Assembly: GCA_016183225.1 (NCBI GenBank)
Contig: JACPEZ010000004.1
Coordinates: 1-49,505 of the forward strand
Source: Candidatus Daviesbacteria bacterium
Lineage (GTDB): Bacteria > Patescibacteriota > Microgenomatia > Daviesbacterales > UBA10151
Direction of reading: 5' to 3'
Length of the DNA: 49,505 bases
The notes under the pieces were generated by a model, which was given only the letters and a program-made list of their open reading frames with translations, was not told the DNA's origin and did no database searches. The first letter of the stretch is position 1; the number at the start of each line of letters is the position of its first letter. Shown piece by piece: positions 1 through 49,505 of the stretch. Both the position numbers and the translations under genes were made by a program.

Positions 1-527
1 CCCTGGGTGCCGCTTCTGCCTTCAAAAGCGCCCTGCATGGCAGTGGGTTGTTTAGCCGGACTGGGGATAGCAGCCTCTTTCTGCTGCTGGTCTGCTTTTT
101 TTTGTTCTTCAATTATTTTTTTCCGGAGTTCGGCCCGCTGATAAATGCTTCTGTCTCTGTAGCTGGCCTGGTAGTGCAGCAATCTGTTCTTCTGGTCTGT
201 TGGTAAATTTGTGATAATACCATCCATTTCTTCCTCAAATAATAATCTCTCTTTTGCATCCTTTGCTCTTTGTTGATCTTCTTTTAAGGCCTGAAAAAAA
301 GCTTTTTTAGCAGCAGCTATTTCTTTTTGTTCGGTTTCTTCTTGAGCTTTTTTATTAAATTCAATGGTGCCTGTGGAGGGAAATTTCTCCATCCCCGCTA
401 TATCCTGACCTAAACTGACAATAGCCTCAAAAATGCCATTACCTGAAGTTTCCTTTTCAAAATCAGCCTCGTCAAACTCATCATAAAGCCCTGGGATCCC
501 CCCCAAAATTTTCTTGCGAATGTTCAT
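1..527 (-). CDS. hypothetical Glu/Lys-rich protein; starts at ATG 527 and runs off the left edge (C-terminus missing)
   Basis: Hand translation of the minus strand from ATG 527-525 stays open to position 3 (MNIRKKILGGIPGLYDEFDEADFEKE...). Absent from the ORF track because it has no stop in the window. Lies 18 nt downstream of ORF 545..745 on the same strand. Confidence 0.5.
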   Translation of the reverse strand, partial: MNIRKKILGGIPGLYDEFDEADFEKETSGNGIFEAIVSLGQDIAGMEKFPSTGTIEFNKKAQEETEQKEIAAAKKAFFQALKEDQQRAKDAKERLLFEEEMDGIITNLPTDQKNRLLHYQASYRDRSIYQRAELRKKIIEEQKKADQQQKEAAIPSPAKQPTAMQGAFEGRSGTQ

Positions 528-544
528 AGATGTTTATTATACAC

Positions 545-745
545 CTATGCGGCTTTTTTTGCTCTATGGAGAGCGATATCTAATATCTCCGCTTTTGAAA
601 GTCTTGGAGCTCCAAGATCACCATGTCCATCATGAAATAATTCTGCGATGACAGTTGTTGGGTTGATTATTACTGGCTTTAGATGCTCTGGATCCCGAAA
701 GTTGAATATCGCGCCTCTTTCCGGTTGTCCGCCTTGATTATTCAT
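545..745 (-). CDS. hypothetical small protein (66 aa)
   Basis: ORF track only; no recognisable motif. Same strand as the partial gene at 1..527 and tightly spaced with it. Confidence 0.35.
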   Translation of the reverse strand: MNNQGGQPERGAIFNFRDPEHLKPVIINPTTVIAELFHDGHGDLGAPRLSKAEILDIALHRAKKAA

Positions 746-802
746 AATAAAGCGTTATTTTACTACTTCGTGTCCGAATGTCAAGCGGGGTACAAGATAT
801 TG

Positions 803-885
803 TGCCGGGGAAAGGATTTGAACCTTCACGGGATTGCTCCCACAGCGCCCTAAACGCTGCGTGTCTGCCATTTCACCACCCCGGC
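803..885 (-). tRNA. tRNA-Leu(UAG), type II with long variable arm
   Basis: The reverse complement reads GCCGGGG-TG-GTGAAATGGCAGACAC..CAGCG-TTTAGGG-CGCTG, a long variable arm, GAAGG-TTCAAAT-CCTTT, CCCCGGC-A. The acceptor stem is 7/7 complementary. Anticodon TAG. Confidence 0.85.
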
Positions 886-891
886 ATGAAA

Positions 892-1593
892 CTATTTTAA
901 CATAAGCGCCTGTAGGTGAGCTTGGAGTTCTAAAGAGTCATTCAAAGGTTCAAGTTTAATTTTTAAAGCTTTTTCCAGCAGCCAGTCAGCTAGTGCAGGA
1001 TTTTTGGGAAGCAAAGAGCCGTGCATGTAACAGCCAACGGCATTTTTATAAATACAACCCTCGGTTTGATCACCGCCATTATTACCAAAACCCTTGATGA
1101 TTTTTCCTAAAGGCTGCCCGGTTTTTTTAAGATAAGTTTGGCCGGAATGATTCTCAAAACCAACCAATTTTCCAAATTGAGTGTCAATTATTATATTCCC
1201 AATCATCCGTTTATCCCCGGCCACGGTATAAGCCGGAAATAGTCCTACGCCGGGGAGCTTTGGTCTATTGTGTGGTTTGTAGTATTGACCTAACAGTTGG
1301 TATCCACCACAAATAGCAAGAAGAGGTATTCCACGTTCAACCTCTTCTTTAATTATTTTTCCCTTGCCACTAGACTCTAAGTCACTAGCGACTAGACTTT
1401 GTTGTTGATCCTGTCCTCCCCCAAAAAAGAAAATATCACACTCCCCTTTTTTAATTTTTGACTTTAAACTTTTAACTTTTAACTTAACCTCAATTCCCCT
1501 CCACTCTGCCCGTTTTTTCAAGGCAATAATGTTGCCCATGTCACCGTAGATATTCATTAAGTCTGCATATAAATGACCAATAATCAGTTTCAT
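892..1593 (-). CDS. gatD: lipid II isoglutaminyl synthase, glutamine amidotransferase subunit GatD (CobQ-type GATase)
   Basis: 233 aa. Contains the LLAICGGYQLLG nucleophile-Cys motif and YMHGS near the C-terminus. Its start overlaps the murT stop by 4 nt (ATGA), the classic murT-gatD arrangement. Confidence 0.85.
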   Translation of the reverse strand: MKLIIGHLYADLMNIYGDMGNIIALKKRAEWRGIEVKLKVKSLKSKIKKGECDIFFFGGGQDQQQSLVASDLESSGKGKIIKEEVERGIPLLAICGGYQLLGQYYKPHNRPKLPGVGLFPAYTVAGDKRMIGNIIIDTQFGKLVGFENHSGQTYLKKTGQPLGKIIKGFGNNGGDQTEGCIYKNAVGCYMHGSLLPKNPALADWLLEKALKIKLEPLNDSLELQAHLQALMLK

Positions 1594-2780
1594 GTTTCCT
1601 CCCAGTAGCGCTTTTTAAGAATCTTTTGCAGCTCAAGCATGGCAGTATATGTAGGCATGATGAAAAGAGACCCTTTTAGGCCTTTTCTGGCCTCTTGCAG
1701 GGCCTTTTTCAGGTTTGGTTCAACTACAGCCTTTAAGTCTGCATATTTTAACCTGACTGCCAAATCATAAGCTCTGGTTCCGGAAACATAAGTATGATTT
1801 TTGGGAAGAAGCTCAAATTCACTATCCCAAATCCATGATACGTCAGTGCCATCGGCTATGTTGTCGTTTAGAGCTAAAAGCAATCTGTCCCGGGGTTTGA
1901 CATGCGGAGCAATGGTTTTAAACACTTCTGTAGCCCCGGCCGGATTTTTAATCAGGAAAATATAGCCAAATGGCAATTTCTCAAACCGTCCAAAAGCCGG
2001 CTGAAAATTAGTTAAATTTTTAACCGGTAAATTTAGCAGTTTGGCACAAGTAATGGCTGCCAAGGCATCATAAATATGATACATTCCCGGCAGATTAATT
2101 TTAAATATTAAATTTTTAATTTTAAATTCTGAACCGTTTAAGCCATTGAGTTTAATATTTTTAAGATCCTTTTTGCCAAATTCTTTAGTATTACTGAAAC
2201 AATTTTTCAGCTTAGCTAAATCTGGCTCGTCCGCGTTTATCAAAACAGTAGTTTTGGGATCAAGTTTAGATAATGTATCGCACCAGTCATTGACTATTTT
2301 ATCCACTTCCCCGTATCTGTCCAGTTGATCACGGGAAACATTTAAGAAAATAATAATATCAGGTTTTATTTTTGGGACTACTGAATTAAAAGCAGCCTCA
2401 TCCAGCTCCCAAATGCCGAGTCGGTAGTCGGTAGTCGGTAGTCGGTAGTCGGCGATTAAAGCAGAGGCGATGCCTCTTTCCAGATTTGAACCCGTATGGT
2501 TTCTGATTACTTTTAATCCTGCTTCTTGGGCTATATGGGCCAGGATTCTGGCCGTAGTGGTTTTGCCGTTGGTGCCGGTGATAACTATGTTTTTAGGGAT
2601 ATTTATTATGAGTTTTTCAATTAATTTAGGTTCAATTTTTAAAGCATATAGACCGGGCGCGGCAGAGCCGCCGCCGATATGAAAAAATCTGGTCAGGAGG
2701 GCAATAATTTTCCCTGCCAGAATTGCCAAAAGTAACCGCATATAAGGCATTTTACCGCAAATCCGGTTGTCCTGAAACAC
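1590..2780 (-). CDS. murT: Mur-ligase-family lipid II isoglutaminyl synthase subunit MurT
   Basis: Contains the ITGTNGKTTT P-loop and a Mur ligase middle-domain pattern (WELDEAAF), and is coupled to gatD. The true start may be an internal Met (MPYM or MRLLL, about 2741-2750) because the ORF start overlaps the upstream gene. Confidence 0.85.
   Translation of the reverse strand: MFQDNRICGKMPYMRLLLAILAGKIIALLTRFFHIGGGSAAPGLYALKIEPKLIEKLIINIPKNIVITGTNGKTTTARILAHIAQEAGLKVIRNHTGSNLERGIASALIADYRLPTTDYRLGIWELDEAAFNSVVPKIKPDIIIFLNVSRDQLDRYGEVDKIVNDWCDTLSKLDPKTTVLINADEPDLAKLKNCFSNTKEFGKKDLKNIKLNGLNGSEFKIKNLIFKINLPGMYHIYDALAAITCAKLLNLPVKNLTNFQPAFGRFEKLPFGYIFLIKNPAGATEVFKTIAPHVKPRDRLLLALNDNIADGTDVSWIWDSEFELLPKNHTYVSGTRAYDLAVRLKYADLKAVVEPNLKKALQEARKGLKGSLFIMPTYTAMLELQKILKKRYWEET
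2419..2452. repeat. tandem heptanucleotide repeat AGTCGGT, 4 full copies plus a 6-nt partial copy, inside murT
   Basis: Read directly: gAGTCGGTAGTCGGTAGTCGGTAGTCGGTAGTCGGcg. It encodes DYRLPTTDYRL in MurT. Confidence 0.95.
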
Positions 2781-3330
2781 CCGCTATTTTGATGAAGCTA
2801 TCCAGATCTTTCATAAAAAAGGCTACCTTTTTACCCCAGTGGGGTGAGGCCGCATAAACTCTGTTCATTTGATAGGGATCTGTCAAACCTTTATCCAGAT
2901 AATTTTCCCGCAAGCCCCGCGCTACCTCAAAAATACCCTCTCTCCATGACTTAAAGTAAATAGCCTGATTTCCATAAACTCCCCATCCCCAGGCATTATA
3001 TCCTCCGGGAATTTGTTTGCCAAAAGTAGATTCCACCCCCGAAATTGCGGGCACCAGTTTCCAGTCAAGATCATACTCATTGGCCGCATCAATAAAATCC
3101 TGGGCATGATATTCCAGGGGAGAGTTGTATTTCTTAAAATAATCGGCCAGCACCCTGGCTTTTTCGTCCAAAACTTTGGCCTGTATTCTAACAGAGGGAG
3201 AAATTTCCTTTGCAGGTTTAGCTAGTACCGCGGATTGGGAAAAAATCAGGGAAACGGCAATGGCAAACGCCAATGGTAGTTTATTCATAAAATAGTCCTG
3301 TAGTATAGCAGAAATAAAGCGTAATGTCAA
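2752..3330 (-). CDS. secreted lysozyme-like/SLT-like cell-wall protein (paralog 1); likely start MNKLPLAF at 3288
   Basis: Has a signal-peptide-like N-terminus. The motif DWKLVPAISGVESTFG..YNAWGWGVYG is shared with the neighbouring ORF 3343..3918. The E-S motif resembles lytic transglycosylase catalytic sites. Confidence 0.55.
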   Translation of the reverse strand: MTLRFISAILQDYFMNKLPLAFAIAVSLIFSQSAVLAKPAKEISPSVRIQAKVLDEKARVLADYFKKYNSPLEYHAQDFIDAANEYDLDWKLVPAISGVESTFGKQIPGGYNAWGWGVYGNQAIYFKSWREGIFEVARGLRENYLDKGLTDPYQMNRVYAASPHWGKKVAFFMKDLDSFIKIAGVSGQPDLR

Positions 3331-3342
3331 GCTTACTGAAGT

Positions 3343-3918
3343 TTATTGAAGTTCCAGCATGAAGGATTTAACTCCTCTGGCCCAGTCCCCGCCTTTTTTA
3401 AGAGAGGGAGGAGTATATTTGGCCATGATCTTATCCGGCGTGTTTAAGCCCTGGTTTAAATAATCCTGTTTTAGAGCTTTGCCCACTTTTTCCACAGCCT
3501 CTTCCCAGGAGGAAAACCTGATGACCAGATTGCCGTAGATGCCGTAACCAAAAGGGTTGTAGGAATTTTTAATGACTTTCTTTCCCCCGTTGCTTTCCTG
3601 CATGGCAATGGCCGGTAAAAGTTTCCAGTCCAGCCCGTATTTATCAGCCACTTCAATAAAATGACTGTTTAATCCGGCAAGAGGAGATTTGTAACCCTCA
3701 AAAAAGTTTTTTACCAGCAAAGATCTGCCATCCAGAAAAATAATATCCTGGGCAAGTCTGTTATTGTCCGGCGGCAGGGCCGAATACAGCTTGAAGTTTT
3801 GGTTTTGAGGAGCAATGATTTGATCGGCTGACAAATAGATCAGAAAAAAAATACTGAATAGCAAAGTTGTGATGACGGCCCCAAACCACGCCGCCACCAG
3901 GGTAGGTTTAATGTCCAT
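3343..3918 (-). CDS. membrane-anchored lysozyme-like/SLT-like cell-wall protein (paralog 2)
   Basis: N-terminal TM segment. Contains DWKLLPAIAMQESNGG..YNPFGYGIYG and is collinear with ORF 2752..3330. Confidence 0.55.
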   Translation of the reverse strand: MDIKPTLVAAWFGAVITTLLFSIFFLIYLSADQIIAPQNQNFKLYSALPPDNNRLAQDIIFLDGRSLLVKNFFEGYKSPLAGLNSHFIEVADKYGLDWKLLPAIAMQESNGGKKVIKNSYNPFGYGIYGNLVIRFSSWEEAVEKVGKALKQDYLNQGLNTPDKIMAKYTPPSLKKGGDWARGVKSFMLELQ

Positions 3919-3957
3919 CTGCTTAAAATTTATTAAGATTATATTTAGACCTAAAAC

Positions 3958-4857
3958 TTAAGAAATGTCAAGTATAACTTTGGCCAGGCGTTCCGGATCG
4001 TGGCGCAGCAGGTGTTCTCTAATGTGATAAACAGCCAGACGGGATTTAATTATTTTAAGCTTATTCGACACTTTTGCGCAAAGTTCGTCGTCAATTTCCA
4101 CGGGTTCCTGGCCGTCTTTTTTGTATACTCTTAAAATCTCCCTGCTTAAGCCGTTTGAATTCCCGATCGCGTAATTTATTCTGTTTTTATCTTCCAGGTA
4201 TTTTATAAACACTTTTAAGTAATCCGAGGCCTTAAACGAATCCGTCTCCCCTTTTTTGGTCATTAAATTCAAAATCAGAATAACTTTAGCTTTGGAGTTT
4301 ACTACAGCGTCGCGGATGCCGTTTACCAGAAGATGAGGCAGCAGCGAAGTGTAAAGGTCGCCTGACGAGAAAATAATCTTGTCTGCTTGCTTGATGGCTT
4401 TGATCACTTCCGGGTTGGGATCCGGATTGGAATCAAAATAAATTCTCATGATTTTGTCTTTGGGATTGTAATCTTCTGCCAGACCGCGCAAATCAATTCT
4501 GGTTTCCCCTTCAATTTCCTCGCCGGTTTCCAGTTTGGCAATTAAATTTAAATCCGAAAGAGCTACCGGCAGAACCCTGGCTCTGATGCGAAAAAGCATT
4601 CTTTCAGCATCCAGTCCCCTGTCCGGTCCTTTGTAATTTTGTTCCAGACGGGCGGCTATCAAATTGCCCAGACTATGGCCTTTGAGCGGGCCTTTGACAT
4701 CCTCCAACCGGTCGTCAAACAGTTTTTGGGCCACCTGGCGCTGCCGGGGATCTTCCATCAAAGCCAGTAAACACTGGCGCATGTCGCCGGGCGGTAAAAT
4801 CCCCAGTTCGGTGCGCAGTTTGCCTGATGATCCGCCCGAGTCCCATGTTCCCACCAC
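3958..4857 (-). CDS. yvcK: YvcK/CofD-family (UPF0052, gluconeogenesis factor-like) protein, N-terminally truncated; possible pseudogene
   Basis: TAVVGTWDSGGSSGKLRTELGILPPGDMRQCL matches the conserved YvcK block I recall (ITAIVTVADDGGSSGRLR...PPGD). The Gly-rich GGGTG loop upstream is missing. The ORF begins at GTG. Confidence 0.7.
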   Translation of the reverse strand: MVGTWDSGGSSGKLRTELGILPPGDMRQCLLALMEDPRQRQVAQKLFDDRLEDVKGPLKGHSLGNLIAARLEQNYKGPDRGLDAERMLFRIRARVLPVALSDLNLIAKLETGEEIEGETRIDLRGLAEDYNPKDKIMRIYFDSNPDPNPEVIKAIKQADKIIFSSGDLYTSLLPHLLVNGIRDAVVNSKAKVILILNLMTKKGETDSFKASDYLKVFIKYLEDKNRINYAIGNSNGLSREILRVYKKDGQEPVEIDDELCAKVSNKLKIIKSRLAVYHIREHLLRHDPERLAKVILDIS

Positions 4858-4917
4858 GGCTGTAATAAGCTGGGGTTGATTCAGCTCAACCAGTCCCCGC
4901 AGCAGCGAAAAATGTCC

Positions 4918-4983
4918 GTATACACGCAGCCCTCAGAAGGCTGTGAGCGCAAGCTCGTGGAGGTTCAAATCCTCTCCTCGGCA
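4918..4983 (+). pseudogene. tRNA-Leu(CAG) 3' fragment; lacks the 5' acceptor strand and D-stem
   Basis: Contains CAGCC-CTCAGAA-GGCTG (anticodon CAG), a long variable arm, GGAGG-TTCAAAT-CCTCT and CCTCGGC-A. The complementary GCCGAGG is absent upstream. Similarity to the neighbouring tRNA-Leu starts at GTATACACG. Confidence 0.7.
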
Positions 4984-4989
4984 CTGAAT

Positions 4990-5072
4990 GCGGACGTGGT
5001 GAAACGGTATACACGCAGCCTTGAGGTGGCTGTGCCCGAAAGGGTGTGGAGGTTCAACTCCTCTCGTCCGCA
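4990..5072 (+). tRNA. tRNA-Leu(GAG)
   Basis: Reads GCGGACG-TG-GTGAAACGGTATACAC-G-CAGCC-TTGAGGT-GGCTG, variable arm TGCCCGAAAGGGTG, GGAGG-TTCAACT-CCTCT, CGTCCGC-A. Confidence 0.85.
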
Positions 5073-5077
5073 CATTT

Positions 5078-5121
5078 GGACAAGTAGCTCAGTTGGTTAG
5101 AGCACCTCGTTTACATCGAGG
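5078..5121 (+). pseudogene. 5' half of a split tRNA-Val(UAC): acceptor 5' strand, D arm and anticodon arm only
   Basis: Reads GGACAAG-TA-GCTC-AGTTGGTTA-GAGC-A-CCTCG-TTTACAT-CGAGG, after which no T arm follows. The matching T arm plus CTTGTCC lies at 18675..18699. Confidence 0.75.
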
Positions 5122-5160
5122 AAGAGAAGTGGTATGCTTAGCGCACTGAGCGATTTTTAA

Positions 5161-5234
5161 GGGCACTTAGCTCAGTTGGTAGAGCGTCTCGTTTACACCG
5201 AGAAGGTTCGTAGGTTCGAGACCTACAGTGCCCA
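5161..5234 (+). tRNA. tRNA-Val(UAC), island-borne
   Basis: Reads GGGCACT-TA-GCTC-AGTTGGTA-GAGC-G-TCTCG-TTTACAC-CGAGA-AGGTTC-GTAGG-TTCGAGA-CCTAC-AGTGCCC-A. Complete cloverleaf; the variable loop appears to be 6 nt. Confidence 0.8.
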
Positions 5235-5338
5235 CACAGAGAGTGGAAGTCCTCCAATTCGGTACGGGGGGAGGATACGGCCAGGTAACTGGTGCGATTA
5301 AAGACTTCTGCAAGGTAACTCTCTCTTTATTCAAAACT

Positions 5339-6379
5339 ATGGATAAAGAGACGTTACGCTTACTGATAAAAAAATTTAAAGATCATAGGCAAAGAAGGTG
5401 GAAATCAGCCAAAACCACAGCTAATAATGCTTATTTCTTTAATCTTTTACTGGAATATTTAGATACTCCTTTTAACCGTGAAGCGATCATCAAATTCTTC
5501 AATTACCTGTCAGACAGGGAGCTTTCAGAAAGTACAAGAAGGCAAGCTGAAACTGCTATTCTGGCGTTTGCAGACTGGTTGTTTTATGAAGACATAATTC
5601 CAAAAAAGTGGACAATAAATATTGATAGAACTTATGTTCACAGAAAGCCCAGGATTCTTCCTTCTCAAACAGAAGTCTTGGAGCTGATAAAAAAAGCTAC
5701 AGAACCAGGTAGATTCGACAGCAGATTATCTACCTTTTCAAAAATGGAACACAGAGCTTGTTTGTGTTTTATTGTAGTAGCTTGCGGTGGTAGGAATTAT
5801 GAAACTTCCCAGATTCTAAGGGAACATGTATCTATATCCGGTAATCAGCTAACAATTGTGGAGGGTAAAAATGGGCCTAGAAATGCAGCAATTCCAGCAG
5901 TCCCCTGGCTGGTTGAGGATTTAACAAGAAGGGTAAATGGAGAGCGTACAGCAGATGAACTCAAAACTCTAAGTGACAGAACCCATTACAAAGAAAGTGA
6001 TTTAGAGAGGCTGTTTGTGGTCAATGAAAAAAAATTAGAGGAAACAATGCGGAAAGCTGGAAAATTATTCGGAAGTCCTATGAATGTGCACGATCTAAGA
6101 AGGATTTTTGCACGGGACCTAAAGAAAAATGGTGCTTCTATTGATGATATTAAGGACGCAATGGGTCATAGAGCTATTGAAACGACCATGAAATATCTGG
6201 AATATGACACCTCAACTCAGGCTAAGACCTTAAAGAATTATAGTTCAGAAGCCAGGAAGTACAGGACTCAGGAAGAAAAGGTAAAAGAGCTTATTAGTCA
6301 TGCCTGGGAAATAGGAAGGGTTATTGGTGGTGGGGACTTTAAAAAAGGTATTTTGAATTTAAGGGTAAAAATTAACTAA
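5339..6379 (+). CDS. tyrosine recombinase/phage-type integrase (island integrase 1)
   Basis: C-terminal catalytic pattern HDLRRIFA...GHRAIETTMKYLEY (H-x-x-R, H, Y). The ORF-track start at 5228 overlaps tRNA-Val, so the in-frame ATG at 5339 (MDKETLRLL) is preferred. Confidence 0.8.
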   Translation: MDKETLRLLIKKFKDHRQRRWKSAKTTANNAYFFNLLLEYLDTPFNREAIIKFFNYLSDRELSESTRRQAETAILAFADWLFYEDIIPKKWTINIDRTYVHRKPRILPSQTEVLELIKKATEPGRFDSRLSTFSKMEHRACLCFIVVACGGRNYETSQILREHVSISGNQLTIVEGKNGPRNAAIPAVPWLVEDLTRRVNGERTADELKTLSDRTHYKESDLERLFVVNEKKLEETMRKAGKLFGSPMNVHDLRRIFARDLKKNGASIDDIKDAMGHRAIETTMKYLEYDTSTQAKTLKNYSSEARKYRTQEEKVKELISHAWEIGRVIGGGDFKKGILNLRVKIN

Positions 6380-6479
6380 AATATTTAAGCTCATCCCTCA
6401 TCACGCCCCTTTATAGTTTCAGTCCAGGTATGTGGATCAGTAGCACAGATTGATCCGTCACAAGCTTGATAATCATGCT

Positions 6480-6785
6480 TCATTCCCAGAACGGCCTACT
6501 TTTTGTTTCCCTGAACATTTCTACAACTTCAGAGGTCAGTACAGAGTCAAAGAGTAAAACAGTTTCAGCTTCTACCCTGGAAACACCTAAATCTTCCAGA
6601 AGCTTAATTGGCATTTCCTTAAACTCAATTAAAAAATTATAGTGTTCTTTGTTATCTTTTAGTAAAATCCTTAACTGTTTCAGTTCTGTGAAATATTGGG
6701 CAATTTTGCAAAGCCGGATATTTTCTTTTGTATCCCTTGGTAGTTTAGTCATTGAGCCAGTCGGCATTTTTAAGCACCTCCTCAT
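6480..6785 (-). CDS. hypothetical protein (101 aa)
   Basis: ORF track only. Overlaps the 3' end of ORF 6745..8598 by 41 nt on the same strand, so the true start may be internal. Confidence 0.35.
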   Translation of the reverse strand: MRRCLKMPTGSMTKLPRDTKENIRLCKIAQYFTELKQLRILLKDNKEHYNFLIEFKEMPIKLLEDLGVSRVEAETVLLFDSVLTSEVVEMFRETKSRPFWE

Positions 6786-8598
6786 AATTTGGGATCTCTG
6801 GTTTAACTGTTTCGTCCAAAATAGGGTTTTCTACTGCCATTGTCGCCATTGTTGCCACTCCGTGCCTAGGATTAGTGGCAGTAACATCATTTTCAGTGGC
6901 AGTAATGGCAACAGGAGAATCTTTATCGCCATTAGATTTTGAATTCAGAGTGGTGGTAGTGGCAGTAGTGGCGATAATTTTCTTCTGTTGGACAGTTTTA
7001 GTAAGTTTGATTAAGGTACCTGCGCTGCTTTCTGATCTTGTTGCAGTAATACCTATGGAAATAAGATTAGGTCTTACTTGCATAATTTTTCTCCAAAGAT
7101 GATTTACTGCCTTAGGAAAACCGTCTTCCCCGCCTACTTGCTGTTTTGAATTTTCGACAATCGTTTTTAATTCCCCGTATAGCTCCGAAGCCAAACTTTC
7201 CCATTCCTCTTTATTAGACATGAATTGAATTATTGCGCTGGCTGTAACGCTTGCCTCAAGAGCAGTTTCATTTTGTCTTTTAGTATTCTTATCAAATGCT
7301 GCTAAAAAAGAATTTTGAGTGAATCCCAGCGCAATTGCTGCTGCGGATGCGTATTTTGCATAATCTGCCATTCGTGGTCGAACTGTAAATTTTAAGGTTG
7401 GTGCAATCTTCAAGATTTTAGATAAAATATCAAACAAAGATCCTAGGATTGCTGGTTTAAGATTGTTAAACTCGATCCAGAGTTCTTCTTCGGCCTGACG
7501 ATTTTCTGGTGGTATTAGATCGTAGGCGAGGATTAGCGACCTTTCTAGTAGGTCCGCTCTTGTTGCTACTAAAGTAATTCCAGAAAGTCCTACTGCTATT
7601 TTCTGTTTAAAAACTATGGCGTCTTCATCTGTAAATAGCTTCCTTTTTGTAGAACCGATTCCGGTAACAAAACGGGAAAAGGCATCAGATAGTTCATCCC
7701 GTAAGTTGGAAAGATTATCTAAATACAAACAATAGTGATGGTGTGCAGCTAGGGCAAGCTCCCGCAGATCACTTATGGGATCAAGCAGGTCTGCGTGACT
7801 TGGATCAATTAGATTTCTTGCAATCCGCAGACTTGTAGATTTTGCGCTTCCCTGATCTCCTGTATTTATCAATGCCACCCTAGGAATGTCAGGGATGCAA
7901 ACTGTTGGTAAATAAGTTAGAAAAAGCAGCTTGTCGGTCTCCGATTTTAGATTGATAAACGGCAGAACATCCTCAAGGTTGCCTCCCCTTATAGGTGTAA
8001 CTTGAGCCATCTGGTGATTAAATCTGCGGAACTTTACAGGAACGTTTGGATAGCCATCTATTTCCCAGCCATTCTGATCTACCCTGACAACCCGAATATC
8101 GTCACCTAAATCATAATAAATAACTCCATTTATCCTAGCTATTCGATTGTAAAGCTCAATGATTTGTCTTTCATGGAATGCCTTACCCTCCAGAGTACCG
8201 ACAACCGTTTGGAAGGTGTCACCACTAAAGCCTTTTTCGTACTCTTCCCAATATTTTCCCGCAAGCCATCTTCTGAAAGTTACACTCCTAATAGGAAAAG
8301 CAGTAACAGCTTTTTCTGGAAAACTAATATGCGGTTCCCCTAATTGATCCAAATACAATTCAGAGCCAGACTCAAGCGTTAGGTTTACCAGTTGTTCAGC
8401 TACTTTATCTCCTTTTGGAAGTTGCTTTTCTTTGGATTCACTTTCTTGTGGGATTAGATCGTTATCTTCCTTAGAATAGTTTTCCATTTGCTCGTTAGGG
8501 GGATTTATCCCTAGGGAAGCAAGGGTTTTGTTTAGCTGTGAGTTTGGATCTTCGAATTCTTTATCTCCTGGAATATATATATTGCTCTCTTTCTGCAT
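6745..8598 (-). CDS. P-loop NTPase, putative replication (primase/helicase-like, SF3-like) protein of the island
   Basis: Walker A-like NTGDQGSAKST and Walker B-like YCLYLDNLS. Large N-terminal domain and a Thr/Ala-rich low-complexity C-terminal linker. Sits beside RHH and XRE regulators. Confidence 0.45.
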   Translation of the reverse strand: MQKESNIYIPGDKEFEDPNSQLNKTLASLGINPPNEQMENYSKEDNDLIPQESESKEKQLPKGDKVAEQLVNLTLESGSELYLDQLGEPHISFPEKAVTAFPIRSVTFRRWLAGKYWEEYEKGFSGDTFQTVVGTLEGKAFHERQIIELYNRIARINGVIYYDLGDDIRVVRVDQNGWEIDGYPNVPVKFRRFNHQMAQVTPIRGGNLEDVLPFINLKSETDKLLFLTYLPTVCIPDIPRVALINTGDQGSAKSTSLRIARNLIDPSHADLLDPISDLRELALAAHHHYCLYLDNLSNLRDELSDAFSRFVTGIGSTKRKLFTDEDAIVFKQKIAVGLSGITLVATRADLLERSLILAYDLIPPENRQAEEELWIEFNNLKPAILGSLFDILSKILKIAPTLKFTVRPRMADYAKYASAAAIALGFTQNSFLAAFDKNTKRQNETALEASVTASAIIQFMSNKEEWESLASELYGELKTIVENSKQQVGGEDGFPKAVNHLWRKIMQVRPNLISIGITATRSESSAGTLIKLTKTVQQKKIIATTATTTTLNSKSNGDKDSPVAITATENDVTATNPRHGVATMATMAVENPILDETVKPEIPNYEEVLKNADWLND

Positions 8599-8881
8599 AT
8601 AAAAACTCCCGTCTCAGGTGGAATCCCAACGGGAGCTTTTATGTTTCCACCTGATTCTTGGCATTAAAAAACGCCCACAACAAAACTCCTTTTTGAAAGA
8701 AATTCTATTGCGGGCGTTTGGGCTTGTTGCCTCTAAATGCCGTTTATAATCTTACAATAACATCTACTCTATGAGCTTGTCAATATGGTATTTTATTCTT
8801 GCTTGTTAGCTTCGGAGTTCATAAGTTTTATAGGACTAACTTATATCATAATACATTATCTTTATCAGTAATCTAAGAAGT

Positions 8882-9238
8882 TTATGGCTCAAGCGGATGG
8901 TAGTTAGATTTCATATCATCCGGTAAACTTTCAAAACAATCGCTACACATCAAAGTTTTCAGCAACTTCCCATCAACAGAAGATTCTACAAAATCAATGC
9001 TATCCTCATTTTTCGGGAGCCTACAAATGTTACAGAGCTTCGCAATTGGTTGCTTTTGTGGTTTAAAACGTATCCCATCAGTGTCATCAGAAGGTTGACT
9101 AAAGAGTTTTTCTCGGATTAATTGACGGATAAATTCAGCCTGGCGATAATCAAATTCTTTACAATAGAGATTTAATTTATTAAACAAACCTTTTGGTAAA
9201 ACAAAAGTAATTCTTGTCTCCTTCACAGTATTAGGCAT
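8882..9238 (-). CDS. ribbon-helix-helix (CopG/Arc-like) protein with C-terminal Cys-rich zinc-ribbon-like region
   Basis: N-terminus RITFVLPKGLFNKLNLYCKEFDYRQAEFIRQLIREKL fits a beta-alpha-alpha RHH pattern. The C-terminus has CNICRLP...CSDCFES. Confidence 0.5.
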   Translation of the reverse strand: MPNTVKETRITFVLPKGLFNKLNLYCKEFDYRQAEFIRQLIREKLFSQPSDDTDGIRFKPQKQPIAKLCNICRLPKNEDSIDFVESSVDGKLLKTLMCSDCFESLPDDMKSNYHPLEP

Positions 9239-9438
9239 AATGTTGGCATTATAACATCAATATACCAGTGATTTTATGAAAATTATCACGCTGTCAGAGT
9301 GATTTTTGGTACTGCTGCGGATCTTTCTCCTCCTTGTTAAATTTGCACTAATTTGATAAAGAACGAGTCATTTTAAAAGGGCTGAACTACTTGCCATTGG
9401 ATATGCTAATTTGGGTAACATTATGGACCTTTCTTCCA

Positions 9439-9663
9439 TTAAAAATTTATCAGATCTTTTACTTTTACCCCCAAAGAAGAAGCAATTCTCTGTAAACTTC
9501 TCAAACTTATTCGGCGCTTGCCAACTTCCAGCAAGCCAACAGTGGTTTGGCTTAAACTGCTTTTAATGGCTACTTCTTCCTGGCTTAAATCCCGCTGCCG
9601 TCTCATTCTTGCAATTCTTTTCCCCAGTGAAATATCCCTTTGAGTAAACTTTGTTTTGTTCAT
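9439..9663 (-). CDS. XRE-family helix-turn-helix transcriptional regulator (cI/Cro-like)
   Basis: LGKRIARMRRQRDLSQEEVAIKSSLSQTTVGLLEVGKRRISLRSLQRIASSLGV is a typical HTH_3 pattern. Divergent from the plus-strand cargo genes. Confidence 0.8.
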   Translation of the reverse strand: MNKTKFTQRDISLGKRIARMRRQRDLSQEEVAIKSSLSQTTVGLLEVGKRRISLRSLQRIASSLGVKVKDLINF

Positions 9664-9695
9664 GACTCAAAGCTAACAGAAAATGCAAGAAAAAC

Positions 9696-9747
9696 TTATT
9701 ACACATAGAGTAATAAATTGAAGCTCAAACCATTGACTTTTTATTAC
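9696..9747. promoter_or_regulatory. operator-like TTATTAC half-sites in the divergent XRE/cargo intergenic region, overlapping a TTGACT -35-like hexamer
   Basis: TTATTAC (9696-9702) and its inverted copy GTAATAA (9710-9716) are separated by 7 nt. A third TTATTAC lies at 9741-9747, just after TTGACT (9733-9738). Confidence 0.4.
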
Positions 9748-9767
9748 ATTTCTGATAAGTTCGAGGT

Positions 9768-10091
9768 ATGATGAATAAAATAACTAATTTTAGAATTTTT
9801 AATCAGGTTATAGTTGGAGTATTCATGCTATTTTTGGTGGGAAGTATGTATAGTCCTTTTTATTCCCCTCCATTTAGACCGATTAGATATAATCCTCCAT
9901 ATATTCAGCCACCAACAAGTATAACAAATCGTACTTTTAGATTTATGCCAATAGAGCCACTATTAAACCGCATACAAAATTCAGCTAAAATGAACTTGGT
10001 TATACCTCCTCCCGCTCCAGTTCCGCGTATTAACATATATTATGTCGGTCCGCGATATGATCCATACAGAGATCTTATTAATTATCCTTAG
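9768..10091 (+). CDS. hypothetical Pro-rich membrane-anchored protein (107 aa)
   Basis: ORF track. N-terminal hydrophobic segment and a Pro/Tyr-rich remainder. First gene of a same-strand run from 9768 to 12940. Confidence 0.45.
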   Translation: MMNKITNFRIFNQVIVGVFMLFLVGSMYSPFYSPPFRPIRYNPPYIQPPTSITNRTFRFMPIEPLLNRIQNSAKMNLVIPPPAPVPRINIYYVGPRYDPYRDLINYP

Positions 10092-10102
10092 AAAAATCCG
10101 TA

Positions 10103-10546
10103 ATGTTAAATTATGTACATGATAAAAACAGTTTTAATATATTTAATTGGTTGACGACGAAGCGACCTTTTGAAGGCAGAATTAAAAGAAGAAATTTTGT
10201 CCTTCTCTATCTACCATTTACTATATTAGTTATCTTTTTACAAACACTTGCACAACCAGAAATAGCGCAGAATTTATCGGACCAAATTGCTATAATTTTA
10301 CTCATAGTGCTCATAGCCACAGTAGGTTTTGGATTACTGTACATGTTGCCACTATTGGTTAGAAGACTACATGACTTAAATCATTCTGGATGGGCACTTT
10401 TATTGATGTTCGTACCTTTTATAAATTTAGGTCTTATACTGATCTTGTTATTTGTTAGAGGAACAGAGGGAGAAAATAAATATGGTAAGGAACCACCAGA
10501 TAATAGGAGCCCGCTAGACGATCTATTTAATAGGAGGGGCGGGTAA
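10103..10546 (+). CDS. DUF805-family inner membrane protein
   Basis: FEGRIKRRNF near the N-terminus and VRRLHDLNHSGW...LFVRGTEGENKYG are the hallmark DUF805 motifs. Confidence 0.75.
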   Translation: MLNYVHDKNSFNIFNWLTTKRPFEGRIKRRNFVLLYLPFTILVIFLQTLAQPEIAQNLSDQIAIILLIVLIATVGFGLLYMLPLLVRRLHDLNHSGWALLLMFVPFINLGLILILLFVRGTEGENKYGKEPPDNRSPLDDLFNRRGG

Positions 10547-11083
10547 ATGCCCCAAAATGCCAAAATTATCATTTTTACAACATTTTTATCAATCCTCATA
10601 GTTATTTTAGTCACAAGAATTATCAATAAGCAATTTCAAAATGGTGAAGTTGAAGTTACTAGTGAATTAAGTAGTCCATTTTTTGAAGAAGTAAATTTTC
10701 CACAGAATGAAGCAAGATGGGATAAAGTAGAAAAAGAAAATGAGAGTCTTAGAAAAGTATGCGAGGAAAACGGTGCAGTATGGACACAGGGTTATGGGAG
10801 TTTTGAAGGGAAGTGTACTAAAAAGCAAATTGTAGATAAGTGTGAGAAAAGTGGTGGAGTATGGATGCAGGGCCCCTTTGGTGAAGGACCTTTCTGTAAT
10901 AAAAAATACTCAGATGGTGGGAAAAGTTGTACAGACTCAAGTCAATGTTTATCAAAACAGTGTATTATTCGAAAGGAAGAAAGAATGAGTCGCGAAGGAA
11001 AATGTGCTGATTGGCAAGTAAATTATGGCTGTTATGGATTATTAAAAAGAGGTAGAATAACCAATGATGCCTGTAGAGATTAA
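10547..11083 (+). CDS. hypothetical Cys-rich secreted/anchored protein (178 aa)
   Basis: N-terminal TM/signal segment, then many Cys residues with repeated CxxxGGVW-like units. Its start abuts the upstream stop (TAAATG). Confidence 0.5.
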   Translation: MPQNAKIIIFTTFLSILIVILVTRIINKQFQNGEVEVTSELSSPFFEEVNFPQNEARWDKVEKENESLRKVCEENGAVWTQGYGSFEGKCTKKQIVDKCEKSGGVWMQGPFGEGPFCNKKYSDGGKSCTDSSQCLSKQCIIRKEERMSREGKCADWQVNYGCYGLLKRGRITNDACRD

Positions 11084-11179
11084 GTATTCTGTATAATTAA
11101 GTATGAATGGGGGTGAGTTATTATAGACGACCAAACACCAAATTCTGAACCGAAGCAAAGCAATACTGGGAAATGGATA

Positions 11180-11455
11180 GTGGCAATTATTGCAGCAGCA
11201 GTTATTGGAGGTGGTGCAGTAGCACTTATTAATAATGCTAATAAAACATCAACTCAAGTGCCTACTCCATCTCCAACTGTTCAAAGTAGCCCTACTCCGA
11301 GATCACCAAAACCGACTGTTTCGGGAGGAGATAAGGACTGTACAGATTTTGCAACTCACGCGGAGGCTCAAGCATTCTTTGAAGCTGCTGGCCCTGGTGA
11401 TCCGCATAGGCTAGATAGAGACGGGGATGGCATTGCTTGTGAGACTTTGCCATAA
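11180..11455 (+). CDS. membrane-anchored Excalibur calcium-binding domain protein
   Basis: C-terminus CTDFATHAEAQAFFEAAGPGDPHRLDRDGDGIACE matches the Excalibur DxDxDGxxCE motif. GTG start. Confidence 0.7.
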   Translation: MAIIAAAVIGGGAVALINNANKTSTQVPTPSPTVQSSPTPRSPKPTVSGGDKDCTDFATHAEAQAFFEAAGPGDPHRLDRDGDGIACETLP

Positions 11456-11492
11456 ATTTATCCACATGCCCTAGGATATAAGGAGTGGACTG

Positions 11493-11885
11493 ATGAATAA
11501 AATGAACCAAAAAGGTATAGTAGTGTTATTGATTGTATTGGGCTTACTTCTGATCTTTGGTAGCTTCTATTGGTTCGAGCTAAGACCCACCAAGATTAGA
11601 CAAGAGTGTTCCTGGGTAAAGCATACTGATGAGGCTATTCCTGCTAAGCCAGCCATGAGCGAAGAAGAATTAAGGGTGAAAGGTATCATTAAGGATGATT
11701 GTAAGGGATCAGGGTACGTTAGCATATTCAGCGAATCTTTTGAGGAAATATGCGAACGCAATAATAAACAAACAATTGAGGAGTATAAAACAGACAGACC
11801 TGCTGTTCCGGCAAAGGACTGGTATTCTAAGGCTTCGGAAAAGCAATATGATTTCTGTATAAAAGAGAAGGGATTAGTCCGCTAG
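11493..11885 (+). CDS. hypothetical membrane-anchored protein (130 aa)
   Basis: ORF track; N-terminal TM segment; no recognisable domain. Confidence 0.45.
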   Translation: MNKMNQKGIVVLLIVLGLLLIFGSFYWFELRPTKIRQECSWVKHTDEAIPAKPAMSEEELRVKGIIKDDCKGSGYVSIFSESFEEICERNNKQTIEEYKTDRPAVPAKDWYSKASEKQYDFCIKEKGLVR

Positions 11886-11950
11886 TGAAGCAAGTGAAAA
11901 TAAGAACTTTGAGGTTCTCAGAATTTTTAATATAATAACTGTAGATAGAT

Positions 11951-12940
11951 ATGGAAAAATTTAAAAAAATATTAAGATGGGTTCTTGGTATTTTAAGTAC
12001 GGTAGGCGCATTGGTTTATATCTCAACTAGCATTCCTACTTTTATTGTTTGGCTTCTACTTGCAGCTTTACTGATCCCTCCTGGCGAGAGATTAATTATG
12101 AGTAGATTTCCGATAAAACTGCCAACTATTGCTAAAGTTATTGCAGGTATAGCCTTATTTTTAATAGCGGTAATGATTGCTCCTAAAAGCCAGACCGCAG
12201 AACAGATACAGAAGGTTGAACCAAAGTCTCAAGGGCAAGTTAATGTTGCAGCTACTTCATCCCCTACATCAATACCGCAATCCGATCTTTACACTGTTTC
12301 CTCCGTAATTGATGGAGACACTATTCAGGTTGTTATTGATAGTAAAAAAGAAACTATTCGCTTGATTGGTATTGATTCACCCGAAACAGTAGACCCCAGA
12401 AAGCCTGTTCAGTGTTTTGGTAAAGAAGCATCAGCAAAGCTAAAATCATTGATTTCAGGTAAATCAGTCAGACTTGAGGCAGATCAAAGCCAGGATAATA
12501 GGGATAAATACCAAAGGTTCCTTAGATATGTATTTTTAGAAGATGGAACTAATGTTAATAAACTGATGGTTAGTGAAGGATTTGCATACGAATATACCTA
12601 CAATACACCTTACAAATATCAATCTGAATTCAAACAGGCACAAAAAGAAGCAGAAGAGAATAAAAGAGGTCTGTGGGCCGATAATGCCTGCCCTACTAGC
12701 TCCCCACAGCCATCAATACAAACTAGCGGAACAAGTTCCACTACAACTGGTGGTTCCTCGGATACTACAGGGACTTCGGGTGGATCTTTCGATAGTAGTG
12801 GTAAATTCACTTGTGCAGGCAAGACTAAATGTGGTCAGATGGTATCTTGTGAGGAAGCCTACTTCTACCTTAATAGTTGTGGTGTAGCACGCCTAGACGG
12901 AGATAAAGATGGAGTACCGTGCGAAAGTCTGTGTAATTAA
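11951..12940 (+). CDS. membrane-anchored thermonuclease (SNase/micrococcal nuclease family) with C-terminal Excalibur domain
   Basis: VIDGDTIQV...IRLIGIDSPE...QCFGKEA...RFLRYVF...NKLMVSEGFAYEY...KRGLWA is the SNase pattern. A Ser/Thr/Gly linker follows, then LDGDKDGVPCE (Excalibur). Confidence 0.8.
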   Translation: MEKFKKILRWVLGILSTVGALVYISTSIPTFIVWLLLAALLIPPGERLIMSRFPIKLPTIAKVIAGIALFLIAVMIAPKSQTAEQIQKVEPKSQGQVNVAATSSPTSIPQSDLYTVSSVIDGDTIQVVIDSKKETIRLIGIDSPETVDPRKPVQCFGKEASAKLKSLISGKSVRLEADQSQDNRDKYQRFLRYVFLEDGTNVNKLMVSEGFAYEYTYNTPYKYQSEFKQAQKEAEENKRGLWADNACPTSSPQPSIQTSGTSSTTTGGSSDTTGTSGGSFDSSGKFTCAGKTKCGQMVSCEEAYFYLNSCGVARLDGDKDGVPCESLCN

Positions 12941-12980
12941 TCGATAAATATATTGATATTTATGTAAATAAAGTTAGAGC

Positions 12981-13397
12981 CTAATCTTCTCCGACCGTTA
13001 ATTTTCTAAGCATATCTTCAATCTCTTTTACAACTTTATCTGCAAACTCATCTAAATGTGCGTAGTCCTTTAAAATTACCCTTTTAACACCCCTTTTTCG
13101 GGCTTCTTCATTCCACTTTGGTACTGATGATATGGAAATGATTTTATCAACTCCAAACCTTTCAAGTTCAAGTATATGAAAGGTTCTACCCAACTTATCG
13201 TCATAATCAATGAGTACAATATCAAAGTGCGCTCTGGGGTTATTGTTTATATAGTCCTGAACCTGCTGACCATTAGTTAAAACAATTACGCTAAGCTCAT
13301 CAGGCTGATCTCCTTCAAGTTTATATAATCGCTCTAAGATTTTTGAAAGGGTTAGTAGGTGATCCTCTAAAATCAGGATCGTTTTATTGAAGTACAT
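12981..13397 (-). CDS. stand-alone receiver (CheY-like REC) domain protein
   Basis: ILILEDH, FDIVLIDYD (phospho-acceptor Asp position) and ISISS fit the receiver-fold spacing. No output domain. Confidence 0.55.
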   Translation of the reverse strand: MYFNKTILILEDHLLTLSKILERLYKLEGDQPDELSVIVLTNGQQVQDYINNNPRAHFDIVLIDYDDKLGRTFHILELERFGVDKIISISSVPKWNEEARKRGVKRVILKDYAHLDEFADKVVKEIEDMLRKLTVGED

Positions 13398-13544
13398 AAT
13401 GTTTAATCATTATAGTACAGCAGATTTTAGATAAGGCATGCACTACTTTCTTTTGCCCTCTTTTGTAAGAAAATGCAACTGCATGCATAAAGCACTTGCG
13501 TTTATCATTATAATCTCCACATAATTGGAGTAAAATACAAAAAT

Positions 13545-14987
13545 ATGGAGTGGATAGCGCTTTTCCTAATTACAATCTGGATAGGTTCCGCAATTAAAGA
13601 TCATATTGATAAGAAGCCACAGAGAGGGAATTATAATGGAGGTTATTATCCCACACCAAGAACTATGAGTACACCTAAAGCTAAATTAAATATAAAGCAG
13701 GTTGATATATCTGACATAAAGCTTAGTCCGGAACAACAAATGTTATTTGACAAGCTAGAAAATACAACCAGCAATATGTTTATAACTGGTAAAGCTGGAA
13801 CTGGTAAATCTGTTTTACTGCAATATTTCAAACAAAACTCTTCCAAACGTTTAGTTGTTGTAGCACCCACAGGGGTTGCAGCTTTAAATGTGGGGGGTCA
13901 AACCATACATTCACTTTTTAGGATTCCTCCTGCATTTATCACAAATGATAAATTAAGATTAACTCCTAAAACTGCCTTACTGCTTAGAAATTTAGATGCA
14001 GTTGTTATTGATGAAATTTCAATGGTCCGTGTTGATCTGATGAATGCTATAGATTACTTGCTTAAGCAAGCCCGTGGCAGTAATTTGCCATTTGGAGGAG
14101 TTCAAATGGTTATGTTTGGAGATCTTTATCAATTACCACCTGTTGTGAATGATTCTGAGCTCCATAAGTACTTTGCAGATAATCATGGTGGATTTCGTTT
14201 TTTTCATGCTCACGCTTGGGGAAATACACCGCTTGAAATATATGAGTTGTCTAAAATTTTCAGACAAAAGGATGAAATATTCAGAGGCATTCTAAACAGT
14301 ATCCGTGCTGGAAGTGTGACTGACCAATTTTTATCTCAGCTTAATGCTCGTGTTACTGTTGAAGTACCCGAAGAAGGCATAATTACTTTGGTCACAACTA
14401 ACGCTTTAGCCAGTGAAATAAATAATCGGAAACTTGGGCAGCTTGAAGGAGAGTTAAAAGAATATCGAGCAACTATCTATGGAGAATTGGAACAATCAGC
14501 TTTCCCAACCGATGAAATTTTACGTTTAAAAAAGGGTGCTCAAGTAATGCTCATCAAAAATGACAGGGAGAAAAAATGGGTTAATGGTTCCATAGGTTAT
14601 GTTCACTCATTATCTGCTACTGAGGTGAAAGTAGACATTGACGGAATTGTTTATTCTGTACCCAGGGAAACTTGGAGCAAAATACGTTATTACTATAACC
14701 AGGAAAAGAAAAAAGTTGAAGAAGAAGTTGTAAGTTCTTTTACCCAATTTCCTCTGAAATTAGCATGGGCTTTAACTATCCATAAAGCCCAGGGTCAAAC
14801 CTATGGTTCTGTTGCAGTGGATATGGGGGATGGGGCTTTTGCCCATGGTCAAACATATGTAGCCTTAAGCAGATGTAAAAGCCTTGAAGGACTATATCTC
14901 AAAAGAGAAATCCTAAGGGAGGATATTATGGTTGATCCTGCTGTGATTAGTTTCATGAATAAAGCACAAATTTTGGATATAAACTAA
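13545..14987 (+). CDS. PIF1/RecD-family SF1B DNA helicase
   Basis: FITGKAGTGKS (Walker A), VVIDEISMV (Walker B), FGDLYQLPPV, TIHKAQGQTY, YVALSRCKS. The N-terminal 20 aa are hydrophobic, so the true start may be the internal MSTPKAK. Confidence 0.85.
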   Translation: MEWIALFLITIWIGSAIKDHIDKKPQRGNYNGGYYPTPRTMSTPKAKLNIKQVDISDIKLSPEQQMLFDKLENTTSNMFITGKAGTGKSVLLQYFKQNSSKRLVVVAPTGVAALNVGGQTIHSLFRIPPAFITNDKLRLTPKTALLLRNLDAVVIDEISMVRVDLMNAIDYLLKQARGSNLPFGGVQMVMFGDLYQLPPVVNDSELHKYFADNHGGFRFFHAHAWGNTPLEIYELSKIFRQKDEIFRGILNSIRAGSVTDQFLSQLNARVTVEVPEEGIITLVTTNALASEINNRKLGQLEGELKEYRATIYGELEQSAFPTDEILRLKKGAQVMLIKNDREKKWVNGSIGYVHSLSATEVKVDIDGIVYSVPRETWSKIRYYYNQEKKKVEEEVVSSFTQFPLKLAWALTIHKAQGQTYGSVAVDMGDGAFAHGQTYVALSRCKSLEGLYLKREILREDIMVDPAVISFMNKAQILDIN

Positions 14988-15004
14988 TTTTGGATTATCT
15001 TTAA

Positions 15005-15241
15005 TTATTTCCCCTCCTGTTTATGTTTCAGTATAAGTTCAAATGCTGTAACCAGTCTTGTACCCTGATCTTGCGCTTCTTCATCTGTTAATTGTCTACC
15101 ATAAACTTCAAGTGTGATTTTTTTAAATTCCTGAACCTCTTCATTCGCTTTTAATTCTCCTCCATTAGACTTGCATATATAATTGAGCATTATAAAATGT
15201 CTTTTCTCAAAATAATGCTCGGAAAAAATAGCCTCCTGCAA
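15005..15241 (-). CDS. hypothetical protein (78 aa)
   Basis: ORF track only. Its 5' end overlaps the start-less upstream extension of the DUF4145 reading frame on the other strand. Confidence 0.3.
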   Translation of the reverse strand: MQEAIFSEHYFEKRHFIMLNYICKSNGGELKANEEVQEFKKITLEVYGRQLTDEEAQDQGTRLVTAFELILKHKQEGK

Positions 15242-15452
15242 ATGTAAAAATTCAATATTTGCAGGTTGCGGGAGGGCTGGCTTAGCAGGGATACATGGTG
15301 AAGGTAGTGTTGAAAATGGTGATTTAGTAGAATTTTTTCCTCATTCAGTAGTACAGCTTCCATTACCAGAAGGAATACCCGCTGGTATTGAAAATGAATT
15401 TAGGGAAGCAGAAAAAGATGCTTCTATAGAAAGTTTTAGGTCTGGTTCAGCT

Positions 15453-15842
15453 ATGTTAAGGTCTGCACTCGAAAAAACCCTTAAAGCTCATGGTTACACT
15501 ACTGGTAATTTAGAATCCAAAGTTGATAAAGCAGCAGATGACGGGGTAATTACTTTACCATTAAAGAGAAGAGCCCATGAAAATGTAAGAGTTTTAGGTA
15601 ATAATATTTTGCATGATGAGTGGAGAGCAGTTGATGAAGAAGAATTTGAAGCAGCCCATGAGTACACACGGAGAGTTTTAGAATGTTTTTATGATGACCC
15701 AGAAACTGTAAAAGCAATTCTTATAGAAAAGGGTAATACTGTAGAAACGGAGAATGAAGAAGAACCTAAAAAAGAAGAGGTAGAAACGACACCATTGGAT
15801 GATTCACAAGAGCTAGGGAAAATACCCAGTGTAAATTCCTAA
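15453..15842 (+). CDS. DUF4145-domain protein; canonical start only at 15453, possibly 5'-truncated
   Basis: AMLRSALEKTLKAHG...LGNNILHDEW fits DUF4145. The frame is open upstream to 15216 and encodes the expected N-terminal part (PEGIPAGIENEFREAEK), but that stretch has no ATG, GTG or TTG. Confidence 0.6.
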   Translation: MLRSALEKTLKAHGYTTGNLESKVDKAADDGVITLPLKRRAHENVRVLGNNILHDEWRAVDEEEFEAAHEYTRRVLECFYDDPETVKAILIEKGNTVETENEEEPKKEEVETTPLDDSQELGKIPSVNS

Positions 15843-16057
15843 AAATTCCTAAAAATTTTTTTGAGACTTAAAAATTCCCGTAGTACCTATTTTCAAAACG
15901 GGGGTTACCTCATTCATATAACAAAATAAAACCGTCCCTCTTTAGGCCTTCTTTGAAAAAATTGGATTGTATCCTGCTGTAAATTCTTGATTGCTGACCA
16001 ATTGAAGGTGTACATTTTTTTCTACTTCCTGTAATTATACTTATGGGAAGTTCAAGG

Positions 16058-16690
16058 CTATTTTATCTGCTCTTTTTTCTCCTTTTCTTCCTTCTCCTTC
16101 TGCCTTATTTCGTCCAATCTTATTAAGTTCTTTTCACCCCAATAATAAAATTTCCACTCATCAAGACCTAATTTAGCCTTAGTTTTTTCATCGGGTTTTT
16201 TCATAGTTTCCTCTCTCTTAAAGTAATCTGGTGGGATTTCTTGCCAATCTTTTCCTAATAACAATTTTAATTTCTTTTCAATCTCCTTCTTTATTATTGA
16301 GGGTTCTTTCATTCTTTCTCCAGTTTTATCATATGCATCATCACTCCAATCAACATCAAGCATAACTCTTGCAAATTTAAGATCACCAAGAGCCTCAACG
16401 TATCTTTGCCAATCTCTTGCTATTTCCAAGACCTTTTCGGGATTATGAATAAATCTTTGTTTTAATCGAAAATAATTAATTTCCATAGCGTCAAAGGCGT
16501 TTTGGGTATCTATAAAATGGGGGGAATCGAAGTGTACAAGCTCAAATATACTGTTTTTTAAGAACTGAACGCTACCTTCAATACCCTCAACATTACTTGG
16601 TTGTACCAATATCCCTTTCCCAGAATTCCTGCTATAAATCCAATACGCAACTATCGCACCTATGATTAATAGCCAAACTGGTAGATACAT
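16058..16690 (-). CDS. hypothetical membrane-anchored protein with Lys/Glu-rich C-terminus (210 aa)
   Basis: ORF track. N-terminal TM segment. Starts 3 nt after the stop of integrase 2, so it is probably co-transcribed. Confidence 0.5.
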   Translation of the reverse strand: MYLPVWLLIIGAIVAYWIYSRNSGKGILVQPSNVEGIEGSVQFLKNSIFELVHFDSPHFIDTQNAFDAMEINYFRLKQRFIHNPEKVLEIARDWQRYVEALGDLKFARVMLDVDWSDDAYDKTGERMKEPSIIKKEIEKKLKLLLGKDWQEIPPDYFKREETMKKPDEKTKAKLGLDEWKFYYWGEKNLIRLDEIRQKEKEEKEKKEQIK

Positions 16691-16692
16691 AA

Positions 16693-17661
16693 TTAAAAAC
16701 CTACCCCCTTAAAGGCGCTATAATATCTTGGTAAATCAGCCTGCTTTTTGATACTGTCATTATACACCTGCAACATTTCAAGTCCTTTATGCCTGGTATA
16801 TTGAGCCACTTCTAAAAGATCACCTTTATAAGTTCTGATTAAGGTAGTGGTGAAATAGTGTCTGAAGCCATGCGTGCTTTTATCAATACCAAGTTTCCTA
16901 AGGGTACGGGTGACTATTTGTCTAATAGCTCTGGTTGTAAGTCTTTGGTTTAAGTGATTGTTAGACTGACAAGTAAATAGAGGGCCGCTGGACTTTTTAT
17001 TGGCTTTTAGATAATCCCTTAGTGCTTTGATAGTTTCCGGGTGCAGGTCTATTAATTCTTTATCATCCCGGCCCTTACCCTGGACAAAAGCTGTTTTAGA
17101 TACAAGGTCAATTTCTTTAACCTCTAGCCTGACAATCTCAATCTGGCGTAGTCCCTGGAGTGCTAGAAGGCTGAAAATAGCCTTTAAACGGGCGTTTTGA
17201 GGTGTAACAGGTAATTGCTTCAACTGCTCAACTAATTTGTTAATCTCCTCTTGATTAAGTCCGTCCCTTTTATGCTTTTTATCCTGGCTAAATACCTTAA
17301 TATTTTGGGTAATGTCGCTGGGGATGACGCCTTGTCTACTTAATTCTTTGAGGAATATCTTAGCTGTGGCCAGATATTTATTTTTAGTACTAACACTTAG
17401 GTCCGTTCTATTTACTAAGTATCTTTTAAACTCTAAATAGCTGTTGATCCCAATCCCATTTTTTCTAACAAATTCCAGGAATAATCCAATTCTATATTTA
17501 TAGTCTTGTCTGGTGTTTTCTGAAATATCAAGTAAATCAAAAACCCTTTTTGCCCTATCCTGAATACCATCGGCTGATAGGATTTGTGGTTGTGCCGGTA
17601 TTATCAGACGGTTATTTGTATTTATCATGGTGCTTTTATTTGACTTTCGTATTATCAACAA
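16693..17661 (-). CDS. tyrosine recombinase (XerC/XerD-like; island integrase 2)
   Basis: GLRQIEIVRLEV (Arg I region) and HGFRHYFTTTL...TRHKGLEMLQVYND (H-x-x-R, H, Y). The alternative start MINTNNR at 17628 would avoid overlap with the RHH gene. Confidence 0.8.
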   Translation of the reverse strand: MLIIRKSNKSTMINTNNRLIIPAQPQILSADGIQDRAKRVFDLLDISENTRQDYKYRIGLFLEFVRKNGIGINSYLEFKRYLVNRTDLSVSTKNKYLATAKIFLKELSRQGVIPSDITQNIKVFSQDKKHKRDGLNQEEINKLVEQLKQLPVTPQNARLKAIFSLLALQGLRQIEIVRLEVKEIDLVSKTAFVQGKGRDDKELIDLHPETIKALRDYLKANKKSSGPLFTCQSNNHLNQRLTTRAIRQIVTRTLRKLGIDKSTHGFRHYFTTTLIRTYKGDLLEVAQYTRHKGLEMLQVYNDSIKKQADLPRYYSAFKGVGF

Positions 17662-17809
17662 AAGTAACTTTTACAACTACTGGTAAATATTTATCTAGTG
17701 CCTTTTCGACTAATCCTGTTAATGTGGTTTCTTCCTGTAAGGCTTGCCCTTTTGCTTTTTTGACCAGAGCAGGATCGAGGAATAGGGTTATCCGTTGTTT
17801 TTTATTCAT
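17636..17809 (-). CDS. small ribbon-helix-helix protein upstream of integrase 2
   Basis: MNKKQRITLFLDPALVKKAKGQALQEETTLTGLVEKALDKYL is a typical RHH pattern. The ORF track extends it to 17845. Confidence 0.5.
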   Translation of the reverse strand: MNKKQRITLFLDPALVKKAKGQALQEETTLTGLVEKALDKYLPVVVKVTFVDNTKVK

Positions 17810-18000
17810 TATTGATACAGTACAACTACTACAACTAGTTGTCAAGGCTTAAAATAAATGTCTGATAATCCTCCGATAGAAGATTGATCTCTATTAATAC
17901 CTATATCCTCAAGTCTAACTGTCGTGTTAGACGACAGTTTTGAAGTGCTTGGTCTACCACCCTCATGCGGTATCTCGTCTTTTAACATTTCCCCAGAAGA

Positions 18001-18528
18001 TTAGTTGGGGTCAGGAATATACAGTTTAGGTTTTTCATCTTCTTCACCAAACTTTATAAAATCTTTTTTTATTAGTTTTGTTAGTGTTTTCTGTACATCT
18101 TCCCTCAATTCTTTTTCATATTTTGAATCATATCCATTCAAATAGGCATAAAACTTTCTATTAATTGTTTGTCCTAAAATTAAAACTTGACCATCTATCC
18201 AGTTACTTGCTTCTTGTATAAGATCATTAATAATATCATCCTGTTTTTTAAATTCTGGCTCATGTACGGTTAAATGTGCCTTTAATCCCTCAAGTATGCC
18301 TTGCTCTTTATATATTCTAAAGATATACTGATTTGCTGTTTGTGCTGCTTGGATTCTTAACTCATAAAGCTTCAGCTTAAAAGCTTCTTCTCTATCTTCT
18401 CTGTCTCTTTGTCTGCTTAAAATATGGTTGGCAAAAAGAGTCAGTATTGACCCTAAAAAGCCAACTATTACCCCTGGTGCTGTAACTTGGTTGAAAAATT
18501 GAATGACCCCAGATTGTGTAGCTTCCAT
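18001..18528 (-). CDS. hypothetical membrane-anchored protein (175 aa)
   Basis: ORF track; one N-terminal TM segment; last gene before the right island junction. Confidence 0.45.
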   Translation of the reverse strand: MEATQSGVIQFFNQVTAPGVIVGFLGSILTLFANHILSRQRDREDREEAFKLKLYELRIQAAQTANQYIFRIYKEQGILEGLKAHLTVHEPEFKKQDDIINDLIQEASNWIDGQVLILGQTINRKFYAYLNGYDSKYEKELREDVQKTLTKLIKKDFIKFGEEDEKPKLYIPDPN

Positions 18529-18645
18529 TGTGGGAATTATACAGCATGCTTAGAATAACTGTATTATATTTATCCATATTTGTTATATAATACCCGCAGA
18601 ATAAAGAGAGGAGTTGATCTCTGGTCGTTGGAGGATTTGAGCCTG

Positions 18646-18699
18646 GCGAGCATTCCACCTACACTGAAGGGGTCACAGGTTCGAATCCTGTCTTGTCCA
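18646..18699 (+). pseudogene. 3' part of the split tRNA-Val, preceded by a degenerate anticodon-arm-like copy
   Basis: ACAGG-TTCGAAT-CCTGT-CTTGTCC-A at 18675..18699. CTTGTCC is the exact complement of GGACAAG at 5078. The upstream GAGC-A-TTCCA-CCTACAC-TGAAG is imperfect, and no 5' acceptor strand is present locally. Confidence 0.75.
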
Positions 18700-18703
18700 C
18701 ATT

Positions 18704-19930
18704 TTATGTTCCTTCGTTCCAGCTGGAGAGGTAGTGTTTTTGTTCCTTGGTCAGTTGATCTATGGAAATTCCCATGGACTCAAGTTTAAGCCGGGCAATT
18801 TCAATATCTTGCTTTTCTGGTATGGTGTAGATATCATTTTTTAGCTTGCCTTTGTTTTTGACAAAAAATTCGGCTGCCAGGGCTTGATTGGCAAAAGACA
18901 AATCCATCACATCAGGCGGATGACCTTCTGCCGCCACCAGATTGATGAGCCTTCCTTCACCTAAAACAAAAACTTTTTTATTGTCCGGCATGACCAGTTC
19001 CTCCAGAAACTCCCGCACTTTGGTTATTTGTTTGGCTATTTTGACCAGATTTTCATAATCAAACTCCACATTAAAATGACCGGCATTGCACAAAATCACC
19101 CCGTTTTTTAGGAGTTTAAACAAATCCCTGCCCAAAACATTTTTATTGCCTGTGGCCGTGACTATAATATCTGCTTTTTGGCAAGCCACGGACAAAGATG
19201 TTACCTCAAATCCGTCCATCACTGCCTGCAGAGCCCGCACCGGATCAACCTCGGTAACTGTGACATGCGCTCCCATGCCTCTGGCCTTCTCGGAAATCCC
19301 CCTTCCGCACCAGCCATAGCCGCAAACCACAAAATTTTTACCGGCCAAAAGCACATTGGTAGCCCGGATAATCCCGTCTATGGTGGACTGGCCTGTGCCG
19401 TAGCGGTTATCAAACAAATGTTTGGTTTGAGAGTCGTTGACTGCCATCACCGGAATTTTTAAATCGCCCTTTTCTTTCATGGCTTTTAGCCTAATTACTC
19501 CGGTGGTGGTTTCCTCGGAGGAGCCGACAATCTCTTTAAGCTGTGATTTTCTCTCCGTGTGCAAAAGAGTAATCAGATCTGCCCCGTCATCCATGGTAAT
19601 TTGAGGATGAAAATCCAGGACTTTATTTAGATGTTTGTAATAAGTTTTCCTGTCTTCCCCTTTTTTGGCAAAAGTGGGGATGTCAAAATTTTTATTGAGC
19701 GACTCTGCCACTGCATCTTGGGTAGACAAAGGGTTTGATGCGCAAAGAGCCAGTTTAGCTCCTCCGCTTTGCAGGGTCAGCATTAAATTGGCTGTTTCGG
19801 CCGTGACATGCAAACAGGCCCCCAAAGTAATTCCTTTGAGAGGTTTATCCTTGGCAAAACGCTGCTTAATTTTCTCCAGCACTTTCATTTGGCTGCCGGC
19901 CCATTTGATTTTTAATTTTCCGTTATCCAT
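18704..19930 (-). CDS. ahcY: adenosylhomocysteinase (S-adenosyl-L-homocysteine hydrolase)
   Basis: KPLKGITLGACLHVTAETANLMLTL..., NDSQTKHLFDNRYGTGQS, CGYGWCGRG NAD-binding loop. The start is set at MDNGKLKIKWA (ATG 19930), which overlaps the upstream stop by 8 nt. Confidence 0.9.
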   Translation of the reverse strand: MDNGKLKIKWAGSQMKVLEKIKQRFAKDKPLKGITLGACLHVTAETANLMLTLQSGGAKLALCASNPLSTQDAVAESLNKNFDIPTFAKKGEDRKTYYKHLNKVLDFHPQITMDDGADLITLLHTERKSQLKEIVGSSEETTTGVIRLKAMKEKGDLKIPVMAVNDSQTKHLFDNRYGTGQSTIDGIIRATNVLLAGKNFVVCGYGWCGRGISEKARGMGAHVTVTEVDPVRALQAVMDGFEVTSLSVACQKADIIVTATGNKNVLGRDLFKLLKNGVILCNAGHFNVEFDYENLVKIAKQITKVREFLEELVMPDNKKVFVLGEGRLINLVAAEGHPPDVMDLSFANQALAAEFFVKNKGKLKNDIYTIPEKQDIEIARLKLESMGISIDQLTKEQKHYLSSWNEGT

Positions 19931-20825
19931 AATTTTCCTTGTATCTAACTTGAAACTCATCCAGGGTAAAGCTATGGGTAGTTGTACCATATTTTTCCAC
20001 GCTGTAGCAAGCGGCAACAGATCCCATTTGGCCGCATTCTTTTAAATCCCGGCCTTGCAAGTAGCCGGCCAGAAAACCGGCCCTGTAGGCATCTCCCGCC
20101 CCTGTTGGATCAAGCACTTTTTTCGGTCTGGCCGCTTGAATCTCGATATTTTGATCTTTAGTCTGGATCAGGGAACCTTTTTCTCCAAAAGTGGTAATAA
20201 GAATATCCACTTTGATTTCTTTAAGTCGTTTTTTGATTAGAGTTACTTCATAGTCATTACCGATTAGAATTTTGGCCCCTGTCATACCTTGGAGAAGTTG
20301 CCGGTCAGATAGCCTAGGTAGTTGCATGCCCGGATCAAACATATAGGGAATGTTTAAATTTTGGCTTTCCAGGGCAAAATTAATCATGGCCCGGGGATCA
20401 TTGGGTGATATAACTGCAAATTCAGAGGCCTCAATAGATAAATTTACATTTTCAGACATTGCCCCGGGATAAAAAGCAGTGATCTGATTGTCTGCTTGAT
20501 CGGTAACGATAAAAGCCTGGGAGGTAAGCTTATTTTTGACAATCTTAATATTTGATACTTTCACCCCGGCCTTTTGAAGAAAGTCAGAATATTCATTGAA
20601 ATCTTCACCGGCAGATCCCAAAATGGATACGGGCATTTGCAAAAGAGCCAGGTTATAGGCAATGTTGCCGGCTGTCCCGCCTTTTTGCTTTTTTAAAGTG
20701 TCAACGAGAAATGAAAGATTTAAAATGTGAGTTTTGGTTGGATCAATATGGTCGGCAAACTTTCCCGGAAAATCCATGATCACATCATATGCCAGCGACC
20801 CTGTTACCAAAACATATTTTTTCAC
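19923..20825 (-). CDS. PfkB-family carbohydrate/nucleoside kinase (adenosine kinase plausible from its link to ahcY)
   Basis: GGTAGNIAYNLALL and DPTGAGDAYRAGFLAG are PfkB signatures. Translationally coupled to ahcY. Confidence 0.8.
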   Translation of the reverse strand: MKKYVLVTGSLAYDVIMDFPGKFADHIDPTKTHILNLSFLVDTLKKQKGGTAGNIAYNLALLQMPVSILGSAGEDFNEYSDFLQKAGVKVSNIKIVKNKLTSQAFIVTDQADNQITAFYPGAMSENVNLSIEASEFAVISPNDPRAMINFALESQNLNIPYMFDPGMQLPRLSDRQLLQGMTGAKILIGNDYEVTLIKKRLKEIKVDILITTFGEKGSLIQTKDQNIEIQAARPKKVLDPTGAGDAYRAGFLAGYLQGRDLKECGQMGSVAACYSVEKYGTTTHSFTLDEFQVRYKENYG

Positions 20826-20865
20826 TACCTAATTTATATCAAAAAAAACTAATTTAGTACAGTAT

Positions 20866-20894
20866 TTGACAACCTCTATATCGTCTGTTAATGT
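20866..20894 (+). promoter_or_regulatory. sigma70-like promoter for the glmS leader (TTGACA-N17-TAATGT)
   Basis: TTGACA at 20866-20871, a 17-nt spacer and TAATGT at 20889-20894, about 35 nt upstream of the ribozyme-like element. Confidence 0.5.
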
Positions 20895-20928
20895 AAATCT
20901 GTTCTTAGAGAAGGAGTTTTTAAGAAAG

Positions 20929-21038
20929 AGCGTGTGGCCCGGCCTTTGGCAGGGATACGAGGAAGAGGGTAAATCGAAATTATCTGCGGAAACCCTCAGG
21001 TTGGTTGCAAACCTAAAGGTGATTTTGAAAAGAAATCA
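20929..21038 (+). ncRNA. glmS ribozyme-like element (glucosamine-6-phosphate-activated ribozyme)
   Basis: AGCG...GGCAGG..ACGAGGA-AGAGGGTAAATCGAAATTATCTGCGGAAACCCTC-AGGTTGGTTGCAAACCTAAAGG, then the hairpin TGATTT/AAATCA. It is collinear with the remembered Bacillus glmS core (ACGAGGA..GGAGGUUAUCGAA..CGGCGGAUGCCUCC..GCCGUAAGG) and lies upstream of glmS on the same strand. Confidence 0.6.
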
Positions 21039-21090
21039 TTAAGCAATCTCCTTAACTTCAAAGAACACCAAATAAAATTCTAATAATGAT

Positions 21091-21486
21091 TTATTTAGAG
21101 CCTGTAATGGAAGGAAGCGTATGATTAATACCACGCATTTTCTTATAGAGAGCTGTTCTGGCTCTATATTCAATGATTCTTGTTTTAGCCGTAAAATGTC
21201 CCCCTCTAGGAAAAATTCTTGCAACAAGTTTCATAACGAGTGCAGCCTGTTTTTTCTTCACAATAATATGGGGCAGTATAGCATTGAGAACTGGAGCACA
21301 ATTGGTGCCAGTGACTCGCCATTTATGACAAATGAGTTTTCTATTACCGGTAGGGATTACTTCATACCAAGCAGAATTACCAAAAGTTTTTTCAAGCAAT
21401 TCGATAGGTTGTCTATCAGCCATTCCGACCTCTATCAATGGAAGGAGGTGGATTAATATTTGTGGGATTTTTGGGTATATTGGCAA
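21091..21486 (-). pseudogene. LAGLIDADG-type homing endonuclease remnant (N-terminal catalytic motif missing)
   Basis: ELLEKTFGNSAWYEV...WRVTGTN..VLNAILPHIIVKKKQAALVMKLV...RGGHFTAKTRIIEYRARTALYKKMRGIN follows the C-terminal pattern of LAGLIDADG endonucleases. No LAGLIDADG helix is present, and the ORF runs into the glmS start. Confidence 0.5.
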
Positions 21487-23230
21487 GCAAAATGCCTCGG
21501 AGGTTGTCTTGGCCGGGTTAAAAAGGCTGGAATATCGGGGGTATGATTCTTGGGGAATTGCGATTTTGGCAGATCAAATTAAGATTAATAAAAAAGTAGG
21601 CGCAATTGGTGATTTAAACCAAGCTTTAAATCTTCCTAAATCAAGCATAGGAGTTGGCCATACCAGATGGGCCACGCATGGAGGAGTTACGGATATCAAT
21701 GCCCATCCTCATTTTTCCACTGATAAAAGTTTTTGTCTGGCCCAAAACGGCATAGTGGAAAATTACCAGAAGTTAAAAGATGATCTTTTGAAAAAAGGCT
21801 ATAAATTTCAGACAGAAACAGATACTGAAGTGATTGTGAGATTAATTGAAGAAAAACTAAAAAAAACCAGGGATTTAAAGGAAGCGGTAAGACAGGCCTT
21901 TTTAGAGCTCTCCGGCAGGAACACTGTGATAATTTTAACTAAGTACGGCCGGATTATTGCTGCCAGAAACGGTTCTCCCCTGGTAGTGGGTGTTAACAAC
22001 AAAGAAATCTTTTTTTCATCCGATACCCTGTCTTTCGCTCCGTTTGCAGATAAAATTGTGGTGATAGATAATGGCCAGATGGTTTATTATAACGGTAAAC
22101 TCAATGTTATAGACATTAAATCCGGCAAGAGCCTCCCGTACCGCCTTGAAAAGATTGATTTTCACTCCAGCAAAGTTGATAAAGAAGGTTATGACCATTT
22201 TATGCTTAAAGAAATTCATGAAAGCCCTTATGTAATAAATCAGATTGTTAACCGCGCAGAATCTCAATTTGAAAACTTTATTAAAGCTGTCAAACAAGCC
22301 AAAAATGTTTACACCATTGGTTCGGGCACTGCCGGCGTGGCTGCGTCCCAAATTGCTTTTTATCTTCGGGTCTTTGCCAAAATTAAAGCCCAAAGCGTAA
22401 TCGGAGCCGATATTTTTGAGTATTATGATTTATTAAGCAAAGACGATTTGATTATTGCTCCTTCGCAATCCGGAGAAACCGCCGATGTTTTGGAGGTTCT
22501 GGAAATTGCCAAAAAAAGAAAAGTGAAAATTGCTTCTTTAGTCAACATGCCGGGTTCTACCATGACCAGAATGTCTGACTTTCGTTTTATGAGCTTTGCA
22601 GGGCCGGAAATTTGCGTCATGTCCACCAAGGTATTTACTTCCCAGATTGCCTGGGGATATTTGTTAGGGAAAGTGATAAGTGGCAAGGGAAAAGTGGGAA
22701 GGGAAAATCTAAAGATTCTGTCTCAAGAAATGGAAAGATATTTGGACGCGCAAAGCAATCACGAACTTATTAAAAAGCTTGCCAAAAGACTAGGTAAATC
22801 CAAAGATATTTTTTTACTCGGAAAATATCAAAATTTTAATATTATAAAAGAGGGCATGATTAAAATTATCGAGGGCTCGTATATTCACGCTCACGGTATT
22901 CCGGCAGGAGATTTGAAGCATTATGCCATTACTTTAATGGAAAAAGGAGTGCCGGTGGTTGTGGTTGTATCGGAAGATGTGGCAAAAGGTGATGTATTAA
23001 ATGCGGTTAATCAGGTAAAAGCAAGAGGCGCGACTGTAATTGGTATATCCTCTACTTCTCACCCTAGCTTTGATCATTATATTCCTGTTCCCAATACAGG
23101 GGAAACTCAAGCAATTATGAACATTATCCCTTTGCAGCTTTTGGCTTATTACATGGCTGTTGAGCTGGGTCATAATGTGGACAAGCCCCGCAACATTGCC
23201 AAAAGCGTCACTGTGAAGTATTATAATTAG
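21458..23230 (+). CDS. glmS: glutamine--fructose-6-phosphate aminotransferase (isomerizing)
   Basis: CGIFGYIG...RLEYRGYDSWG Ntn-amidotransferase N-terminus, two SIS domains, C-terminal DKPRNIAKSVTV. The start is set at ATT 21458, directly before Cys, with GGAGG 9 nt upstream. The ORF-track ATG at 21332 would add 43 unrelated residues. Confidence 0.9.
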   Translation: MCGIFGYIGKQNASEVVLAGLKRLEYRGYDSWGIAILADQIKINKKVGAIGDLNQALNLPKSSIGVGHTRWATHGGVTDINAHPHFSTDKSFCLAQNGIVENYQKLKDDLLKKGYKFQTETDTEVIVRLIEEKLKKTRDLKEAVRQAFLELSGRNTVIILTKYGRIIAARNGSPLVVGVNNKEIFFSSDTLSFAPFADKIVVIDNGQMVYYNGKLNVIDIKSGKSLPYRLEKIDFHSSKVDKEGYDHFMLKEIHESPYVINQIVNRAESQFENFIKAVKQAKNVYTIGSGTAGVAASQIAFYLRVFAKIKAQSVIGADIFEYYDLLSKDDLIIAPSQSGETADVLEVLEIAKKRKVKIASLVNMPGSTMTRMSDFRFMSFAGPEICVMSTKVFTSQIAWGYLLGKVISGKGKVGRENLKILSQEMERYLDAQSNHELIKKLAKRLGKSKDIFLLGKYQNFNIIKEGMIKIIEGSYIHAHGIPAGDLKHYAITLMEKGVPVVVVVSEDVAKGDVLNAVNQVKARGATVIGISSTSHPSFDHYIPVPNTGETQAIMNIIPLQLLAYYMAVELGHNVDKPRNIAKSVTVKYYN

Positions 23231-23233
23231 TTT

Positions 23234-23437
23234 ATGCCAGATATAGGCAAGCTTTTTACATTTTTGGGGTTAGTATTTTTGGTTTTGGGGCTGATTTTTA
23301 ATATCATGCCCAATTTACCCAAAGTTCCGGGAGATATTTACATTGATAAACCAAACATTAAAATCTATATCCCCTTTACTTCGGCCGTTGTGATTTCTGT
23401 CATATTAACCTTAATCTTCAATTTTTTTAAGGAGTGA
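23234..23437 (+). CDS. DUF2905-family small membrane protein
   Basis: 67 aa with two TM segments flanking LPKVPGDIYIDK, a typical DUF2905 pattern. Confidence 0.6.
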   Translation: MPDIGKLFTFLGLVFLVLGLIFNIMPNLPKVPGDIYIDKPNIKIYIPFTSAVVISVILTLIFNFFKE

Positions 23438-23509
23438 GCGGGCGATGGGACTTGCACCCACGACCTTCTCGTTGGCAACGAGACATTCTGGCTACTGAAC
23501 TACGCCCGC
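23437..23509 (-). tRNA. tRNA-Gly(GCC), with unusual T-loop TGCAAGT
   Basis: The reverse complement reads GCGGGCG-TA-GTTC-AGTAGCCA-GAAT-G-TCTCG-TTGCCAA-CGAGA-AGGTC-GTGGG-TGCAAGT-CCCAT-CGCCCGC-T. Confidence 0.75.
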
Positions 23510-23515
23510 TTAAAG

Positions 23516-23588
23516 TGCCGCAACCCAGAATCGGACTGAGATAATCCGCTCTTCAGGCGGACGCCTTGACCACGTTGGCAATTGCGGC
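23516..23588 (-). tRNA. tRNA-Phe(GAA), with unusual T-loop TCCGATT
   Basis: The reverse complement reads GCCGCAA-TT-GCCAACGTGGTCAAGGC-G-TCCGC-CTGAAGA-GCGGA-TTAT-CTCAG-TCCGATT-CTGGG-TTGCGGC-A. Confidence 0.75.
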
Positions 23589-23677
23589 ATAATATTTATT
23601 TTAGCACAAAAATCCGGTCAATAAAATGACCGGATTTTAATAATTCCCAGTTTAAACTATATCAAACAAACTCTTCC

Positions 23678-23860
23678 CTATTTCTTTTTTGATACCAGGA
23701 TATAAACTTTGTATGCGCCTGCCGCACCTACGGCAAGATAAACCACTTTCACCAATAAAGAATCAGAACCTCCCAAAACAGATTCAACCAGATTTATGCC
23801 AAGTGCTGACAAACCCAAATTAAGGGCAGCCAAAGCCAACACCCATCCGAGCAGTTTCAT
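23678..23860 (-). CDS. hypothetical two-TM small membrane protein (60 aa)
   Basis: ORF track. Strongly hydrophobic (LLGWVLALAALNLGL... and VVYLAVGAAGAY). Confidence 0.4.
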   Translation of the reverse strand: MKLLGWVLALAALNLGLSALGINLVESVLGGSDSLLVKVVYLAVGAAGAYKVYILVSKKK

Positions 23861-23960
23861 TTTTTTATCACCCCCTTATATTTAATAGTAGTCATAACCT
23901 GTTGGTGATTGTCAAGTAGAACATGTTGTATAATACTTACTGGACTGGAGGTGAGAAATT

Positions 23961-24209
23961 TTGGATAAATCTATTGGTAAAGTTGTGCATTTCTATGATA
24001 AATTAGGAGTGGCTATTGTAGATTTGGCATCAGGAGGATTAAAGATTGGAGATGAAGTGAAATTTAAAAGGGGCGAAGAGGAATTTAACCAAAAGATAGA
24101 ATCTCTTCAGGTTGACCACGAAAGCGTGGAAAAGGTCAAAAAAGGAGACTCTTTTGGTCTGAAGGTAGATAAACCCACCAAACCGGGAACAGAAGTTTTT
24201 TTAGTATAG
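23961..24209 (+). CDS. small EF-Tu domain-2-like (translation elongation factor-like) beta-barrel protein
   Basis: IGKVVHFYDKLGVAIVDL..GLKIGDEV.F.....F.Q.I.SLQVDHESVEKVKKGDSFGLKV. TTG start preceded by GGAGGTGA, with TGtTATAAT (23929-23934) upstream. Confidence 0.55.
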   Translation: MDKSIGKVVHFYDKLGVAIVDLASGGLKIGDEVKFKRGEEEFNQKIESLQVDHESVEKVKKGDSFGLKVDKPTKPGTEVFLV

Positions 24210-24340
24210 TAATTTGCAAAAAAATTCAATATTGCGGGACCCGCCTAGACTCGACGTCTAGGGTTAGAGAAAAATACTTAAAGTCTGCAAGTGGTCGTAG
24301 ACTAGTACTGAAGAAGTTATTTGATATAAAAGTTTAATAT

Positions 24341-24412
24341 TGCGGAGTGGTGTAATGGTAACACGCCTGTCTTTGGAACAGGAAACTCTAGGTTCGAGCC
24401 CTAGCTCCGCAG
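24341..24412 (+). tRNA. tRNA-Gln(UUG)
   Basis: Reads TGCGGAG-TG-GTGT-AATGGTA-ACAC-G-CCTGT-CTTTGGA-ACAGG-AAACT-CTAGG-TTCGAGC-CCTAG-CTCCGCA-G. The U1-A72 pair and G73 are typical for bacterial tRNA-Gln. Confidence 0.85.
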
Positions 24413-24517
24413 CATTTATTTAACAAATATGGTATACTAATTCCTAGTTGATTTAAGAATTTTTAGCTATAGATCATTTTTTCCTCACAAGATTAACTTT
24501 TCAAGTAGCTCCAAAAT

Positions 24518-25672
24518 ATGTATTACAATAGAAGATTTTCAAGGCCTCGCGTGCAAAGAAGAAGCCAATTGGAAGGGGCAGATATTAATATGTTTATCAA
24601 AAAAGCTGTTCCTGTTACAGACCAGGTAATCCCGAAAGAAGTTTCTTTTGACGATTTTGATATTGCCCAAACCCTAAAAACAAATATAAAAAATCACGGT
24701 TATACAAAAACCACTCCAATTCAAGCCCAGGCCATACAACCTATTTTAGAAGGTAGGGATGTTATTGGACTGGCTTCAACAGGTACTGGTAAGACCGCTG
24801 CTTTTTTAATTCCTTTAATAAATAAACTGTTAAAAAATAAATATCAAAAAGCTTTAATAATCGTTCCCACACGGGAACTGGCTGTTCAAATTAACGAGGA
24901 ACTTAAACATTTTGCTCTGGGTATGAATATTTATTCGGCTTTAATAATTGGCGGGGCTAATATGCGCAGGCAAATTAATGATCTAAGAAGAGGCGCTCAA
25001 ATAGTGATTGCCACACCAGGCAGGCTTACGGATTTAATTAAACAAAGAGTAATTTATTTGGGAAATTATGCCAATATTGTTTTGGATGAGGTTGATTTAA
25101 TGGTGGATATTGGGTTTATTAATGATGTTAAATATTTTATATCTTTAATGCCGAGAATCAGACAGTCCTTATTTTTTTCAGCTACTATCCCTTCCAAGGT
25201 TCAGGGGATTTTGCAAGCATTTGTCATAAATCCCATAACTATCTCTGTTAAAAAACAGGATACTTCTGAAAATGTGGATCAGGATATTGTCAGGGTTATA
25301 AATCCGGCCAAAAAAATGGACCAGCTTCATGATCTGTTAATCCAAGACGGGTTTGACAAAGTTTTAATTTTTCTGCGCACCAAGCACGGGGTTGATAGGT
25401 TGCACAGGGAACTTGAATACAGAGGGTTTAAAATAGGTGTTATTCACGGGAATAAATCGCAGGGGCAGAGGCAAAGGGCCTTGCAGGCTTTTAAGCAGGA
25501 TGAATTTCAAATACTTCTGGCCACAGACGTGGCTTCCCGCGGTTTGGATATTGATAATGTTACCCATGTGATAAATTACGACCTTCCCCAAACATATGAT
25601 GATTATATTCACAGAATAGGCAGAACAGGCAGAATTGGCAAATCCGGCACAGCTCTGACTTTTGTAAACTAA
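24518..25672 (+). CDS. DEAD-box ATP-dependent RNA helicase
   Basis: Q motif (GYTKTTPIQ), ASTGTGKTAAF, PTRELA, DEVD, SAT, HRIGRTGR. Confidence 0.9.
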   Translation: MYYNRRFSRPRVQRRSQLEGADINMFIKKAVPVTDQVIPKEVSFDDFDIAQTLKTNIKNHGYTKTTPIQAQAIQPILEGRDVIGLASTGTGKTAAFLIPLINKLLKNKYQKALIIVPTRELAVQINEELKHFALGMNIYSALIIGGANMRRQINDLRRGAQIVIATPGRLTDLIKQRVIYLGNYANIVLDEVDLMVDIGFINDVKYFISLMPRIRQSLFFSATIPSKVQGILQAFVINPITISVKKQDTSENVDQDIVRVINPAKKMDQLHDLLIQDGFDKVLIFLRTKHGVDRLHRELEYRGFKIGVIHGNKSQGQRQRALQAFKQDEFQILLATDVASRGLDIDNVTHVINYDLPQTYDDYIHRIGRTGRIGKSGTALTFVN

Positions 25673-25687
25673 CCAACCCTTCTCTAT

Positions 25688-25999
25688 TTAAGTCGCTGCC
25701 TGCATATAATCCACAACTATATTAATGATTTCCCGGATACTTTTGTTGCAATTTTTAAAGTATATATTGTCTAATATCTCACTCCCTAAACTTCTAATCA
25801 ATTCACTTATTAAAGCATGAACGAAAGATTGAGTTGCTGATTCTACGCCTTCAAAATCTAGAGTAATTTCTCCATTCTTTTCTAAAACCGGCATTAGATA
25901 TTTAATCCTTATATCTCTTGCTATGTCTTTATTTTCAGCGAATACGCCAGTTTTAGGTAACAGTTTTACCTGAAAGGCAGCTTTGCTTATTATCTTCAT
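25688..25999 (-). CDS. STAS-like DUF4325 domain protein
   Basis: GVFAENKDIARDIRIKYL...GEITLDFEGVESATQSFVHALISEL matches the DUF4325 pattern (..lDF.gV...s.SF..e.). Overlaps the upstream ATPase gene by 4 nt. Confidence 0.65.
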   Translation of the reverse strand: MKIISKAAFQVKLLPKTGVFAENKDIARDIRIKYLMPVLEKNGEITLDFEGVESATQSFVHALISELIRSLGSEILDNIYFKNCNKSIREIINIVVDYMQAAT

Positions 26000-26955
26000 A
26001 TAAATTTTGCCTTGTAATATACCTTCCTTTGTTCTTTAACAGCCTTAGAATAACTTTTTCTAATCAAATCCAGCAAAAGAGAAAATTCTTCTGTACTATC
26101 CAAGTTTATATCAATTCCAACAGCGGTACCCTGCCAATACGGGAAATCTCCTCCTTTAGAATGCTTATCTTTAAAGGGATCTGCATGCAGACGTATGCTT
26201 TTCCTGTTATCGGCTTTTAATAGTTTATACATACCGTTTCCGCTATATATTACAAAAAAATCTTTGTTTACTGTGGCTATAGACTTAATGAAAAACAGTC
26301 CGGCGCCTGCATTATAGTCAGTGCCGCCTATTCTCTTTGTGGTCCCGGTTATTCCCGGTGTTAAAGCAAGGCCAATTGCTTCAAGGTCAGTTTTGGCTCT
26401 ATGCAACGGCGAAATTGTTTTTAGTATGCCTACCCCCCTATCTACAATGCCAATTCTTATTGTATTACTTTTTTTATAATACTGAGCGCACAGGATAACA
26501 CCAATCTTAGACATAGCATGCTCAAATACATTTCTCATTAATTCACTTAATATATACCTGATAGGCTCTGCGTGTTTGGGGGATAAGTACAATAATGGAA
26601 CCACCTCGGTAATAAACTCGGTTAATTTTTCACTGTTAGTTATTTGTTTTAATGGTATAAATCTTCCGGCAGATTCATGTTCTGTAATTTCAATTCCAGA
26701 GTCAATCTTCAAAAAATCAAACAATCCCATTCTCTTGAGATAATGTTTAGATCTTGCCTCCATAGCCTCACACCTCACCTGTTTAGGTTTAAGAGAAAGG
26801 CCTAATGCGGCAATCATGGCAATAACCATTGGATGTATTGAAATCCACTGTTTATTTGCAGTGATTTCAAGCGCTTCCGGGCTTGAGGCATCAAAATTTC
26901 TCAAAAATGGGTCAATATTACCTAAAAAAGCGCTATTTGGTATATTTATTTTCAT
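25996..26955 (-). CDS. GHKL-superfamily (HATPase_c, SpoIIAB/histidine-kinase-like) ATPase with uncharacterised N-terminal domain
   Basis: N box SELMRNVFEHA, G1 box IVDRGVGI, G2-like NAGAGLFFIKS. No DHp/His phosphotransfer domain or TM segments recognised. Confidence 0.65.
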   Translation of the reverse strand: MKINIPNSAFLGNIDPFLRNFDASSPEALEITANKQWISIHPMVIAMIAALGLSLKPKQVRCEAMEARSKHYLKRMGLFDFLKIDSGIEITEHESAGRFIPLKQITNSEKLTEFITEVVPLLYLSPKHAEPIRYILSELMRNVFEHAMSKIGVILCAQYYKKSNTIRIGIVDRGVGILKTISPLHRAKTDLEAIGLALTPGITGTTKRIGGTDYNAGAGLFFIKSIATVNKDFFVIYSGNGMYKLLKADNRKSIRLHADPFKDKHSKGGDFPYWQGTAVGIDINLDSTEEFSLLLDLIRKSYSKAVKEQRKVYYKAKFI

Positions 26956-27053
26956 ATCAGATTATTTTACCAGGATTGCCGGATGTTTGCAAGTAATACC
27001 GGGATTCCCGGTAGATTAAACATATTACATGAATCCCGGTAAATATAGACGTG

Positions 27054-27134
27054 GTTTCCCATGATTCGGATATTGGCAATACTTATGATGATTATATCCA
27101 CAGATCCGGCACAGCCTTAACTTTTGTAAATTAA
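27054..27134 (+). pseudogene. decayed duplicate of the DEAD-box helicase 3' end
   Basis: Translates to VSHDSDIGNTYDDYIHR-SGTALTFVN*, against VTHVINYDLPQTYDDYIHRIGRTGRIGKSGTALTFVN* at 25558-25672. It lacks about 27 nt (encoding IGRTGRIGK). The stop and the following CC are shared. Confidence 0.8.
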
Positions 27135-28096
27135 CCTAGGATTTTAATAAGTGATTGTAAACTCTCCCAGTCGTGAATGGATACGGGGATAATTTGTTTT
27201 TTGGTTTTATTTAAATCTTTAATTTTCTTTTCCAGATCTTTTTTATCTACTAAATCTGATTTTGTCAGTAAAATAATTTCCTGCTTTTCCAAAAGTTTGG
27301 GATTAAATTTTTCAAGTTCTTCCAGAATAATTTTATAATCTGCAAAAGGGTTTGCAGATTCCGCAGAAATGCAGTGCAGCAGTAACTTAACTTTTTCAAT
27401 GTGTTTTAAGAATTTATGGCCCAAACCCTTGCCTTCCGAAGCCCCTTCTATTAACCCGGGAATATCTGCCAAGATTTTAGATCCTTCGCTACGCTCAGGA
27501 TGACGGGGTGGGAGAATTCCTAAATTAGGTTCAAGGGTTGTAAAAGGATAATCCCCAATTTTGGCGTTGGCACTGGTCAGCTCATTTAAAATAGAGCTTT
27601 TACCGGCGTTGGGCAGGCCAATCAAGCCAAAATCAGCAATCAGTTTTAATTTTAAATTTAATTTCTTTTCCTCTCCCGTAAGTCCCGGTTGAGCGTATCT
27701 GGGAGTGGTATTTGAAGGAGATTTGAAAAATGCGTTTCCTTTGCCTCCTAACCCGCCTTTTGCCAATAATACTTTTTCCCCTATTTCATCAAGCTCTATT
27801 TCTTTGTCTTCCTCGTCCGTAATAAAAGTTCCAATTGGCATTACCAGAATTAAATCCTTGGCATTTGCTCCGGATTTTTCATTATTCCCGCCCGGTTCAC
27901 CGTTTGGCGCAGCCAAAACCCTTTTTGAAACGAATCTGTTTAAGGCATATAGGTCAGGTGTAGCTTCTACCCAAACGTCTCCACCCTTACCTCCATTTCC
28001 GCCGTCCGGACCCGCGCCCTTTTTTTTGTGAAAAGAAACGCGCCCCGGACCCCCGTGCCCGCCCTTAATAATAATGCTTACTTCATCAACCAGCAT
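27131..28096 (-). CDS. obg: GTPase Obg/CgtA
   Basis: Gly-rich Obg fold (GGHGGPGRVSF..GGNGGKGGDVW), G1 GLPNAGKSS, G2 YPFTTLEPNLG, G3 DIPGLIEG, G4 TKSD. Confidence 0.9.
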   Translation of the reverse strand: MLVDEVSIIIKGGHGGPGRVSFHKKKGAGPDGGNGGKGGDVWVEATPDLYALNRFVSKRVLAAPNGEPGGNNEKSGANAKDLILVMPIGTFITDEEDKEIELDEIGEKVLLAKGGLGGKGNAFFKSPSNTTPRYAQPGLTGEEKKLNLKLKLIADFGLIGLPNAGKSSILNELTSANAKIGDYPFTTLEPNLGILPPRHPERSEGSKILADIPGLIEGASEGKGLGHKFLKHIEKVKLLLHCISAESANPFADYKIILEELEKFNPKLLEKQEIILLTKSDLVDKKDLEKKIKDLNKTKKQIIPVSIHDWESLQSLIKILG

Positions 28097-28103
28097 ATTG
28101 GGA

Positions 28104-28556
28104 ATGGTAACATATTTTGGTTTGTGCTATACTGCAACGGTGCAAACCTCATTTTATGCCAGCGGATTTCTTTACAGTTTAAAAACACACAGAATACTTT
28201 TAGTCCAAAACGATTTGTTATGGTCTACTCTTGGAGGTGAAGCTGGCGCAGGGGAAGAAGCTCAAACTGCTTTTGCCCGGATTATAAATCAATTATTAAA
28301 CCTAAACCTTAAGACAAAAGACATATATCCGGTTTATGATTACTTTCACGATGAAAGAGATAAAAATAATTTTGTGTTTTATGCCGAAGTAAAAAATTCT
28401 AAAGAGTTTGGTTCGCTTAAGAATAATACTTTTTCCTGGGTAGCTTTTAATGAAACGTCGAAATTGCCATTTACTGCTCATTCCAAACAGGATGTAATTG
28501 TTGGAGAGCGTGTGATCAATGCAAAATGGCGGGCTAATGGAGGTCAATTTTTCTAA
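28104..28556 (+). CDS. Nudix-fold-like hypothetical protein (degenerate Nudix box)
   Basis: LGGEAGAGEEAQTAFARIINQLLNL loosely fits GX5EX7REUXEEXGU. The internal ATG at 28104 is chosen to avoid overlap with the obg start. Its 3' end overlaps typA convergently by 23 nt. Confidence 0.4.
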   Translation: MVTYFGLCYTATVQTSFYASGFLYSLKTHRILLVQNDLLWSTLGGEAGAGEEAQTAFARIINQLLNLNLKTKDIYPVYDYFHDERDKNNFVFYAEVKNSKEFGSLKNNTFSWVAFNETSKLPFTAHSKQDVIVGERVINAKWRANGGQFF

Positions 28557-30309
28557 TCCGGATATTTTTGGGAGTAACTTCCACAAATTCATCGTCATTT
28601 ATATATTGCACGCTGGCTTCCAATCCCATTATTCTGGGAGAATCAAAATGCGCGGAAGTCCCCTCCCCGCTTGAGCGGTGATTTGTTTGAGCCTTTTCTT
28701 TGCAAACGTTTACGGATATGTCTCCTGCTCTGGAGTTTTGTCCTATTACCTGGCCCTTATAAACAGACATGCCGGGACCTATGAATAAGGTTCCTCTGTC
28801 TTGAATGCCTGTTAAGGCGTAAAGTTTGGTAATTCCATCCTCGTGGGCAACCAAAGAACCGCTATTCCTCTCAACCCCTTTTTGCGTATCCGGTCCAAAT
28901 TCATAAAAACCGGCATTAAAAATCCCCAAACCCTTTGTATCGCTGATAAACTCACTCCTGTAGCCGAAAAGTTCTTTGGTGGTAGCTATAAACTCCATGG
29001 TAACAATTCCCTCAAGACTTGTCATATCTATAAGTTGGGCGTGCCTCAAACCCATTTTTCGCATCACCGAGCCTGAAAATTGCTCCGGCACTTCAATATA
29101 TACTTTCTCGTAAGGAGTCAAAACTTTACCCCCGACTATTTTTTCTATTACCTGCGGACGGGAAACCTGAAATTCATAACCTTCCCTGCGCAATCTCTCG
29201 ATTAAAATGGAAAGGTGCAGTTCGCCCCTTCCCGCAATAGTCCATCCGGTTGAGGTATTGTTTTCCATGCGGAGCGCTACATCTTCTTCAACAGCCTTAA
29301 ATAATCTTTCCTGGATTTGGCGGGAAGTTTTAAACTCTCCTTCGCGGCCGGCAAAAGGGGAAGTATTAACCCCGAAAGTCATCCTGACAGTTGGTTCTTC
29401 TATTGAAAGCAATGGCAGGGCAGGAGTATCCATATTATCTGTAACAGTTTCTCCAATGGTGATATTAGGTATGCCTGACATAGCCACAATGTCTCCGGCA
29501 AAAGCTTCTTTACAGTCAACTTTTTCCAGTCCTTCAAAAGTCATCAAAGAAGTCAATTTATATTTATTTTTTGCGCCAAATGCGGAAATATGGATTATTT
29601 CCTGGTTTGCAAAGAGCTTACCCTCAAAAATTCTGCCTGTGGCCAGCCTGCCCTTAAAATTATCCGGCGAGGTGGAAGTAACAAGCATTTGCAAAGACTT
29701 GGTTTCATCTCCCTGCGGTTCGGGTATGTATTTTAAGATTGCTTCAAAAACAGGGGTGATGTCTGACATCGTATCCAAAGTAGGTTTATCTCCTGCCAAC
29801 CCTTTTTTTCCCGAGGCGTAAACAATGGGAAAATAGGCGGCAGCCTCGTTGGCTCCCAGTTCTATAAACAAATCAAAAGTTTTATTTACCGCATAGTCAG
29901 TTCTGCTATCGGCTTTGTCAATTTTGTTAACTACCACAATAATTTTTAACCCCATTTTTAAGGCCTGTTTTAGTACAAATCTGGTTTGGGGCATGGGGCC
30001 CTCGCGGGCGTCAATAAGCAGTAAACATCCGTCTGCCAGCTTCAAAACCCTTTCCACTTCCCCTCCAAAATCAGCATGGCCGGGCGTGTCGATAATATTA
30101 ATTTTTACCCCTGAATAAGAAACAGAAGCGTTTTTGGAGAAAATAGTGATCCCTCTTTCTTTTTCCAATTCGTTGCTGTCCATGATTAAGGATGTATCAA
30201 TTATGTCTTTATGGAGTTTTGTTTTAGTTTGCTTAAGCAAAGCATCCACCAAAGTGGTTTTGCCGTGGTCAACATGGGCAATAATGGCAATGTTTCTAAT
30301 ATTTTTCAT
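28534..30309 (-). CDS. typA: translational GTPase TypA/BipA
   Basis: IRNIAIIAHVDHGKTTLVDALL, DTPGHADFGGEVER, NKIDK; EF-G-like domain order with a BipA-type C-terminus. Confidence 0.9.
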   Translation of the reverse strand: MKNIRNIAIIAHVDHGKTTLVDALLKQTKTKLHKDIIDTSLIMDSNELEKERGITIFSKNASVSYSGVKINIIDTPGHADFGGEVERVLKLADGCLLLIDAREGPMPQTRFVLKQALKMGLKIIVVVNKIDKADSRTDYAVNKTFDLFIELGANEAAAYFPIVYASGKKGLAGDKPTLDTMSDITPVFEAILKYIPEPQGDETKSLQMLVTSTSPDNFKGRLATGRIFEGKLFANQEIIHISAFGAKNKYKLTSLMTFEGLEKVDCKEAFAGDIVAMSGIPNITIGETVTDNMDTPALPLLSIEEPTVRMTFGVNTSPFAGREGEFKTSRQIQERLFKAVEEDVALRMENNTSTGWTIAGRGELHLSILIERLRREGYEFQVSRPQVIEKIVGGKVLTPYEKVYIEVPEQFSGSVMRKMGLRHAQLIDMTSLEGIVTMEFIATTKELFGYRSEFISDTKGLGIFNAGFYEFGPDTQKGVERNSGSLVAHEDGITKLYALTGIQDRGTLFIGPGMSVYKGQVIGQNSRAGDISVNVCKEKAQTNHRSSGEGTSAHFDSPRIMGLEASVQYINDDEFVEVTPKNIRIRKIDLH

Positions 30310-30356
30310 GACAGATGATTATACGCTAATTTGGCAGATTATGCTAATATCTAGTA

Positions 30357-30872
30357 ATGAAATATACTTTGTGGATTGTTCCTAATCCTCAAATTAAATC
30401 CATTCTGGAAAAAATTATTCTGGATTTAAGCCAAGAATACGGCGGGCCTTACTTTGAACCCCATATGACCCTGTTGGGAGATATTGAAGTAAGTGAAAAA
30501 GAAATTCTAGAGGGAACTCAAAAACTGGCTTCTTCAATAAAACCCTTTGCTCTGACTTTGGGAGAAATTTCCTTTTCCACTACTTTTTTTCAAAATGTTT
30601 TTGTCAGGGTTAAATCAAACGCTAAATTAATGGATGCCAACTTAAAAGCCAAACAGGTCTTTAAAATGGATAATAATCTGTTTATGCCGCATATCAGCCT
30701 TTTATACGGGGATCACGATATGTCTACCCGGGAAAAAATAGCCTCAAATATAGAGCTTTCGCCGGATCTGTCATTCCGGGCGGAAAAAATTTCTGTGGTT
30801 ACTTCCTCTTCCAGGAATCCACGAGATTGGCAGCATGTGGTACAATTCTCATTTAATGCGCGCCACAGTTGA
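30357..30872 (+). CDS. 2H phosphoesterase superfamily protein (LigT/cyclic phosphodiesterase-like)
   Basis: Two H-x-(T/S)-x motifs (PHMTLLGD and PHISLLYG) at the expected spacing. Confidence 0.65.
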   Translation: MKYTLWIVPNPQIKSILEKIILDLSQEYGGPYFEPHMTLLGDIEVSEKEILEGTQKLASSIKPFALTLGEISFSTTFFQNVFVRVKSNAKLMDANLKAKQVFKMDNNLFMPHISLLYGDHDMSTREKIASNIELSPDLSFRAEKISVVTSSSRNPRDWQHVVQFSFNARHS

Positions 30873-31677
30873 AGATTTGAGAACAGAAATCGAAATAGTG
30901 CGAGAAGTTGCTTTTTCAGAAGAGCAACAACCCAAAGATTATATCGTTTCCCGGGGCGTTGAACCTTCTGCGACAGACAGGCCGCCCTGGACGACTTACG
31001 GATACAGGCAGGCCTTACCTAAACTGTTGGGACTTGATGTCATGGAATTTATCCAAGGGGTGGTTGACAGGAGAGGTATGGCTAGGGTTTTAGATGTGGG
31101 ATGCGGCAGCGGAAGATTTTTGGATCAATGCAAAAGAGGATATAGAAGATACGCGGACGGTCTTACCGTGCCCGGATGGAATGAAAAGGTGGAATGTTAC
31201 GGGCTGACAGCCTGTTTGTACAACTCTGCAGAATTAGATAGCGTTCCTGCAGGCATTCATATGAAACTTGGGGATGCTCAAAATCTGGCGCGGCTTTATT
31301 ACGGGCAATCATTTGATGTGATTACTGCTGTGCATGTAGCTCATCATGTGGCAGATCCGTGGGCGCTTTTTTTCGGGATGTATGAAAAACTGGCAGATGG
31401 AGGAGGTTGTTTTGTCAGAGGTATACCTTTTAGTCTGGTTGACGGAGAAGACGCAAACTTGGCAGATTATCTAAGAGCAAGGTATAGCGCAACGGTAAAT
31501 GAACCTTACTTTGACAGAAGATATCAGGAGAGATGCGCCGACATATCCATGGTAAGAAGAAGGGGTGTTCCCCTCGTACTGCCTCTAAATTATGCCGGCA
31601 TAAATGATAGACCTCTGATTCCGAGGGTTCTTTATCGTTTTGATCCTACGGTTGCTTTTCAACCGGCATTCGCTTAA
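30835..31677 (+). CDS. class I SAM-dependent methyltransferase (Arg-rich, atypical composition); probable start MRATVEDL at 30856
   Basis: VLDVGCGSGRFL motif I, and FDVITAVHVAHHV together with DGGG fit the post-I and later motifs. Confidence 0.6.
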   Translation: MWYNSHLMRATVEDLRTEIEIVREVAFSEEQQPKDYIVSRGVEPSATDRPPWTTYGYRQALPKLLGLDVMEFIQGVVDRRGMARVLDVGCGSGRFLDQCKRGYRRYADGLTVPGWNEKVECYGLTACLYNSAELDSVPAGIHMKLGDAQNLARLYYGQSFDVITAVHVAHHVADPWALFFGMYEKLADGGGCFVRGIPFSLVDGEDANLADYLRARYSATVNEPYFDRRYQERCADISMVRRRGVPLVLPLNYAGINDRPLIPRVLYRFDPTVAFQPAFA

Positions 31678-31686
31678 ATTAGAATA

Positions 31687-32094
31687 ATGACCATTGTGCC
31701 TTATGTTAAAAGAGTAGAAAAGCCGTGGGGGTATGAGATCCATTTTACTCCGGATAATTTGCCCTACATGGGGAAAATTCTGCACATTAGTGCCGGCAAA
31801 AGATTGAGTTTGCAGGTTCATGACCAAAAACTGGAAAGTTGGTTCTTGCTTTCCGGGAAAGTGACCATGATTTTGGAAAATTCAAAAGGTGAATTAGTGG
31901 AAAATAATATGGAAAAAGGTTATGGTTATACCACCCAAGTTGGTCAAAAACACAGACTGGTGGGAGTGGAAGATGCTGATATTCTGGAAGTTTCTACTCC
32001 GGAGATTGGAAATACTTTCAGGCTGGAGGATGATTACTCCCGTCCAACAGAAACAGAAGAGATGAGAAAACAGCCTAACCGGGGCTGGAAATAA
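31687..32094 (+). CDS. cupin-domain protein (type II phosphomannose isomerase C-terminal-like)
   Basis: EKPWGYE...GKRLSLQVHDQKLESWFLLSGKV...GQKHRL..VEDADILEVSTPE. Confidence 0.6.
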   Translation: MTIVPYVKRVEKPWGYEIHFTPDNLPYMGKILHISAGKRLSLQVHDQKLESWFLLSGKVTMILENSKGELVENNMEKGYGYTTQVGQKHRLVGVEDADILEVSTPEIGNTFRLEDDYSRPTETEEMRKQPNRGWK

Positions 32095-32130
32095 ATTTGC
32101 ATTTAACTCATAGTATGATAGAATACTCAC

Positions 32131-32691
32131 ATGAGCTTGGAAACAATGCAACTTGGACAGGTTCCAGAAGCCAACAGAGAAGATTTAACTCCCGGGACAG
32201 TCATTGATGGTTTTACAGATTATGGACAGGTCAAGGATTTCGTAACTACGCTTGCCGACATGCTTCATACTGGAAGGGGTCGCCATACGGTAAAATTCCG
32301 CCCAATCTTGGCAGAACATATCTTATTGATAGCCAATACGAAATTCAGAAACAGAGAACATTTTAATGGAAGAATTATTCCGGAGAAAGCCTTAATTATT
32401 CCTACTGATGCTTCTTTTGTTCCAGGTCCAAGTTTAGCAAGACTGCAAGCAGACAGCGGCATTTCTTTCCTATTAAGATATATTCTAAAATCAACAGGGA
32501 AAGACAGATATCATGTGGTTGAGTGTTCTCTTTTCCGTAAATTGAGAGGGCCTTCTGTGGAAGCCTTTGCCAGAGAATATGACGCAAAGGGAGGCAGAAG
32601 TAGAGTAGCTCGTTTGATTGAACAAGCCACGGAGCCTTTTGCCCAAAGACTTAGGGAAGGTTTAGCAATGATTGTTTCACCGCCAAGATAA
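32131..32691 (+). CDS. hypothetical protein (186 aa), Arg-rich, no recognised domain
   Basis: ORF track only. Its 3' end overlaps the S41 peptidase gene convergently by 41 nt. Confidence 0.4.
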   Translation: MSLETMQLGQVPEANREDLTPGTVIDGFTDYGQVKDFVTTLADMLHTGRGRHTVKFRPILAEHILLIANTKFRNREHFNGRIIPEKALIIPTDASFVPGPSLARLQADSGISFLLRYILKSTGKDRYHVVECSLFRKLRGPSVEAFAREYDAKGGRSRVARLIEQATEPFAQRLREGLAMIVSPPR

Positions 32692-33838
32692 GCTCCTGGT
32701 TTCTGAAGTAGGAAAAAAGTATATTTTGCCAGTTGGGATCATTTATATTGATATCCGGTTCCACGCCCCTACCTTCAATGGGCAGATTATCATCCCTCAA
32801 AGTAATGGAATGAACTAAAAACATGGAATATTTTTCCGCAGGATCAATCTGGGTTTGCAATGGAAAAACCCGCTCCACTGTCCCCCACCCTTTGGTTGGC
32901 ACTCCCACCACCACTCCGGTATGATATTTTTTTAAAGAAGCAGCCATCATTTCTGCAGATGACTGGGTGTTATTATCAACCAGTATCACCATCTGTTTAA
33001 ATTTGCTGATAACAGGTAATTTATCGGTTTGAGTTTTGAAGGGCAGATACTCCCCTTTTTTATAAAAATCAAAGCCGTATTGGCCTTTGCCCAGAAAAAA
33101 CCCCAGAAAATAAGCAGTGGCATCAATGGCCCCGCCCACATTGCCCCGCAAATCAAGAATTAAAGCTTGCATTCGGGAATTATCTTTGTAGGCCTCCAGA
33201 GCTTTTTGAAATTCATCCAATGAAGTAGGGGTAAACTTTTTAAACTGCAGATATAGAATTTGCGGGGTGGCCAGTTTGGTAAAAACAGCCGGCTCCACCC
33301 CTTTTTCATCATATCTTTGTTTTTGTTCGCTTTTACTTAAAACATCTTTGGCATAAATGATTGCCCTATCCTTTTTCAGCTCTTCCGGCATCTTCTCATA
33401 AGCTTGTTCTACTGCTTCTTGGGATGCTCCTTTACTCAACCCCAAGTCCTTGTATAAATCCTTTTCCGGATTGATATTTTCCACCGTATTTTTCAAAGCC
33501 ACTTCCTGTTTTTGGGTAAAAAGCCCGCTTCTGCCTTGGGGGCTTAAACTGGCCAGCACCGTGGAAGAAACAGTGACTGCCTGATCCTTGCTGATTTTTG
33601 CCGCTGTCTTGGCCAAATCTTCTCTGGTCTGGATTTTGTCTGCTTGGAGGGATAATCGAAAAAGCTCCAGAATTTGAGCGTCAGAGAGATTTTCCCAGTA
33701 ATTTTCTTTAATCTGGTCATAAATTTCCAAAACAAAAATCTGGCTGGGGTTTTGAGGGGCATTCTTAAAAAAGAAATAACCCGCTCCTGCACCCAGAACA
33801 AAAATTAACAAAATAACAAGAAGGATCTTTTTGAACAT
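32651..33838 (-). CDS. S41-family (C-terminal processing/Tsp-like) peptidase, membrane-anchored
   Basis: LILDLRGNVGGAID and VILVDNNTQSSAEMMAASLK (catalytic Ser/Lys region); N-terminal TM segment. Confidence 0.7.
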   Translation of the reverse strand: MFKKILLVILLIFVLGAGAGYFFFKNAPQNPSQIFVLEIYDQIKENYWENLSDAQILELFRLSLQADKIQTREDLAKTAAKISKDQAVTVSSTVLASLSPQGRSGLFTQKQEVALKNTVENINPEKDLYKDLGLSKGASQEAVEQAYEKMPEELKKDRAIIYAKDVLSKSEQKQRYDEKGVEPAVFTKLATPQILYLQFKKFTPTSLDEFQKALEAYKDNSRMQALILDLRGNVGGAIDATAYFLGFFLGKGQYGFDFYKKGEYLPFKTQTDKLPVISKFKQMVILVDNNTQSSAEMMAASLKKYHTGVVVGVPTKGWGTVERVFPLQTQIDPAEKYSMFLVHSITLRDDNLPIEGRGVEPDININDPNWQNILFSYFRNQELILAVKQSLLNLP

Positions 33839-33859
33839 TAAGTATTCTAGTATAATAGA

Positions 33860-34798
33860 ATGATGGATATTTTATCAATCATTTTAATAGTTGCGGGCTT
33901 GATTCTTTTTGAAACCATCACATCTGTTGATAATGCCATTATCAATGCCGATGTGCTATCCACCATGGGCAAGAAAGCCAGAAAATGGTTTTTGCTCTGG
34001 GGCATACTCATTGCCGTTTTTTTAATCAGGGGGGCTCTGCCCTGGCTTTTGGTTTGGGCTATCAATCCCGGCCTTGGGCCAATGGGTGCTTTGACTGCGG
34101 CCTTGAGCTCCGATCCAAAGGTAGTTGAGGCCATTGATAACTCCTCTCCCATGCTGCTGGCCGGAGGAGGAATTTTTATGGTTTTTATCTTTTTTCACTG
34201 GCTGTTTCTGGAACCCAAAAAATTTGGCCTTAAAGGCGAGCCTTTTTTTCAAAGACAGGGAGTATGGTTTTATGCTGTAGTGTCTATAATTTTAAGTTTG
34301 GTAGTCTGGTTTGCTCTACAGATAAATCCTTTAATGGCCTTCGGAGCAGTAGTGGGTTCTACTGCTTTTTTCATAGTGCACGGCTTTAAGGAAAATGCTG
34401 CCAAAATGGAGGAAAAACTGCTTGGCCAAAGCAACGGGCAAGGCGTGATTTCTACTTCAGATGCCAGTAAGATTTTTTATCTGGAAGTGCTGGACGGAAC
34501 TTTTTCCATAGACGGAGTGGTAGGGGCGTTTGCCTTTACTTTGTCAGTGCCTTTAATTTTGCTGGGTAATGGGTTTGGCGCCATAGTAGTTCGCCAGCTG
34601 ACAGTTGCCAATATAGACAGGATTAAAAAATATGCTTTCTTAAAAAACGGCGCCATGTATTCTATTTTTGTTCTGGGTATGATTATGCTGCTTGACAGTT
34701 TTGGTTTTCACATCCCATCCTGGCTTTCTCCCCTGGTCACCGCATCAATTGTAGGCTATTTCTTTCTAAAATCAAGAAAAGTTTTACCAGAAAATTAG
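33860..34798 (+). CDS. DUF475/TerC-like integral membrane protein
   Basis: ETITSVDNAIINADVL near the N-terminus and EVLDGTFSIDGVVGAFAF later; multiple TM segments. Confidence 0.6.
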   Translation: MMDILSIILIVAGLILFETITSVDNAIINADVLSTMGKKARKWFLLWGILIAVFLIRGALPWLLVWAINPGLGPMGALTAALSSDPKVVEAIDNSSPMLLAGGGIFMVFIFFHWLFLEPKKFGLKGEPFFQRQGVWFYAVVSIILSLVVWFALQINPLMAFGAVVGSTAFFIVHGFKENAAKMEEKLLGQSNGQGVISTSDASKIFYLEVLDGTFSIDGVVGAFAFTLSVPLILLGNGFGAIVVRQLTVANIDRIKKYAFLKNGAMYSIFVLGMIMLLDSFGFHIPSWLSPLVTASIVGYFFLKSRKVLPEN

Positions 34799-36424
34799 GT
34801 TCTTGGATTTTTGCTGGTATTGGGGGTTAAAGGGGGCGATTTGAGACATTAATAAATTGGCAGTTGGCGAGTCGGGAAAAACTTCCAGGGCTTTTTCAAT
34901 AAATTTTCTAGCGTTGTCCGTCTGTCCGGTATTTAGCAAAAACATCCCTATTCTAATATAGGATAGATGATTGTCAAACCGGAAAGCTTCGGGGATAATT
35001 TTTTCAGAAGTGATTTCATAAAGCCTTTTGTCCTCCAGAACGCTTTTCTTGACAAAAATTACCATGTAATCGTCAACAAAAGCGAGCGCGTAGCTGTCAT
35101 CACGGCTGATGGCCTGTAAAAAACTCCTGCCCCAGGGAGTTTGATCGGTATGGGAAAAAATAACTGTTTCAAGATTCAAGCTCTGTTCCAATGCCTTAAA
35201 TTTGGAATAGTCAGACTGGCTGGGGATGTAAACTTCCTGGAAAAACTTTTTGGGATAGGCTTCGGGCCGGCCGTCCACAAAAACTTTGTAAACCGGAAAA
35301 CCCCGGTAGATAATATATGACCCAATGTCAAAATTATTGTAAAAAGGCTGGGGCAGGTCATTATCCAGGGTAAAATCAACTGCCTCTTTGCCGCTTTCAA
35401 CAAGCTTTAAACCCGGCCGGTAGGATGAGTCCGTATATTTATAATAACTTCCTGTCAGATAAAAAATACTCTCGCCCAAAACAAGTACGGCAAACCCAAG
35501 AGAGATAAACTTTGATATTCTGACGGATGCGCTCATTTGCATGATGGCAGGTAAAGTAAGAAATACAAGATACGGGAAGCTGCGGACATTCAGCAAGGCT
35601 AAAGCCATTCCAAAAGATGCCAGCAGGATATTTTTCAGATCAAATCTTTTCCGCAGCAAACTGATCAGCAGTATCAGCCCGGCCAGACCGATTGACAGCT
35701 TAACAAACAGGAAATTTCTGTCTGCAAAATTAATGCTTTCCAGTAAAAACATGGTCTGGTTTTCCACAATGCTATAACCGTAGTTTTCGCTCACTTTCAG
35801 GGGATAAAGCAAGCCGTTTAGCCCCTGCGGATTGGCCAGACTGAAAACAATAGAAAGAATCAAAATAAGAACTCTAATTTGCACACCCTGGAGGTGTGCA
35901 AGCAGGAAAATGGCCTGCAGAGCCAGTCCTACAAAAAAATAGATGTGGGTGTTAATCCAAAGCAGTTGAATAAGAGGAAGCAAAAAAAGCAGCCGCGGAC
36001 GCCCCAAATTAAGAATATACAAAGTTAAAGCTGTAAACAGAAAACTGAAAATTTCCGGTCGCAGCTCCAGCCGCTCCCGCAAAACATGCAGAAAAATAAA
36101 TCCAATCGGCAAAAGAAGCGGATTGTTGATTTTTCTTATAATTAGCCAGACGGCAGAAAGAATAATCAGCACCTTCAGGATCAGCAACGCCTGCAAGCCA
36201 AAAGACTCCGAAAACCAATAGGCCATCACTCCGAAAAGCCAGTGGGTATTGACATACTTAAATTCGGGATTGGTAAAGGAAAATAGATTGGTTTTGGGGA
36301 TTGATCCTTCCTGCAGAATAATCTCCCCCATTTTCAGGTGTCTGCCCAAATCCTGATCAAAGGACAGGTCGCTTCTAAAAAGAAAGGCCAAGACAAAAAA
36401 GAGCAGTAAAATTTTTTGCCACAT
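34784..36424 (-). CDS. polytopic membrane protein with C-terminal TPR-like region (glycosyltransferase-39/ArnT-like is only a guess)
   Basis: More than 10 hydrophobic segments, then a soluble domain ending in a TPR-like helix pair (NARKFIEKALEVFPDSPTANLL). Confidence 0.45.
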   Translation of the reverse strand: MWQKILLLFFVLAFLFRSDLSFDQDLGRHLKMGEIILQEGSIPKTNLFSFTNPEFKYVNTHWLFGVMAYWFSESFGLQALLILKVLIILSAVWLIIRKINNPLLLPIGFIFLHVLRERLELRPEIFSFLFTALTLYILNLGRPRLLFLLPLIQLLWINTHIYFFVGLALQAIFLLAHLQGVQIRVLILILSIVFSLANPQGLNGLLYPLKVSENYGYSIVENQTMFLLESINFADRNFLFVKLSIGLAGLILLISLLRKRFDLKNILLASFGMALALLNVRSFPYLVFLTLPAIMQMSASVRISKFISLGFAVLVLGESIFYLTGSYYKYTDSSYRPGLKLVESGKEAVDFTLDNDLPQPFYNNFDIGSYIIYRGFPVYKVFVDGRPEAYPKKFFQEVYIPSQSDYSKFKALEQSLNLETVIFSHTDQTPWGRSFLQAISRDDSYALAFVDDYMVIFVKKSVLEDKRLYEITSEKIIPEAFRFDNHLSYIRIGMFLLNTGQTDNARKFIEKALEVFPDSPTANLLMSQIAPFNPQYQQKSKNLIFW

Positions 36425-36426
36425 AT

Positions 36427-37131
36427 TTAATATCCCGTAAAATTCTCAATACTAATATTTTCAATGTCCACACCGGCTTCAAGAAGGGCTTTCTGGACAG
36501 CTTCCACCATGGGTGGCGGGCCAACTACAAAATAAAGATTTTCATTTAAGTCGGGAAAGTATTCTTTGATAAATCCCGCATCTATTTTTCTTTTCTCCCC
36601 CGACCAGTCGGGGTCTTCAGTCATTGTCAGGATTAATTTGAAATTTGACATTTGAGCTTTGAAATTCGCCAGTTCCTGTAAGTAAGCACTGGATGATGAA
36701 TCCCTATTTGAATAAACCAGTGTGATACGGTATGGCAGCTTGTTTTCCGCCGCATATTTTAGCATGCTCATGTAAGGGGTAATGCCGATGCCTCCGGCTA
36801 TAAAAACCAGGGGTTTTGCCGTGTCATCCGGCAGCACAAATGATCCGGAAATTGATCCCAGCTCAACTTCCGCGCCCACAGGCAACTCTTTTAATGATTT
36901 TTTAAAGCCTGAATCCCGCAGTCTGGTAGCAATTGTGATAATTCCTTTCTCGTCAGGAGAGTTGACTATGGAAAAATGTCTTTTGCTTGAGCGCTCGTCA
37001 AAATATGGCGGGTTTATCAGAGTCACAAAAACATATTGGCCTGCTTTAAAGGTAAACGGCTCGGCAGCGGCAAAAGTTACTTGCAGTGTTCCCGTAGCTA
37101 TTTCCTTTTTGTCGATAATTTTACCCTTCAT
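36427..37131 (-). CDS. ferredoxin-NADP reductase-like FAD/NAD(P)-binding oxidoreductase
   Basis: RHFSIVNSP (RxYS-type FAD motif) and FIAGGIGITP (NAD(P) motif). The start is set at MKGKIIDKK. The ORF track extends to 37209, which overlaps the fic promoter. Confidence 0.7.
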   Translation of the reverse strand: MKGKIIDKKEIATGTLQVTFAAAEPFTFKAGQYVFVTLINPPYFDERSSKRHFSIVNSPDEKGIITIATRLRDSGFKKSLKELPVGAEVELGSISGSFVLPDDTAKPLVFIAGGIGITPYMSMLKYAAENKLPYRITLVYSNRDSSSSAYLQELANFKAQMSNFKLILTMTEDPDWSGEKRKIDAGFIKEYFPDLNENLYFVVGPPPMVEAVQKALLEAGVDIENISIENFTGY

Positions 37132-37162
37132 ACGCGATAGAATGCGCGATTTTTGCGCTATT
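37132..37162. repeat. array of three 11-bp units (consensus tTGCGCGATnn) upstream of fic
   Basis: ACGCGATAGAA TGCGCGATTTT TGCGCTATT; 23 of 31 positions are identical to 38237-38267. Confidence 0.8.
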
Positions 37163-37188
37163 ATATGATATAATGCTATCATAAACTT

Positions 37189-38322
37189 ATGTTTGAGCCA
37201 AGATATCAAATCAGCCCCAAAACTTTATCCAACATGACCGGGATTGCCGAAATCAAGGCAGTGGTGGAGCGCTCCCGGGTGCTTCCTCTTAACGAGGCCC
37301 AGCTTCGCCGTCAGGCCATTTTGCGCATGGCCCATACTTCCACTTCGATCGAGGGAAATAAACTGGCCGAGTTTGAGGTGGGAAAAGTGCTGGAGGGAAA
37401 ATCCGTCAGAGCTTCACAAAAAGATGTTCTAGAGGTAGAAAACTACTATCAGGCCTTAAAAATTTTGGAAGATATGGCTAAAATAAAAAAAGATATCAGT
37501 CCGGATGAAATTTTAAGGCTTCATAAAATAGTCATCGAAGGTTTGGTGGAAAAGGAAAAAACCGCCAAATTCAGGCCGTCTGATGTTTATGTGCTGGATG
37601 ATTTGGGCGACGGACGTGAAATGCTGCGGTTTAAGGCCCCTCCTGCCTCATCTGTTGCTAAACTCATTAAGGATCTGCTGGATTGGCTAAAACAATCCAA
37701 AAAAGACAGAATACATCCCATTATTAGGGCGGGAATTTTGCATTTGCAGTTTGTGACCATCCATCCTTTTACCGACGGCAATGGTCGGGTGGCCAGGCTG
37801 CTGACCCAACTTCAGCTTTACCGGGATAACTGGGATTTTAGAAAAATTCTGGTGTTGGAAGATTATTACAATCGGGACAGATTATCTTATTACAAAGCGG
37901 AAAATCTGGCCCAGGGGAAACAATATGAAAAAGATATGGATTTTTCCGGCTGGCTGGAATACTTCACCACCGGTTTTCTGATTGAGGCCAGGAAAGCCTT
38001 GGAACAAATCCAATCCATCGGTTTTGGCAGGATTTCCAAAAAGAGCGAGCAGGTTTTTCTGGACCGGGATGAAATTCTAATCATGGATTTTTTAACGACT
38101 ACCGGCAGAATTACTTCGGATGATGTAACGGATATTTTAAAAGTGGCCAAACGTTCAGCCCAGCTAAAACTTAAAAAATTAGTTGATAATGGTTTGGTTA
38201 AACCGCAGGGCAAGGGTCCCAGTACGTATTATGTCATTGCGATAACTTGCGCGATTATTGCGCGATCTGCCACCTTTCAGGAGTCTCCCTCGACTCCGCT
38301 CGGGACAAGAAAGCTCACCTGA
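37189..38322 (+). CDS. Fic/DOC-family protein with N-terminal inhibitory helix motif and C-terminal winged-helix domain
   Basis: HPFTDGNGRVARLL (Fic motif HxFx[D/E]GNGRxxR), TSTSIEGN ([S/T]xxxE[G/N] auto-inhibition motif), and a wHTH-like C-terminus ...GKGPSTYYVIA, followed by a repeat-derived tail. Confidence 0.85.
   Translation: MFEPRYQISPKTLSNMTGIAEIKAVVERSRVLPLNEAQLRRQAILRMAHTSTSIEGNKLAEFEVGKVLEGKSVRASQKDVLEVENYYQALKILEDMAKIKKDISPDEILRLHKIVIEGLVEKEKTAKFRPSDVYVLDDLGDGREMLRFKAPPASSVAKLIKDLLDWLKQSKKDRIHPIIRAGILHLQFVTIHPFTDGNGRVARLLTQLQLYRDNWDFRKILVLEDYYNRDRLSYYKAENLAQGKQYEKDMDFSGWLEYFTTGFLIEARKALEQIQSIGFGRISKKSEQVFLDRDEILIMDFLTTTGRITSDDVTDILKVAKRSAQLKLKKLVDNGLVKPQGKGPSTYYVIAITCAIIARSATFQESPSTPLGTRKLT
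38237..38267. repeat. second array of three 11-bp units (tTGCGCGATnn) at the 3' end of fic
   Basis: TTGCGATAACT TGCGCGATTAT TGCGCGATC; a direct repeat of 37132-37162. Confidence 0.8.
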
Positions 38323-38343
38323 AAGGTGTTTTAAAACAGCCTC

Positions 38344-38372
38344 TTGCATTTAAGTTTTTGTAATGAGATAAT
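38344..38372 (+). promoter_or_regulatory. sigma70-like promoter of the RRM gene (TTGCAT-N17-GATAAT)
   Basis: Hexamers at 38344-38349 and 38367-38372, leaving a leader of about 85 nt. Confidence 0.4.
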
Positions 38373-38457
38373 ACTTGTAGAGTGTGTAGAGTGTATTTTT
38401 CAGTTTCACTGTAAGTCACCTCACATAAGTAAAGAAAAGAAAGTGGGGTGATTTATT

Positions 38458-38718
38458 TTGAATAACAAAAAGTTATTTGTTGGCTCCCTTCCGTGGGGCG
38501 TTGACGACGCCAAACTGGCTCAAATTTTTTCCCAGGCCGGAACAGTAGTTTCCGCTCAAGTGGTAAAAGACAGAGACACAGGCAGATCCAGAGGTTTTGG
38601 ATTTGTGGAAATGTCAAGCGACGAGGAAGCTCAAAACGCAGTCAACAATCTAAACGGCACAGATGTTGACGGTCGCAAGATCGTTGTTAACATTGCCCGT
38701 CCTCGAGAAGATCGATAA
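38458..38718 (+). CDS. RRM-type RNA-binding protein
   Basis: RNP2 LFVGSL and RNP1 RGFGFVEM; 86 aa; TTG start after GTGGGGTGA. Confidence 0.85.
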   Translation: MNNKKLFVGSLPWGVDDAKLAQIFSQAGTVVSAQVVKDRDTGRSRGFGFVEMSSDEEAQNAVNNLNGTDVDGRKIVVNIARPREDR

Positions 38719-38841
38719 TTTTCCATTTGATTTGGTAAAATGATTTCGATGATTTTTTGCAGGTAAAAATTTCCTATACGGAATTTCCTGAAGTTTGGTT
38801 GTGGTTAAATTCCGGGTTGTGATTCCTTCAACCTGTCAATG

Positions 38842-38913
38842 TCGGGGTGAGAGGAATTGAACCTCCTGCTTCTCGGTCCCAAACCGAGCGTTCTACCGAT
38901 GAACTACACCCCG
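38842..38913 (-). tRNA. tRNA-Pro(UGG)
   Basis: The reverse complement reads CGGGGTG-TA-GTTC-ATCGGTA-GAAC-G-CTCGG-TTTGGGA-CCGAG-AAGCA-GGAGG-TTCAATT-CCTCT-CACCCCG-A. Confidence 0.85.
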
Positions 38914-38926
38914 CCTTCGCCAAGGC

Positions 38927-38948
38927 TATGGCGGATGCATCCGCCATA
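38927..38948. repeat. perfect 22-bp palindrome between tRNA-Pro and tRNA-Leu
   Basis: TATGGCGGATG|CATCCGCCATA, read directly. Confidence 0.9.
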
Positions 38949-38950
38949 AG

Positions 38951-39032
38951 TGCCGCGAGTGGGACTCGAACCCACACCCCTTGCGGGACTTGCTCTTAAG
39001 GCAAGCGCGTATGCCAATTCCGCCACCGCGGC
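38951..39032 (-). tRNA. tRNA-Leu(UAA), type II
   Basis: The reverse complement reads GCCGCGG-TG-GCGGAATTGGCATACGC-G-CTTGC-CTTAAGA-GCAAG, a long variable arm, GTGGG-TTCGAGT-CCCAC, T-CGCGGC-A. Confidence 0.85.
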
Positions 39033-39161
39033 AACCTGTCTATTTTACCAAAAATTTTGGGGGGTTGACATAACCAAATTTTAGGGGGACAATAAACATG
39101 AAATCTCTAATTCCACAGACGGGTAAAGGGATTTTTTTGTTGGAAAAAGGAGGATTTTACT

Positions 39162-39575
39162 ATGTCTAGAACATTTGTCCCTTTGGAAAAAGTATCCTTC
39201 AAGCTCATCAAATGGGTGGGGACTCCCTACTCTATAATTTTCCACACTCTTTTATTTCTGGTGGTTCCCGCTTTGGCTTTGCTGGGTTTTGAACTGCGTT
39301 CAATACTTTTAATGTTTACCACCTGGTTGTCTATTGAAGCCATTTATCTGGCCATATTTATTCAAATGTCTGTCAACAGGAACACGGAAAGTCTGGAGGA
39401 AGTGGAAGAGGATATTGAGGATATTCAGGAAGAAACCTCCGAAGAAGAGGAAGCTCACAAAGTCCTGCTGCATATTGGACATCAAATGAGAACTATCCAG
39501 CACGATCTTGATGTTTTGAAAAAAAGCGGAGTTTTAAAAGTAAACGGCAATGGTCAGCGTCACATTCACGCTTGA
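39162..39575 (+). CDS. two-TM membrane protein with acidic coiled-coil tail (DUF1003-like; weak call)
   Basis: WLSIEAIYLAIFIQMSVNRN resembles the DUF1003 ..S..A......ImmSQNRq motif. GGAGG precedes the ATG. Confidence 0.5.
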   Translation: MSRTFVPLEKVSFKLIKWVGTPYSIIFHTLLFLVVPALALLGFELRSILLMFTTWLSIEAIYLAIFIQMSVNRNTESLEEVEEDIEDIQEETSEEEEAHKVLLHIGHQMRTIQHDLDVLKKSGVLKVNGNGQRHIHA

Positions 39576-39581
39576 GGGGGT

Positions 39582-39986
39582 TTACCTCCACGCTCCCAGA
39601 ACTGCTCCTATCACCAGAAGTCCTGTCAGATGGTGGCCGGTTTGAACCAAAAACAGTTCAAAAGGCTTTCTGGAGAATAAATGATTGCCCAGCCCGGCCG
39701 GCATGACAAAGCCCAGCCAGGCCCACAAACCGGTTTTGGCTCCCAGTATCCAGCCGGTTGCCCCGGCATAATGGATAAATAAAGAGAGGATGTAGGCAGA
39801 AATTAAAGTGGTCGCAAACATCAAGCCGAACTTTCCGGCCATGCCTGATTTGTCCGGTTTATTCTTATCCAATCCTTCCAACCTCATCCATCGCTTGCCA
39901 AAAACAGTTTCCGAATACCACAGAAAACCCACTCCCATGGCTGCTACGGCGGAAACCACCACTGCTGTTAAATTAACCGGTATCAT
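39582..39986 (-). CDS. DUF1761-family membrane protein
   Basis: MIPVNLTAVVVSAVAAMGVGFLWYSETVFGKRWMRL matches the DUF1761 N-terminus. The ORF-track extension to 40160 runs antisense through tRNA-Gly, so it is discarded. Confidence 0.65.
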   Translation of the reverse strand: MIPVNLTAVVVSAVAAMGVGFLWYSETVFGKRWMRLEGLDKNKPDKSGMAGKFGLMFATTLISAYILSLFIHYAGATGWILGAKTGLWAWLGFVMPAGLGNHLFSRKPFELFLVQTGHHLTGLLVIGAVLGAWR

Positions 39987-40059
39987 GTTCCTGCTTTGAG
40001 AATAAGCTTTATTAAGTTCCTTGTCAAGCAGGCATTTTTTAGTTAAAATACTATGGAAT

Positions 40060-40130
40060 GCGGGATTAGTTGAGCGGTCCAACATCTGCTTTCCAAGCAG
40101 AGAAGAGGGGTTCGACTCCCCTATCCCGCT
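40060..40130 (+). tRNA. tRNA-Gly(UCC)
   Basis: Reads GCGGGAT-TA-GTTG-AGCGGTC-CAAC-A-TCTGC-TTTCCAA-GCAGA-GAAG-AGGGG-TTCGACT-CCCCT-ATCCCGC-T. Confidence 0.85.
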
Positions 40131-40154
40131 CTTTGAGGAAGGGTGGCGATCGTC

Positions 40155-40173
40155 TTCCACCCGAAAGGTGGAA
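40155..40173. repeat. 19-nt perfect hairpin TTCCACC-CGAAA-GGTGGAA (copy 1)
   Basis: Identical 19-mer at 46040-46058. The upstream GGTGGCG..TC..T context is also shared. Confidence 0.9.
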
Positions 40174-40174
40174 A

Positions 40175-41326
40175 GTGATTAAAAAAGATTTTATTTATGT
40201 AGGCATAATTTTGTTGCTTATTTTTTTGGCAATATTTTATCTGCAGAAAAATCAGCAGAGACCTCAACCTCAAGAAGCACCTATTACAGCCTATGATGCA
40301 GACCGGGAAAAATATGACTGGAACATCACAGAGGTTGCTACTAACTTGGAAGTCCCTTGGGATATGGCTCTTGCCCCAAACAAGGATATTTTCATTACCG
40401 AACGACCGGGCAGGTTAAAAATTTTAACCAAAAATGGTGAAGTTAAAACAGTTGCCAGTTTGCCTCAAGTGGCTTCTGTGGGTGAAAGCGGTCTAACCGG
40501 TTTGGCACTTCACCCTGATTTTTCCAAAAACGGCTATATTTATCTTTATTATACCTACAGGAAAAGCGGGGGGATTTTCAACAGAGTTTCACGCTTTATC
40601 TATAAAAATACTCAAATTTCCGATGAAACAATTATTTTGGATCAACTTCCCGGCGGGGTGATACATAACGGGGGCAGGTTGCGATTTGGTCCTGATAAAA
40701 AGCTCTGGGTTTTAACAGGCGACGGGGCAAAGCCGGATACTGCCCAGAATATGGAGTCTTTGGGAGGCAAGGTGTTAAGGATCAATGATAACGGTTCTGT
40801 TCCTTCGGATAATCCCGTTAAGGGATCCTTAATTTATTCCCTGGGCCACAGAAATCCTCAAGGACTGGACTTTCACCCGTTAACCGAAGAGATTTTGGTA
40901 ACGGAACACGGTGAAACTGCTCATGATGAAATAAATTTAATTAAACCAAAAGCAAATTATGGCTGGCCAATTGTCAAAAAATGCTTTTCCGACAATCCTC
41001 AATATGCCTCCCCCATACTTTGTTCCGAAGAACAAACCTATGCACCATCAGGCAGTGCGTTTATCGGTTCAAAAATCTGGAGACTTCGCGACTCATTTTT
41101 CTTTGCCGGACTGCGGGGACAACTGCTGGAGCGCCTGGAGATCATAAACGGACAGGTGACTGCCCGCGAAACTGTTGTTAAAGATCAATACGGCAGACTG
41201 CGTGGAGTATTGGCAGATCCAAAAGAAGGCGTTTTGTATGTCTCCACTTCCAATCGCGACGGCCGCGGCAACCCCAAAACAGGTGATGATAAAATCCTCA
41301 AAATCCAGCCTAAACTTGTTAATTGA
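40175..41326 (+). CDS. PQQ-dependent sugar dehydrogenase (soluble aldose/sorbosone dehydrogenase, YliI-like), membrane-anchored
   Basis: GLTGLALHPDF..NGYIYLYYT, HNGGRLRFGPD, GHRNPQGLDFHP, EHGETAHDEINLI..ANYGWP. An in-frame GTG at 40175 is chosen because the ORF-track start at 40070 lies inside tRNA-Gly. Confidence 0.75.
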   Translation: MIKKDFIYVGIILLLIFLAIFYLQKNQQRPQPQEAPITAYDADREKYDWNITEVATNLEVPWDMALAPNKDIFITERPGRLKILTKNGEVKTVASLPQVASVGESGLTGLALHPDFSKNGYIYLYYTYRKSGGIFNRVSRFIYKNTQISDETIILDQLPGGVIHNGGRLRFGPDKKLWVLTGDGAKPDTAQNMESLGGKVLRINDNGSVPSDNPVKGSLIYSLGHRNPQGLDFHPLTEEILVTEHGETAHDEINLIKPKANYGWPIVKKCFSDNPQYASPILCSEEQTYAPSGSAFIGSKIWRLRDSFFFAGLRGQLLERLEIINGQVTARETVVKDQYGRLRGVLADPKEGVLYVSTSNRDGRGNPKTGDDKILKIQPKLVN

Positions 41327-42131
41327 AATAATCGTAGACAGCTTCAGAAATTTTAGCAATTATCTCTCCTGCCGCGGCAGGGTCTTTTGTTTCCGATAAA
41401 ACCACTATTACAAAATCCCCCTTTGGGGAAAAAATTACCCCCGCATCATTTTCAAAAAATCCAATATCCCCTGTTTTATGGGCCACTTTTGTTCCGGGGG
41501 GCAAATACTTGGGGATCCTGTCATTAATGGTTTGTCTTGATAAAAGTTCCATCATCTGTTTCGAATACTCCTGATCAATAATTTCTCCGCGGTAAAGCTT
41601 TTCCAAAAAGGAAGCAGCCTCTTTAGCTGTGATTTTTTCCGGAATGTCCTCTGAACTGCCTAATCTATTAAGCAGAGCCAGCGCCGCATAATTATGAGAA
41701 ATAGTGATCATTTGTTCTATGGCAGATTTAATGGAGAAATTAATCATGCCGCTTTGAAACTCGGCTTCTTCTTTATCCAGATCAAATTTTTTATTTAAAA
41801 AGACAACATCTGCCACCAGGAGATCGTCCTCTTTAATTTTTCCTTCTTTGATTTGTTCAAATGCCGCCTTCATCACCCACAGCTTATACAGACTGCCGGC
41901 TTGAAATTCCTCATCTTCCTGTCTGGAAAATATTTCACCTGTTGACAAATTCTTAATATATATGCCGTATTTGCCTTCGCTATCTTTTAGCAAATCAGCT
42001 ATTTCATCTTTCAGGCCGGTTTTTTCAAAATTAAAGGTGAAAGTGTCCGACCTGCTGAAAATAACAGCCAGCAGCAGATATGCTACCAGTAAAATTAAGA
42101 GAATTTTAAAGATTTTGTAAGTCTTGATCAA
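41319..42131 (-). CDS. class A beta-lactamase-like serine hydrolase, membrane-anchored
   Basis: S-x-x-K (GSLYKL), SxN-like (ISHNYA) and KTG (HKTGD) motifs in canonical order. Confidence 0.65.
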   Translation of the reverse strand: MIKTYKIFKILLILLVAYLLLAVIFSRSDTFTFNFEKTGLKDEIADLLKDSEGKYGIYIKNLSTGEIFSRQEDEEFQAGSLYKLWVMKAAFEQIKEGKIKEDDLLVADVVFLNKKFDLDKEEAEFQSGMINFSIKSAIEQMITISHNYAALALLNRLGSSEDIPEKITAKEAASFLEKLYRGEIIDQEYSKQMMELLSRQTINDRIPKYLPPGTKVAHKTGDIGFFENDAGVIFSPKGDFVIVVLSETKDPAAAGEIIAKISEAVYDYFN

Positions 42132-42402
42132 CGCCGGTAAATTCCTGTTCCAGATCTTCCAGATTAACTGAATTTAGCTCCTGTTGCAGGCTATCGGCTG
42201 CTGCCGGAGAGGGAGAAGCTTTTGAGGATTGGCCTGCCTGTTGTCTGCTTTGGAAAAGATAAATCCCGGCAATCAACACAATCACTATGACCAGTCCCGC
42301 AATCAGCCACATGGTTTTGCCTTTGGCAGGAGTTGGAGCCGGAGCAGGAGGTGTTTGCATCATGACCGGAGCAGCCGGCGGTACCGCTACCTTGGGTTCC
42401 AT
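42106..42402 (-). CDS. hypothetical Pro/Ala-rich single-pass membrane protein (98 aa)
   Basis: ORF track. Central TM segment WLIAGLVIVIVLIAGIYLF. Start-stop coupled with ORF 42402..42992. Confidence 0.45.
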   Translation of the reverse strand: MEPKVAVPPAAPVMMQTPPAPAPTPAKGKTMWLIAGLVIVIVLIAGIYLFQSRQQAGQSSKASPSPAAADSLQQELNSVNLEDLEQEFTGVDQDLQNL

Positions 42403-42992
42403 TATTTTGGTCCTTCCCGGGCCGCCCTGATGGCTGCAGCCACTGATTGTTTGGCATCAATCACCATTTGTCTGACAGATTTAAGATCCGCGTGCAGCTT
42501 TTGCCTTAGAGCCTGCGCTTCTTCACGGGCTTTAGCTTCACCGGATATTGTCAGGGTATAATCACTGTCTGCCTGGGCTTTCACTGCCTCTGTGGCGGAT
42601 GTAATGGCGGCTTTGGCTGCAGCAATTGCATCTGTGGCGCCTACTTTAGCCTCCAGCCTGTTTAAAATAGAAGTCATTTTGTCCAGATGTTTTAGCATTT
42701 GTACCGTTTGCTTGTCATTAATCATGTTTAAATTATCGCTCACTCTGGCGGCGGCAGAGGCTTTTTTCTGATCACGGAAATTTTTGAGTTTCTCTTTCAA
42801 TGCGGCTGCCCTGGTGGCCATATTTTCTTTTCTGGTTTCAATCCGTTGGGCAATATTTTCTTTTCTTACTTCAACTCTTTCCTGTATTTTTTCTTTTCTG
42901 GTTGTGGCTGTGTCAGTAGATTCTTTGGCATAAACAGGTAGAGTAAAGCTTGCGATTAGAAGTAGCACAATGGAAAATGCTTTAATCTTCAT
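42402..42992 (-). CDS. secreted coiled-coil protein with internal RKEN(I/M)A repeats
   Basis: Signal peptide (MKIKAFSIVLLLIASFTLPVYA), then VEVRKENIAQRIETRKENMATR repeats and Ala-rich helices. Confidence 0.5.
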   Translation of the reverse strand: MKIKAFSIVLLLIASFTLPVYAKESTDTATTRKEKIQERVEVRKENIAQRIETRKENMATRAAALKEKLKNFRDQKKASAAARVSDNLNMINDKQTVQMLKHLDKMTSILNRLEAKVGATDAIAAAKAAITSATEAVKAQADSDYTLTISGEAKAREEAQALRQKLHADLKSVRQMVIDAKQSVAAAIRAAREGPK

Positions 42993-43067
42993 TAGTTAAA
43001 CTTAACAAACTTTTTACGGTTTGTCAACTGCTCCCGTAACTGGTAAAATTAAGTTCTGTCCTAATAT

Positions 43068-43331
43068 TTGTACATTGACAAATTTAGAGTTTATTTAAGC
43101 ATAATGGTTCTACATGATAGAAAGGAGTCGGAGGAATTTTGGTCAATGACAACCAAAATTCCATTAAACCAATTTGGTAAAATAAGAATTAAACAAACAA
43201 GTTTAATAGGGAAAAGAAATCCATCTTATATGGGTACATGCAGAATCGTTATTTCTGATAAAAATCTTTTTAGGAAAATAGCTGGTTGGAAGATAGGGCT
43301 TTTAGAAAATTTTACATATTTGCCCTCATAG
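43068..43331 (+). CDS. hypothetical 87-aa ORF, possibly a C-terminal fragment of a homing-endonuclease-like protein
   Basis: EEFWSMTTKIPLNQFGKIRIKQTS...YMGTCRIVISDKNLFRKIAGW resembles C-terminal regions I associate with LAGLIDADG-type proteins (from memory only). Its stop lies inside the tRNA-Arg 5' end. Confidence 0.3.
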   Translation: MYIDKFRVYLSIMVLHDRKESEEFWSMTTKIPLNQFGKIRIKQTSLIGKRNPSYMGTCRIVISDKNLFRKIAGWKIGLLENFTYLPS

Positions 43332-43394
43332 CTTAATGGATAAAGCAAGCGCGTTCTAAGCGTTAGACTGGGGGTTCGAGTCCCTCTGAGGGCG
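43322..43394 (+). tRNA. tRNA-Arg(UCU)
   Basis: Reads GCCCTCA-TA-GCTT-AATGGATA-AAGC-A-AGCGC-GTTCTAA-GCGTT-AGACT-GGGGG-TTCGAGT-CCCTC-TGAGGGC-G. Confidence 0.85.
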
Positions 43395-43396
43395 CA

Positions 43397-44155
43397 ATGG
43401 GTATATTTTCCGTTTGTTGTCTGGTTACATTTTCCTTTTTTAGTTTTAATCCTCTGCTTTCGCTGGAGCGGACTTTTGCCAAGCCGATTTATCAGATTAA
43501 AAAAATATTCAATTCTCAAACCATCGCTCCTAAAAATAGCTACACTATTGTTTTAGTTGGTGATTCCATGACCGATTATCTGGGATCCGGGCATGAGCTT
43601 AAAAAATATTTAAAAAATTACTACCCGAATAAGCAAATTGACATAGCGAATTTTTCCGTCGGTTCAACCAATATTTTGACTTTGCCTGACCGTTTGCAAA
43701 ATCTCACTAATTATAACGGCAGGATTTCCGAGCCCATTTTAAATACCGATTTTGACCTGATTATAATTGAGTCATTCGGTCACAATCCGATACCGCAGCT
43801 TTCGCAGCACAATGAAGTGATGGATCAGGCAAGGCAGATGATCAAACAAAGACAACCCTGGGCCCGCGTAGTGCTTCTGGCAACTATTGCGCCTCACGCG
43901 GATCGATATGCCGAAGGAGTGGCTAATTTAACGACCGAAGAAAGAAGGGAGTGGGCTAAGGAGCGGGCCAGTTATATCAAAAATCATATTGATTATGCAA
44001 AATCACACAAGCTTCCAGTTATTGATGCAAGAGGAGGAGGAAATATTGATTACATAAATACCAATGATTTTATTCATCCCTCGGTAACAGGGATAGATTT
44101 TTTAAGCCGTGAAATAGCGGATTTTATTTTCAAAAACAGAATTCTACCACTATAG
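43397..44155 (+). CDS. SGNH/GDSL-family hydrolase (secreted)
   Basis: Block I VLVGDSMTDY, block III ESFGHNP, block V DFIHPS (DxxH). Confidence 0.7.
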   Translation: MGIFSVCCLVTFSFFSFNPLLSLERTFAKPIYQIKKIFNSQTIAPKNSYTIVLVGDSMTDYLGSGHELKKYLKNYYPNKQIDIANFSVGSTNILTLPDRLQNLTNYNGRISEPILNTDFDLIIIESFGHNPIPQLSQHNEVMDQARQMIKQRQPWARVVLLATIAPHADRYAEGVANLTTEERREWAKERASYIKNHIDYAKSHKLPVIDARGGGNIDYINTNDFIHPSVTGIDFLSREIADFIFKNRILPL

Positions 44156-44196
44156 GTTGCATAATGGGGTGAAAAGTTGTATACTTTTCATCTAAT

Positions 44197-44787
44197 ATGG
44201 TAGAAAGTCCAGCAAGTTTATCCGCAAGATACGCAAGCCAAATGACAGATTTAAAGCTTCCTCATTTTGAGGAGGTTGATTTCCCTCAATCAGGAAATGT
44301 CAGAGATGTTTTTGATAATTTTCGGCTAGGTTTTCCGGAGCGTGGAGGCCCAAGGGTTTTAAGCTTAAATTTTCAAGGTGTTTCCGAAATTGCACAACCA
44401 ACATTAGAAGAACTGGCCGCAGCAATCCAAGGACTTAATGTAATCAGAATTGGAGGCAGACAAATATTTACGCGGGCAGCTAATATTTGCGATCCGTTAT
44501 CAGGAAATCTTAGCCAATTTTTGGGCGAAATAAATCTGGCAATAGCAGCCGTAAATGGAGAAGAAGCTGTAATACTGGGAAAAGAAAGTTTTGTGAGAGG
44601 TTTTTCTCCCGCATTCTTAGAATTATCTAAATTAACCGGTTGGGTTAGAGGAGCAATTTATTTACGCGACCAACTTGGAATTAGTTCCCCGGCAGCGCGA
44701 AGCAAACTTCTTGCCATGTTTCAGTTGGGAATTGTTATTGCCAGAGGGGATGTTGGTCAAAACGGAGTTGTTCATAGTCTTGTATAA
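44197..44787 (+). CDS. hypothetical protein (196 aa), Arg/Gly-rich; no confident domain
   Basis: ORF track. VLSLNFQGVSEIAQPTLEELAAAI weakly recalls STAS-like/DUF4325 strands, and the C-terminus is HTH-like (LRDQLGISSPAARSKLLAMFQLGIV). Confidence 0.45.
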   Translation: MVESPASLSARYASQMTDLKLPHFEEVDFPQSGNVRDVFDNFRLGFPERGGPRVLSLNFQGVSEIAQPTLEELAAAIQGLNVIRIGGRQIFTRAANICDPLSGNLSQFLGEINLAIAAVNGEEAVILGKESFVRGFSPAFLELSKLTGWVRGAIYLRDQLGISSPAARSKLLAMFQLGIVIARGDVGQNGVVHSLV

Positions 44788-45713
44788 ACAATTAATTTTT
44801 TCAACCCCTCTTCAAGAGAAATTTTTGGCTCCCAGCCTAATTTTTCTTTGGCTTTGGCAATATCAGGGCATCTTTTTTTAGGATCATCTTGGGGCAAGCG
44901 ATCTGCAAAAGAAATTTCAGATGTAGAATTTGTCAGTTCCTTGATCTTTTGGGCTAAACTTAAAATAGTAAACTCGTCAGGATTACCCAGATTGTAAATT
45001 TGTCCGCTGCTGCCTTTTTCCATGGCAGCTATAATTCCTTCAACCATATCCGAAACATAGCAAAAGGAGCGGGTTTGGGTGCCGTCTCCAAAAACAGGAA
45101 ATGGTTTTCCGGAAAGGGCTGCCTTGACAAATTCAATCACTACTCTGCCGTCATCAGGCATTCTCGGGCCGTAAGTATTGAAAATTCGAACAATCCTTCC
45201 GTCCAATTTTGAATGTCTGACAAAGCTGGAAACTATGGTTTCCCCGAATCTTTTGGATTCATCATAAACAGAACGCGGGCCGGTTGTTGATACATTGCCA
45301 TTGTAAGTTTCTTTTTGGGGATGTTCCAGCGGATCACCGTAAACTTCGGAGGTGGAGGCAAACAAAAATTTTGCTCCTCTTTTCAAGGCTTCTTCGGAGA
45401 GGCTCCAAGTGCCAATGGAATTGACCTGCATGGTTTCAAAAGGTAAACTCATGTAGCTTTTGGGGTTATTTTTATTGGGAGAGGCAGGAGAAGCCAGATG
45501 ATAAAGCTGGTCAAAATCCAGGTCTTCGGGAAAGGGATCCAGAGAGTTTGCTTCCACAAATTCAAAATCAGGGCTGTTTTGAAGGTGAGCAATATTATCT
45601 AAACTGCCGGTTATCAGATTATCAATGCCAAGAACCTGATGGCCGTTTTCAATCAGTTTATCGCAAAGATGACTCCCCAAAAACCCCGCCCCGCCTGTAA
45701 CAATAATTTTCAT
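44772..45713 (-). CDS. NAD-dependent epimerase/dehydratase, UDP-glucuronate decarboxylase (UXS)-like
   Basis: IIVTGGAGFLGSHLCDKL Rossmann motif, STSEVYGDP, and YDESKR (YxxxK). Confidence 0.8.
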   Translation of the reverse strand: MKIIVTGGAGFLGSHLCDKLIENGHQVLGIDNLITGSLDNIAHLQNSPDFEFVEANSLDPFPEDLDFDQLYHLASPASPNKNNPKSYMSLPFETMQVNSIGTWSLSEEALKRGAKFLFASTSEVYGDPLEHPQKETYNGNVSTTGPRSVYDESKRFGETIVSSFVRHSKLDGRIVRIFNTYGPRMPDDGRVVIEFVKAALSGKPFPVFGDGTQTRSFCYVSDMVEGIIAAMEKGSSGQIYNLGNPDEFTILSLAQKIKELTNSTSEISFADRLPQDDPKKRCPDIAKAKEKLGWEPKISLEEGLKKLIVYTRL

Positions 45714-45721
45714 TGTTTTGA

Positions 45722-46900
45722 TTATAACTTAAATCTTCTGTCAGATAAATATGGATTGGGTTTTCTTTTTATGGAAGTAGAATTTAATAAGACAGCTCGC
45801 TGCAAAGTGAAATTGCCAAATTCATTATTAACTTTATCAAGAACCTGATTAATTATTTCGTTTTTAAAAAAATTTAAAGTATAGGGAGTTTGGGGTTTTA
45901 AATTGGAAACAGACACTCCAATCATTCTGATTTTTTCTCTATTCCATAAGCAGTTAAATATTCCCCAAGCTGCTTGAAATATTTCCAGGCCGTCATTAGT
46001 GTAGGAAATAGTAGTTTGTTGACTAAGGTGGCGTATCTGTTCCACCCGAAAGGTGGAATAGATAGTTTTAGCAACCAGATTTTTGGATCGGAGGCGCATT
46101 GCCACCATTTCACAAAGTTTTAATAAAATCTGTTTAATTTCCTGCGGATTATTAGTATCATGGTTAATAGTGTGTCTGTGGCCAACTGATTTGACTTCTT
46201 CTTTCTCATAAAATGGGACTATTTGTGAATGATCTATTCCCCGACTGGCATCATATAAAAATTTGCCATAAGACTTAAAATGGAAAAGTAACATTTCCAA
46301 AGGAACCTGACGTAGTTGTTTAAAATTAAAAATACCCATTTTATTTAAACGAGCTTGAATTCTTGAACCAATTCCGCAAATCTCATCCAGCTCTATTTTG
46401 TCTAAAATTTGCATGGCTGAATGCTCGTCCGGAATTACTACCAATCCATCAGGTTTTTGTAAACTGCCTGCCAGCTTGGCCATTAATTTATTGTAGGAAA
46501 TGCCAATAGAACAAGTAATATATTCGCCTATTTCTGTTTTAATTCTTTTTTTAATTTCTTTGGCTATTTTCACTGTGCCTTCTAAAAAACACTCGTCAAT
46601 AGAAAACACCTCCAAATAGGGACTGTAGGCTTTTAGAATACCTATAAAACGCTTGGTTACCTCCAGATACTTATCCGAGTCCCCCTGAACCAAAATAATC
46701 TGCGGGCAAAGTTGGCGGGCTTCCCAAATTTGCATGCCTGTTTTAACTCCGTATTTTTTAGCTTCTACAGAAGCTGCGCCCAAGACAGTTCTTTGCATGC
46801 GGTCCCCGCCCGTTACCCCAACAGGTTTTCCCCGAAGTCTTGGATTAGCCTGTTGTTCGACTGTGGCAAAATAGCTGTTAAAGTCAATATGAAGAATCAT
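45722..46900 (-). CDS. dinB: Y-family DNA polymerase IV
   Basis: ILHIDFNSYFATVEQ, LRGKPVGV, SIDECFLE, and an HhH-like CGIGSR region. Confidence 0.85.
   Translation of the reverse strand: MILHIDFNSYFATVEQQANPRLRGKPVGVTGGDRMQRTVLGAASVEAKKYGVKTGMQIWEARQLCPQIILVQGDSDKYLEVTKRFIGILKAYSPYLEVFSIDECFLEGTVKIAKEIKKRIKTEIGEYITCSIGISYNKLMAKLAGSLQKPDGLVVIPDEHSAMQILDKIELDEICGIGSRIQARLNKMGIFNFKQLRQVPLEMLLFHFKSYGKFLYDASRGIDHSQIVPFYEKEEVKSVGHRHTINHDTNNPQEIKQILLKLCEMVAMRLRSKNLVAKTIYSTFRVEQIRHLSQQTTISYTNDGLEIFQAAWGIFNCLWNREKIRMIGVSVSNLKPQTPYTLNFFKNEIINQVLDKVNNEFGNFTLQRAVLLNSTSIKRKPNPYLSDRRFKL
46040..46058. repeat. 19-nt perfect hairpin TTCCACC-CGAAA-GGTGGAA (copy 2), inside dinB
   Basis: Identical to 40155-40173. 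Read on the minus strand it encodes STFRVEQ within DinB. Confidence 0.9.
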
Positions 46901-47129
46901 CTACTTCCTCCAAAAACCATTTCATTTTCTCTACATCAAATTTTAGTCTGTAAAAATTACCTCCGGATGAAACTGAAAAATGGTAAAATAGCGAAGCGCT
47001 GTTTTTACTGGTGTGCACCAGATTAATTTTATCTATCTTAATTTTGCGGCCGCGCCAGAAAAACAAACGGGGTTCTATGGATTTATCAAAAAAAGCCCAA
47101 GTCTTGATAGTTTCATTAATTTTTACCAT
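46884..47129 (-). CDS. small hypothetical protein translationally coupled to dinB
   Basis: 81 aa. Overlaps the dinB start by 17 nt. The EPRLFFWRGRKIKIDKI pattern recalls small proteins seen upstream of Y-family polymerase genes (from memory, unverified). Confidence 0.45.
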   Translation of the reverse strand: MVKINETIKTWAFFDKSIEPRLFFWRGRKIKIDKINLVHTSKNSASLFYHFSVSSGGNFYRLKFDVEKMKWFLEEVDDSSY

Positions 47130-48423
47130 ACTATTTCTTATATACCCAAAAATAACCCAAAGTCAAGAACCAGTTCCCAATAACAAATTTGGTATTCATA
47201 TTATTTCTCCTGTACCTAAAGAAGCTTCGGATGCAGCCAGTTTAGTCAACTCTTCCGGAGGTGACTGGGGATATGTTACTTTTTTAATCGAAAGCAAAGA
47301 CAGAAACGAGAATAAATGGCAGGAGTTTTTTAATGATTTGCGAAGGCGTCATTTAATTCCTATTGTTAGACTGGCCACCAAACCGGTTAATGAACACTGG
47401 GAGCGGCCATACGAGAAAGAATACGAAGCCTGGGCGGATTTTCTGGACAGGCTAAACTGGCCTGTTAAAAACAGGTATGTGGTCATTTATAACGAGCCAA
47501 ACCATGCCAAAGAATGGGGAAATTTTGTTGACCCCAAAAATTACGCGGAAGTATTGGATCGGACTATCACAGCGCTTAAAAACAAAAATCGAGACTTTTT
47601 TGTACTCAATGCCGGTCTGGATCAGGCCGCTCCCCATCAGCCTCCCCAATATTTTGACGAAGAATTGTTTTTGCAGGAAATGGAGAAAACTGTCCCGGGA
47701 ATTTTTAACAAACTGGATGGTTGGGTATCCCACTCTTATCCCAATCCTGCCTTTGCGGGATCCCCTAATGCTTCTGGCCGGGGAACTGTAAGGGGATGGC
47801 TCTGGGAACTTCAGCAACTTCGTAATCTGGGTCTAACTAAAAATCTGCCTGTTTTTATTACTGAAACCGGCTGGAAAAGAACCAAAGGGCTAAGTTCCGA
47901 ATTGATTGGAGAGTATTTACAAACTGCTTTTTTAAATGCCTGGAGCAGTAATCAAATTATGGCTGTCACCCCATTTTTATTAAATTATTTGGAACCCCCA
48001 TTTGTGGACTTTTCCTTTCAAGATCAGCCTCAATATAATATTATGGCAAGCATACCTAAAATAAAGGGACAGCCGGTGCAGGAAAACAAGACAGAGCTTA
48101 CAAAGGGGGAGATTTTTTCTTCCATAGTTTCCGGCCAAAGCTACACTATCTCTTTAACATTTAAAAATACAGGCCAAAGCATATGGGATCCTTCGACAAG
48201 CTCAGGACAAGTCAAGCTGGTGGCTATTCAGGGAGCTAAAGAATTGGGACTTAAAGAAGCGGCGGTTTCACAAAATGTGGAACCAAATCAGGAATACGCT
48301 TTTACCTTGAACCTGCAAGCTCCCCAAAGCGGCACTTTTCAAGTAGTCTTGAATTTATTTAACGGTAATAAGGAATTTGATACGCCGAGACTTAAATTTA
48401 CTACCGAGGTTAAAGAACCGTAA
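47077..48423 (+). CDS. secreted TIM-barrel glycoside hydrolase-like protein (GH5-like) with C-terminal Ig-like (NBR1-like) domain
   Basis: Signal anchor MDLSKKAQVLIVSLIF..., VVIYNEPNH (acid/base NEP), VFITETGW (nucleophile Glu), and C-terminal beta-rich GQSYTISLTFKNTGQSIW...FQVVLNLF. Confidence 0.6.
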   Translation: MDLSKKAQVLIVSLIFTILFLIYPKITQSQEPVPNNKFGIHIISPVPKEASDAASLVNSSGGDWGYVTFLIESKDRNENKWQEFFNDLRRRHLIPIVRLATKPVNEHWERPYEKEYEAWADFLDRLNWPVKNRYVVIYNEPNHAKEWGNFVDPKNYAEVLDRTITALKNKNRDFFVLNAGLDQAAPHQPPQYFDEELFLQEMEKTVPGIFNKLDGWVSHSYPNPAFAGSPNASGRGTVRGWLWELQQLRNLGLTKNLPVFITETGWKRTKGLSSELIGEYLQTAFLNAWSSNQIMAVTPFLLNYLEPPFVDFSFQDQPQYNIMASIPKIKGQPVQENKTELTKGEIFSSIVSGQSYTISLTFKNTGQSIWDPSTSSGQVKLVAIQGAKELGLKEAAVSQNVEPNQEYAFTLNLQAPQSGTFQVVLNLFNGNKEFDTPRLKFTTEVKEP

Positions 48424-48455
48424 AATGGAAAAAGAATTTTTCCGGGGATTATTTT

Positions 48456-48713
48456 TTGACAGTATCAGGCCCCACAGGAGAAAAAGTGATTTCGGTAAAT
48501 CTTAACAAAGAACTGGAAGCCAGATTCCTGCTGCCCGATTATGCTTTTGATTTTACGCTGCAACGACCATATTATTATCCAGTCATACTAAGACAAACCT
48601 TAAAACCGGGTATCAATATCCTGAATTTTGACTCCTTACAGCCGGATATTTTTTCCGCCATCTTACACCCGAGGCAATTTTTGCTATATTTTGATCTATT
48701 TAATCCCAGTTGA
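48456..48713 (+). CDS. hypothetical protein (85 aa)
   Basis: ORF track only (TTG start), directly downstream of the GH5-like gene. Confidence 0.3.
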   Translation: MTVSGPTGEKVISVNLNKELEARFLLPDYAFDFTLQRPYYYPVILRQTLKPGINILNFDSLQPDIFSAILHPRQFLLYFDLFNPS

Positions 48714-48809
48714 CAGAGAATATTTACTATTATATAGTGATTAAACCTGTTTAAAAGCAAATCGCAAGATGAGCTTTTACGTCAGCCTCAAAACTGATAG
48801 ACAGGTTCT

Positions 48810-49100
48810 CTAAGGATCCCGCCGCAAGGCGGGATTTTTAGTGGCATAATTCTGAAAAAGTGTGCTGTACATTAAGGCATCCTCTGCTGTCCTGTCCTCT
48901 CTGCTTCCCAGGGCTTTTTTAGTTTTTTCCATAAGGTTTTTCAGGTAACTATTCAACTTTTCATTCTCCAGTTCTTTCACCCTTTGCAGGGCTTCCTGTT
49001 TAAACCTGTTTGCCATAGCATATGAGCCTCTGTGCAAGCCCAGAGCCACCCTTTTTAAATCCATGGCCAGTGATCCAATAATCAGCATTTGACTGCTCAT
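48810..49100 (-). CDS. hypothetical helical protein (96 aa)
   Basis: ORF track. Its start overlaps the upstream gene's stop by 4 nt (ATGA). Confidence 0.5.
   Translation of the reverse strand: MSSQMLIIGSLAMDLKRVALGLHRGSYAMANRFKQEALQRVKELENEKLNSYLKNLMEKTKKALGSREDRTAEDALMYSTLFQNYATKNPALRRDP
48816..48839 (+). terminator. Rho-independent terminator-like hairpin (ATCCCGCC-GCAA-GGCGGGAT plus TTTTT)
   Basis: 8-bp GC-rich stem, tetraloop and T5 run on the plus strand. It overlaps the last codons of minus-strand ORF 48810..49100. Confidence 0.6.
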
Positions 49101-49408
49101 AAAATCTCCTGAAAAAAGAATCTGGTCAGTTCCTCGTATTTTTTTCTAATTTCCGGATCCTGTATTTCATTACTGTTATTGTTATCATTTGGCCGAATGT
49201 TAATCAGAGAATTGAAATCAATTGTTTTAGTTGCCACATCAATTCCCCCCTGATTTAATAGTATTTTCTCTCCTTCAAAATGTCTGTCCATGCCCCCGGA
49301 GCAAATTTTTCTGCCGACATCAATAACGGTTTTGATATACGTATCAAAAAATTCTCTTAAATTTTCTATTTCTTTTTTGGTAAATGGCTGCGATTTGGTA
49401 ATAATCAT
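49097..49408 (-). CDS. DUF5674-like small protein
   Basis: VIDVGRKICSGGMDRHFEGEKILL...IDFNSLINIRPNDNNNSNEIQDPEIRKK resembles the DUF5674 pattern (..AvvD.e..i.a.GG..H.d.E..Ll....IeFdSmINIRP..gNrS..v.D..ir), from memory. Confidence 0.5.
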   Translation of the reverse strand: MIITKSQPFTKKEIENLREFFDTYIKTVIDVGRKICSGGMDRHFEGEKILLNQGGIDVATKTIDFNSLINIRPNDNNNSNEIQDPEIRKKYEELTRFFFQEIL

Positions 49409-49447
49409 GCTGTAATTTTAGCACATCAAATGGTAAAATATGCTTAC

Positions 49448-49505
49448 GGTGGCTGTAGCTCAGCGGTAGAGCGTCTGTTTGTGGAACAGAAAGTGGGGGG
49501 TTCAA
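49448..49505 (+). tRNA. tRNA-His(GUG), 3'-truncated by the window edge
   Basis: Reads G(-1)-GTGGCTG-TA-GCTC-AGCGGTA-GAGC-G-TCTGT-TTGTGGA-ACAGA-AAGT-GGGGG-TTCAA... The extra 5' G is typical for tRNA-His. Confidence 0.8.

What the first reader, a model, noticed from the sequence alone, without database searches (positions are those of the whole stretch)
5078..18699. tRNA-Val gene split by a ~13.6-kb two-integrase island that carries its own replacement tRNA-Val(UAC)
Positions 5078-5121 encode a perfect tRNA 5' half (GGACAAG acceptor strand, D arm, anticodon arm CCTCG-TTTACAT-CGAGG), after which all tRNA character is lost. A T arm plus acceptor 3' strand (ACAGG-TTCGAAT-CCTGT-CTTGTCC-A) lies at 18675-18699, and CTTGTCC is the exact 7/7 complement of GGACAAG. 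Between the halves are two tyrosine integrases (5339-6379 plus strand, 16693-17661 minus strand), XRE and RHH regulators, a P-loop replication-like gene and cargo genes. Integration into tRNA genes normally regenerates the tRNA from an element-borne 3' copy, but here the gene stays broken. Instead, a complete tRNA-Val(UAC) with a different acceptor stem (GGGCACT) sits 40 nt inside the left junction, directly upstream of integrase 1. A degenerate anticodon-arm-like copy (TTCCA-CCTACAC-TGAAG, 18650-18669) precedes the right-hand T arm and may be attP-derived homology. An element that disrupts its target tRNA and complements it with its own isoacceptor would be unusual, especially if the host is a reduced genome.
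Basis: partly seen in the sequence, partly recalled or inferred. Interest (0 to 1): 0.75.

Follow-up and report, generated by a model that had tools for sequence, protein, structure and literature searches.

The report
Island splits tRNA-Val, supplies its own
A 13.5-kb mobile element in a tiny-genome (CPR) bacterium has cut the host's tRNA-Val gene in two and carries its own working copy of the same tRNA beside its integrase, a strategy already described in mycobacterial phages as "tRNA-dependent lysogeny" but seen here as a conserved cassette in a new phylum.

Summary
5078-5121 and ~18664-18699 are two parts of one tRNA-Val(UAC) gene. Neither is called as a tRNA alone, but the in-silico join is. 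A relative (L003) has the same gene uninterrupted after tRNA-Leu(gag), and another (L001) has the empty site CofD–tRNA-Leu–tRNA-Leu–tRNA-Val–AdoHcyase.

The 13.5-kb insert starts with a cassette: att core, ~40 nt, complete tRNA-Val(UAC) (5161-5234), then tyrosine integrase int1 (5339-6379).

- **Recurrence:** the cassette appears in all nine other independent contexts of this small CPR-only integrase family that show the sequence upstream of int; one carries tRNA-Pro instead. Six more show a broken host 5' half.
- **L007:** the two island ends are joined, i.e. attP.
- **L018:** both halves flank a 7.2-kb element with a perfect 10-bp repeat (TTACATCGAA), and removing the element restores the tRNA.

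It is not new in kind. It matches tRNA-dependent lysogeny (Guerrero-Bustamante & Hatfull 2024): a short common core, no reconstitution, and a cognate tRNA on the element.

What is new is the host (Patescibacteria, near Daviesbacteria), an unrelated integrase lineage, and the fixed core–tRNA–int layout. Complementation, expression and current mobility are inferred, not shown.

The parts
4990..5072 (+). Host tRNA-Leu(gag). It lies immediately upstream of the split gene, in the same orientation, with a 5-nt spacer CATTT.
   Evidence: ARAGORN and Rfam. Same position in L001 and L003.
5078..5121 (+). 5' part of the host tRNA-Val(UAC): acceptor 5' strand, D arm and anticodon arm. This is the attL side.
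   Evidence: Read directly. 42/44 identical to the intact L003 tRNA-Val. Not called as a tRNA on its own.
5111..5121 (+). attL copy of the core region, TTACATCGAGG (anticodon loop plus 3' stem strand). Strand exchange most likely occurred within or next to TTACA.
   Evidence: 9/10 match to the perfect 10-bp core TTACATCGAA of L018 and to the L007 attP. 7/11 identical to the attR copy.
5110..5138 (+). Conserved motif TTTACA-N17-(TGn)TATGCT spanning the core and the P' arm. It looks like a sigma-70 promoter, with -35 formed by the anticodon loop. It could instead be an integrase-binding site.
   Evidence: Promoter scan. The same motif with identical spacing is present in L005, L007, L009, L010, L011, L012, L016 and L018, and these are the only 8 hits in 231 kb of loci.
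5122..5160 (+). Element P' spacer between the core and the element tRNA. Contains a weak hairpin plus T5 at 5135-5152.
   Evidence: Homologous spacers in L005 and L012.
5161..5234 (+). Element-borne complete tRNA-Val(UAC), acceptor stem GGGCACT/AGTGCCC, discriminator A.
   Evidence: Rfam 68.3 bits and ARAGORN. In an alignment with 5 other element tRNAs and 2 host tRNAs, 100% of cells are paired and 16/21 pairs show compensatory changes.
5235..5338 (+). Conserved spacer between tRNA and int, probably the int 5' leader. An outer stem AGAGAG/CTCTCT is predicted.
   Evidence: Alignments A6 and A7. The structural support is weak.
5339..6379 (+). int1, a tyrosine integrase from a small CPR-restricted family. 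It is the recombinase associated with the core–tRNA-Val cassette.
   Evidence: PF00589. 29 homologs with E<1e-10 among 5.8e9 proteins. Contexts.
6480..8598 (-). A 101-aa ORF (shared with the L005 element) and a 617-aa protein of unknown function (homolog in the int2-type element L013).
   Evidence: tblastx. No Pfam or PHROG hit.
9439..9663 (-). XRE-type HTH regulator.
   Evidence: PF01381 E=9e-11. PHROG repressor and regulator families.
10103..12940 (+). Cargo genes: DUF805 membrane protein, an Excalibur-domain protein, and a SNase-Excalibur nuclease.
   Evidence: Pfam and PHROGs. The Excalibur gene is shared with the L008 element.
13545..14987 (+). Pif1/Dda-like P-loop helicase.
   Evidence: PF05970 E=2e-31. 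phrog_325 E=1e-77.
15261..15842 (+). DUF4145 gene, 81% aa identical to the one in the L008 element. No start codon is found before 15453, so it may be 5'-truncated.
16693..17661 (-). int2, a second tyrosine integrase from a different and very large CPR family. It is not needed for the split-and-replace architecture.
   Evidence: PF00589 E=2e-23. More than 1897 homologs. Only marginal similarity to int1. Absent from the complete element in L018.
17636..17845 (-). Arc/RHH-like small ORF upstream of int2.
   Evidence: phrog_3180 E=5e-5.
18637..18662 (+). Right-end P arm of the element, TGAGCCTGGCGAGCATTCCACCTACA.
   Evidence: 22/26 match to L007 nt 83-108, just upstream of its core. Score 32 against shuffles of 15.7±2.4, 0/2000 reaching it. 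It is the best-scoring place in the whole window. GAGGATTTGA further upstream is also shared with the L018 attR.
18659..18669 (+). attR copy of the core region, CTACACTGAAG. After TACA it resembles the host-type sequence (L003 ACACTGAGG) more than the attP type.
18670..18699 (+). 3' part of the host tRNA-Val: variable loop GGGTC, T arm, acceptor 3' strand CTTGTCC and discriminator A. The AdoHcyase gene (18704-19930, minus strand) follows directly.
   Evidence: 29/29 identical to L003 from GGTC to the 3' end. Same downstream flank CATTTTATGTTCC as in L001.

Best explanation
An integrative element of about 13.5 kb has inserted into the anticodon-loop region of the host's tRNA-Val(UAC) gene. The host is a Patescibacteria (CPR) bacterium close to Ca. 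Daviesbacteria.

**Integration (inferred from anatomy).**
- int1, a tyrosine integrase, recombines a short attP core with the host gene.
- The core mimics only the anticodon loop and the first bases of the 3' stem strand (TTACAYCGAA-like, at most about 10 bp).
- attP does not carry the rest of the tRNA, so neither junction regenerates a functional gene.
- attL keeps the 5' part and attR keeps the T arm and the 3' acceptor strand.

**Replacement.**
- The element carries a complete tRNA-Val(UAC) of its own, with a different acceptor stem. It lies 2-44 nt beyond the conserved motif that starts in the core (about 40 nt beyond the core in the window) and 150-260 nt upstream of int1.
- This copy is inferred to replace the lost isoacceptor. 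That would matter in a lineage known for minimal tRNA sets.
- After integration, the element tRNA lies co-oriented directly behind the host tRNA-Leu genes.
- It can therefore be made by read-through from the host tRNA operon, from the conserved TTTACA-N17-TGnTAnnnT motif spanning the core, or from both. This step is inferred.

**Status of the window copy.**
- It looks old or composite.
- Its two core copies match at only 7/11 positions.
- One cargo gene appears truncated.
- It contains a second integrase from an unrelated mobile-element family.

**What is shown and what is inferred.** The split, the empty site, the cassette's conservation, the attP form and the perfect repeat in L018 are shown. 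Catalysis by int1, complementation, the expression route and present mobility are inferred.
For: **The split.**
- No tRNA is called for either half. The join is called tRNA-Val(tac).
- The intact ortholog is in L003. The empty site with the same flanks is in L001.

**The cassette is conserved.** A tRNA-Val(tac) lies directly upstream of int1 homologs (49-84% identity) in:
- L005/L006
- L007
- L008
- L009/L010 and L011
- L012
- L016 and L018

**Broken host halves elsewhere.** A broken host tRNA-Val 5' half follows a host tRNA-Leu in L005, L009, L011 and L016. A broken 5' half is also present in L012 (cut by the contig end) and L018, where the gene upstream was not identified.

**attP.** In L007 the window's right-end sequence abuts the core, tRNA and int: 22/26 match, 0/2000 shuffles reaching the score.

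**A complete second case.** In L018 the core TTACATCGAA occurs at 9668-9677 and 16910-16919. The 3' half AGCGCCC complements GGGCGCT. In-silico excision gives a perfect 73-nt tRNA-Val. That element has one integrase only.

**The element tRNAs look functional.** 100% of cells are paired and 16/21 pairs show compensatory changes.

**Precedent.** The same logic was proven experimentally in mycobacteriophages: 8-17 bp cores, no reconstitution, and a cognate phage tRNA required for viable integrants (PMC10865867).
Against: - The window cannot show that no other tRNA-Val(UAC) exists in this genome, so the need for complementation is unproven.
- The window's own core repeats are imperfect (7/11), so the exact crossover point is ambiguous. 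The perfect anticodon stem at attL could mean exchange happened 3' of the stem rather than in the loop.
- The promoter reading has a problem. In L007, L011 and L016 the -10-like hexamer ends only 2-5 nt before the tRNA, so a start there would truncate the tRNA. The motif may be a recombinase-binding site instead.
- A weak hairpin plus T5 (5135-5152) could hinder read-through.
- No excisionase was identified next to int1.
- There are no reads, so excision or circular forms of this particular copy are untested.
Confidence: 0.85

Rival explanations
1. The island tRNA-Val is cargo with another role, such as countering anticodon nucleases that deplete tRNA or adjusting codon usage. The host tolerates loss of the split gene because it has another tRNA-Val able to read GUA/GUG.
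For: The Discussion of PMC10865867 raises anti-defence roles for phage tRNAs. The rest of the genome is not visible. L001 shows a tRNA-Val(gac) about 5 kb away.
Against: The tRNA carried matches the isotype and anticodon of the gene that is destroyed in all nine Val-carrying contexts. It always lies directly next to the core. That linkage is what complementation predicts, not general cargo. tRNA-Val(GAC) cannot normally read GUA/GUG. This is established wobble knowledge and was not tested here.
Confidence: 0.08
2. Assembly artefact: the metagenome assembler joined unrelated contigs at tRNA-like repeats, creating an apparent split.
For: The sequence is a metagenome-type assembly, and tRNA genes are repeats. 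One related contig (L007) starts with a Nextera adapter.
Against: The same junction architecture recurs in independent assemblies from NCBI, ENA, JGI and Logan. This includes contigs of 336-385 kb. L018 has both ends and perfect 10-bp repeats. The window flanks are syntenic with L001 on both sides.
Confidence: 0.02
3. Ordinary tRNA-targeting island that regenerates its target: the gene at 5161-5234 is the repaired host tRNA, and the other pieces are leftover att duplicates.
For: The layout of tRNA, integrase, and a distant 3' tRNA fragment superficially resembles the classical arrangement.
Against: The 3' fragment (…CTTGTCC) does not match the 3' end of the intact tRNA (…AGTGCCC) but pairs 7/7 with the orphan 5' half. 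The intact tRNA is a whole gene with its own 5' end, about 40 nt beyond the orphan half. In L007 the complete tRNA is present in the joined-ends form with no host half.
Confidence: 0.02
4. Split tRNA gene whose halves are expressed separately and joined in trans, as in Nanoarchaeum. The trailer GTGGTATGCT (5129-5138) would pair with the leader AGCATTCCAC (18649-18658).
For: The two segments are 9/10 complementary. My rough estimate for chance is about p=0.03 over the possible registers.
Against: The host is a bacterium: a glmS ribozyme is present and the proteins are CPR-like. No archaeal splicing endonuclease context exists. Both segments are element DNA (the P and P' arms), so they are better read as inverted recombinase-binding sites. 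An intact cognate tRNA sits beside the half. The 3' half carries substitutions that weaken the anticodon stem.
Confidence: 0.01

Closest known systems
tRNA-dependent lysogeny of actinobacteriophages: Fionnbharth/K4, Cluster L, Cain/K6, Gaia/X and Gordonia CQ2/DL phages (Guerrero-Bustamante & Hatfull, mBio 2024, PMC10865867)
   Same: - Tyrosine integrase.
- attB inside a host tRNA gene.
- Common core of only about 8-17 bp (here up to 10 bp).
- No functional tRNA rebuilt at attL or attR.
- The element encodes a tRNA with the same isotype and anticodon as the one destroyed.
- The host lineage has a minimal tRNA repertoire.
   Different: - Host phylum is Patescibacteria rather than Actinobacteria.
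- The target is tRNA-Val(UAC).
- int1 is under 30% identical to any integrase in 50,697 phage records, and only over the catalytic domain.
- No phage structural genes were recognised in the island.
- The replacement tRNA is fixed in a core–tRNA–int cassette, co-oriented with the broken gene and the host tRNA operon. In Fionnbharth the tRNA lies elsewhere, overlaps gene 37 on the opposite strand and has its own promoter.
- No experimental proof exists here.
Lj965 prophage of Lactobacillus johnsonii, and Sinorhizobium meliloti prophages similar to Mesorhizobium phage Lo5R7ANS. Both are cited as non-reconstituting integrations with a cognate prophage tRNA (PMC10865867 Discussion; PMC12429752).
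   Same: Same logic outside Actinobacteria: a disrupted tRNA and a cognate tRNA on the prophage.
   Different: These are prophages of Firmicutes and Alphaproteobacteria. I did not inspect their sequences, so the comparison rests on what those papers state.
Classical tRNA-targeting integrative elements that integrate at the anticodon loop, such as HP1-type or P4-type. This comparison is from my own knowledge of Williams 2002 (Nucleic Acids Res) and was not re-read here.
   Same: A tyrosine integrase is encoded next to attP. Exchange occurs in or near the anticodon loop, with the symmetrical stem as the likely binding site.
   Different: Classical elements carry the whole 3' part of the tRNA in attP and regenerate the gene at attL. 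Here attP homology ends after the anticodon arm, and a separate whole tRNA gene is supplied.

Membership tests
tRNA-dependent lysogeny / non-reconstituting tRNA integration (PMC10865867) | The element encodes a tyrosine-family integrase next to attP. | tested here: met
   int1 matches PF00589 at E=2e-12 and phrog_1 integrase at E=7e-21. The joined-ends contig L007 places the core about 200 nt upstream of int.
tRNA-dependent lysogeny / non-reconstituting tRNA integration (PMC10865867) | attB overlaps a host tRNA gene. | tested here: met
   The host tRNA-Val(UAC) is split. The intact ortholog is in L003 and the empty site is in L001.
tRNA-dependent lysogeny / non-reconstituting tRNA integration (PMC10865867) | [quoted passage not shown] | tested here: met
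   L018 has a perfect 10-bp repeat, TTACATCGAA. In the window the repeat is 7/11 over the same region. Neither junction is called as a tRNA.
tRNA-dependent lysogeny / non-reconstituting tRNA integration (PMC10865867) | [quoted passage not shown] | tested here: met
   tRNA-Val(tac) at 5161-5234. The same holds in nine related contexts. The cloverleaf is kept through compensatory changes.
tRNA-dependent lysogeny / non-reconstituting tRNA integration (PMC10865867) | The disrupted host tRNA is the only gene of that isoacceptor, so the element tRNA is required for viability of integrants. | not testable with these tools
   Only 49.5 kb of the genome is available, and no other tRNA-Val(tac) occurs in it. 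This needs a whole-genome tRNA scan and genetics.
tRNA-dependent lysogeny / non-reconstituting tRNA integration (PMC10865867) | The element is a temperate phage, i.e. this is lysogeny in the strict sense. | tested here: inconclusive
   No capsid, portal, terminase or tail families were found by Pfam or PHROGs; the only such match was one weak head-tail connector hit below cutoff. No int1 relatives occur in IMG/VR. CPR phage proteins are poorly represented in these libraries. Relatives carry D5-primase or DnaB-like replication genes.
Classical reconstituting tRNA-integrating elements | attP carries the tRNA segment from the crossover to the 3' end, and the tRNA is regenerated at attL. | tested here: not met
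   attL lacks any T arm or 3' acceptor strand. The L007 attP homology stops after the anticodon arm.
Split tRNA genes joined in trans (Nanoarchaeum type) | Halves with their own expression signals, complementary leader and trailer forming a splicing substrate, in an archaeon with a splicing endonuclease. | tested here: not met
   The host is bacterial. The complementary segments are the element's arms. The halves are separated by a mobile element that is absent from relatives.

The most novel reading that the evidence does not exclude
The core–tRNA–integrase unit may be a portable, self-sufficient integration module.

- **Mixed backbones.** It moves between unrelated CPR element backbones: D5-primase, DnaB-like, Pif1-helicase and int2-type.
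- **Retargeting.** It may be retargeted by swapping the tRNA. L017 has tRNA-Pro(UGG) in the cassette position, with a homologous tRNA-to-int leader.
- **Coupled expression.** It may use the target's own anticodon loop as the -35 of a hybrid promoter, or the host tRNA operon's read-through. The replacement tRNA would then be expressed as a direct consequence of integration.
- **Long-term effect.** Once such elements decay in place, as the window copy appears to be doing, the element tRNA becomes the resident gene. That would drive serial replacement of tRNA genes in minimal CPR genomes.
Probability: 0.25. Interest if true: 0.65.

Novelty: new member of a known kind. Interest (0 to 1): 0.45.

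Why it matters
It extends tRNA-dependent integration to Patescibacteria. Until now it had been shown experimentally only in actinobacteriophages, with cases noted in a Lactobacillus and in rhizobial prophages. CPR genomes are about 1 Mb with near-minimal tRNA sets, so destroying a tRNA gene should be lethal unless it is compensated.

The compact core–tRNA–int cassette is under 1.3 kb and is conserved across integrases down to 49% identity. It is a ready-made candidate for an integration vector in a group with almost no genetic tools. The mycobacterial work showed that such vectors must carry the cognate tRNA.

It also has a practical consequence for annotation. Orphan tRNA halves next to a complete cognate tRNA and an integrase should be read as this kind of junction, and the tRNA counted in such genomes may be element-borne.

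Tried and rejected
- **Genome-contig scans.** Both scans found nothing. One used the exact 44-nt 5' half. The other used an intact tRNA anchored on the GGACAAG/CTTGTCC acceptor stem. The species representatives do not include this sequence.
- **Exact-protein look-up of the window's AdoHcyase.** Not on record. I used homologs instead.
- **P-arm pattern in viral contigs.** No hits. int1 relatives in viral contigs: none.
- **3' halves in L005, L009 and L011.** I searched for the expected acceptor 3' strands and found none within the 10-kb flanks. The pattern was also mis-specified by one base. Those elements extend beyond the fetched DNA.
- **617-aa protein.** I tested whether it is a diverged D5 primase like the one in L005. 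There is no similarity.
- **int1 and int2 as paralogs.** Only a marginal N-terminal match.
- **Trans-spliced split tRNA.** Considered and rejected (see rivals).
- **tRNA turnover.** I considered whether the differing acceptor stems among close relatives prove tRNA turnover by these elements. I rejected this as evidence, because the neighbouring tRNA-Leu(gag) also differs strongly between the same genomes.
- **Exact strand-exchange point in the window.** It could not be fixed. The loop crossover is favoured, because attL right of TACA looks like attP (ATCGA) and attR right of TACA looks like the host (ACTGA). The perfect stem at attL leaves the alternative open.

Full report
**1. The observation**

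ARAGORN and Rfam find ten complete tRNAs in the window; Rfam also finds a partial one at the window's end. These include tRNA-Leu(gag) at 4990-5072 and tRNA-Val(tac) at 5161-5234 (68.3 bits, the best tRNA score in the window). Neither tool calls anything at 5078-5121 or near 18699.

Read directly, 5078-5121 is GGACAAG-TA-GCTC-AGTTGGTTA-GAGC-A-CCTCG-TTTACAT-CGAGG. It is followed by non-tRNA sequence. 18670-18699 is GGGTC-ACAGG-TTCGAAT-CCTGT-CTTGTCC-A. The two acceptor strands pair 7/7. ARAGORN calls a tRNA-Val(tac) when the parts are joined in silico.

**2. One gene, interrupted**

The host is a CPR/Patescibacteria bacterium.
- A glmS ribozyme is present.
- The flanking AdoHcyase has its named relatives in Ca. 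Daviesbacteria at 71-75% identity. The closest unnamed relatives are 88-91% identical.

L001 (GCA_964625535.1, AdoHcyase 91%) has the uninterrupted arrangement CofD / tRNA-Leu(cag) / tRNA-Leu(gag) / tRNA-Val(tac) / AdoHcyase. It has the same CATTT spacer before the tRNA-Val and the same CATTTTATGTTCC after it.

L003 (JGI 3300009296, AdoHcyase 88%) has an intact tRNA-Val(tac) at the same place after tRNA-Leu(gag). Its sequence is GGACAAGTAGCTCAGTTGGTTAGAGCGCCTCATTTACACTGAGGAGGTCACAGGTTCGAATCCTGTCTTGTCCA. It is 42/44 identical to the window's 5' part and 29/29 identical to its 3' part.

The window therefore carries an insertion of about 13.5 kb. The distance between core copies is 13,548 bp (5112 to 18660).

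**3. What the insert is**

| Coordinates | Strand | Feature |
|---|---|---|
| 5161-5234 | + | complete tRNA-Val(UAC) |
| 5339-6379 | + | int1, tyrosine integrase |
| 6480-6785 | − | 101-aa ORF |
| 6745-8598 | − | 617-aa protein, unknown function |
| 9439-9663 | − | XRE regulator |
| 10103-10546 | + | DUF805 membrane protein |
| 11180-11455 | + | Excalibur-domain protein |
| 11951-12940 | + | SNase-Excalibur nuclease |
| 13545-14987 | + | Pif1/Dda-like helicase |
| 15261-15842 | + | DUF4145 gene, apparently 5'-truncated |
| 16693-17661 | − | int2, second tyrosine integrase |
| 17636-17845 | − | Arc-like ORF |
| 18001-18528 | − | 175-aa ORF |

No clear phage structural family was detected; the only such match was a weak head-tail connector hit, below the Pfam cutoff, on the 175-aa ORF. 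GC content is 0.34-0.40 in the island against 0.40-0.45 in the flanks.

**4. The tRNA belongs to the element, and the architecture is conserved**

int1 has only 29 homologs at E<1e-10 among 5.8 billion proteins. The few that carry a source name are named as Patescibacteria. I examined the available contexts.

| Locus | Source | int identity | What is upstream of int |
|---|---|---|---|
| L005/L006 | Daviesbacteria MAGs | 75% | host tRNA-Leu(gag), 5' half of a tRNA-Val, spacer, complete tRNA-Val(tac) |
| L009/L010 | Logan | 52% | same, after tRNA-Leu(aag) |
| L011 | ENA | 56% | same, after tRNA-Leu(aag) |
| L016 | JGI | 57% | same, after tRNA-Leu(aag) |
| L012 | Logan | 71% | same; the contig starts inside the 5' half |
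| L008 | Logan | 75% | contig starts inside the element tRNA-Val |
| L007 | Logan | 83% | no host half; see below |
| L018 | JGI, 385-kb contig | 49% | both junctions present; see below |

L007 has no host half. Sequence homologous to the window's right end abuts the core, the tRNA-Val and int. TGAACCTGGCGAGCACTCTACTTACA aligns with window 18637-18662 at 22/26. The score is 32 against shuffles of 15.7±2.4, with 0/2000 reaching it. This is the best-scoring place in the whole window. L007 is therefore the joined-ends (attP) form.

L018 has both junctions.
- The 5' half starts at 9637.
- The core TTACATCGAA lies at 9668-9677 and again at 16910-16919.
- The 3' half ends at 16950, with AGCGCCC complementary to GGGCGCT.
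- Deleting the 7.24-kb element in silico gives a perfect 73-nt tRNA-Val(tac).
- L018 has int1 only, so int2 is not part of the mechanism.

Six element tRNAs aligned with two host tRNAs keep every one of 168 base-pair cells. 16 of 21 pairs have compensatory changes, and 0/500 shuffles reach the observed values. The element copies are under selection as tRNAs.

**5. att sites**

The attP of L007 and L018 mimics only the D-stem 3' strand and the anticodon arm. An example is GAGCAC-TCTAC-TTACAT-CGAAA-AGG. The homology then diverges.

In the window, attL right of TACA reads TCGAGGAAGAGAAGTGG. That resembles the attP arms: L007 TCGAAAAGGATAAGTGT and L012 CTCTCGAAGAGATGTGG. attR right of TACA reads CTGAAGGGGTC, which resembles the host type (L003 CTGAGGAGGTC).

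Strand exchange therefore most likely occurred in or next to the anticodon loop. One or two later substitutions would then have accumulated in the dead 3' half. The alternative is exchange just 3' of the stem, which would explain the perfect CCTCG/CGAGG stem at attL. It cannot be excluded, because this element's own attP is unknown. Either way the shared core is at most about 10 bp, and nothing is reconstituted.

**6. Expression (inferred)**

In every integrated case the cassette is co-oriented with the host's broken tRNA-Val, and in five of them it lies a few nucleotides behind a host tRNA-Leu gene. Read-through from the host tRNA operon followed by normal end-processing could therefore deliver the replacement tRNA.

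A conserved motif, [T/C]TTACA-N17-(TGn)TAnnnT, spans the core and the P' arm.
- The promoter scan flags it in the window at 5110-5138. One site was found against 0.3 expected.
- It occurs with identical spacing in eight related loci. Those eight are the only matches in 231 kb of fetched loci.
- It may be a hybrid promoter whose -35 is the anticodon loop.
- In three elements the -10-like hexamer ends only 2-5 nt before the tRNA, which fits a recombinase-binding site better.

I leave both readings open.

**7. Comparison with what is known**

The literature search found the phenomenon already described and proven. This is tRNA-dependent lysogeny (Guerrero-Bustamante & Hatfull, mBio 2024, PMC10865867).

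Mycobacteriophage Fionnbharth and others integrate into an essential single-copy tRNA gene through an 8-17 bp core. They do not rebuild the gene, and they carry a cognate tRNA that is required for viable integrants. That paper also cites Lj965 of Lactobacillus johnsonii. A later paper reports the same for some Sinorhizobium meliloti prophages (PMC12429752).

All four sequence-level defining features are met here. The requirement for viability and the single-copy status of the host gene cannot be tested. The phage nature of the element is inconclusive.

Differences from the known cases:
- The host phylum is different.
- The target is tRNA-Val(UAC).
- The integrase lineage is unrelated: under 30% identity to any integrase in 50,697 phage records, and none in IMG/VR.
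- The core–tRNA–int order is fixed. In Fionnbharth the tRNA sits elsewhere with its own promoter.

**8. The second integrase and the state of this copy**

int2 belongs to a very large CPR family: more than 1897 proteins at E≤1e-20, many of them at least 70% identical. In L012, L013 and L015 it forms a module with small ORFs and an HTH_17 protein.

L013, an int2-type element, also carries a homolog of the window's 617-aa protein. L012 has int1 and an int2 homolog 1 kb apart.

The int1 cassette is found on quite different backbones: a D5 primase in L005, a DnaB-like gene in L007, and large unknown proteins in L008 and L011. The window island is therefore best seen as a mosaic of the int1 cassette with parts of an int2-type element. 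The imperfect core repeats and the truncated DUF4145 gene suggest it may be decaying in place.

**9. Verdict**

The case is an independent, conserved instance of a strategy that is already published, so I rate it a new member of a known kind and of moderate interest.

Confidence in the structural account is high. Complementation, the expression route and present mobility remain inferences.

Noticed in passing
window 4802-4988: tRNA-Leu(cag) lacks its first ~17 nt. Its remaining 71 nt (4918-4988) are 100% identical to L003. It is fused at 4917/4918 to the interior of the CofD/YvcK-like gene, which lacks about 19 N-terminal codons. This amounts to a ~124-nt deletion relative to L003. Neither ARAGORN nor Rfam calls a tRNA there. 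It is either a real deletion that kills a second tRNA or an assembly problem.
   Followed up: partly
window 4990-5073 versus 4918-4984: The window's tRNA-Leu(gag) is 81% identical to its own truncated tRNA-Leu(cag) (repeat D1). It differs strongly from the tRNA-Leu(gag) of L001 and L003, although the neighbouring Leu(cag) and Val sequences are nearly identical to L003. This may reflect tRNA duplication with an anticodon change, or a mosaic history.
   Followed up: no
L017:2299-3511: An int1 homolog (53% identity) has tRNA-Pro(tgg) in the cassette position instead of tRNA-Val. The tRNA-to-int leader is homologous to that of L011. No broken tRNA-Pro half or core motif was recognised upstream. 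This may be a retargeted cassette.
   Followed up: partly
window 5235-5338; L007:210-308; L011:9897-10000; L017:2373-2476: The leader between the element tRNA and int is conserved in a subset of elements. An outer stem AGAGAG/CTCTCT is predicted just upstream of the int start. Covariation support is weak: 4 of 16 pairs with compensatory changes, from four sequences.
   Followed up: partly
L002:2192-2260; L003:7852-8891; L004:9412-10222: Other rearrangements occur at the same tRNA-Val/AdoHcyase junction in close relatives. L002 keeps only a 3' fragment (GAGGGTTCAAATCCCTCAGTGCCCA) next to AdoHcyase, followed by unrelated genes. L003 and L004 have about 1 kb (a 263-aa ORF) inserted between tRNA-Val and AdoHcyase. 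This tRNA cluster is an integration hotspot.
   Followed up: partly
L005:177-1072: A 31-nt copy of the 3' end of tRNA-Leu(cag) lies at 1042-1072, after a 241-aa ORF that follows the intact tRNA-Leu(cag). This looks like the att scar of a different, classical tRNA-integrating element.
   Followed up: no
window 16693-17661; L012:2342-3265; L013:10001-11607: int2 belongs to a very large, highly conserved CPR integrase family (more than 1897 proteins). It is usually followed by two small ORFs and an HTH_17 (excisionase-like) gene. Its target site is unknown, and there are no tRNAs in L013 or L015.
   Followed up: partly
window 5161-5234; L012:74-149: These element tRNA-Val genes have 6-7-nt variable loops (AGGTTC, AGGTTTC) rather than the usual 5 nt. 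They still score well as tRNAs.
   Followed up: no
window 20918-21061: A glmS ribozyme (47.7 bits) lies upstream of the GlmS-like ORF at 21332-23230. It is ordinary, but it confirms a bacterial host.
   Followed up: no
L007:1-21: The Logan contig begins with a Nextera adapter (GGAGATGTGTATAAGAGACAG). Its left end is therefore a read-end artefact and says nothing about circularity.
   Followed up: no
L012:3266-4249: A gene-free stretch of about 1 kb with GC-rich, structured-looking segments lies between the int2 homolog and an OLD-family nuclease gene. It was not analysed.
   Followed up: no

Follow-up and report, generated by a model that had tools for sequence, protein, structure and literature searches.

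A glmS ribozyme separated from its gene by the remnant of a homing endonuclease cassette in a Daviesbacteria bacterium

The glmS ribozyme is familiar from bacteria such as Bacillus subtilis and Thermoanaerobacter tengcongensis, and in Bacillus its 5′-OH cleavage product is degraded by RNase J. The glmS gene also serves as the address of a mobile element; the transposon Tn7 inserts at attTn7, downstream of glmS, with TnsD reading the 3′ end of the gene. Among homing endonuclease genes, those of I-CreI, I-MsoI and I-CvuI lie within group I introns in organellar rRNA genes, the mobile ORFs of fungal mitochondria bring along a replacement for a gene terminus, and mobE of phage Aeh1 splits nrdA.

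The Seg and Mob proteins of the T-even phages are free-standing homing endonucleases that perform intronless homing (PMC2988022). Free-standing genes for homing endonucleases have been considered restricted to intergenic sites, since insertion with neither an intron nor an intein would destroy the host gene (PMC13619312).

We have analyzed a stretch of 49,505 nucleotides (the window) from a Candidatus Daviesbacteria bacterium (GCA_016183225.1, JACPEZ010000004.1:1-49505), in which elements of these kinds meet in the leader of glmS. Our explanation, drawn from sequence comparison and given a probability of about 80%, is that a glmS ribozyme is accompanied by a homing cassette that was inserted at the glmS start, the endonuclease gene of which was subsequently truncated by a deletion. 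The parts are of kinds already known, namely an RF00234 ribozyme, an I-CreI-like LAGLIDADG enzyme and free-standing homing (PMC2988022). It is their combination that is probably new, with a cassette inserted at a start codon where it replaces the SD sequence and the start, resident in antisense between a ribozyme and its gene, and the probable carrier of the ribozyme. In a literature search of incomplete coverage, no paper came up that linked glmS to LAGLIDADG homing at its start, or the term "glmS ribozyme" to "candidate phyla radiation". The features of the locus are as follows.

20826-20862, no strand: putative residue of the genus-type short pfkB-glmS spacer, from alignment to a same-genus empty site
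20866-20894, plus strand: putative ribozyme-glmS promoter, read from the sequence and from conservation in relatives
20918-21061, plus strand: glmS ribozyme (RF00234), 47.7 bits against a cut-off of 37
21069-21088, plus strand: probable relic native leader with relic start codon ATG (21086-21088), from comparison of junctions
21091-21441, minus strand: 5′-truncated LAGLIDADG homing endonuclease gene, stop codon 21091-21093, from homologues, profiles and collinear DNA
21433-21441, no strand: deletion junction, from alignment with L017, L018 and L019 and from the ends of contig matches
21442-21457, plus strand: putative cassette-borne glmS ribosome-binding region, GGAGG at 21444-21448, then TGGATTAAT
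21458-23230, plus strand: glmS, with a GATase and two SIS domains, start ATT at 21458-21460

The ribozyme and the antisense endonuclease gene

The original prediction had proposed a TTGACA-N17-TAATGT promoter followed by a glmS ribozyme core, and both were found. Using cmscan with Rfam on the whole window, RF00234 was matched over the full length of the model (positions 1-167), with an E-value of 4e-8 that becomes 7e-10 when the 801-nt stretch 20750-21550 is searched. RF00234 was the sole non-tRNA Rfam family in the window, and a permissive Rfam search of 20750-21550 gave nothing else of note beyond it. The ACGAGGA core and helices P2, P3 and P4 are present in the alignment to the model, as is every motif listed in the prediction, and cleavage is predicted at the A20929/G20930 boundary in an A/GCG context. 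P1 has a short loop, and there is no P4.1. Compensatory double changes occur in 11 of the 28 consensus pairs among eight related loci, mainly in P2 and P4; this covariation is supportive only, because the structure was predicted on the same alignment. The score of 47.7 bits is comparable to that of endonuclease-free relatives (45-54 bits). Judged by its covariance-model match and its position, the RNA at 20918-21061 is a glmS ribozyme of the GlcN6P type.

Like the ribozymes of B. subtilis and T. tengcongensis, the window copy matches the full-length model above the curated cut-off, has the A/GCG context and lies in the 5′ leader of glmS on the sense strand, and as in the known systems the genome encodes RNase J. 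Unlike them, it has a short P1 loop, no P4.1 and 396 nt between its end and the start of the gene, its host is a CPR bacterium with a genome of about 0.8-0.9 Mb, and it was probably acquired rather than native to the genus. The expectation that a glmS ribozyme in a CPR-like lineage would be worth documenting extends beyond this genome; several genomes of the family carry one. A survey of 61 related genomes gave RF00234 matches in 7 of 36 from the family and in 1 of 24 from other families of the class.

The putative promoter comprises a −35 element TTGACA (20866-20871), a 17-nt spacer, a TG at 20886-20887 and a −10 element TAATGT (20889-20894). The TTGACA element and a −10 element of the form TGnTAAnnT, at equal spacing, are kept in four other ribozyme-bearing loci (G013, G030, G034 and L019), and the promoter and ribozyme of the window are together 91% identical to those of G013. 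A simple promoter scan did not list this promoter, because TAATGT fits the consensus at only three of six positions, and we base the assignment on conservation and on a reading of the sequence.

The original prediction further held that the opposite strand between ribozyme and glmS carries the C-terminal part of a LAGLIDADG endonuclease ORF. The nominal ORF at 21091-21486 (minus strand) has 131 codons, and the gene call at 21091-21423 has 110. By Pfam alone the identification failed, there being no LAGLIDADG match and no Pfam or NCBIfam match at all to ORF 21091-21486; homologues, profile search and fold comparison nevertheless agree on it. What is kept amounts to ~78%, counted from the C-terminus, of a LAGLIDADG homing endonuclease of the single-motif, I-CreI/I-MsoI-like type, with residues 16-131 of the ORF aligning with residues 33-148 of an intact 148-aa relative. 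Against the PHROG library the ORF gave a single match, to phrog_5046 (E 8e-7). We treat its label, "HNH endonuclease", as a misnomer, because the profile built from the endonuclease family and the fold fit LAGLIDADG enzymes only. The ORF alone also gave a faint match to I-MsoI.

A search of 5.8 billion proteins returned eight homologues of 112-158 aa, 47-75% identical, with E-values from 1e-23 to 4e-53. Seven of these are 145-158 aa long, with an N-terminus that begins YAYLAGLIDGEGC, and share the N-terminal stretch YAYLAGLIDGEGCISIRRCKQGKFIYYKPMIEVGM; the window ORF aligns with them only from IEVGM on. The eighth, P0008 (112 aa), starts at MIEVGM. The seven intact relatives carry an N-terminal LAGLIDGEG or LAGIIDGEG with an acidic residue at the catalytic position, and an intact protein of 148 aa that falls in the same 90% cluster as the window remnant is ~91% identical to it. 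In the window copy, aligned from residue 33 of the intact protein, there is neither a LAGLIDADG helix nor a catalytic acidic residue.

Pfam LAGLIDADG_1 scores 25.1 and 24.3 bits on two of the intact relatives, above the cut-off of 23.1, and 15.8-22.7 bits on the other five. A profile of the family searched against the PDB matched I-MsoI (2e-9), I-CvuI (5e-7) and I-CreI (to 6e-3). The AlphaFold model of the intact relative P0003, of moderate confidence (pLDDT 67.8) and with the N-terminal helix not modelled, has the alpha-beta-beta-alpha-beta-beta-alpha fold of solved LAGLIDADG members, and its best Foldseek matches are I-CvuI, I-MsoI and I-CreI (E 2e-6, TM about 0.6). Against 1.84 billion cluster representatives the profile found 17,283 LAGLIDADG proteins; only six clusters matched at E 1e-30 or better, and the clade is therefore small.

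The intact cassette enzyme has a single motif and is presumably homodimeric. It resembles I-CreI, I-MsoI and I-CvuI in the length of the intact relatives (145-158 aa), in having one LAGLIDGEG motif, and in its best profile and fold matches. Unlike theirs, the cassette gene is free-standing in a bacterial chromosome and antisense to its host gene, and the window copy is without the motif. The gene lies outside the glmS reading frame and in neither an intron nor an intein; no group I or group II intron model matched 20750-21550, even at E up to 1. A plus-strand ORF at 21121-21456 had no family match and was taken as a shadow of the antisense gene.

The glmS start and the borders of the cassette

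The glmS gene encodes glutamine-fructose-6-phosphate amidotransferase and was found as a single copy in the assembly. The obligatory N-terminal Cys codon of GlmS is at 21461, and the start must be the ATT at 21458-21460, because this codon directly precedes the Cys. GGAGG lies 9 nt upstream, and the upstream end of the nominal antisense ORF overlaps the ATT, in keeping with the collision of the two genes first noticed. Upstream of the leader is a divergent gene for a PfkB-family kinase (19923-20825, minus strand), and the 631 nt from the pfkB start to the glmS start hold the promoter, the ribozyme and the antisense endonuclease cassette. The gap between ribozyme and glmS had been put at about 420 nt, which is right from the end of the ribozyme as then drawn and becomes 396 nt from the end of the Rfam match. 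As expected for an element that usually lies near the glmS start, the distance is 25-129 nt in eight endonuclease-free relatives, in which the uninterrupted form of the leader was found.

A metagenome scan provided three loci with the intact arrangement. In L017, L018 and L019, endonuclease genes of 147-149 aa are intact, and glmS is divergent from them with the two starts about 55 nt apart. Just beyond the endonuclease stop, RF00234 matches with 55.8 bits in L018 and 41.9 bits in L019, whereas L017 has a tRNA gene in that place and no ribozyme. These three loci and the window form the same-site set, from which homologues P0002, P0004, P0005 and P0007-P0009, like the more distant P0010-P0017, were left out, and in all four the cassette lies at the glmS start. 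All four have an ATT start, compared with ATG in each of 12 endonuclease-free loci (the eight bearing a ribozyme, and G001, G002, G003 and G008; all ATG-TGY).

At the right junction all four carriers have a purine-rich SD sequence, TTAAT and ATT-TGY. Of the endonuclease-free ribozyme leaders, the five closest lack any GGAGG-like SD sequence. At the left junction each of the four carriers has an ATG, with the endonuclease stop codon 2-6 nt beyond it. In the carriers with a ribozyme, of which there are three, the ribozyme tail CAAAGAA precedes this relic ATG by 12-20 nt, and in endonuclease-free leaders it precedes the real ATG by 11-23 nt. Leaders on the left vary from carrier to carrier in the manner of native leaders; the right-hand end hardly changes. 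The relic ATG, the varying left leaders and the constant SD-ATT on the right together point to insertion directly behind the native ATG. L018 ceases to resemble the other carriers no more than about 9 codons past the ATT, which places the right border of the cassette at the start codon. On this comparison of junctions, the cassette brings its own SD sequence and start codon. Alternatively, the right-hand TTAAT-ATT may be native leader with a G-to-T change.

In the proposed sequence of events, the cassette landed directly behind the native ATG, which would survive as the relic at 21086-21088. Such an insertion separates glmS from its own initiation signals, and for that reason the cassette would carry a strong SD sequence and an ATT at its right end. 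It would explain the otherwise puzzling ATT start of an essential Ntn-amidotransferase gene. The opposite strand of the same ~55-nt control region appears to hold a promoter positioned for a leaderless endonuclease mRNA. On the endonuclease strand of L018 and L019, TTGACT is followed after 18 nt by TGgTAATTT and after a further 6 nt by ATG, which suggests a promoter for such an mRNA; a simple promoter scan lists no endonuclease promoter in L018 or L019, and the −10 element fits the consensus at three of six positions.

In the window the endonuclease gene has lost its beginning. The sequence is collinear with the intact cassettes from the endonuclease stop to CTCTATCA, and then jumps to ATGGAAGGAGG of the glmS SD region, with ~135 nt missing between the microhomologies TCATGG and TCAATGG. 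The missing DNA includes the endonuclease −10 element, the start codon and the first ~32 codons, with the LAGLIDADG helix and the first strands. The surviving −35-like TTGATA of the putative endonuclease promoter, at 21438-21433 on the minus strand, is inside the junction. The glmS SD sequence and ATT were left intact. Two contigs from groundwater runs diverge at this point: a 956-nt contig from run X9 matches pfkB, the ribozyme and the endonuclease up to 21441, and then continues with 232 nt of different sequence, and a 293-nt contig from run X7 matches the window up to 21441, followed by 204 nt of different sequence. A length of 956 nt is also on record for the contig that encodes the intact 148-aa protein from the 90% cluster of the remnant. 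The remaining reading frame has no stops, and ahead of the conserved VKKKQ it has a His where Tyr or Phe otherwise stands. Since the lost LAGLIDADG helix is both catalytic and dimerizing, the remnant would be dead as an endonuclease.

Judged by these alignments, the decay is one recent ~135-nt deletion and not slow erosion; in the window lineage, deletion at the TCA(A)TGG microhomologies would have removed the −10 element, start and ~32 codons in one step. The original prediction of invasion by a homing endonuclease gene followed by decay is borne out by the comparison of carriers with empty sites and by the truncated copy, and is refined to insertion at the start codon and a single deletion.

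The cassette is like the T-even Seg and Mob genes in having no intron or intein and lying beside or inside a conserved host gene, and in its apparent spread to empty alleles, perhaps with co-conversion of flanks, while the host gene stays functional. Unlike those genes, which belong to the GIY-YIG and HNH families and reside in phage genomes, it encodes an enzyme of another family, is placed exactly at a start codon and would replace the initiation signals. As in the mobile ORFs of fungal mitochondria, it appears to restore the part of the host gene displaced by insertion; unlike them, it would replace a minimal part (the SD sequence and start codon) and it faces away from the host gene. The cassette family would represent a third solution for a free-standing endonuclease, which is to insert at the start codon and supply both a fresh ribosome-binding site and a fresh start.

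Mobility of the cassette and arrival of the ribozyme

The GlmS of one carrier locus is only ~40% identical, and L018 and L019 have endonucleases that are 84% identical next to GlmS proteins that are 43% identical. From this disagreement in sequence the endonuclease is mobile between very different glmS genes. Its target, we infer, is the conserved DNA around the glmS start, consisting of the end of the leader and the M-C-G-I-F-G-Y codons. Like Tn7, the cassette would use the extreme conservation of glmS as an address and insert just outside the protein-coding part; unlike Tn7, the homing endonuclease presumably reads the 5′ end of the gene. As compact meganucleases, intact members would be candidates whose target lies in a bacterial gene that is universally conserved.

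At E 1e-10, no copy of the endonuclease turned up in 95 other genomes of the family, both congeners among them. The family alignment gave no relative in a pattern scan of 185,579 species genomes, and none in a scan of viral contigs. Fourteen species-genome matches to an ATT-started N-I-C-G-I-F-G-Y were rejected as chance, lying in unrelated frames with no GlmS or endonuclease nearby.

The two congeners, G001 and G002 (GlmS 84% identical in one and 80% in the other), share the pfkB-glmS synteny, with a spacer of 16-48 nt and an ATG start, and have neither ribozyme nor endonuclease between the two genes. In a 314-nt contig from run X6, which belongs to the same study as the probable source samples, 20825 is connected to 21457 by 40 nt that do not differ from the G002 spacer, an empty site from the same aquifer. 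The site is thus polymorphic, being empty in G001, G002 and the X6 contig, and filled in the window and in the X7 and X9 contigs, which come from another study than X6.

The comparison with the empty site also bears on how the ribozyme arrived. Positions 20826-20862 are about 59% alike to the 40-nt spacer of the G002 empty site (16 of 18 in the core), in AT-rich sequence, which would put the left junction of a putative imported block at about 20862/63. pfkB adjoins glmS only in the genus of the window. On the right, a tree of glmS codons 201-400 makes the window and G002 sisters (100/100) with G001 outside; the tree of codons 2-150 is unresolved, and the sequence nearest to the window there is that of L017. 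Identity between the window and G002 is 0.80 over codons 1-30, 0.69 over codons 31-75 and 0.88 over codons 201-400, and identity between G002 and G001 has the opposite pattern. A maximum chi-square analysis put a breakpoint at codon 93-139 (permutation p 0.001), with others at codon 244 in comparison with L019 and at codon 377 in the G001-L017 comparison; the test can be inflated by variation of rate along a gene. For codons 2-150 an AU test does not reject the clade of window and G002 (p 0.27), and the case for a mosaic glmS therefore rests on the maximum chi-square test. Codons 1 to 90/140, up to about 21740-21875, look as if co-converted from a foreign allele.

The absence of ribozyme and endonuclease from the congeners, the empty site and the mosaic glmS make a joint arrival of promoter, ribozyme and endonuclease probable. 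We therefore incline, without strong conviction, to the view that promoter, ribozyme, endonuclease and 5′ glmS were imported into the genus as one block, which may have entered during a homing or repair event. The cassette of L017 has no ribozyme, and the ribozyme is therefore not an obligatory part of the element.

A reading that goes further, and that we offer tentatively at somewhat under even odds, makes a start-codon-targeting homing endonuclease the vehicle of a regulatory RNA. Repair in a ribozyme-free congener would have copied the left flank of the donor, installing the promoter and glmS ribozyme as a module; the ATT of the cassette would block re-cutting, and with the SD sequence would reset the translation of glmS. 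It would provide a candidate mechanism for the horizontal spread of a riboswitch-type element, by hitch-hiking in a homing co-conversion tract. The genus of G001 and G002 otherwise expresses glmS from a leader of 16-48 nt.

The strongest competitor to import as a block is that the ribozyme is ancestral in the genus, that the endonuclease invaded in place, and that G001 and G002 each lost the ribozyme. The presence of the ribozyme in 7 of the 36 sampled genomes of the family makes vertical presence with frequent loss conceivable, and the AU result is compatible with it. However, with the window and G002 as sisters and G001 outside over codons 201-400, this history requires two losses rather than one gain. 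The restriction of pfkB-glmS synteny to the genus, the short genus-type spacer residue that seems to persist to the left of the ribozyme promoter and the mosaic at the 5′ end of glmS also count against it, and we consider it unlikely, if worth keeping in view.

Expression of glmS across the insert

In the mechanism that we propose, transcription of glmS begins at the ribozyme promoter and passes through the antisense remnant, and self-cleavage between A20929 and G20930 would leave a 5′-OH RNA for RNase J, which the genome encodes (554.7 bits). Cleavage-triggered decay runs 5′ to 3′ independently of distance, and control would therefore be expected to persist. Continued control of glmS by the ribozyme across the insert is plausible on these grounds. 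Whether a glmS ribozyme can act from about 530 nt ahead of the start codon, with an antisense gene in between, is a question that this locus puts to a natural test.

Alternatively, glmS may have been uncoupled from the ribozyme by the insert and now be driven by a promoter within the cassette, the ribozyme being left as a dead-end leader. L017 lends some weight to this, since its glmS is intact and it has the cassette, but upstream there is a tRNA gene and no ribozyme; it follows from L017 that carriers can express glmS without a ribozyme. There are also weak plus-strand promoter-like matches at 21257-21284 and 21453-21481. Yet such matches are no commoner in the insert than in shuffled sequence (four found against 3.0 expected), the sequence scan gave no terminator-like site between the ribozyme and the glmS start, and the ribozyme has kept its helices and scores as well as its endonuclease-free relatives. 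Uncoupling is on balance improbable, and we retain control from the ribozyme promoter as the preferred reading.

On a different view, the antisense gene has been domesticated and its product serves glmS by binding DNA or RNA, as a regulator or in the manner of a maturase, and is functional in its 110-aa form. The remnant is an open frame of 110-131 codons without stops, the EVGM sequence is invariant and gives an internal start of the form GAGG-N5-ATG, and two database entries (112 and 107 aa) start at MIEVGM. These entries may, however, be artefacts of gene calling or contig ends. The gene is absent from the other 95 genomes of the family, the phylogenies of endonuclease and GlmS strongly disagree, and intact copies keep the motif with its acidic residue at the catalytic position, while the window copy has lost the helix of the dimer interface and active site and has His for a conserved Tyr. 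We regard domestication as very improbable, and a truncated homing endonuclease as the better account.

An assembly chimera or a chance open frame can be dismissed: the genome is indeed a metagenome-assembled draft (0.78 Mb in 56 contigs, 85% complete), but homologues match the frame at E 1e-23 to about 1e-53, six runs from two studies, which may include the source sample, contain 99-100% of the sampled words of the stretch, contigs of run X6 cover 20643-21900 without any difference, and contigs from a third study have the same order of parts. Runs X7 and X8 contain small shares only of the sampled words.

Ribozyme loop and upstream reading frame

In the loop of ribozyme helix P1 (region 20963-20981 of the window), 17 nt of the loop give way to 51 different letters in the 956-nt contig from sequencing run X9. 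This replacement of 17 nt by 51 indicates that the length of the P1 loop is polymorphic among close relatives. Long P1 inserts are also found in the glmS ribozymes of two of the compared genomes, G013 and G031. Downstream, the relic ATG opens a short reading frame on the glmS strand that extends into the endonuclease remnant.

Window 21086-21124, + strand: upstream ORF of 12 codons

The sequence contains no Shine-Dalgarno element for this ORF.

Upstream regions of glmS in other genomes

In both congeners, G001 and G002, the sequence TATAAT lies 8-9 nt upstream of the glmS ATG, and in neither is the ATG preceded by a Shine-Dalgarno element.

L023 (G001) 1482-1500: TATAAT before the glmS ATG
L021 (G002), upstream of 3270: TATAAT before the glmS ATG

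Judged from sequence, these glmS genes look leaderless or almost so.

Two contigs from one metagenome, L017 and L018, carry the same pair of tRNA genes ahead of the glmS region, one tRNA being identical in sequence and scoring 73.6 bits in each.

L017:4420-4586: tRNA gene pair
L018:1760-1921: tRNA gene pair

Despite this common pair, the two GlmS proteins share just 39% identity, and the ribozyme is present in L018 but absent from L017. In G008, tRNA genes likewise lie upstream of glmS.

Relatives of the endonuclease

Two database proteins of the endonuclease family, P0008 (112 aa) and P0015 (107 aa), start with MIEVGM, the point at which the alignment of the window copy begins. Each may have lost its 5′ end independently or be translated from an internal start, or its short form may be an artefact of gene calling.

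A second LAGLIDADG ORF (locus L007), a 173-aa open frame, is a distant relative of the glmS-start family.

G000 contig C51:4776-5096: LAGLIDADG ORF, family profile E = 4.5e-6

The 23S rRNA gene in which it sits is interrupted: the LSU model gives three separate matches around the ORF. This interruption is a CPR-typical rRNA insertion.
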